DNA of 33,117 bases from a virus (IMGVR_UViG_3300027804_000146:1-33117); one strand, 5' to 3'. Shown: positions 1-33,117, counted from the stretch's first letter. Translations and numbers: made by a program. The notes: generated by a model from the sequence alone, not told the origin.

Positions 1-285
1 TTAGTCCCAAAGATGTTCTTGCTTTGGATCAAATCTCCAAAAAGATTCTTTATATTTTACATCTTCAGTTAGGTCATACAAAATATCCATAAGTACCTTG
101 CAATCCTCATGCTTCCACGTAAGGCTACATTGGCCATCTTCTACATTTAGGCATTTATTTAAATAAGACTCTACTTTTTCTACCATCCACTTTAAAGCTT
201 CAGAGGATTTTGATATGTCTTCGTAATCTGTTTTTTCCGCCCTATTCATCTTATAGGCTATTTGATCAAGATACAGTTTCTTCAT
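1..285 (-). CDS. hypothetical protein (94 aa)
   Basis: Complete ORF. GGCG/AAGG purine tract upstream; overlaps the end of the upstream minus-strand ORF. No recognisable motif. Confidence 0.7.
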   Translation of the reverse strand: MKKLYLDQIAYKMNRAEKTDYEDISKSSEALKWMVEKVESYLNKCLNVEDGQCSLTWKHEDCKVLMDILYDLTEDVKYKESFWRFDPKQEHLWD

Positions 286-484
286 TTTCGCCTTGTGGTG
301 TAAATGATGGAGACGGACCTAAAAGAAATCCCTGGTCATGATATTGAACCATCTTAGACACATCTTCTGGACCAACTAGTTTATTTGCTATTAGTGTCAA
401 TAAATCATAAATTCTGTGCAGCATAATATAATTTACCATAGGCAAATTATCTTCTAAATTCTGTGGTTGTTCATTTTCTGTCAT
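266..484 (-). CDS. hypothetical protein (72 aa, MTENEQPQNLEDNLPMVNYIMLHRIYDLL...)
   Basis: The track ORF 266..517 starts at GTG. ATG at 484 is preferred because GGTAGG precedes it and it overlaps the end of a small upstream ORF (471-593). Confidence 0.7.
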   Translation of the reverse strand: MTENEQPQNLEDNLPMVNYIMLHRIYDLLTLIANKLVGPEDVSKMVQYHDQGFLLGPSPSFTPQGENEETVS

Positions 485-593
485 CTGGCCTACCCAAATC
501 TTCCCAAAACTTCTCACGACCCATTTGGTCTGTTTCTTTTATTTGTCCGCCGTCAGTATTAATTTGAATCGACGGCTCTTTTGATTTTTCCAT
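471..593 (-). CDS. small hypothetical protein (40 aa, MEKSKEPSIQINTDGGQIKETDQMGREKFWEDLGRPDDRK), not in the ORF track
   Basis: Read manually: ATG at 593 with GGAG 4 nt upstream, TGA at 471-473. It fills the gap between neighbouring minus-strand ORFs and overlaps both. Confidence 0.55.
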   Translation of the reverse strand: MEKSKEPSIQINTDGGQIKETDQMGREKFWEDLGRPDDRK

Positions 594-765
594 ATAGCTC
601 CAAACCAATATTGTTTTTATACTGACAAGATAAACAGTATAGATAAATTATACCGTCATTACTTTCGTTACACATCAAAGGGCCCTGATCCATAGGACAT
701 TCAAGTCTAGGAACAAGGCCCTCTTCTGAGAGCGAAAGGTACTTAGACACATATTGTATCTTCAT
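559..765 (-). CDS. small Cys-rich, putative zinc-ribbon protein (68 aa)
   Basis: CPMD...C...CLSC pattern; strong RBS (GAAAGGAAGG) just upstream of the ATG. Confidence 0.65.
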   Translation of the reverse strand: MKIQYVSKYLSLSEEGLVPRLECPMDQGPLMCNESNDGIIYLYCLSCQYKNNIGLELYGKIKRAVDSN

Positions 766-777
766 GTACCTTCCTTT

Positions 778-1329
778 CTAATTTGGGAATTTGTTTAGAA
801 ATTCCTTATATCGGTCTCCACCTAATGAAGACCAGGATGACCAATCTAAGCCGCCCTTAGTCATATAATACGTTATCTCTGCGTTTATTACTGGGTCAAA
901 CAATAAAATGTTTGACTTTAGATCAAATTTTTCTTTACGATCAATGCCGAGTTCACCCAACATATTAATCTGAAAAATTCCGTAGGAACTGTCTCCAGTT
1001 TTCCTGTTACCATTGTAAGCCATAGGTCTTGAATTAGACTCTGCCTTAACAATAGCCCAAGCCTGTTTAAGGGCTTTTCCTTCAAAGCCAACAGCTGATA
1101 AGAGTTCTTTTAGTTCTCTGTCTGTAAGCATCTCAGAAGGCTTGTACACAGTAGTGCTGTACTTCTCTAAGGTTTCTTTCTTTAGTTGTACTGTTGATTT
1201 AGGTGTTTCCACCTGCAATGCTTGAGATGGTTGTGGCCCAGGCTGGACAGTAAATAGAAATAATGTTATCATTCCTATATACGTCCAGTTATGAGCAACT
1301 TCGCTCAAACGTTGTTTGATATTCTCCAT
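778..1329 (-). CDS. lytic transglycosylase / lysozyme-like (SLT-fold) protein with N-terminal hydrophobic anchor
   Basis: AWAIVKAES (catalytic Glu) ... GDSSYGIFQINM ... LFDPVINA ... WSSW are SLT/lysozyme-like motifs. Hydrophobic segment WTYIGMITLFLFTV. AAGGAGG lies 8 nt before ATG 1329 but only 2 nt before ATG 1335, so 1329 is preferred. Confidence 0.85.
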   Translation of the reverse strand: MENIKQRLSEVAHNWTYIGMITLFLFTVQPGPQPSQALQVETPKSTVQLKKETLEKYSTTVYKPSEMLTDRELKELLSAVGFEGKALKQAWAIVKAESNSRPMAYNGNRKTGDSSYGIFQINMLGELGIDRKEKFDLKSNILLFDPVINAEITYYMTKGGLDWSSWSSLGGDRYKEFLNKFPN

Positions 1330-1335
1330 TGGCAT

Positions 1336-1364
1336 TTCCTCCTTTAGAGATAACGAACTATAAT
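1336..1364 (+). promoter_or_regulatory. putative rightward promoter overlapping the leftward one
   Basis: TATAAT at 1359-1364; TTCCTC 17 nt upstream is a weak -35, similar to TTCCCC before the RNR gene. Confidence 0.45.
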
Positions 1365-1392
1365 AGTATCATTGATTAGATAACCCTGTCAA
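1363..1392 (-). promoter_or_regulatory. sigma70/sigmaA-type promoter for the leftward operon
   Basis: Minus strand: TTGACA (1392-1387) - 18 nt - TACTAT (1368-1363), with an extended TG motif. Confidence 0.65.
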
Positions 1393-1414
1393 CCCAGTCA
1401 ACTAGAAAGAAATC

Positions 1415-2398
1415 ATGGAAATATCTTATTCTACACCTAGAGGGAATCTTACAACTTCAAACGGGTATGGTCATGCGGGATTTAAAATGGCGGAGTCCTT
1501 GACAAAAATGGGACACAGGCTTACTTATCAAAATCCAAAAGCCAAAATTCAAATTAATTTTTCTCAACCTACATTATATAAACTACATAGATATCAATAT
1601 CAAATTGGTTATACACCGTGGGAATCTACAATAATTCCAGATTCTTGGGAAGCCAAAATAAATGCATGTGATGAAATGTGGACAACATCAGATTGGTGTA
1701 AAAATGTTTATGAGAATAATGGATTTAAGATATCTAATGTTTATCCTCATGGAATTGATCCCATATGGGTTCCTAAAAAACGTGAAAAAAGAAATGTAAT
1801 AAAATTTTTACACATTGGGGAACCAGCACCTAGAAAAGGTGGCCAAGAAACAATAAATGCTTTTATAAAACTATTCGGCAATAATCCAAATTATTCTTTA
1901 ACTCTTAAGGTCTATAAAGAAAGCAGAGTAAGAGTATATGATGATTTCGGTAGTATTCTTGGACTGCCGCAAGAAATGTATAGCAACATAAAAATAGACG
2001 ATAGGGTTTTAGACGATAAAGATTTAGTTGCTCTTCATCATGATCACGACATATTAGTTTACCCTACTTATGGCGAAGGTTTTGGCTTTATTCCTTTACA
2101 AGCACTTGCTACTGGAATGCCAACAATTTCTACACATGATTGGGCACATTACTCTAAATACTTAGGACCTTTAAAGCTAAACTCTACTATTATAAAGTCG
2201 CCTTGGGAACTAATGCACCCAGGAGATGTTTATAAACCAAACCCTGAACACCTACTTGAGGTAATGCAAGATGCTGTGGATAACTTTAAAGCTTATTCAG
2301 GATATTACTTTACTCAGTCAACTGAAATACATCAAGAATATAATTGGGATCAGTTGACTAATAAGGCTTTTGAAAATATTTTTAAGAAAATACAATAA
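1415..2398 (+). CDS. glycosyltransferase, GT-B fold, family 4-like (327 aa)
   Basis: GYTPWE, DEMWTTS, HGID, RKG and the GT4 signature YPTYGEGFGFIPLQALATGMPTI. Confidence 0.9.
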   Translation: MEISYSTPRGNLTTSNGYGHAGFKMAESLTKMGHRLTYQNPKAKIQINFSQPTLYKLHRYQYQIGYTPWESTIIPDSWEAKINACDEMWTTSDWCKNVYENNGFKISNVYPHGIDPIWVPKKREKRNVIKFLHIGEPAPRKGGQETINAFIKLFGNNPNYSLTLKVYKESRVRVYDDFGSILGLPQEMYSNIKIDDRVLDDKDLVALHHDHDILVYPTYGEGFGFIPLQALATGMPTISTHDWAHYSKYLGPLKLNSTIIKSPWELMHPGDVYKPNPEHLLEVMQDAVDNFKAYSGYYFTQSTEIHQEYNWDQLTNKAFENIFKKIQ

Positions 2399-2402
2399 CC
2401 CC

Positions 2403-2431
2403 TTCCCCTTTGTATAGAAGTTTGGTAGAAT
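2403..2431 (+). promoter_or_regulatory. putative promoter of the RNR gene
   Basis: Extended -10 TGGTAGAAT (2423-2431); weak -35 TTCCCC at 17-nt spacing. Confidence 0.5.
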
Positions 2432-2487
2432 TGGATTTCAACTCAAAATTTATATAACCGCAAGGCGGAGAAAAGGTGTTACTAAAA

Positions 2488-4422
2488 ATGTCAAAGACTA
2501 TTGCAAACCCATATGAAAATTTCATTGCGTTATCTCGTTATGCAAGATGGATTCCAGAGGAAGGCCGTCGTGAAACATGGGGCGAAACAGTAGATAGATA
2601 CTTTGACTTTATGTTAGCTCATCTAGATAAGAACCATAACTATAAGCCATCAGATAAGTTGGTTAAAGAACTTAAGGATGCAGTCTTCAACAGAAACGTG
2701 ATGCCTTCAATGCGTTCTGTAATGACTTCAGGTGCAGCATTGGAAAGAGATAATGTGGCAGGATACAACTGTTCATTTGTTCCAGTAGATTCACCACGTT
2801 CATTTGATGAAACTATGTATATTCTTATGTGTGGAACAGGAGTAGGTTTCTCTGTTGAGTACAAGTATGTTAATAAGCTTCCTGCCGTCCCAGAGACATT
2901 TGAGAAATCAACTACTGTCATTGTTGTAGAAGATTCTAAACAAGGTTGGGCAAAAGCATATCGTGAACTTCTAGCGCTTTTATGGACTGGGCAGATTCCA
3001 TCTATTGATGTTTCTAAGGTTAGACCAGCAGGTGCTCGACTTAAGACAATGGGCGGAAGATCATCTGGACCACAACCACTTGTTAACCTTTTTGATTTTA
3101 CTATTGCAAAGTTTAAAAATGCTGCAGGTCGTCAGCTTAAGCCAATTGAGGCGCATGACATTATGTGTAAGATTGGAGAGGTAGTAGTTGTTGGTGGAGT
3201 ACGTCGTTCAGCAATGATTTCTCTTTCTAATATTAACGATATTGAAATGGCTGCAGCAAAGTCAGGTAACTGGTGGGAAAATAATACACAACGTGCACTT
3301 TCAAATAACTCTGTTGCATATTCACGCAAACCAGAGATGGAACAATTTATAGCAGAATGGAAAAATCTTTATGACTCAAAGTCTGGGGAACGTGGAATCT
3401 ATAATGTTGCAGCAGCGCAGGCGCAAGCAGCAAAGTATGGTCGTAGAGACCCTGAAATCCATTACGGTACCAATCCGTGTTCAGAAATTATTCTCCGTCC
3501 TTATCAGTTTTGTAATCTTTCAGAAGTCGTACTACGTGAAAAGGATACAGTTGAAGATGTATCGAATAAAGTCCGTCTTGCAACAATTCTTGGTACATGG
3601 CAATCAACCCTAACAGACTTTAAGTACCTTCGTAAAATTTGGAAGGACAACACAGAAGAAGAGCGTCTACTAGGTGTATCTTTAACTGGACAATTTGGAC
3701 ATAAGTTTTTTTCAGGAAAACAAGGCTTAGATAAACTAGAGTCAACCCTTGCAGGACTTCGTGAGTATGCAAGAACAATTAACTCAGAAGAGGCAGGGAA
3801 AATTGGGATTCCTGAGTCTGCAGCTATTACATGTGTAAAGCCTTCTGGAACAGTGTCCCAATTGGTCGGGGTATCTTCAGGAATGCATCCATGGCATTCA
3901 CAATATTATATTCGTACAGTTCGTGGTTCAAAGGGAGACCCAATCTCAACATTTTTGAAGGAAGTTGGAATCCCAGTAGAAGACGATGTGATGAAGCCAA
4001 ATGATACATACGTATTCTCATTTCCAGTAAAGGCACCAGAAGGTGCAATTACAAGATCTGACCTTACAGCATTAGATCATTTAAATACATGGTTAGTTTA
4101 TCAACGTGCATGGTGTGAGCATAAGCCGTCTATTACAGTTTCTGTAAAGGAAGAAGAATGGATGGAAGTTGGTGCTTGGGTATATAAGCATTTTGATGAG
4201 GTATCTGGAATTTCATTCCTCCCTCATTCAGATCACACATATAAGCAAGCTCCTTACCAGGAAGTTTCTAAAGAAGAATACGAGGCGCTACTTGCAAAGA
4301 TGCCAAACGATATTCGTTGGGAAGATTTATCATTTTATGAGACAGAAGACGGTACATCTACAAATGCCACCCTTGCCTGTACTTCAGACGGAAATTGTGA
4401 GATTGTAGACATTTCCGCTTAA
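2488..4422 (+). CDS. nrdJ: class II (adenosylcobalamin-dependent) ribonucleotide reductase, monomeric RTPR type
   Basis: YNCSF, GTGVGFS, VVVGGVRRSA, TNPCSEI (thiyl-radical Cys), FCNL, KPSGTVSQL, EHKPS and a C-terminal CTSDGNC redox pair. No ATP-cone and no adjacent beta subunit. Start is ATG 2488 (alternative GTG 2476). Confidence 0.93.
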   Translation: MSKTIANPYENFIALSRYARWIPEEGRRETWGETVDRYFDFMLAHLDKNHNYKPSDKLVKELKDAVFNRNVMPSMRSVMTSGAALERDNVAGYNCSFVPVDSPRSFDETMYILMCGTGVGFSVEYKYVNKLPAVPETFEKSTTVIVVEDSKQGWAKAYRELLALLWTGQIPSIDVSKVRPAGARLKTMGGRSSGPQPLVNLFDFTIAKFKNAAGRQLKPIEAHDIMCKIGEVVVVGGVRRSAMISLSNINDIEMAAAKSGNWWENNTQRALSNNSVAYSRKPEMEQFIAEWKNLYDSKSGERGIYNVAAAQAQAAKYGRRDPEIHYGTNPCSEIILRPYQFCNLSEVVLREKDTVEDVSNKVRLATILGTWQSTLTDFKYLRKIWKDNTEEERLLGVSLTGQFGHKFFSGKQGLDKLESTLAGLREYARTINSEEAGKIGIPESAAITCVKPSGTVSQLVGVSSGMHPWHSQYYIRTVRGSKGDPISTFLKEVGIPVEDDVMKPNDTYVFSFPVKAPEGAITRSDLTALDHLNTWLVYQRAWCEHKPSITVSVKEEEWMEVGAWVYKHFDEVSGISFLPHSDHTYKQAPYQEVSKEEYEALLAKMPNDIRWEDLSFYETEDGTSTNATLACTSDGNCEIVDISA

Positions 4423-4434
4423 TAGGTATATAAT
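4406..4434 (+). promoter_or_regulatory. sigmaA-type promoter for the holin-like gene and fibre array
   Basis: TAGACA (4406-4411) - 17 nt - TATAAT (4429-4434). Confidence 0.75.
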
Positions 4435-4439
4435 AAGAA

Positions 4440-4477
4440 TTGGGGTAACACCCAAAATTCCTGGGCACAATGCCCAG
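4440..4477 (+). promoter_or_regulatory. two tandem hairpins in the holin leader (or tandem-hairpin terminator of nrdJ)
   Basis: TTGGG-GTAACA-CCCAA (4440-4455) and CTGGGCA-CAA-TGCCCAG (4461-4477), immediately before AGGAGG (4482-4487). Confidence 0.55.
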
Positions 4478-4492
4478 AAATAGGAGGATCTA

Positions 4493-4717
4493 ATGAAACA
4501 AGATCTAAACAATGATGGAAAGGTAACTATGCAGGAGAAAATTCTCGCAGCATTGTCAAGCTATGGTCGTCACTTTCTAGGTGCAACCATCGCTCTTTAC
4601 ATGACTGGAAACACTGACCCAGGAGACCTAATTAAGGGCGGACTAGCAGCAGTGCTACCTGTTATCTTGAAGGCTCTAAATACAAATGAGCCAGCTTTTG
4701 GCTTTACAAAGAAGTAA
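4493..4717 (+). CDS. putative holin / small two-helix membrane protein (74 aa)
   Basis: Two hydrophobic segments (FLGATIALYM; GGLAAVLPVIL), C-terminal LN...AFG and a KK tail. Strong RBS; second in-frame start at 4529. Confidence 0.6.
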   Translation: MKQDLNNDGKVTMQEKILAALSSYGRHFLGATIALYMTGNTDPGDLIKGGLAAVLPVILKALNTNEPAFGFTKK

Positions 4718-4732
4718 AATTTAATAAGCAGT

Positions 4733-4774
4733 TAGGACGGCTCCTGTGCTAAAATAAGCATAGGAGTTTTCCTA
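4733..4774 (+). terminator. long stem-loop between the holin-like gene and the fibre operon
   Basis: CTCCTGTGCT-AAAATA-AGCATAGGAG (10-bp stem, one G-U), extendable by TAGGA/TCCTA. No long U-tract. The loop region also reads TGCTAAAAT, like an extended -10. Confidence 0.45.
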
Positions 4775-4792
4775 TTTAGGAGATTTTGGCAT

Positions 4793-5140
4793 ATGGCAGG
4801 ACAAAAAAATTGGGAAGTGGATCAAAACACTACCTTCACATTTACCGTTGAATATAAAGACAACGACGGTGATCCGATCAATCTTACAAACTGTTCCGCA
4901 AAGTTACAAGTTCGTGATACTAAGGGTGGAAGCAAGTTAGCTTTTAGTCTTACATCACCAGCTGGTGGAATAATTATAGATCAGCCTAATGGTAAGATAA
5001 CCGTTAAGATGACTCCGACACAAACTAATAAATTATTCTATCCAAAGTCTTCATATGACCTTATGTTAACAGACAGCAATTTGAATAAAACCAAATTGCT
5101 TGAGGGATTCATAACTTTGAGCAGATCGGTAACCATTTAA
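4793..5140 (+). CDS. minor tail / baseplate Ig-like protein (BppU N-terminal-like), 115 aa
   Basis: Pattern DQNTTF...PINLT...AKLQVR...G.ITV....QT.....YDL.......LLEG.I is typical of small beta-sandwich tail proteins; first gene of the fibre array. Confidence 0.6.
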   Translation: MAGQKNWEVDQNTTFTFTVEYKDNDGDPINLTNCSAKLQVRDTKGGSKLAFSLTSPAGGIIIDQPNGKITVKMTPTQTNKLFYPKSSYDLMLTDSNLNKTKLLEGFITLSRSVTI

Positions 5141-5598
5141 TGCCAATTAATAATAACAATAACAATCCAACAGTAGTAGTAACAGAACAAGTTAATAAAA
5201 TTCAGGTAGTTACCCCTGGCCCACAAGGTCCTAGAGGTAAAACAATCCTCAATGGAAACGGTGTCCCAGCGGATAACCTTGGATTTGAGGGAGACTTTTA
5301 TTACGACAAGCTAACAACCAGATTCTATGGGCCAAAGCCAAATGATGCCTCATGGTCTGGGGCTACAAACTACCTTTTGAGCACAAGCACATTGACATAC
5401 CCATTCTCACTTGCTCAGGTTCAAAATGCTGGATCCTATCATTATGTTGAAATAACTCATAATATGGGCTATAACCCAAATGTAACGGTACAGGATAGCG
5501 GTGGAAACATATTAGAAACTGGAATAGACTATAATAGTATTAATAAAATTACACTGATAATGGCACAACCATTCGGTGGGACAGCATATCTGTCTTAA
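5140..5598 (+). CDS. minor tail/fibre connector with short collagen-like stretch (152 aa)
   Basis: GPQGPRG; GNGVP...GDFYYD; C-terminal ITHNMGYNPNVTV domain; TAATG coupling to the upstream gene. Confidence 0.65.
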   Translation: MPINNNNNNPTVVVTEQVNKIQVVTPGPQGPRGKTILNGNGVPADNLGFEGDFYYDKLTTRFYGPKPNDASWSGATNYLLSTSTLTYPFSLAQVQNAGSYHYVEITHNMGYNPNVTVQDSGGNILETGIDYNSINKITLIMAQPFGGTAYLS

Positions 5599-5611
5599 GG
5601 GAGAATAGAAA

Positions 5612-7063
5612 ATGGCAAGATTATTTGTAACTGACATTGACCTAAATGGTAATGAGCTCAGAAAAGCGGTTATCCATAGTGTTTCTACAGCACCGCTAAA
5701 TCCAAAAAATGGACAGATTTACTTTAATACAACAGACAAGGTTATGTATTATTACAATGGCCTAAGTGAACCTAATGGCCCATGGATGCCAATGTCTGGA
5801 TCCACAGAAGTTATCCAAGATGTAATTGGTTCATCTGTAATTGGCGGAGTTGGTCTTACAGCAACATATGGAGACCCAGCAGGAACAACAACAATAGATT
5901 TAGATAATACAACAGTAACAGCAGGTTCATATGGATCTACAACACAGATTCCTACATTTACAGTAGATGCACAAGGTCGTTTGACTGCCGCAGGTACAGT
6001 AAATGTCGCTACAGTGCTTTCAGTTGCAGCAGAATCTGGAACAACAGATACAGTAAATCTTCTTACAGATACTCTGACATTTGCAGCAGGAGAAGGAATT
6101 AACACCGTTGTATCAGATAATACAATTACAATCAGCGGTGAAGATGCAAGTTCTACAAACAAAGGTATTGCATCTTTTAATTCAACAGCATTCTCTGTAA
6201 CAGACGGACATGTAAATCTAGTAGCATTTGCAAATAATATTGATGCTAACGGAAATAAAATTACAGAAGTTGGAGATCCAACAGCTGATACAGATGCAGC
6301 TAATAAGCGATATGTTGATGCAGTTGCACAAGGTCTTCATGTTCATGAAGCAGCACATGCAGCAACACCAGCAAGCTTAGCAACTTTAACCTCTGGAACT
6401 GTTACATATAATAATGGTACAGCAGGAGTAGGAGCAACACTTACCCTACAAAATGCTCTAACAGAACTTGATGGACATACTCTAAACGCTGGAGATAGAA
6501 TTCTTGTAAAGAATGAATCTACTGCAGCACACAATGGTATTTATGTATATACAAGCTCAACGCTTCTAACAAGAGCAGATGATTTTAACACTCCAATTGA
6601 AATTCATGGTGGAGACTTCGTATTCGTAGAAAACGGAACTCTATACAACAGCACTGGCTGGGTAAACGAAAATGAAGTAAACACAGTAGGAACAGATGGA
6701 CTTTCATTTTTACAATTCTCTGGAGTTGGTACATTTACAGCAGGTGCAGGTCTTTCTCTAAGCGGAACAGAATTTAATATTGGTTCTGTAGCAGGTGGAG
6801 GAATTACTGTAAATGCAAATAGCATTGAAGTTGATGCTACTGTAGTAGCTCGCAAATATGCAACAGTAATTGGAAATGGATCGGCAACATCTTATACAGT
6901 AACACATAATCTTAACACTCAAGATGCAGTAGTTCAAGTATTTACAGCATCTGGATATGAGCAAGTTGAGGCAGATGTAACTCGTCCAACAGTAAATACA
7001 GTAGTAGTAGGATTTGCGACAGCGCCTAGTTCAAACGAATATAGAGTAATAGTAGTAGGTTAA
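5612..7063 (+). CDS. tail fibre protein (483 aa)
   Basis: [10 protein letters not shown] knob motif; GSYGS...[11 protein letters not shown]; DAANKRYVD; [18 protein letters not shown] domain; C-terminal VTHNLNT domain. Confidence 0.8.
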
Positions 7064-7065
7064 TC

Positions 7066-7527
7066 GTGGCTAAGCAATTTAAAACAACAATTGCTCCGCC
7101 AGCCTTAAGTTCAGATCCAGTGGGATCTGTGGTTGGAGAGATTTACTATAATACCGCAACTGGTTCATTAAAATATTTTAATGGATCTACATGGTCTGTA
7201 ATTGGAACTGGAAGCGGCGGAAGCGGATCTTCAAACGCATTTGAAGTATTATCCTCTGCCCCAGTCTCTCCTTCACAAGGAAGAGTTTATTTTGATTCTT
7301 CAGAAAATACAATAAAGGTTTATAACGGTAATATCTGGTATGATGTTGCAGGTCCTAAAGAATTATTGGACCACCAACACTATGCTGGAGAAGGACTAGT
7401 TCGTCATGTTGATTATGGTCAGTATGTTTCAGATTTAAATTACATTGTGTCTATGGATGGTGGAACAGCAAGCACTTCCTATGCATCAGCACCAGATAAT
7501 GATATAATAGACGGAGGAGCAGCATAG
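7066..7527 (+). CDS. small fibre-associated protein (153 aa, GTG start)
   Basis: Two copies of PxxGxxYxxxxxxxxKxxNGxxW; HQH motif; C-terminal MDGG/IDGG repeats directly before an Mtd_N-type gene. Confidence 0.65.
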   Translation: MAKQFKTTIAPPALSSDPVGSVVGEIYYNTATGSLKYFNGSTWSVIGTGSGGSGSSNAFEVLSSAPVSPSQGRVYFDSSENTIKVYNGNIWYDVAGPKELLDHQHYAGEGLVRHVDYGQYVSDLNYIVSMDGGTASTSYASAPDNDIIDGGAA

Positions 7528-7530
7528 AAA

Positions 7531-9735
7531 ATGGCAATTAGAATTCAGTTACGTAGAGACACCGCCGCAAATTGGGTATCATCAAATCCAACACTTCGAG
7601 CAGGTGAGATTGGTATTGAAACAGATACCCTTAAATTTAAAATTGGTAATGGGTCTAGCACATGGACACAAATTACCGCATATGCAAATGTTACTCCATC
7701 AGGATTATCATCAAGTCTAGGAAGCTATATTCTTGCTTCTAGCCAAGGCGTGGCAGGCGGACCAGCAGAACTAGATTCAAATGGCGATTTAATTATTCCA
7801 GAAAACTCAGTAATTCTTTGGAATGATGCAGATTATGACTACACAACAACTTTAACAGCTACTCAGCCTACAGCAGATAGAACAATTACTTTTCCAAATC
7901 TAAGCGGAACAGTAGTAACTACAGGAGACACAGGCTCAGTAACAAATACAATGCTTGCAGGATCAATTGCAAATAGTAAGCTTACAAATTCATCTGTAAC
8001 AATTAATACAAATTCTTTATCTCTAGGTGGAAGCCTTACTCTAGATACTGATGATGTTCTAGAAGGCACAACAAATAAATATTTTTCAGATGAGTTGGCG
8101 CAAGATGCGGTGGCAGCAGCATTAGCTGCAGGAACCCATACTAATATTACTGTAACATACAATGACAATGCTAATTCAATTAGCCTTGCAGCCGCTCCAG
8201 GATATACAAATGAAGAGGCACAAGATGCAGTAGGAAATTCCGTTGGAAACGGATTAGATTATGATGATTCAACAGGTGCAATATCTGTAGACCCATCTGA
8301 ATTTGCCCTTAGTGCAGTTGGAGTTCCAACAGCAGATGTATCTTTAAACTCATATAAGATTACAAACTTAGCATCTCCTACACAAGCTGGAGATGCTGCA
8401 AATAAAGCATATGTAGATAATACTACAGCTGGAATTAACTTTCATTCTCCAGCACATGCAGCAACAACAACTAACCTAGCAGTAATTTATGATAATGGAA
8501 CAAATGGTGTAGGAGCTACACTTACTGCTGATACATCTCGTGCCTGGAATGGCATTGATTCACATACAACATTTAATGTTGGCGACAGAATTCTTGTAAA
8601 GAATCAGACAGACGCTTCACAAAATGGTATGTATACTCTTACCCAATTAACTGCTCCATGGATTTTAACCCGTGCAACAGATGCAGATAATTCTCCAGCA
8701 GGAGAGCTTGCATATGGAGACTTTGTGTTCGTACAAAATGGCGGACAAGCAGGATATGGATTTGTTGTAAATACAACAGGTACAATTACAATTGGAACCA
8801 CAAACATCAACTATGTTCAGTTTAATGCTGGACAGGTAGTAGTTGCAGGAAATGGTTTACAAGAAGCAGTTGCTGGTACATTGTCAATTGATACTACAGT
8901 TACAGTAGATTTAAATACAGCACAAACGCTAACAAATAAAACAATTACAGGAACATTTACTGGTAACGTAACTGGTGATGTTTCAGGAAATGCAGGAACT
9001 GTAACAAATGGAGTTGTAACTGCAGGATCTTATTCAGACCCTTCTTGGATTACATCTTTAGCTGCTTCAAAGGTAGGCCTAGGTAATGTTGAGAATACAG
9101 CATTATCAACATGGGCTGGAAGTACAAATATTACAACCCTAGGAACAGTTTCAACTGGAACATGGAATGCAACTGCAATTGGTACAACTAAAGGCGGAAC
9201 AGGATTAACATCTTATACATCTGGAGATATTCTATATGCTTCTGCTACAGACACCCTTGCTAAATTAGCTAAGGGTACAGATGGACAAATATTAACATTA
9301 GCTTCAGGGGTTCCTTCTTGGGCAGCCGCTCCAATTACTCTTCCAACACAAACAAATAATTCTGGAAAGTATTTAACAACAGACGGAACAACTGCTTCTT
9401 GGGCAACACTAGTTGTTCCAATTGAAACAGGAACTGCAACAGTAACTGCTGATACAGCAACTACAATAGATACAACTGCACTATCAGCATTTACATCTAT
9501 TGAGTATATGGTTTCTCTAAAGCAAGGTTCAAAGGTTAGAACATCCAAAGTTGTTGTTCAGACCGATGGAACTTCTGTAGATATGACAGAGTTTGCAATT
9601 ACAGAAACTGGTGGAGCAATGACAGGAGTAGTAGTTTCAGCAGCAGTTTCTTCAACAAATGCAGTACTACAGGCAACTGTAACAGATGCATCAAGCACAA
9701 ATGTAACCGTTAAATTTAGTAAAGTAAAGCTCTAA
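7531..9735 (+). CDS. long tail fibre with major-tropism-determinant N-terminal (Mtd_N / HylP-like) domain (734 aa)
   Basis: IRIQLRRDTAANWVSSNPTLRAGEIGIETDTLKFKIGNG...W matches Mtd_N. Also ADRTITFP, TDDVLEGTTNKYF, EEAQDAV repeats, [18 protein letters not shown] and GGTG repeats. Confidence 0.85.
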   Translation: MAIRIQLRRDTAANWVSSNPTLRAGEIGIETDTLKFKIGNGSSTWTQITAYANVTPSGLSSSLGSYILASSQGVAGGPAELDSNGDLIIPENSVILWNDADYDYTTTLTATQPTADRTITFPNLSGTVVTTGDTGSVTNTMLAGSIANSKLTNSSVTINTNSLSLGGSLTLDTDDVLEGTTNKYFSDELAQDAVAAALAAGTHTNITVTYNDNANSISLAAAPGYTNEEAQDAVGNSVGNGLDYDDSTGAISVDPSEFALSAVGVPTADVSLNSYKITNLASPTQAGDAANKAYVDNTTAGINFHSPAHAATTTNLAVIYDNGTNGVGATLTADTSRAWNGIDSHTTFNVGDRILVKNQTDASQNGMYTLTQLTAPWILTRATDADNSPAGELAYGDFVFVQNGGQAGYGFVVNTTGTITIGTTNINYVQFNAGQVVVAGNGLQEAVAGTLSIDTTVTVDLNTAQTLTNKTITGTFTGNVTGDVSGNAGTVTNGVVTAGSYSDPSWITSLAASKVGLGNVENTALSTWAGSTNITTLGTVSTGTWNATAIGTTKGGTGLTSYTSGDILYASATDTLAKLAKGTDGQILTLASGVPSWAAAPITLPTQTNNSGKYLTTDGTTASWATLVVPIETGTATVTADTATTIDTTALSAFTSIEYMVSLKQGSKVRTSKVVVQTDGTSVDMTEFAITETGGAMTGVVVSAAVSSTNAVLQATVTDASSTNVTVKFSKVKL

Positions 9736-9747
9736 GGGAGGAATTAA

Positions 9748-10470
9748 GTGGCAGATAAAAACTTTAAAGTTAAATCTGGATTAAATATCCCGATTACTTC
9801 CGCTGCTATTCTGACCACCGATTCAAGCGGTAATATTTCTTCTACTGCAGTTCTTCCAATTACAGCAGGCGGAACAGGACAAACATCAGCAACTAACGCT
9901 ATCAATGCCTTGCTTCCAGTACAAAATGGATCTACAGTTAACTATTCAATCCAGTCAGATGGAACAAACATTTCCTGGGCTAAGGTATATAATCAAGTAG
10001 TTCAAAATGCAGGAGTTTCCGTAAATCCACGTAGAATAGTAAATTTTGTAGGAGCGGCATTTACAGATAGTTCTGAAACAGATACTACAACAATTACTTT
10101 ATCTCCTACGCCTAAATATCAAACATCTGCCCCATCTGATCCAGTAGTTGGACAAATTTGGGTGGATTCAGATGATGATGTAACTACATTTAACCCATAT
10201 ATTATTAGCAGAAATAAGTTTACAGCCACAGCTGGGCAGACCACATTTGCTACAACACAATCTTTTATTCAAGGATACGAACAAGTATTTCTTAATGGTA
10301 TACTTTTGGTATATGGAGATGACTATACAACTCCTACTACATCCTCCGTCGTTTTATCTTCTGGAGCAGCAGTCGGAGATTCAGTAGAAATTATTATTCA
10401 AACTAATTTATCCGCATATATAGTTGAAACGCCTCTTAGGGCCTCAACATTTATGTTGATGGGGGCATAA
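9748..10470 (+). CDS. fibre adaptor class A, copy 1 (MADKNFKVKSGL; 240 aa)
   Basis: GGTG segment, APSDPVVGQIW half-knob, TATAGQT..QVFLNG..DYT domain. Ends FMLMGA and lacks the GW-ending module of A2/A3. Confidence 0.75.
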   Translation: MADKNFKVKSGLNIPITSAAILTTDSSGNISSTAVLPITAGGTGQTSATNAINALLPVQNGSTVNYSIQSDGTNISWAKVYNQVVQNAGVSVNPRRIVNFVGAAFTDSSETDTTTITLSPTPKYQTSAPSDPVVGQIWVDSDDDVTTFNPYIISRNKFTATAGQTTFATTQSFIQGYEQVFLNGILLVYGDDYTTPTTSSVVLSSGAAVGDSVEIIIQTNLSAYIVETPLRASTFMLMGA

Positions 10471-10814
10471 TGGCAACAGAAGTATTTAAGATACTAGGGC
10501 AGGTAGCACCAGGAACAACTAATACAGCATTGTATACCGTTCCAACAGGCAAGTCTGCAGTCATATCAACCATTGCTGTATGTAATCAAACATCTTCTGA
10601 TGTAACATTCAGAATTGCTACACAAAGAGCAGCAGATGCCTCAACATCTACAATTTTAGCTAAACAATATATTGCGTATGGTTCAACAGTAGCTGCCAAC
10701 GACACAACATTTGTCACTATCGGAGCTACGCTTGCGGCGGGAGATCAAATAATAGTCTATGGATCTTCTTCTAGTCTTTCATTCAACGCATATGGCTCCG
10801 AGGTGACTCCATAA
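10470..10814 (+). CDS. small beta-rich virion/fibre connector (114 aa)
   Basis: KILGQ..P....LYTVP....ISTIAVCN...FRIA...TLAAGD...SFNAYGSE; TAATG-coupled on both sides. Confidence 0.65.
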   Translation: MATEVFKILGQVAPGTTNTALYTVPTGKSAVISTIAVCNQTSSDVTFRIATQRAADASTSTILAKQYIAYGSTVAANDTTFVTIGATLAAGDQIIVYGSSSSLSFNAYGSEVTP

Positions 10815-12379
10815 TGGCAGTAAGTAAATTAAATCCTTCAGCAGGTGGCATTCCATACGGAGATAATGCAGGTCGTCCTGCAAATCCAGACACTGGAAGA
10901 TTATATTCAAACGGAGAAGCTTCCAGACTTGAGCTTTATACCACTACAGGTTGGCAGAATATTGTGCAAGAAACTCCTGGAGTTGTTTCTGTTTCTGGAG
11001 TTTATAATGAGTCTGCCGCATCAAATACATTAACAGTAAATGGTACAAATTTTGCAGCAGGAGCTGTAGCTTATGCAATCGGAACCAATGGAATAGATTA
11101 TCAAGCTTCAACAACAACATTAAATTCTATAGTACAGCTCACAGCAGTATTTTCTAATTTATCTGAATCCTATGAGCCATACGATATTAAAGTTGTAAAT
11201 CCATCAAATCTTTATGGAACATTGCCAGATGCTTTTTATATAAATCAGTCACCTATATGGTCAACAGCTTCAGGCTCCCTGGGAACCTTTGGTTCTGCAA
11301 AGTCTGTCACCACTAGTTCACTTTCTTCATCTGACCCAGAATCTACAACAATTACATACTCTTCTTCAAATTTGCCAGTTTGGTTATCTTTAAACTCATC
11401 AACTGGTGTTTTAACTGGAACTAGTCCATCAGTAACATCTAGTACCACATATTCTTTTAGCATTACAGCTTCAGATGGTGCAAATAATATACCACGGAAT
11501 TTTAGTGTTACAGTAAACGCAACTCCAGTTGTTAGTGGTGGGACTTTGTCTTCAGATTCAACTTACTACTACAGAACATTTACTGGAACTGGAACACTTC
11601 AGGTTGCTAACATATCTTTAACATCAGATATAATGACAGTTGCAGGCGGAGGAGGCTCAAGTACTCACTCAAGCGTAGATGGCGGAGGAGGCGGTGCAGG
11701 AGCAGGTGGATTACTTTATTCTTCATCTACTTCAATGCCAGTAGCTTCATACTCAGTTACAATTGGCGGCGGAGGCGGCAATCGGTCAAACGGAACAAAT
11801 ACAACAGTTTCTGGTAGTTCGGTTTCTTTAACTGCAATTGGAGGCGGTGCAGGAGGATCTTATTCAAACTTTAATGCAAATTCTGGTGGCTCTGGAGGTG
11901 GACAAGCAGGTGCAATGACAACATCTTTAGCATCTGGAACATCTGGACAGGGAAATCCAGGAGGATATGGTGGACAGGGTAATCCACAATATGGCGGAGG
12001 CGGCGGCGGAGGCGCTGGTGGTGCTGGAGGAAGCACAAATACTGATGCTCCAGGAGCTGGAGGAGACGGATCTTCCCTATATTCTTCTTGGGGAGTAGCA
12101 ACATCGACTGGACACAATGTTGGCGGTACACGCTATTACGCAGGCGGAGGCGGCGGAGGAACACGATCTGCTTCTTATGCCGCTGCATTTTCTGGTGCAT
12201 CTGGTGGCAATGGTGGCGGCGGAACGGGATCTGGAAATCAAAATAGCAATACTCCAACAAATGGTTTAACAAATACAGGAGGAGGCGCTGGAGGATCATC
12301 AACAAACCCAAATGCTACGGCAACAGGTGGTTCTGGCATAGTAATATTTAGATACACAAAAGCTTCGGTGGGTGATTAA
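10814..12379 (+). CDS. adhesin tip class E, copy 1: Ig-like domains + glycine-rich head (521 aa)
   Basis: GIPYGDNAGRPANP knob; IPT/TIG-like GTNF..EPYDIKVVNP; putative Ig (SDPE..LPVWLSLN..TGVLTG); poly-Gly runs ending GGSGIVIFRY. Confidence 0.8.
   Translation: MAVSKLNPSAGGIPYGDNAGRPANPDTGRLYSNGEASRLELYTTTGWQNIVQETPGVVSVSGVYNESAASNTLTVNGTNFAAGAVAYAIGTNGIDYQASTTTLNSIVQLTAVFSNLSESYEPYDIKVVNPSNLYGTLPDAFYINQSPIWSTASGSLGTFGSAKSVTTSSLSSSDPESTTITYSSSNLPVWLSLNSSTGVLTGTSPSVTSSTTYSFSITASDGANNIPRNFSVTVNATPVVSGGTLSSDSTYYYRTFTGTGTLQVANISLTSDIMTVAGGGGSSTHSSVDGGGGGAGAGGLLYSSSTSMPVASYSVTIGGGGGNRSNGTNTTVSGSSVSLTAIGGGAGGSYSNFNANSGGSGGGQAGAMTTSLASGTSGQGNPGGYGGQGNPQYGGGGGGGAGGAGGSTNTDAPGAGGDGSSLYSSWGVATSTGHNVGGTRYYAGGGGGGTRSASYAAAFSGASGGNGGGGTGSGNQNSNTPTNGLTNTGGGAGGSSTNPNATATGGSGIVIFRYTKASVGD
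10859..10889 (+). repeat. 31-bp exact direct repeat (second copy 21136-21166; partial copy from 27138)
   Basis: GGAGATAATGCAGGTCGTCCTGCAAATCCAG near the 5' ends of E1 and E2. Confidence 0.9.
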
Positions 12380-12783
12380 TGGCTAAAACAGTTAAAATTT
12401 GGAACGGTACAGAATGGGTAGATCTTGGAGTAAAAGCTGCTCTTCCTCCTGATTATATAGATTCTACTGCTCTTAATTCCGCCCTTGCTTCATATAAGCA
12501 AGAAGTAAATCTTACAGTATCATCTAACATAACATTAGTGGCGGGACGCAGATATTTTGTTGATACATCAGCTGCTAGAACATTAACACTTCCTGCAAGC
12601 CCAACACTTGGGCAAGAAATTGTAGTTGTAGATGCAGCTGGTACAGCTGGAACAAATAACATTACAATTAATTCAAACAGTGGTAAAATTAACGGTACAG
12701 TACAAAACCTTACAATTGACGTAGATGGAGCAGGCGCTTCATTAATATATACAGGATCTGCATATGGCTGGAGGGTAGGATAA
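12379..12783 (+). CDS. fibre adaptor class D, copy 1 (134 aa)
   Basis: N-terminal VKIWNGTEW; module YFVDTSAARTLTLPASP..G...D......NNITI..N..KING...YTGS..GWR. Confidence 0.75.
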   Translation: MAKTVKIWNGTEWVDLGVKAALPPDYIDSTALNSALASYKQEVNLTVSSNITLVAGRRYFVDTSAARTLTLPASPTLGQEIVVVDAAGTAGTNNITINSNSGKINGTVQNLTIDVDGAGASLIYTGSAYGWRVG

Positions 12784-14507
12784 TGGCAATTAGTTTTTCT
12801 AGTTTATCTGGCGGTACATCATTTACAGTAGTCACATCTACAGGCGGATCTAAGACGGCTACTCTTGATAAGTCATATCCAGCAGGAACATATTTAATTG
12901 AATCTAAAGCATTAGATACAAACCTAGAAGTATATCTAGGAGCATCAGATGGCACCCCCGTAGGATCGGCGGTGGCAGGAGCAAAAACAGTTACAGCTAC
13001 TTCATCCTTCCTATATGTAACAACAGTAAATGCAGATGCCAATGATGCCGTTATATTTACATTAAAGTCAGCGGCAACTCTTGCAACTAAAACAGATGCT
13101 ACATGGGCTCCTCCAACAATTACAGATATTACTCCAAGCGGTCTACCAAATGCCAATGATACAACAACTATTACAGGCACAAACTTTGCTTCAAACGCTA
13201 CTGTTAAATTTCGTAAATCAGATGATGCTACATTAGTAAATGCTAAAACAACAGTTAGAGGATCTGCAACATCTATTATTGCAGGTCGTCCTGATTCATT
13301 TGCAGTCGGAGATGCACCATATGACGTAATTGTTACAAATCCAACCACAACATTATCTGCAACATCATTAAATGCAATTACTGCAGGAGCTGTGCCAGTT
13401 TGGGTTACATCTACAACATTAAATCAGGCAGTTGGAGAATCAGCATTTTCACAAACAATTCAAGCAACTGATGCAGACGGAAGTTCATCAATAACATATG
13501 CAATTGTGTCTGGATCATTGCCAACAGGACTTTCTTTAAATGCATCAACTGGAGCAATAACTGGAACTCCAGCTGGAACTAGTGGTACTTATACAGTAAC
13601 AATTTCAGCAACAGATTCTGGTAATAACTCAGTAAATAGAACATTTACTCAAGTTCTTTCAAATACAATTTCAGTTGAATATTTGCTTATTGCAGGCGGA
13701 GGAGCACCAGCTCGTGACCACGCAGGTGGAGGTGGAGCTGGAGGTCTATTAACAGGAACATATACAGCTGCACAAGCTACTACTTATAATTTTACTATTG
13801 GGGCAGGTGGAACAGGAGGAACTTCTGTTAATGGTGGCAGCGGTTCCAATGGAACAAATTCAACAGCATTCGGTCTTACCTCTATTGGTGGCGGAGGTAG
13901 CCCAGCGGGTAACAGTTCTGCAGGATCTGCTGGTGGTTCTGGCGGTGGAGGTAATGGTACAAATTCAACAATACAGGCAGGTGGAGCAGGGACTTCTGGA
14001 CAAGGTTACGCTGGTGGTAGGGGTGGAAGTGTTAGCGGAAGTACAACAGTAGAACCTGGCGGAGGTGGAGGAGGAGCTGGAGGCGCAGGGCAAGATGCCC
14101 CAACAAATGTAGGTGGAGCTGGTGGAGTTGGTTTTTATAATTCATTGACTAATGCAATGGGTGCAGCAGTAAGTGCTGGACAGCTAAGTGGTGGAAACTA
14201 CTATTTTGCAGGCGGAGGTGGAGGCGGAACTAATGCTAATAACAATTCAGACTCATCAGGAGGTCTTGGTGGTGGAGGAAATGGTAAAGGCGGAATCGGT
14301 ATTGGTGCTAATGGAACCACAAATACAGGTGGCGGAGCTGGATCAGGCGGAAATGGTGCAGACTCTGGAAATGGCGGTTCAGGAATACTTATTATTCGTT
14401 TTCCGTCAACTGTTATAGTATCTGCAACTACTGGCTCTCCGACAACTGCAACTACTGGCGGATATAAATATTACAAATTTACATCAAACGGGAGTATAAC
14501 TTTTTAA
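12783..14507 (+). CDS. adhesin tip class F: IPT/Ig domains + glycine-rich head (574 aa)
   Basis: PTITDITP..TITGTNF; ATDADG..SGSLPTGLSLN; VEYLLIAGGG..poly-Gly..GGYKYYKFTSNGSITF. Confidence 0.8.
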   Translation: MAISFSSLSGGTSFTVVTSTGGSKTATLDKSYPAGTYLIESKALDTNLEVYLGASDGTPVGSAVAGAKTVTATSSFLYVTTVNADANDAVIFTLKSAATLATKTDATWAPPTITDITPSGLPNANDTTTITGTNFASNATVKFRKSDDATLVNAKTTVRGSATSIIAGRPDSFAVGDAPYDVIVTNPTTTLSATSLNAITAGAVPVWVTSTTLNQAVGESAFSQTIQATDADGSSSITYAIVSGSLPTGLSLNASTGAITGTPAGTSGTYTVTISATDSGNNSVNRTFTQVLSNTISVEYLLIAGGGAPARDHAGGGGAGGLLTGTYTAAQATTYNFTIGAGGTGGTSVNGGSGSNGTNSTAFGLTSIGGGGSPAGNSSAGSAGGSGGGGNGTNSTIQAGGAGTSGQGYAGGRGGSVSGSTTVEPGGGGGGAGGAGQDAPTNVGGAGGVGFYNSLTNAMGAAVSAGQLSGGNYYFAGGGGGGTNANNNSDSSGGLGGGGNGKGGIGIGANGTTNTGGGAGSGGNGADSGNGGSGILIIRFPSTVIVSATTGSPTTATTGGYKYYKFTSNGSITF

Positions 14508-14536
14508 TAGACTTATCATTTAATAAATGGTAAAAT
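14508..14536 (+). promoter_or_regulatory. internal sigmaA-type promoter
   Basis: TAGACT (14508-14513) - 17 nt - TAAAAT (14531-14536) with extended TG; AAAGGAG RBS downstream. Confidence 0.75.
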
Positions 14537-14572
14537 ATAAAGAAGCAAGACAACTAACAAAGGAGAAAAAAA

Positions 14573-14953
14573 ATGGCACATTTCGCAGAAATCGACGAGA
14601 ACAATATAGTTACTCGTGTTCTAGTAGTAAACGACGCCGATGCAGCTGATGGACAGAATTTTCTGGCTAACACCTTGGATCTTGGCGGAACATGGATACA
14701 GACTTCATACAACACTTCAGGTGGAGTACATTCAAATGGCGGGACCCCGCTAAGAAAGAATTACGCTGGAATTGGATATTCATACGACGCAGTTCGTGAT
14801 GCATTTATCCCACCAAAGCCTTTCGCTTCATGGATACTAAATGATGACACATGTCTTTGGGAAGCCCCAACACCAATGCCTGTTGAAGAAGGCAAGATGT
14901 TTAGATGGGTAGAAGAAGATTTAAACTGGCAAGAAGTAGTAATCGGAGAGTAA
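14573..14953 (+). CDS. conserved small acidic/Trp-rich protein, putative partner or assembly factor of Gly-rich fibre heads (126 aa)
   Basis: MAHFAEID..WIQTSYN..RKNYAGIGYSYD..DAFIPPKPF.SW....CLWEAP.PMP. Recalled as commonly adjacent to Gly-rich phage proteins; function is inferred. Confidence 0.6.
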   Translation: MAHFAEIDENNIVTRVLVVNDADAADGQNFLANTLDLGGTWIQTSYNTSGGVHSNGGTPLRKNYAGIGYSYDAVRDAFIPPKPFASWILNDDTCLWEAPTPMPVEEGKMFRWVEEDLNWQEVVIGE

Positions 14954-14958
14954 TATAA

Positions 14959-16635
14959 TTGACAAGGGCTAGAGACGTTGCCAACGTACTCTCAACCGCC
15001 ACTAATTTAGCGACGGATACAGAGACTGCGGCAGCTATCTCTAGCCACAATTCTGCAACAACATCAGTTCACGGAATATCAGATACATCAGCATTAGCAA
15101 CACAGACTTATGTTCAAAATAATAAGGGAATAAATAAAGGCAATACTGCCTCACGTCCCGCATCTCCTGCAAATGGAGATTTATATTATAATACAGAAAC
15201 ATCTACTCTTGAAGTATATGATGCAGGATGGTGGCTTGCAAATACAACTCCAGGAATTCCTACATCACCAGTTGCAACAAATCAACCTTCATCACGAGCA
15301 TTTAATAACGGGCAAGCTTCAGTAGCATTTACCCCAGCAACAAGCGGCGGAAAAGCAACATCATTTACAGTTACTTCAACACCAGGATCATATACAAATA
15401 CAGGTTCATCTAGTCCTATCGTAGTTACTGGTTTGCAATCAAATACAGCATATACTTACGCAGTTACAGCAACTGGACCAATTGGAACATCTTCTGCATC
15501 ATCTGCGAGTAGCGCAGTTACTGCAACTACAGTTCCACAAGCTCCGAGTATTACATCCGTAACAGGAGGAAATGCACAGGTATCTGTGGCGTTTTCTGCA
15601 AATGCTACTGGTGGTTCATCTATTACAGGATATACAGTAACATCTAGCCCAGGAAACTTAACAGCAACTGGATCATCAAGTCCACTTGTTGTAACGGGTT
15701 TAACCAACAATACTTCATACACATTTACAGCAACTGCAACAAACGCAAATGGAACCTCTGCAGCAAGTTCTGCAAGTAGCTCAGCTACTCCTACAAATGG
15801 AACTTCAATTGAGTATTTGGTTATTGCAGGAGGAGGAGCAGGTGGCGGATATGCAGGAGGCGGAGGCGGCGCTGGAGGAGTTTTGTATAATTCATATTTA
15901 GTTCCAATTGCAGAAGCTTTAACAATAACAATAGGTGGCGGAGGTGCTGGAGCTGGATATTTTGCAACTGCAACATCAGCATCTAATGGAACAAATTCAT
16001 CAATAGTTGGATCAACAACTTCTATTGTCACAACAGGCGGTGGCGGTGGCAGACATGGTGAGAATAGAGGGGGCGTTGCAGCTTTTGACGGAGGTTCTGG
16101 CGGTGGAGGAGCCTCTGGTATAGCTCAATCTGGATTAGGTGTTGCTGGTCCTCCAAGACAAGGGTATAACGGAGGTCAATCTAGCACTACTGGAGGAAAT
16201 GGCGGTGGCGGCGGAGGCGCTGCAGCAGCTGGTTCTCCTAGCGATAGTTCTGGTCTTCCAGGAAATGGTGGCGCAGCAACAAATGCATATTCAGTATGGG
16301 CTTCAGCAACATCTTCTGGTGTAAGCGGTTCATACGCAGGCGGAGGTGGCGGAGGTAGAGATGGAACAGATGCTGGCTCTACTGGCGGCGGTGGCGGAGC
16401 AACTAATGGAGCAACTAGAAATGCAATGAATTCATCTTCAGCATCTGCAAATACTGGTTCTGGATCAGGCGGAGGCGGAGGATATCAAAGCGCATCTTCT
16501 GGAAATGGAGGATCTGGAATTGTAATAATTAGAACAGCAGATTCCTTAACAACAGCAACTCACAATGGATCATTTTATAATACTGGCGGATACAAGTACT
16601 ACAAATTTACAGCATCAGGGAGTATAACCTTCTAA
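14959..16635 (+). CDS. adhesin tip class C, copy 1: 2x fibronectin type III + glycine-rich head (558 aa, TTG start)
   Basis: MTRARD N-terminus; RPASP knob; two SP(I/L)VVTGL....Y(T)..AT FN3-like repeats; IEYLVIAGGG..GGYKYYKFTASGSITF. Confidence 0.8.
   Translation: MTRARDVANVLSTATNLATDTETAAAISSHNSATTSVHGISDTSALATQTYVQNNKGINKGNTASRPASPANGDLYYNTETSTLEVYDAGWWLANTTPGIPTSPVATNQPSSRAFNNGQASVAFTPATSGGKATSFTVTSTPGSYTNTGSSSPIVVTGLQSNTAYTYAVTATGPIGTSSASSASSAVTATTVPQAPSITSVTGGNAQVSVAFSANATGGSSITGYTVTSSPGNLTATGSSSPLVVTGLTNNTSYTFTATATNANGTSAASSASSSATPTNGTSIEYLVIAGGGAGGGYAGGGGGAGGVLYNSYLVPIAEALTITIGGGGAGAGYFATATSASNGTNSSIVGSTTSIVTTGGGGGRHGENRGGVAAFDGGSGGGGASGIAQSGLGVAGPPRQGYNGGQSSTTGGNGGGGGGAAAAGSPSDSSGLPGNGGAATNAYSVWASATSSGVSGSYAGGGGGGRDGTDAGSTGGGGGATNGATRNAMNSSSASANTGSGSGGGGGYQSASSGNGGSGIVIIRTADSLTTATHNGSFYNTGGYKYYKFTASGSITF
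15138..15180 (+). repeat. 43-bp direct repeat with 2 mismatches (second copy 19153-19195)
   Basis: AGGCAATACTGCCTCACGTCCnGCnTCTCCTGCAAATGGAGAT in C1 and C2. Confidence 0.85.
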
Positions 16636-17420
16636 TGGCCAATAAAGATTTTAAAGTAAAAAATGGGTTAGATATCCAATCACCCCTGCCTGTTTCTATG
16701 GGCGGAACTGGACAAACCTCTACTACTAATACCATAAATTCTTTACTGCCGTCTCAAGATTCAGCAAATGGAAAGATGCTTTCTTCTAATGGAACCAGCC
16801 CAGTTTGGGCAGCTGTTCCAAATGAAATTACATATTCTTCTACCGCACCATCTAGCCCAGTAACTGGGCAGGTATGGATTAATACAGCGGCAACAACACA
16901 ATCTTTTGACCCTAATATTATTAGCAGAACTACAATAGTATCAACTGCTGGACAAACTGCATATACCGCCTCAAATGCATTTGTTGAAGGATTTGAACAA
17001 GTTTATTTTAATGGCGTACTTTTGCAGAGAACTACAGACTATTCAGTTTCTGGAAGTACAGTAACATTAACAGCGGCGGCTGCAGCAAATGACCTTATAG
17101 AGATATTAGCTATAACTAATCTCAACTCATATAACCCAAGTCCGTACCTTTCAATATCTGCAAATACTAATCTTTTGGCGGGAACCAGATATTATGTAAC
17201 ATCTTCATCTGCATTAACATTAACACTTCCAGTTTCACCCTCATTAAATGACGAAATTCAGATTGTAGATGCTTCTGGAAACAGTTCAACGTATAATATA
17301 ACTATAGTCCGTAACGGAAATGATATTGATAATAATGCTGGAAATCTCATTATTGATCAAGATAACGCTTGGGTAACTTTACTATATACTGGTTCAACAG
17401 TTGGATGGAAGGTAGCATAA
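16635..17420 (+). CDS. fibre adaptor class A, copy 2 (261 aa)
   Basis: MANKDFKVKNGL; APSSPVTGQVW; STAGQT..QVYFNG..DY domain; C-terminal LTLP.SP..YTGS..GWKVA module. Confidence 0.75.
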   Translation: MANKDFKVKNGLDIQSPLPVSMGGTGQTSTTNTINSLLPSQDSANGKMLSSNGTSPVWAAVPNEITYSSTAPSSPVTGQVWINTAATTQSFDPNIISRTTIVSTAGQTAYTASNAFVEGFEQVYFNGVLLQRTTDYSVSGSTVTLTAAAAANDLIEILAITNLNSYNPSPYLSISANTNLLAGTRYYVTSSSALTLTLPVSPSLNDEIQIVDASGNSSTYNITIVRNGNDIDNNAGNLIIDQDNAWVTLLYTGSTVGWKVA

Positions 17421-19030
17421 TGGCCGATTTAAGATTGTCTGGAATGGGTGGCACACCCTTTGGTGAAACAGCAGATAGGCCAGCATCCCCATCAATTGGA
17501 CAAACATTTAATAATGGAACTCTTGGAGTACAAGAAATTTATACGGCAAATGGCTGGATTTCAAATTCTGCTCCACCTGCTGCACCTTCAATCGGATCTG
17601 CTACAAATGTTGGATCTGCAAGATCATATAATAATGGAGCAGCTACAATAACATTTACCGCTGGAGAAGTAGGAGGAATTGCATCTTCATATGTTGTTAC
17701 TTCATCTCCAGGAGCTGTTCAAGCAGCAGGATCTTCTTCACCAATCACAGTCACTGGATTAACCGCTGGAGTATCTTACACTTTTTCTGTATCTGCACAA
17801 AACAGTTATAGCTCAACTGCTTCTGCAATAGCATCAAATTCAGTTGTTGCTACTACAGTTCCAGACTCACCAACTATTGGTACAGCTACAGCAACAGGTA
17901 CTTCGGGAACTGCAACAGTTACATTTACTGCACCAGAATCTGGAGGATCTGCGATAACCAATTATTCTTATTCTACAGACGGCAACACCTACACCACTTT
18001 GTCTCCATCTCAAACAACAAGCCCATTAACAATTACTGGTTTAACAAACGGAACATCTCAAACAATTAGAATAAAAGCAATTAATACAAATGGAACTTCA
18101 AATGCAAGTTCTGCAAGTAATTCTTTTACTCCAGTTGCGCCTAAAGCAACAGGAGGAACAATAACATTATCAAGTGGTAATTTTTATCATACATTTACAT
18201 CATCTGGAACGTTTACCCCGTCTTCAAACTTTACAACATCAGCATTAGCAGTTGGCGCTGGCGGAGGTGGGGGAAACAATGGCGGCGGCGGCGGCGGCGG
18301 TGGATTTGTTAGATTAATAACTGGCCAGTCAGCAGTATCTGGAACTGGATATACAGTAACAATTGGAGCAGCTGGAGCAGGCGGAACAAATAACTCATCA
18401 GGAAATGCAACTATTGGTGGTACAACTTCAGTATTTTCACAAAATTGTGTTGGCGGAGGTCCTGGAGCAGGATATCAATCTTCCGCCCCAACAGGTGGAA
18501 CATTTGCAAACGGCGGCGGAGGCGGAAATGGACAATCTGGAGGTAATGGAAACTCAAGTATTGGTAATGCTGGAACAGTAACTATAGGTGGATTAACAGT
18601 TAATGGTTATGCAGGTGGAGCATATAATGATTATAATGGATCTACAGATGGTAACATGGCTGGTCACGGCGGAGCTGGTGCTAGACAAAATGGATTTAAA
18701 GCTACTGGAAACTATGGCGTAAGCACAAACTCTTCGACTTGGTTTCCAGGCGCAGGTGGAAACGGATTTCAGTGGACGACAGCATTAGGCGGAAACAATA
18801 ATTATTATGCAGGTGGTGGCGCTGGAGGATGGAATTCAGGTGGAAACGGAGCAGTTGGCGGTCTAGGAGGCGGCGGAACTTCTGGAGGAACAGGGTCTAT
18901 TAATACTTCTGGTTCTACAATTCCTGGTGGATCTAATACAGGAGGCGGAGGAGCAGGAGTTGGAGGCTCACCAGCAGCTGGAGGCAATGGAGGATCTGGA
19001 ATAGTTATTATTTACTATCCAGCAACATAA
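17420..19030 (+). CDS. adhesin tip class B, copy 1: 2x FN3 + glycine-rich head (536 aa)
   Basis: Start reassigned to ATG 17420 (TAATG overlap; paralog begins MADLR). RPASP knob, two FN3-like repeats, ATGGT..YHTFTSSGTF..poly-Gly..GGSGIVIIYY. Confidence 0.8.
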   Translation: MADLRLSGMGGTPFGETADRPASPSIGQTFNNGTLGVQEIYTANGWISNSAPPAAPSIGSATNVGSARSYNNGAATITFTAGEVGGIASSYVVTSSPGAVQAAGSSSPITVTGLTAGVSYTFSVSAQNSYSSTASAIASNSVVATTVPDSPTIGTATATGTSGTATVTFTAPESGGSAITNYSYSTDGNTYTTLSPSQTTSPLTITGLTNGTSQTIRIKAINTNGTSNASSASNSFTPVAPKATGGTITLSSGNFYHTFTSSGTFTPSSNFTTSALAVGAGGGGGNNGGGGGGGGFVRLITGQSAVSGTGYTVTIGAAGAGGTNNSSGNATIGGTTSVFSQNCVGGGPGAGYQSSAPTGGTFANGGGGGNGQSGGNGNSSIGNAGTVTIGGLTVNGYAGGAYNDYNGSTDGNMAGHGGAGARQNGFKATGNYGVSTNSSTWFPGAGGNGFQWTTALGGNNNYYAGGGAGGWNSGGNGAVGGLGGGGTSGGTGSINTSGSTIPGGSNTGGGGAGVGGSPAAGGNGGSGIVIIYYPAT

Positions 19031-19033
19031 TAT

Positions 19034-20494
19034 ATGTCTAGAGCCAGAGACCTTGGAAGCGCATTTTCCTCATCATCAAACTTATCTTCAGACTCTGAAG
19101 TAAATGCTGCAATTTCTTCACATGCTACAGCATCAAATGGACATGTTGGAAGAGGCAATACTGCCTCACGTCCTGCTTCTCCTGCAAATGGAGATACCTA
19201 TGCAAACACACAAACAGGTTTTATTGAGCTTTATGAGTCTGGTAATTGGCAACAAGTTGGCGTTGTTCCATCTGTAGTTTCTAGTGTTTCAGCAACAAAT
19301 ATATCTTCAGGGCGGGCATACAATAATGGATCTGCCTCAATATCATTTACTCCTGGAACAATAGCGGCTAAAGCATATATAGTTACTTCGTCACCTGGTT
19401 CATATACTGCATCTGGATCATCTTCACCAATATCTATAACAGGATTACAGTCAAATACAGCATATACATATAGTATAGTTTCTTCTAATAACTATGGGTC
19501 TTCTGTTGCAAGTTCTTCAAGTTCATCTGTCACAGCAACTACAGTTCCACAAGCTCCTTCTATATCCTCAGTAAGTGTTTCTAGCACTCAGGCATCAGTG
19601 GCCTTTTCTGCAAATGCTACAGGTGGTTCAAGCATTACGGGATATACAGTTACATCAAGTCCTGGAAATATTACAGCAACTGGCTCATCAAGCCCAATTA
19701 CTGTTACAGGATTAACAAATGGGACAGCATACACATTTACAGCAGTTGCAACAAATGCCAATGGATCTTCTTTAGCAAGCTCTGCAAGTAGCTCAGTAAC
19801 TCCTATAGAATTGCAACCACCGTTAACAAATCTTTTTGCCTGGTATGATTCAAGTGATGCATCTACAATAACGCTTAGTGGATCTAATATTACACAACTA
19901 AATGATAAAAGTGGAAATGCAAAACATGCCACACAAAGTACTTCGTCTTATCAGCCAACAATTGTTTCTTCAGGTCTAAATGGAAAAAATACAATGCTAT
20001 TTGACGGAACAAATGATATGTTAAATATTGCAAATACAACTACTTTAGCAAATAACTTCGCCATTTTTGCAGTAGTTAAATCTAATTTTCTTAACTCAAT
20101 TTCAGGATCTTCAATAATTGGATCTGACGACGGCGGAGTGTCATGGTATGTTCAAAAAAATAACTACAGGCTAAATGTTGATAAAACGGCTCAAGCGTCA
20201 ATGCTTGCAGGAAGCAATATATTAGATGTGTCAGAAAATAATGTATGGAGACAAACGTCCTTGGTATGGTCAGGAACTTCAGACGGAACCTTAAGATGGA
20301 ATAAAGGTAGTATGGGTTCATTTAACAGATCTGGATTTGTCCCTACAGCACCTATTAAAACAATTGGAGCCTATATGCCTGGAGATACTGGCTACTTAGC
20401 AAAAGGCGAAATAGCAGAAATTTTAATATATAATAGTGCTAGCGTTAACGTTACAACTGTAGAAGCATATTTTACAGCTAAGTGGGGTGTTTAA
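19034..20494 (+). CDS. adhesin tip class C, copy 2: 2x FN3 + LamG/concanavalin-A-like head (486 aa)
   Basis: MSRARD and FN3 pair as in C1/C3, but the head is LFAWYDSSD..DKSGN..FDGTND..GEIAEILIYN..YFTAKWG with no poly-Gly. Confidence 0.8.
   Translation: MSRARDLGSAFSSSSNLSSDSEVNAAISSHATASNGHVGRGNTASRPASPANGDTYANTQTGFIELYESGNWQQVGVVPSVVSSVSATNISSGRAYNNGSASISFTPGTIAAKAYIVTSSPGSYTASGSSSPISITGLQSNTAYTYSIVSSNNYGSSVASSSSSSVTATTVPQAPSISSVSVSSTQASVAFSANATGGSSITGYTVTSSPGNITATGSSSPITVTGLTNGTAYTFTAVATNANGSSLASSASSSVTPIELQPPLTNLFAWYDSSDASTITLSGSNITQLNDKSGNAKHATQSTSSYQPTIVSSGLNGKNTMLFDGTNDMLNIANTTTLANNFAIFAVVKSNFLNSISGSSIIGSDDGGVSWYVQKNNYRLNVDKTAQASMLAGSNILDVSENNVWRQTSLVWSGTSDGTLRWNKGSMGSFNRSGFVPTAPIKTIGAYMPGDTGYLAKGEIAEILIYNSASVNVTTVEAYFTAKWGV
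19628..19668 (+). repeat. 41-bp exact direct repeat (second copy 25741-25781)
   Basis: TCAAGCATTACGGGATATACAGTTACATCAAGTCCTGGAAA in the second FN3 domain of C2 and C3. Confidence 0.9.
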
Positions 20495-20751
20495 TGTACA
20501 TACTATTTAACAGCATAGAAGAGTTTAATGAATGGCATTCAGGAATTAAGTCTATTTTAAATATACCTTCTGAAGACGGAGCTACATTAGAATACACTGT
20601 TGCTATATCAAGTGTTATAAATTTAGACCCTAGAGTTGTTGCAAGCTTCACACATGGAGATTTTGAGACCGATGGATTAAATTTAATAAGCATAGAAAAC
20701 ATATTTGATTCTGGAATATTGACTAGAATTGAGGTGGAGCATAATGGCTAA
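20494..20751 (+). CDS. small acidic protein coupled to the LamG-headed tip (85 aa)
   Basis: TAATG overlap with the C2 stop. Present only in the cassette copy that carries the LamG head. Confidence 0.65.
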   Translation: MYILFNSIEEFNEWHSGIKSILNIPSEDGATLEYTVAISSVINLDPRVVASFTHGDFETDGLNLISIENIFDSGILTRIEVEHNG

Positions 20752-21097
20752 TACTATTAATGTATGGGATGGAACAGAGTGGAAGACTCTGGCTACCGCC
20801 CTGCCTGTTCCAGAAACTATAGCACAGGCAGTATCTTCAAATATTACTATGGTTGCAGGCAGCGAATACTTTGTTAATACATCTGCTGCTAGAACGCTGA
20901 CATTGCCAGCATCTCCAAGCCTGGGTGACAAGGTAACAATTTATGATGCATCAAATTCGGCGGGCACAAACAATATTACAATAGATTCAAATGATGGTAA
21001 AATTAATGGTACGGTACAAGATGCTATTATGGACGTAAACGGTGCAGTACATACACTTGTTTATACTGGCTCAAGTTATGGATGGAGATTTTTATAA
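20744..21097 (+). CDS. fibre adaptor class D, copy 2 (117 aa)
   Basis: Start reassigned to ATG 20744 (GAGGTGGAG RBS; MANTINVWDGTEW aligns with D1/D3); ends GWRFL. Confidence 0.75.
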   Translation: MANTINVWDGTEWKTLATALPVPETIAQAVSSNITMVAGSEYFVNTSAARTLTLPASPSLGDKVTIYDASNSAGTNNITIDSNDGKINGTVQDAIMDVNGAVHTLVYTGSSYGWRFL

Positions 21098-22662
21098 TGG
21101 TAATTAGATCATCAAGTTCTAGCGGAATTCCTTTTGGAGATAATGCAGGTCGTCCTGCAAATCCAGGAACTGGTCAATTATATTCAAATGGAGAATCTCA
21201 AAGATTAGAGCTTTATACAGCTTCGGAATCCTGGGAAAATATTGTCCAAGAAGTCCCAGGAGTATCATCTATTTCTGGAAATTATTCAGAAGCAACAGAT
21301 TCAGGTGTTATTACCATTTATGGAACTAATTTTGTAAATGGCGCATTTGCAACTGCAATTGGTTCTAACGGAGCTCAGATAAACGCTAATTCTACGGTGT
21401 ACAATTCTTTAGTTCAGTTGACAGCAACATTTACAGGGCTATCAAATCAATATGAACCATATGATATCAAGGTTACAAATCCATCTAACCTATTTGGAAT
21501 TATTCCAGATGCATTATATGTAAATGCTAGCCCAGTATGGGTTACATCAAGTGGCTCTTTAGGAACATTCAACGAACGGGTAAGTATTACTTTATCAGCA
21601 CTATCAGCATCAGACTCAGATTCCACAGTGACATTTGCATTGCAATCAGGATCTTCACTTCCTTCTGGAGTTAGTTTAAATTCCACAACTGGAGTTATTT
21701 CAGGAACACTTCCAAACATTACAACAGATACAACATATACATTTACAATTAATGCTACTGATGGAGTAAATACTATTCCAAGAACATTTAGCATAACCTC
21801 TTTAGCCGTAGTTACTTCTGAAATATTAGTTGTTGCAGGCGGCGGAGGAGGATCTTCTATTATTGGCGGAGGCGGAGGAGCTGGTGGAGTAATTTCTAGC
21901 TCTAGCACAGTTTTCAGACGTGCAACTTCAATCACTGTTACAGTTGGAGCTGGAGGTAGGGGTGGATATGGATATACTGGAGGAAATGATACAGAGGCTG
22001 GATATCCAGGATATAACTCAGTACTTGGCTCCAATGTAGCGATTGGCGGAGGTGGAACTGTTGGTTGGGACACAACAGCAGTCCCAGCACTTTCGGGACA
22101 ACTTTCATGGACTAGAAATGGTGGTTCTGGCGGAGGCGGAAGCGGAACAAATGGTAACAGTAATTATCAAACTGGAGGAACGGGAACTTCTGGTCAAGGA
22201 AACAACGGCGCAAATGGCTCTGATCCAAATGGCGCAGGCGGCGGCGGAGCTGGCGCCGCAGGAAGTGGACTTAATGGTGGCATAGGAATTCAATCTTCAA
22301 TCACTGGAACACCAACTTATTATGGCGGAGGCGGTGGCGGAGGCCGTAGAATATCTGGTGCAGGAAATGGTCCATCTTCTGGCGGTTCAGGCGGTGGTGG
22401 TGCTGGAATGAGTGGCTCAACATTTAGCTCTAACCAAAATGGTAGTGCAAATACTGGCGGCGGTGGCGGAGGAGGAAATTATTCAGGTCCATCAGCTGGC
22501 GATCAAGCAGGTGGCAATGGTGGCTCTGGCGTAGTAATTATTGCATATCCAGACACTGAGTCAGCATTAACAGTTTCTAATGGACTAACATATGATCAAC
22601 CAACTCGTTCAGGATATCGTGTTTATCGGTTTACAGCGGGAACAGGAACAATTACTTTCTAA
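21097..22662 (+). CDS. adhesin tip class E, copy 2: Ig-like domains + glycine-rich head (521 aa)
   Basis: Start at TAATG overlap; GIPFGDNAGRPANP, EPYDIKVTNP, LPSGVSLN, poly-Gly, ends GYRVYRFTAGTGTITF. Confidence 0.8.
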   Translation: MVIRSSSSSGIPFGDNAGRPANPGTGQLYSNGESQRLELYTASESWENIVQEVPGVSSISGNYSEATDSGVITIYGTNFVNGAFATAIGSNGAQINANSTVYNSLVQLTATFTGLSNQYEPYDIKVTNPSNLFGIIPDALYVNASPVWVTSSGSLGTFNERVSITLSALSASDSDSTVTFALQSGSSLPSGVSLNSTTGVISGTLPNITTDTTYTFTINATDGVNTIPRTFSITSLAVVTSEILVVAGGGGGSSIIGGGGGAGGVISSSSTVFRRATSITVTVGAGGRGGYGYTGGNDTEAGYPGYNSVLGSNVAIGGGGTVGWDTTAVPALSGQLSWTRNGGSGGGGSGTNGNSNYQTGGTGTSGQGNNGANGSDPNGAGGGGAGAAGSGLNGGIGIQSSITGTPTYYGGGGGGGRRISGAGNGPSSGGSGGGGAGMSGSTFSSNQNGSANTGGGGGGGNYSGPSAGDQAGGNGGSGVVIIAYPDTESALTVSNGLTYDQPTRSGYRVYRFTAGTGTITF

Positions 22663-22680
22663 TAAATTCAATGCTATAAT
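22652..22680 (+). promoter_or_regulatory. internal promoter at the start of the second A-B-C-D-E cassette
   Basis: Extended -10 TGCTATAAT (22672-22680); TTACTT at 17-nt spacing; sits in one of only two sizeable gaps in the array. Confidence 0.6.
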
Positions 22681-22715
22681 TAAATAACAAACAACTAGGG
22701 GAAATGTGAACTTAG

Positions 22716-23582
22716 ATGGCAAATAAAGACTTTAAGGTCAAGAATAAACTTGTTATAGCAGGTTTAACTAATGCTAATGGCGTTTTATTAGCCGAAGGAC
22801 ATACTGTTGATTCCCACACAAATTTAGCTACACAATATGGTGGAACTGGAACAACAACCTCTCCTACTTCTGGACAAGTATTATACTCAACATCTGGCAC
22901 AACATATGCCCCAACAACTCTTGCAGATTTAGTAACTGGTGCAAAATATCAGGCAGATGCTCCTACATCTCCTTCAGTTGGACAGATATGGATTGAGTCA
23001 GATTCTACTTCAGATTCATTTGATCCAAATCTTGTACGCCGTCAGGCATTTACTGCAACGGCAGGACAAACAGTATTTACTACAACAGTTAACTTTATAG
23101 AAGGATATGAGCAGGTATACTTTAACGGCCTCCTTCTTTTGCGTACTACAGATTACACAACATCAAATTCAAATACAGTTACATTAGGTGCAGCGGCGGC
23201 AGTAAATGATATTATCGAAGTAGTAACAATAACAAATCTTAATTCAACTAATACATATACTCAGTCTGAGATAACTGGATATCTAGCAAACAAGAAGACT
23301 GAGATATCATCATCAATTTCAGGTGATACAGGATTATTGGCGGGAAGAAGATATTTTGTAACTTCTGCTTCCGACCTTACATTAACATTGCCAGGAAGCC
23401 CAGCAGTAAATGACGAAATTCAAATACTAGATGCTTCTGGAAACGCTTCGACGTATAATATAACAGTAAACAGAAATAATAAATTAATTAATGGAAATGC
23501 AGGCAATTTTATCATTGACGTAAATGGCTCATGGTATACCCTTGTATTTACAGGTAACACATATGGTTGGAAGGTGGCATAA
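22716..23582 (+). CDS. fibre adaptor class A, copy 3 (288 aa)
   Basis: MANKDFKVKNKL; APTSPSVGQIW; TATAGQT..QVYFNG..DYT; ends FTGNTYGWKVA. Confidence 0.75.
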   Translation: MANKDFKVKNKLVIAGLTNANGVLLAEGHTVDSHTNLATQYGGTGTTTSPTSGQVLYSTSGTTYAPTTLADLVTGAKYQADAPTSPSVGQIWIESDSTSDSFDPNLVRRQAFTATAGQTVFTTTVNFIEGYEQVYFNGLLLLRTTDYTTSNSNTVTLGAAAAVNDIIEVVTITNLNSTNTYTQSEITGYLANKKTEISSSISGDTGLLAGRRYFVTSASDLTLTLPGSPAVNDEIQILDASGNASTYNITVNRNNKLINGNAGNFIIDVNGSWYTLVFTGNTYGWKVA

Positions 23583-25150
23583 TGGCTGATTTAAGAGCAT
23601 CTGGTTTAGGTGGAGTTCCAAAAGGAACCACATCAGATCGCCCATCATCCCCATCAGTTGGAGACGTATTTTATAATGGTGATTTAGGTTACATGGAAAT
23701 GTATACAGCACAAGGATGGTTTGCTGCTACTCCAATTAACCCAGGAATTCCAACATCTGTTGTTGCAACAAACTCTGGAACATCTAGAGCATTTAATAAT
23801 GGACGGGCATCTGTAGCATTTAACGTAGGAACAGATGGTGGACTACCAACATCATTTACTGTAACATCGTCTCCTGGTTCATATACGACAACTGGATCTT
23901 CTAGTCCTTTGGTCGTAACTGGATTACAGTCATCAACTCAGTATACCTACACAGTTACAGCAACAAATAATTTTGGAACATCTTTATCTTCATCTGCAAG
24001 TACTGCAGTGACTGCAACTACTGTTCCTGCTGCTCCAAGTATTTCAGCTACTACTGGAAATACACAAGCTGCTATTACAATTACACCTGGAGCCACAGGT
24101 GGTTCATCTATTACACAATATTCAATTGTATCAAATCCAGTAACCACAACACAAACAACATCAAACACATCTTATACTTTTACAGGTCTAACAAATGGAA
24201 CTAGCTATACATTTACTGCAACTGCGACAAATGCAAATGGAACATCGTTATCAAGTTCTGCAAGCAATAGCATAACTCCAGTATACGTAATTCCAGCAGA
24301 CTTTTTGGTTGTAGGCGGAGGAGGCGGCGGAGGCTTTGATAATGGTGGCGGCGGTGGAGCGGGTGGTTTCCGTACATCTGCTGGAACTTCTGGAAGAAAC
24401 TCAAGCGCAGAAAATGCTTTATCTTTATCTCCTAATAATTCATATACTATAACAGTAGGTGCAGGTGGTGTAGGAACTTCTGATACAGACGTTTCAAGTC
24501 AAAGCAGCGGAATTAGTTCATCTATTTCTGGAACTGGAATAACAACAATCACGTCTTTAGGTGGAGGAAAAGCTGGTCGGAATGGTTCTCCTCCTTCTGA
24601 CGGTGGTTCAGGCGGCGGAGTTTGGCGTGTAGCTACAAGCCCAGGATCAGGAACCGCTGGTCAAGGTTATGAAGGAGGCACAGGATACGTAGGCATTTGC
24701 GGTGGCGGTGGCGGTGGTGCTGGACAAGCAGGTCAAGCAGCAACATCTATGTCTGGAGGTAATGGTGGCAATGGACTTCAATCATCAATTACAGGAACTG
24801 CAATTTATTATGCAGGCGGTGGAGGAGGTTCTGTTGAAGTAAATAATTCTTCAGTAGTAATGGGTCAAGGTGGACTTGGTGGTGGCGGAACTTCTGGAGG
24901 TCGCTACTTTGGAACAAACTCGCCAGGTTATGCAGGTGGTAATGGCGGAACAAACCTTGGTGGTGGAGGAGGAGGAGTTGAATATGGTGGAGGAGGCAAC
25001 TCTACTAAATATGGTAACGGTGGTTCTGGAGTAGTAATTCTTCGGGTTCTACAACAAGCAGCATCAACAACTGGTTCGCCAACCTACACAACTTCAGGAT
25101 CTTATCACATTTACAAATTTACAGGAACAGGAAGTATTACCTTCTCATGA
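23582..25150 (+). CDS. adhesin tip class B, copy 2: 2x FN3 + glycine-rich head (522 aa)
   Basis: MADLRASG at TAATG overlap; FN3 pair; DFLVVGGGG..GSYHIYKFTGTGSITFS. Confidence 0.8.
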   Translation: MADLRASGLGGVPKGTTSDRPSSPSVGDVFYNGDLGYMEMYTAQGWFAATPINPGIPTSVVATNSGTSRAFNNGRASVAFNVGTDGGLPTSFTVTSSPGSYTTTGSSSPLVVTGLQSSTQYTYTVTATNNFGTSLSSSASTAVTATTVPAAPSISATTGNTQAAITITPGATGGSSITQYSIVSNPVTTTQTTSNTSYTFTGLTNGTSYTFTATATNANGTSLSSSASNSITPVYVIPADFLVVGGGGGGGFDNGGGGGAGGFRTSAGTSGRNSSAENALSLSPNNSYTITVGAGGVGTSDTDVSSQSSGISSSISGTGITTITSLGGGKAGRNGSPPSDGGSGGGVWRVATSPGSGTAGQGYEGGTGYVGICGGGGGGAGQAGQAATSMSGGNGGNGLQSSITGTAIYYAGGGGGSVEVNNSSVVMGQGGLGGGGTSGGRYFGTNSPGYAGGNGGTNLGGGGGGVEYGGGGNSTKYGNGGSGVVILRVLQQAASTTGSPTYTTSGSYHIYKFTGTGSITFS

Positions 25151-26679
25151 GCAGAATCAGAGATATAGCAAATATACTAACAGCTGCAAATGTTCTTTCA
25201 ACTGATATTGAAACGGCGGCAGCAATAACAACTGCTATTAATGCTTTACCTCCAGGATATGGAAGAGGTAATACTGCTTCCCGCCCAGCTTCTCCAACAG
25301 TAGGAGACATTTATGTTAATACAGAAACAGGCTTTGTTGAAATTTATGAATCTACAGGATGGTCACCAGTTGGCGGAACTGCATCAACAGTAACTTCAGT
25401 TGTTGCGACAAATGTCGGAACTTCACGGGCATACAATAATGGATCGGCTTCAGTAGCATTTACTCCAGGAACTATCCTTGGTAAAACATATACAGTTACA
25501 TCATCTCCTGGCTCATTTACAGCAAGTGGTTCAAGTTCTCCAGTTGTAGTAACAGGTTTACAATCTTCAACACAGTATACATATACTGTAGTTGCATCAA
25601 ATAATTATGGCACTGCATCTGCAAGTTCCGCCTCAACAGGCGTTACTGCAACAACTGTGCCACAGGCTCCAAGCATTACATCTGTAACGGGAGGAAATGC
25701 ACAGGCTTCTGTTGCATTTTCCGCAAATGCTACTGGCGGATCAAGCATTACGGGATATACAGTTACATCAAGTCCTGGAAACATAACAGCGTCTGGTTCA
25801 TCATCACCAATTGTTGTAACGGGTCTGACAAACGGCACATCTTATACATTTACAGCAGTTGCAACAAACAGTAACGGATCATCTGCAGCAAGTTCTGCAA
25901 GTAGTTCCGTTACACCAGTTTCATTCACAGCTACTGGGGGAACAACAGTTACATCTGGCGGTTATAAATACCATACATTTACTGGCAGTGGAACTTTTTC
26001 TGCCACAGGCTCTTCTTCAGTAGAAGTGTTAGTGGTTGCAGGAGGAGGAGCAGCAGGAGATGGTCATGGCGGCGGAGGCGGAGCTGGAGGATTATCTTAT
26101 CATTCTGCTAAGTCTTTATCTACAGGTAATTATACAGTTACTATAGGTGGAGGAGCGCCAGGAGTTTCTGGAGGTTACAGACTTGGAGATAATGGAGTAA
26201 ATTCATCATTTTCAGATATAGTTTCAAACGGTGGTGGTGGTGGGGCAGCAGGAGCTAACAGTGGAACTGCAAGGGCAGGTGGTTCAGGTGGAGGAAGCTC
26301 AATTAATGGATATGGTTCAAATGTTTCAAATCAAGGAAATACTGGTGGAGCGATAGGTTACGGAAATTCAGGCGGAGGAAATGGTTCAGATCATGGCGGA
26401 GGTGGCGGTGCTGGAACAGCAGGCGTAACTGGATCTACTGCAGACGGTGGAGACGGCAAATCAGATTTTTCAGCTTGGGGAGTCGCTACTAGTACAGGAG
26501 AAAATGTTTCAGGAACTTATTATTATGCTGGAGGTGGATGTGGTGCATCTACAGGAAGAGGTGGTTATGGCGGCGGAGGAGCAGCTGGTGTTAACGGAAC
26601 TACAAATACAGGTGGTGGCGGTGGAGGAAATGCTGGATCTGGTGCTTCAGGAATTGTAATTGTGAGGTACCCAGTATAA
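25147..26679 (+). CDS. adhesin tip class C, copy 3: 2x FN3 + glycine-rich head (510 aa)
   Basis: MSRIRD; ATGA overlap; FN3 pair; ATGGT..GGYKYHTFTGSGTF..GASGIVIVRYP. Confidence 0.8.
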   Translation: MSRIRDIANILTAANVLSTDIETAAAITTAINALPPGYGRGNTASRPASPTVGDIYVNTETGFVEIYESTGWSPVGGTASTVTSVVATNVGTSRAYNNGSASVAFTPGTILGKTYTVTSSPGSFTASGSSSPVVVTGLQSSTQYTYTVVASNNYGTASASSASTGVTATTVPQAPSITSVTGGNAQASVAFSANATGGSSITGYTVTSSPGNITASGSSSPIVVTGLTNGTSYTFTAVATNSNGSSAASSASSSVTPVSFTATGGTTVTSGGYKYHTFTGSGTFSATGSSSVEVLVVAGGGAAGDGHGGGGGAGGLSYHSAKSLSTGNYTVTIGGGAPGVSGGYRLGDNGVNSSFSDIVSNGGGGGAAGANSGTARAGGSGGGSSINGYGSNVSNQGNTGGAIGYGNSGGGNGSDHGGGGGAGTAGVTGSTADGGDGKSDFSAWGVATSTGENVSGTYYYAGGGCGASTGRGGYGGGGAAGVNGTTNTGGGGGGNAGSGASGIVIVRYPV

Positions 26680-27089
26680 TGGCTAAATTAATCAGAGTAT
26701 GGGATGGAACACAATGGCAATCAGTCGGTGCCGCTTTCCCGTATAGTTATATAACCATTAATGGTGAACAGATAAATCTTGGCGCAAGCGCAACAATTCC
26801 TACTGGTCCTACATCATCTGCAGTATCATCTAATATTACTATGGCTGCAAATTATAATTACTTTGTAGATACTTCAGCGGCAAGAACTTTAACTCTTCCT
26901 GCCAGCCCTGCCCTAGGAGATACCATTGCAATATATGATGCATCAGGGACGGCGGCAACAAATAATATTACAGTAGCAAGAAACGGCAGTAAGATTAACG
27001 GTCAAACAGTTAATGCTATAATTGACGTAGATCAATCAGGCTCAATATTTACTTATACAGGCTCAACGCTTGGGTGGAGGTTCGACTAA
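26679..27089 (+). CDS. fibre adaptor class D, copy 3 (136 aa)
   Basis: MAKLIRVWDGTQW; YFVDTSAARTLTLPASP; ends GWRFD. Confidence 0.75.
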   Translation: MAKLIRVWDGTQWQSVGAAFPYSYITINGEQINLGASATIPTGPTSSAVSSNITMAANYNYFVDTSAARTLTLPASPALGDTIAIYDASGTAATNNITVARNGSKINGQTVNAIIDVDQSGSIFTYTGSTLGWRFD

Positions 27090-28702
27090 TGGCTATTAGA
27101 AAGTCATCAAATTTAGGTATTCCTTTTGGAGGTACTTCAGGTCGTCCTGCAAATCCAGCTAATGGTCAGCCATACTTTAATGGCGATATTGGAAGATTAG
27201 AATTATATACATCTGCTACAGGTTGGCAAAATATTGTGCAGGAAACTCCTGGCGTAGCCAGCGCAACAGGCACTTATAATGAGTCTGCTGGATCTGGCAC
27301 ATTCACAGTTTCTGGAACAAATTTTGTATCTGGAGCTATCGCATATGCTGTTGGAACAAATGGTGTTGAATACGAAGCAGCATCAACTACTTATAATTCT
27401 TTAGTTCAATTAACTGTTACATTTTCAAATTTATCAGTTGCGTATGAACCATATGATATTAAAGTTATAAATCCATCAAACCTGTTTGGATTACTTCCAG
27501 ATGCGTTCTATATTAATGATAATCCAGTGTGGTCAACATCAGCAGGCTCCCTTGGAACATTTAATTCTGGAAGCTCAGTAAGCTTACAGTTATCTGTAAC
27601 AGATGATGAATCTAACTCATTAACATATACCGTTTCTTCAGGATCTCTTCCTGGAGGTTTGTCGCTATCTTCAGCAGGTTTAATTTCTGGAACAATTGTT
27701 GCAACTAGTGGCACATCATCATTTACGGTATCAGTATCTGATGGGAACAATCCGAGCCAAACAAGATCGTTTAGTATAACATGTTTAGCACCAGTAGTTA
27801 CTGGTGGAACTCTAACATCTGACTCAACTTATTATTACAGAGCTTTTACTGGAAGCGGAACATTAGCAGTTTCTAATGCATCTTTAACAGCTGATCTATT
27901 GATTGTTGCTGGAGGTGGTCCAGGAGGAGGAAACCTTGCTGGTGGAGGCGGAGCTGGAGGCTACAAGGCATACACTTCTTATTCTATTCCAGCAGCATCT
28001 CATTCGGTAACAATTGGCGCTGGCGGCGCAAGAGTACAAGGATCTCAGACTGGAGGAAGAGGATCTAATGGAACCAACACCTCTCTAGGAAGTATATTTA
28101 CTTGCATAGGAGGAGGAGCTGGTGGTTCAGGAGAACCAGGATCTGAATTCAATGGACTTTCTGGAGGATCTGGTGGAGGATCAACTGGCTATACCGCTTC
28201 TGTAACAAGAGCATCTGGTACATCTGGACAGGGTTACGATGGTGGAGTTTCTGGAAGAGGAGGACCAAATTATCCAGGAGCTGGGGGAGGAGGTTCTTCC
28301 GCACAAGGAGAAGATGTTTCAAATTCTAATAATAGAGCTGGAGATGGCGGAGCAGGAACTCTAAACGCAATACTTGGAACAAACTATTATTGGGCAGCAG
28401 GAGGCGGCGGAGGAATTTATGTGGCTGGATCAACTAGAGCTGGTAATGGAGGCATTGGCGGTGGCGGAGGCGGAGGCTCTAACGGTTCCGCTGCTGGAAC
28501 AGGTGGAGGAAGTGCTTACAATTCTGGTTTAAGTGGTACTGCTGTAAACACAGGTGGCGTAAGTACAGGAAACACTGGTGGTGATGCTGGAGCAAATACT
28601 GGCTCTGGTGGTGGAGGAGCATGCCATAGTGCTAGCACTGGTGGTGCAGGCGGTTCTGGAATTGTAGTTGTTCGTTATACAAAAGCAGCAGTTGGCGGTT
28701 AG
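27089..28702 (+). CDS. adhesin tip class E, copy 3: Ig-like domains + glycine-rich head (537 aa)
   Basis: Start at TAATG overlap; GIPFGGTSGRPANP, EPYDIKVINP, SGSLPGGLSL, VTGGTLTSDSTYYYRAF..GGSGIVVVRY. Confidence 0.8.
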   Translation: MAIRKSSNLGIPFGGTSGRPANPANGQPYFNGDIGRLELYTSATGWQNIVQETPGVASATGTYNESAGSGTFTVSGTNFVSGAIAYAVGTNGVEYEAASTTYNSLVQLTVTFSNLSVAYEPYDIKVINPSNLFGLLPDAFYINDNPVWSTSAGSLGTFNSGSSVSLQLSVTDDESNSLTYTVSSGSLPGGLSLSSAGLISGTIVATSGTSSFTVSVSDGNNPSQTRSFSITCLAPVVTGGTLTSDSTYYYRAFTGSGTLAVSNASLTADLLIVAGGGPGGGNLAGGGGAGGYKAYTSYSIPAASHSVTIGAGGARVQGSQTGGRGSNGTNTSLGSIFTCIGGGAGGSGEPGSEFNGLSGGSGGGSTGYTASVTRASGTSGQGYDGGVSGRGGPNYPGAGGGGSSAQGEDVSNSNNRAGDGGAGTLNAILGTNYYWAAGGGGGIYVAGSTRAGNGGIGGGGGGGSNGSAAGTGGGSAYNSGLSGTAVNTGGVSTGNTGGDAGANTGSGGGGACHSASTGGAGGSGIVVVRYTKAAVGG

Positions 28703-28705
28703 CCT

Positions 28706-30463
28706 ATGTCTTATCAACTTAAAGTAATTAAAGATTATCCAATCGGATTTTGGCCACTAGATGAATCATCTGGAACAACAGCTTCTGATATTTCAGGATG
28801 TGGAAATAATGCTACATATGTAGGATCTCCTGCATCTAATATGTTGCCTTTAGTCTCTGGCGGGATATCTGGAACACGAATAACAAATACAGCATATATA
28901 ACATTACCAACATCAAAAGACTTCTATGGCTCAACCGTCTCAAACGGCCTTGCAAATAAATATTCATCAGATAATGATTTTACATTAGAGGTATGGATTA
29001 ATCCGTCAATTCAATCATCTTCAGAAACAATTATATTTGCAGACTCTACAGATGATATAGGTTTATATTGGGAAAAAGGCGACATTATATTTAAAGTTTC
29101 AGATGCTGAACAAATTCGGTGGGCTCTAACATATACTAAAAAATCAATACACCTAGTAGGAGTATATTCAGTAAATTCTATTTCTTTATATATTGATGGA
29201 ACTCAGGTTGCTACAAAAAGCATAGATGCCGACTTTAAATTTACCAACACAACCCTTGACCTACAAATAGGACCTACATCTAATTCATCAGATTCTTTTA
29301 TAGTAGATGCCCCAGCGGTATACAGATATGGATTAAATGAGGCAGCAATTGTTAGACATTATAATGATGCTAGTTATTACATACAGCCAATACATGTTGT
29401 GAATCCAGAAGATGGAATTCTATTCTCCTGCTCAGATAGAGGAAAGAAGATAGACTTTGATTATACCTATGGCGTAGATGCTCAGTGGGATGACTTTGTA
29501 GATTCGAATACTTATTATGACGATAAGGGTAAATATATTGGATTTATTCCAACTACTACCGCAGAATCTAAATCGTTTGTAATAAATGACTTTTTATTTA
29601 TTCCAACAGAATCTGGTTTTATAGATTCTAAAATTGAGTGGCGGAACGAATTAGGAATAACAGTACAAACAAGTATTGACGGAACAACCTATACATCTTG
29701 TGCAAATGGTGAATCAATTCCTCAATATAAAAAGGGAAGCTTTAGTACAAGCGGACTTCTATATATTAGAATTACTATGAGTACTACAGATGCTAGCAAA
29801 TTCCTGCCAAGACTTTCATATTTCTCAATTAGATTCTATAGCCAAGCAAGAATATATGCTGATAATTTTAATAGCTATATTGAGTCAGATGATCAATTTG
29901 CTGTAGGGTCTTTAAATTATTCTCCTCTTTCAAAGCATTATAATAATGGAATTAGGGTTAAAACAGATACTGGATTTAAATTAAATACAAGCAGATTAAT
30001 TAAGACATTAGAGTTCTTCTACACTCCTTCTACATTGACCGATAGCGGCCTTGTGAGCTCCATAGCGGACACTGTATACTCTGCCTCGAACTATTCGTGG
30101 CGGAACAGTGGAACAGTCTCTAAAACCAATATAAGCAAGATCTATGTAAATAATGTAGATAAAACTAATCAGACAGACATTGCAAATGTATTTACAGTAG
30201 GTGAATTACATCATGTCGTAATTATCTACAATTCAGCAATTTCAGATGACATTACATTTAATTATTCATTATATGGAGCAGTAAATGCCCTATATAACAA
30301 CATAGCTTTATATGAAAGGACCTTTACGCAGTCTGATGTAAATACCCATTTCAACCTATATTGTGGAAGACCCTCCAATTCAGTCACAGATCCAGTCATA
30401 GACATGACAGAATTAACTCCAGTATATTATGATAATGACTGGGTAGTGGTACAAAGTATCTAA
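28706..30463 (+). CDS. LamG/concanavalin A-like domain virion protein (585 aa)
   Basis: PIGFWPLDESSGTTASDISG; FTLEVWI; HLVGVY...LYIDG; PAVYRYGL...HY; a second LamG-like unit (IYVNN..HHVVI..IALYERTF..HF). Confidence 0.8.
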   Translation: MSYQLKVIKDYPIGFWPLDESSGTTASDISGCGNNATYVGSPASNMLPLVSGGISGTRITNTAYITLPTSKDFYGSTVSNGLANKYSSDNDFTLEVWINPSIQSSSETIIFADSTDDIGLYWEKGDIIFKVSDAEQIRWALTYTKKSIHLVGVYSVNSISLYIDGTQVATKSIDADFKFTNTTLDLQIGPTSNSSDSFIVDAPAVYRYGLNEAAIVRHYNDASYYIQPIHVVNPEDGILFSCSDRGKKIDFDYTYGVDAQWDDFVDSNTYYDDKGKYIGFIPTTTAESKSFVINDFLFIPTESGFIDSKIEWRNELGITVQTSIDGTTYTSCANGESIPQYKKGSFSTSGLLYIRITMSTTDASKFLPRLSYFSIRFYSQARIYADNFNSYIESDDQFAVGSLNYSPLSKHYNNGIRVKTDTGFKLNTSRLIKTLEFFYTPSTLTDSGLVSSIADTVYSASNYSWRNSGTVSKTNISKIYVNNVDKTNQTDIANVFTVGELHHVVIIYNSAISDDITFNYSLYGAVNALYNNIALYERTFTQSDVNTHFNLYCGRPSNSVTDPVIDMTELTPVYYDNDWVVVQSI

Positions 30464-30464
30464 A

Positions 30465-30485
30465 TTTGTCACTTACCTTGACAAA
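30465..30485. promoter_or_regulatory. palindromic operator-like site
   Basis: TTTGTCA-CTTACCT-TGACAAA, a perfect 7-bp inverted repeat ending 4 bp upstream of the -35 below. Confidence 0.5.
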
Positions 30486-30489
30486 AAGC

Positions 30490-30518
30490 TGGACTTAGAT
30501 AGTAAAGAATGGTAAAAT
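30490..30518 (+). promoter_or_regulatory. sigmaA-type promoter, probably leaderless transcript
   Basis: TGGACT - 17 nt - TAAAAT with extended TG; ATG 8 nt after the -10 and no SD. Confidence 0.75.
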
Positions 30519-30526
30519 AAAACTCT

Positions 30527-30874
30527 ATGGATATCAAAAGAGTAGGCGCTAAATTTAATGAAGACGAGACAACTCTCGGAATCTATGTCTGGGAGATGCC
30601 AGACGGACGCTGGATAGGAGACGACGATGGGAATTTTCTTTCAGTCACGTCCAAAAAAGGCAATAGATCCAGAATCGATGCTTTGGCTAGAGAAGTTCGC
30701 ACATACGGTATATATGAGGGCGGGCCTAAATTTCTTATGGGTAAGCGAAAGATCAACGACGAAGAATACGAAGAACAACAGCAAAGATTAAAGTGGGGAC
30801 TTACACCAGACCCGCTTGATATTGGTGAATATAAGGACCAGATGAAGGCCATTAAAAATGGGGGAACAAGATGA
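30527..30874 (+). CDS. hypothetical protein preceding portal (115 aa)
   Basis: Own promoter and ATGA coupling to portal. GIYVWEMPDG..DDDGNFL..GLTPDPLD resembles, from memory, the pre-portal gene of large Streptomyces siphoviruses. Confidence 0.7.
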   Translation: MDIKRVGAKFNEDETTLGIYVWEMPDGRWIGDDDGNFLSVTSKKGNRSRIDALAREVRTYGIYEGGPKFLMGKRKINDEEYEEQQQRLKWGLTPDPLDIGEYKDQMKAIKNGGTR

Positions 30875-32457
30875 GCGTAAAATTTATTGATGATGAAGGC
30901 GGAGAAGAAGTATCAATCTCTAACGTTGCAGACTGGATGAGATTTAATACTCCAGTAGAGTCAAAGAGCACTGACCCATTTAAAATTGAAGGCGAAGATT
31001 TAACAAAGGTATCTGGATTAGGTGCTTCATTCCGTCGTAAGATGAATAGAGATTTGCAAAAGCGTTTCCAAGGAATTGAAGGAACAGAAACACAACAGAA
31101 CCTTCTTGCACAAGCTATCACTGGTTATGCAATGTTTGACCTTATTGAGCCACCATATAACTTAGACTACCTTTCACAGATTTATGAAATTTCGCCATAC
31201 AACTATGCAGCAATTAATGCCAAGGTTTCTAATATCGTTGGCCTAGGTCATGATTTTATTGAGACAAGAAAAACACAAGAAGCATTTGATAACATTACAG
31301 ATGACAAAGCGCTAGAACGTGCTCGTCGTAAACTAAATCGTCTTCGTCAAGATCTTTATGATTGGCTAGAAGAGTGCAATGAAGAAGAAACATTTACTGA
31401 AACTTTAATTAAAGCCTATACAGATGTTGAGGCAACAGGTAACGGATATATTGAAATCGGCAGAACTTCTGCAGGCAAGATTGGATATATCGGTCATATC
31501 CCAGCAAAGACAATGCGTGTGCGTCGCCTACGTGACGGTTTCATCCAGTTGCTTTACGGCAAGGCCGTATACTTCCGCAACTTCGGAGACCAGTCAACAC
31601 CAAATCCGATTGATGGCGGACTAGAAAGACCAAATGAGATTATTCATTTAAAGAAGTATACCCCAACAAATAACTATTACGGTATTCCAGATATCATTGC
31701 ATCACAGAATGCGATGGCAGGAAACGAATTCGCTGGCAAGTATAACCTTGACTACTTTGAGAATAAGGCGGTTCCAAGATATATTATCACTGTAAAGGGT
31801 GCTAAGCTATCTACAGAATCAGAGCGTAAGCTCCTTGAATTTTTCCAAGTAGGTCTAAGAGGCAAGAATCATAGATCTCTATATATTCCACTTCCACCAG
31901 ATTCACCAGATTCAAAGGTTGAATTTAAGATGGAGCCTATCGAGGCAGGAACTCAAGAGTCATCATTTAACGTGTATCGTAAATCTAATAGAGATGAAAT
32001 TCTATTATCTCACCGTGTCCCAATTAATAAAATTGGAACTCCAGAAGGAGTTAACTTGGCGGTAGCAAGAGATGCCGATAAGACATTTAGAGAGCAGGTA
32101 TGTCGTCCAGCTCAAATGAATTTAGAAAAGAAATTAAATAAGATTATTCAGGAAATGACAGATGCCCTATTACTTAAATTCAATGAATTGACTCTAACCG
32201 ATGAGGACACCCAGTCTAAGATCGATGAGAGATATTTGAGAATGCAGGTAATTACCCCTAATGAAGTTAGAATTAGAATGGGCATGATCCCACTAGATGG
32301 TGGAGATAAAGTTGTAGAATTAAAGCCACAGGCCCAGGCAGAAGTTAGGGCCCAGGCTGGTCAAACTAGAACTAGAGATTCTGAAAGGTCTGCAAATTCA
32401 CCAGATATTTCTGGGGAGGGCAGAAATGCTCAGGGCGACGGACGACAAGTCAACTAG
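30871..32457 (+). CDS. phage portal protein (PBSX/HK97-like family, 528 aa)
   Basis: TGNGYIEI; HIPAKTMR; NEIIHLK....YYGIPD; YFENKAVP; RDEILLSHRVP..IG; ITPNEVR..MGM.PLDGGD. Confidence 0.92.
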   Translation: MSVKFIDDEGGEEVSISNVADWMRFNTPVESKSTDPFKIEGEDLTKVSGLGASFRRKMNRDLQKRFQGIEGTETQQNLLAQAITGYAMFDLIEPPYNLDYLSQIYEISPYNYAAINAKVSNIVGLGHDFIETRKTQEAFDNITDDKALERARRKLNRLRQDLYDWLEECNEEETFTETLIKAYTDVEATGNGYIEIGRTSAGKIGYIGHIPAKTMRVRRLRDGFIQLLYGKAVYFRNFGDQSTPNPIDGGLERPNEIIHLKKYTPTNNYYGIPDIIASQNAMAGNEFAGKYNLDYFENKAVPRYIITVKGAKLSTESERKLLEFFQVGLRGKNHRSLYIPLPPDSPDSKVEFKMEPIEAGTQESSFNVYRKSNRDEILLSHRVPINKIGTPEGVNLAVARDADKTFREQVCRPAQMNLEKKLNKIIQEMTDALLLKFNELTLTDEDTQSKIDERYLRMQVITPNEVRIRMGMIPLDGGDKVVELKPQAQAEVRAQAGQTRTRDSERSANSPDISGEGRNAQGDGRQVN

Positions 32458-32474
32458 CCCTACTCAACCATTAT

Positions 32475-32503
32475 TTGCGTTATAGTGAATAACACTATAA
32501 AAT
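32475..32503 (+). promoter_or_regulatory. promoter with embedded palindrome, probably leaderless transcript
   Basis: TTGCGT - 17 nt - TAAAAT; TTATAGTG-AATAA-CACTATAA (32480-32500) spans the spacer; ATG 7 nt after the -10. Confidence 0.7.
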
Positions 32504-32510
32504 AAAGCAT

Positions 32511-33117
32511 ATGAACATTGAAAAATCTTTATGGTCTTCACATGGCGATAACATCAGTTTATCTGTGCCATTCACAAAAGTTAATCGTGAAAAGCGCACC
32601 GTTTCTGGTTTTGCGACACTAGATAACTTAGATCAAACAGGCGATGTTGTTTCAGCAGAAGCAAGCCTAAAGGCATTTGAAAGCTTCCGTGGCAACATTC
32701 GTGAAATGCATGGATCAAATGCAGTTGGTAAGATGGTTTCATTTAGACCAGAAACATTTTATGATCCAGCAACAAAAGAATTTTATAATGGCGTTTATGT
32801 AGATGCATACATCTCAAAGGGTGCACAAGATACTTGGGAAAAGATTCTTGATGGAACTCTAGCAGGATTCTCAATCGGCGGAAAGATTGTAGATTCAGAA
32901 AACGAAGTTAACAAGTCAACTGGTAAAACAGTTCGCTTTATTAAAGAATACTCATTGATGGAGTTGTCAGTAGTTGACTCACCAGCAAATGAGCTATGCA
33001 ACATCTTGTCTGTTCAGAAGATGAACGGTCAGCTAGTATTTAAAGGAATGGCAACAGAAGTTGTAGCAGAAAATATTTTTTACTGTGCAGACAGTGATTC
33101 AGTATTTGTATCAACAG
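32511..33117 (+). CDS. prohead (capsid maturation) protease, HK97/XkdF-like; runs off the window end, not in the ORF track
   Basis: Manual translation MNIEKSLWSS..RTVSGFATLDNLDQTGDVV..IREMH..AVGK..WEKILDGTLAGFSIGG..ELSVVDSPAN shows the catalytic His and Ser motifs; directly follows portal. Confidence 0.9.
   Translation, partial: MNIEKSLWSSHGDNISLSVPFTKVNREKRTVSGFATLDNLDQTGDVVSAEASLKAFESFRGNIREMHGSNAVGKMVSFRPETFYDPATKEFYNGVYVDAYISKGAQDTWEKILDGTLAGFSIGGKIVDSENEVNKSTGKTVRFIKEYSLMELSVVDSPANELCNILSVQKMNGQLVFKGMATEVVAENIFYCADSDSVFVST

Follow-up and report, generated by a model that had tools for sequence, protein, structure and literature searches.

A block of about 24 kb in a freshwater phage genome probably encodes fibre subunits that assemble non-covalently into a multi-tier branched accessory fibre, in which each subunit is placed by its N-terminal peptide. 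The window, the whole stretch of DNA analysed, is IMGVR_UViG_3300027804_000146:1-33117 (33,117 nt), and all genes named below lie on its (+) strand. Across related phages, the order and the number of short start peptides agree with those of small docking domains, which suggests that the proteins likely join into a branched, host-gripping structure with nine different tips. The original prediction had placed this tree at 7531..28702; all of its genes were found where it put them, but the tree begins further upstream, at 4793. The right border is formed by a 585-aa LamG protein (28706..30463) that is also kept in phages without the block and is 23% identical over its length to Streptomyces phage Enygma gp44 (E 3e-24). 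Because paralogous stretches within the block are only ~60-85% identical in DNA, and because contigs of two freshwater runs from one study, possibly the source sample, display zero differences to the window across several gene junctions (no piece spanning the whole stretch), an origin of the repeats as an assembly artefact is unlikely. Promoter and terminator scans stayed close to the shuffled level (43 vs 34.9 and 12 vs 7.4, respectively). Contigs of one RNA run cover scattered short pieces of the window (19/30 bins), and since contigs cannot show expression, this run is not taken as expression evidence.

The tree would start with a linear trunk whose gene order is conserved in relatives, as seen from adjacency counts. 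The candidate root or collar is a 115-aa Ig-like protein (4793..5140) that matches phrog_1084 (E 2.9e-25) and, weakly, phrog_3304 ('L-shaped tail fiber protein assembly', E 6.6e-7), with a BppU_N match under the Pfam cut-off and a single weak match (E 0.013) in a sequence search of solved structures. It is followed by a 152-aa trunk segment (5140..5598), a 483-aa fibre segment (5612..7063) that matches phrog_2647 ('head decoration', E 2.3e-50) and has a fibre domain in common with the Mtd_N fibre, and a 153-aa adaptor ending IIDGGAA (7066..7527), the candidate socket for Mtd_N. The 115-aa protein and the 483-aa fibre are possible anchors, the one matching a tail family weakly and the other a head family, and the base of the tree may lie at the tail collar or at the head. 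The 734-aa trunk fibre (7531..9735) has an Mtd_N start (PF18454, E 1.4e-15), matches the LME-1 fibre 9efk (E 2.7e-12) and ends in a hub domain of ~105 aa (9427-9732). In relatives, the 115-aa gene type precedes the 152-aa type in 28/28 pairs, the latter precedes the 483-aa type in 25/25, and this one is followed by one start class in 40/40; among 1610 distinct gene pairs, the gene after a [DN]GG end carries Mtd_N in 48/54, and the gene after a hub end is of the A type in 43/44. The hub domain found no match among cultured phages (50,697 records) and no Pfam family among its Atlas neighbours.

The hub would receive three A arms, A1 (9748..10470), A2 (16635..17420) and A3 (22716..23582), which have in common, as had been claimed, a start motif (MAxKxFKVK) and a TAGQT domain; three MxRxRD tips (C) are likewise counted in the window. 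Behind the A plug, each arm carries a half-motif (10129-10167, 16845-16883 and 22959-22997) and the TAGQT domain (about 10189-10413, 16905-17126 and 23019-23243, XD2-like in A3), and ends either in LMG (A1) or in a GW/XD1 module (17154-17417 in A2, 23316-23579 in A3). No cultured phage among the 50,697 records covers 80% of A3. The predicted TAGQT fold matches residues 187-250 of TSP4 (7rfv; Z 9.5, rmsd 1.4, 64 aligned) as well as podovirus fibre N-terminal domains (9efk; Z 10.3, rmsd 3.1, 68 aligned), and its sequence matches the tandem domains of 9k4a (E 0.003). Judged from the modelled structure, TAGQT is thus the T4 gp10-like XD2/XD3 branching fold, which T7-like fibre N-termini share, tied in Z. 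A 3:3 complex model of the A3 TAGQT domain with residues 1-40 of C3 reached 0.74, against 0.00 for the best of three controls, all unrelated proteins; the mark applied is reached by 116/157 solved and 2/215 mismatched pairs, rates that are only approximate for this case. At least 97% of the contacts were common between runs, with a partner pLDDT of at least 65, and the model has C3 residues 1-13 docking on the trimer of A3 TAGQT domains. The modelled interface involves invariant N66, G67, D75 and D94 of TAGQT and R5 of the plug, whose MxRxRD peptide is conserved among C proteins of relatives. Across 53 non-adjacent gene pairs, covariation links plug position 4 to TAGQT positions 68 and 71 (MI 0.96 and 0.79 vs 0.17-0.18). 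The pass of the complex model may reflect resemblance to solved XD2 complexes.

A second side socket on each arm may be the half-motif, whose absent half would be supplied by the start of a D protein. D1 (12379..12783), D2 (20744..21097) and D3 (26679..27089) consist of a hairpin plug and a GW/XD1 module (12517-12780, 20831-21094 and 26823-27086). In the intact in-chain motif, columns 9-28 align with the half-motif (probability 93) and columns 30-43 with the D start (94), against a probability under 1 for the C and A starts. The half-motif gave no alignment with Mtd_N (0.5), and the intact motif a weak one (52). The numbers of the two partners were compared in 20 clusters, which are related to one another and were retrieved with window-derived queries, with shuffles that ignore kinship and with contigs L012 and L014 counted as separate clusters. 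Half-motif and D counts are equal in 16/20 clusters with the first D pattern and in 20/20 with a pattern widened after the misses had been seen, four counts being set by hand; the latter compares with a shuffled mean of 6.0 (0/20000) and with 5-10/20 for cross pairs.

Copy numbers across relatives do not vary independently, as the original prediction required, and its exact equality of sockets and plugs holds in the window. It is not a general rule, since TAGQT and C counts agree in 12/20 clusters (shuffled mean 5.5, 26/20000). Of the remaining eight, one lacks C, and all seven clusters in which the X-following protein bears the TAGQT have one surplus C. Two ways of repairing the count were discarded: two complete genomes hold no hidden second TAGQT behind the surplus C genes, and neither ORF list nor pattern revealed an overlooked C gene in L008/L182. 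One complete genome has a lone TAGQT, and none elsewhere in its sequence, for two C genes. The mismatch implies that certain tips compete for a single socket. This bears on a reading that is possible and that we regard as rather doubtful, namely that the joints are real but the hub holds one A arm at a time, so that A1, A2 and A3, together with surplus C or GW-type tips, are alternatives that yield several simpler fibres per virion or a mixed population. A single hub domain per genome (5/5 records) faces three A genes, one partner per socket is what the 3:3 model of the TAGQT-C joint gives, and surplus plugs occur in relatives. However, exactly three A genes and exactly one KN[KR]L subtype were counted in 20/20 clusters (one incomplete cluster outside the count has at least four A genes), which is tighter than free alternatives need, and every arm would keep side branches at its TAGQT and half-motif sites.

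The candidate end sockets include the five GW[RK]xx-ending modules (D1, A2, D2, A3 and D3), each of which lies directly before its predicted tip (F, B1, E2, B2 and E3) with a 1-base overlap. The modules have 69% mean column identity over 94 columns and match the XD1 domain of CBA120 TSP4 both by sequence profile (E 1.7e-10) and by fold (Z 13.7, rmsd 1.7, 92 aligned; Foldseek TM 0.86), so that the GW module is an XD1 domain of the T4 gp9/gp10/TSP4 type. The function of XD1 has been described as 'not yet fully understood', and mid-chain copies of the domain as spacers to which trimeric partners do not attach (PMC8825819). In contrast to TSP4, gp9 and gp10, where it has that position, it is the last domain in all five window proteins and in 108 distinct junction pairs, followed by a conserved plug: one plug motif comes after the GW end in 102/108 pairs, and 97/103 such plugs in relatives lie directly after a GW end. 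Start peptides had been taken as specific to each tip class; they are conserved, but the B, E2/E3 and F starts proved to be variants of a single GW-following motif, and the E1 start differs and resembles other X-following genes. Plug subtype tracks the GW terminus (MI 1.16 bits vs 0.15 shuffled), also within carrier and body classes (1.16 vs 0.40 bits, 0/2000). More than one GW-type plug stands behind a single GW module in three loci (L006, L114 and L118). The ribosome-binding site of the next gene can fall on the GW[RK] codons themselves.

Since GW end and plug lie no more than ~30 bases apart, their covariation could come from linkage alone. It is conceivable, if improbable, that gene order and matched ends reflect nothing but linkage, recombination breakpoints and translational coupling, that the proteins attach to the virion singly and that the modules are spacers or chaperone-like. 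The adjacency of GW end and plug in the DNA, the one-base overlap at 87/108 GW junctions and the spacer role given to XD1 in the literature agree with it. One-base overlaps are found at 13 of the 23 window junctions listed, so they are not peculiar to GW-tip junctions. Against it stand the matching numbers of non-adjacent pairs (half-motif with D, TAGQT with C), a half-motif and a D start that rebuild one known in-chain motif, the passing TAGQT-C model and plugs that remain tied to the upstream end when carrier and body are exchanged.

As foreseen, A1 has no GW module and ends FMLMGA, followed by the 114-aa protein X (10470..10814; phrog_1276 and unnamed viral clusters), a putative two-sided adaptor between A1 and E1; in relatives, LMG-ending genes lie directly before X in 41/45 pairs. 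The nine tips, expected at ~490-570 aa, measure 486-574 aa. GW-type plugs are carried by F (574 aa, 12783..14507) and E2 (521 aa, 21097..22662), both with Ig and a glycine-rich head, and by B1 (536 aa, 17420..19030), with FN3 and a glycine-rich head; E1 (521 aa, 10814..12379; He_PIG, Gly_rich_2) joins an X-type plug to Ig and a glycine-rich head. C1 (558 aa, 14959..16635) and C2 (486 aa, 19034..20494) combine an MxRxRD plug with FN3 and with a glycine-rich and a non-glycine head, respectively, and B2 (522 aa, 23582..25150), C3 (510 aa, 25147..26679) and E3 (537 aa, 27089..28702) complete the set. Eight of the nine have Gly_rich_2 (PF21722) with FN3 or Ig; the exception in glycine content is C2, with 8% Gly in its last 250 aa vs 29-35% in the other eight, and its end matches phrog_10356. 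No lyase or tailspike family was found in any tip (Pfam, PHROGs), and the B2 glycine-rich head had no match by sequence among solved structures. The tips likely bind host surface receptors. Beside glycine-rich tips stands a 126-aa protein (14573..14953; phrog_7759), probably a chaperone or cap, whose gene type directly follows a glycine-rich gene in 65/88 cases; a sequence search of solved structures gave nothing meaningful for it and no PDB relative. The 85-aa protein behind C2 (20494..20751; no family in Pfam or PHROGs) is possibly a C2 partner.

That these proteins are not virion parts and act at the infected cell surface, in exclusion or adhesion, is very unlikely: the block does lie apart from the tail operon, and a relative carries separate genes for tail-tip fibres, but the domains match virion fibres, a clear membrane segment is absent from 24 proteins (top 19-residue hydropathy 1.67), and the glycine-rich head of Pam3 gp24 belongs to a virion fibre (PMC9608196). 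Covalent fusion of neighbours by frameshift or read-through at the overlaps, which would make docking unnecessary and to which the one-base overlaps and the in-chain continuation of homologous XD1 in TSP4, gp10 and gp34 might point, is rejected as scarcely credible because the other 21/108 GW junctions (-4, 0, 1, 2 and 12 to 57 bases) keep no frame, and it leaves the mid-chain C and D sockets in non-adjacent genes unexplained.

The plug-and-socket hierarchy is supported by homology to known branching domains, adjacency in relatives, co-varying copy numbers and one TAGQT/MxRxRD complex model, its one-to-one bookkeeping being the part given up; the tally of 5+3+1 = 9 is true in the window but omits the joints for D and A themselves, the half-motif being a newly proposed socket for D. 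In the proposed branched fibre, each A arm would hold one C trimer on its TAGQT trimer and one D, whose first hairpin would complete the half-motif. The end socket of the arm would be an XD1 trimer for B in A2 and A3, or the LMG peptide with adaptor X for E1 in A1, and the XD1 of each D would receive E2, E3 or F. Gene order would then spell successive subtrees, A1(X-E1, D1-F, C1), A2(B1, C2, D2-E2) and A3(B2, C3, D3-E3), and in those relatives that have more plugs than sockets, tips would be alternatives on different copies of an arm. A stronger version is quite possible, though we stop short of expecting it: a recursive, address-coded tree with at least six orthogonal peptide-socket pairs, a three-way hub taking one each of three arm types, a terminal XD1 with its own subtype code, a beta-motif split over two proteins, any plug fusable to any socket or head, nine tips displayed at once and host range rewired by module swaps.

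The original prediction took a multi-tier Gly-rich/FN3/Ig system of this kind as not known to be described; multi-tier branching as such has already been described (PMC9700779; PMC6872550). The XD1 and XD2/XD3 folds are common to this block and to CBA120 TSP1-4 and G7C gp66/gp63.1 (PMC8825819; PDB 7REJ, 7RFV), where trimeric side sockets accept another trimer in an ordered branched assembly, as is proposed here from genes and models. Their tips are beta-helix depolymerases, whereas here the heads are FN3/Ig plus glycine-rich, the connectors are small separate proteins and further joint types occur. In KP32, K11, KP34, Menlow and PhiK64-1, a short conserved N-terminal peptide, different in each group, attaches the secondary protein to a gp10-like domain, with deletion evidence for KP32 (PMC6872550; PMC13352976); these Klebsiella phage systems have one joint type, in contrast to at least six candidate pairs here. 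A many-tipped organisation in primary, secondary and tertiary layers, as proposed here, is known from phiKp24 (PMC9700779), a jumbo myophage that infects a capsulated Gram-negative host and bears depolymerases as tips, whereas this is a ~107-kb, WhiB-bearing lineage whose block lies apart from the tail operon. Pam3 gp24-gp25 and T2/S16 gp38 (PMC9608196) pair a glycine-rich receptor-binding head with a small gene just behind it, here the 126-aa type, a resemblance suggested by the Gly_rich_2 match and glycine content. Branched multi-tier fibres are thus known from G7C, CBA120, KP32 and phiKp24, and new here are the non-enzymatic glycine-rich tips, the several joint types and the likely actinophage; a literature search, mainly of openly accessible papers, returned no description of such a system.

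The portal is 57-60% identical to that of Streptomyces phages, with which the gene order glycosyltransferase, reductase, gp44-like, portal is common, and WhiB was found in 2/2 complete relatives and 2/5 relatives searched. Judged by portal, gene order and WhiB, the lineage is related to Stanwilliamsviridae, and the phage is likely an actinobacterial siphovirus. If the proposal is true, abundant uncultured lake actinophages would mount many non-enzymatic tips through an enlarged repertoire of small joints that are likely orthogonal, in contrast to known branched complexes, which have one joint type and enzyme tips and belong to phages of capsulated Gram-negative hosts. Each candidate pair is small and hence directly testable. 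Fibre architecture would become readable from gene sequence alone, many 'hypothetical' genes of hypervariable islands, and XD1 itself, would gain a role, and the phages would have a possible mechanism for coping with microdiverse hosts.

The fibre-gene feature is real and well patterned in its genes, folds, adjacency and counts, all of which were observed. Re-examination of the window genes bore out the original inventory of tips and modules, with small corrections: C2 lacks a glycine-rich head, most window junctions have a 1-base overlap, and 'E' denotes a class of bodies, the start of E1 resembling other genes that follow X (the 114-aa adaptor) and those of E2, E3, B and F sharing one motif that follows a GW end. 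Exact contig matches from two sequencing runs, which may themselves be the source, cross the E1/D1, C1/A2, B1/C2, C2/D2/E2, B2/C3, C3/D3 and D3/E3 junctions, no piece spanning the block. Relatives were collected by three IMG/VR scans (the best 80 of 86 matches, all 48, and the best 80 of 486), which yielded 178 loci; with 15 regions added, they formed 115 overlap groups in which 2104 genes were called, the gene caller reproducing those of the window. Counts refer to 20 clusters, window included, of which 17 are closed by the LamG gene and 3 are nearly complete.

Adjacency, scored on 1610 distinct adjacent pairs, follows a grammar. A gene ending in the hub, the last domain of the Mtd_N trunk fibre, is followed by an A start in 43 of 44 pairs, an LMG end by X in 41 of 45 and a [DN]GG end by Mtd_N in 48 of 54. 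A GW end precedes one loose motif in 102 of 108 cases, and 97 of the 103 such starts sit behind a GW end; an A, C, D, X or Mtd_N gene never occupied that place (0/107). The pairing extends to subtypes (GWKV with xD[IL], 23/26; GWRF with I[RK]KS, 21/23; GWRV with Ix[YF]S, 23/24) and holds regardless of the protein carrying the GW module and of the body downstream, a pattern that adjacency in the DNA, and hence linkage, could also produce. Modules recombine freely: A starts are fused directly to heads, C starts occur on a GW adaptor or on [DN]GG adaptors of 49-73 aa, TAGQT occurs on an X follower, and the half-motif/TAGQT/GW cassette stands behind a different start with B, C, D and E still downstream. 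In two relatives' loci (L118:401-9354 and L114:1565-5459), as many as six tips sharing a GW-type plug stand behind a single GW module; they would form an array of alternatives competing for one socket. In L044 (2837-3340) and L101, X and its follower are separated by a 167-aa gene that has a CxxC start and was judged by eye to be endonuclease-like; the follower retains its plug although adjacency to X is lost. Genes that, judged by eye from their starts, look like glycosyltransferases, methyltransferases, kinases and oxygenases lie among the fibre genes of L147 (13052-15875), L181, L182 and L008 (14464-15222) and could modify the fibres.

The GW module, proposed as a socket, is XD1, as judged from profile and model comparison. 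Its profile matched residues 91-174 of CBA120 TSP4 (E 1.7e-10) and, more weakly, long-fibre proximal subunits and gp10, and its model (pLDDT 87) superposed on TSP4 with Z 13.7 and rmsd 1.7 over 92 residues. As far as it is described in PMC8825819, XD1 is a spacer that does not bind across the axis because linkers fill both faces; in the window it is chain-terminal, and therefore one face would be free.

In gp10 and TSP4, XD2 and XD3 are known to act as sockets (PMC8825819), and the TAGQT model (pLDDT 83) matched TSP4 187-250 with Z 9.5 and rmsd 1.4 over 64 aligned residues, and podovirus fibre N-termini with Z 10.3 and rmsd 3.1. The original prediction had matched TAGQT domains to C tips in number. 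Across relatives the two numbers agree in 12 of the 20 clusters (shuffled mean 5.5), or 13 before the 49-aa C adaptor was included. In all seven clusters whose X follower bears TAGQT there is one surplus C, and the sole cluster without TAGQT also lacks C. Another cluster possesses TAGQT but is devoid of a C gene, a short remnant-like stretch occupying the expected C site (L008:7711-7931). In a complete genome, two C genes accompany a single TAGQT. Prediction of a complex of three A3 TAGQT domains with three C3 1-40 peptides scored 0.74 (best control 0.00). The mark for such scores, which 116 of 157 solved pairs and 2 of 215 mismatched ones attained, is only roughly valid here; the controls were proteins of no relation, and resemblance to XD2 complexes of solved structure may have raised the score. 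At least 97% of contacts were common to the runs, with partner pLDDT of at least 65, and they include residues invariant in both the socket and plug alignments. TAGQT positions 68 and 71 co-vary with C plug position 4 (53 pairs, kinship not removed). The predicted complex supports binding of the C plug by TAGQT.

A further candidate socket, missing from the original scheme, would lie within the A proteins. Within their chains the tips contain a motif some 44 columns long, of which A proteins include only columns 9-28; columns 30-43 form the start of D proteins (profile probabilities 93 and 94; C and A starts below 1). Half-motifs equalled D proteins in 16 of 20 clusters with the first pattern, the four misses comprising D2 of the window, in which Asn replaces Lys, a variant of D whose leader is longer, and a gene truncated by the edge of its locus. 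With the pattern widened and the edge-cut gene added by hand, equality extended to all 20 clusters (range 0-6; shuffled mean 6.0, 0/20000) and to 17 of 17 without three near-duplicates, cross pairs giving 5-10 of 20. To judge from these sequences, D would complete the A half-motif by strand complementation. In the tail operon of relative G001 (L197), the tail-tip fibre (1907-4672) ends in a half-motif-like stretch, with a 973-aa FN3-rich gene (4673-7594) directly downstream; the split joint may also serve this main tail fibre. Many relatives have, before the LamG gene, a second small chain starting MG[ST]T[SG]KGF (L147:15909-17854, L191:966-3709, the L124 cluster end), with a C-terminal half-motif and then a hairpin start; it is absent from the window.

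The best reading, and probably the correct one, is a non-covalent multi-tier tree with competition where plugs are in surplus. A1 would carry X-E1, D1-F and C1; A2 would carry B1, C2 and D2-E2; and A3 would carry B2, C3 and D3-E3, the assignment of C and D proteins to a given A following their position. The TAGQT-C joint is predicted by modelling; we infer the others, as well as the location of these proteins on the virion and receptor binding by them. All 20 clusters have three A genes, one of KN[KR]L type (in one cluster the third A was identified manually), an incomplete cluster has at least four, and each of five records has one hub domain. The three arms may share one hub or alternate on it: the main rival reading, with the same joints and one arm per hub, overlaps with the branched tree and is less likely than it. 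An A1/A2/A3 heterotrimer is unlikely, because TAGQT and XD1 would each need three copies and in many relatives a single A carries them. The trunk of the preferred tree likely extends upstream by four more genes, judging from fixed neighbours in 28/28, 25/25 and 40/40 cases; no named family was found for the hub or X. Proteins of L111 (group 69/70) and L127 combine an A-like start peptide with a hub-domain end, a hub-on-hub arrangement that suggests recursion in a related lineage. At L044:663-2123, behind the sole hub that lacks a standard A after it, lies a glycine-rich tip whose start, MARKNFR, may be a fourth plug of the A-like kind.

The window is a 33-kb phage fragment whose portal shares 57-60% identity with those of Streptomyces phages, and the order of glycosyltransferase, ribonucleotide reductase, 585-aa protein, small protein and portal is that of phage Enygma (Stanwilliamsviridae), in which a single gene stands in place of the window's holin-sized gene and 24-kb fibre block (4793-28702). 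The 74-aa holin-sized gene (4493-4717, plus strand) has a terminator-like hairpin (4739-4768) and a good promoter-like site (4406-4434) nearby; an SLT-type lytic transglycosylase (PF18896) lies at 778-1335 on the minus strand. WhiB is present in both complete relatives (about 107 kb each; 2 of 5 records searched), 92-94% of the sampled words occur in four freshwater runs of one study, and the host is presumably an actinobacterium. The two cultured Nanopelagicales phages described in PMC10202952 are of 39 kb and belong to a different group. Because the siphovirus tail operon of one relative is complete and includes separate genes for tip fibres, the block appears to be an accessory structure.

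A literature search found no description of the present system, and the hypervariable 'host recognition clusters' are presented in PMC7029224 without an assembly code. The block would work like the branching-domain and conserved-peptide systems (PMC6872550, PMC13352976) and the layered fibres of phiKp24 (PMC9700779); it is not a strict member of these branched systems because its tips are not depolymerases. Its glycine-rich heads resemble Pam3 gp24, compared by description only (PMC9608196).
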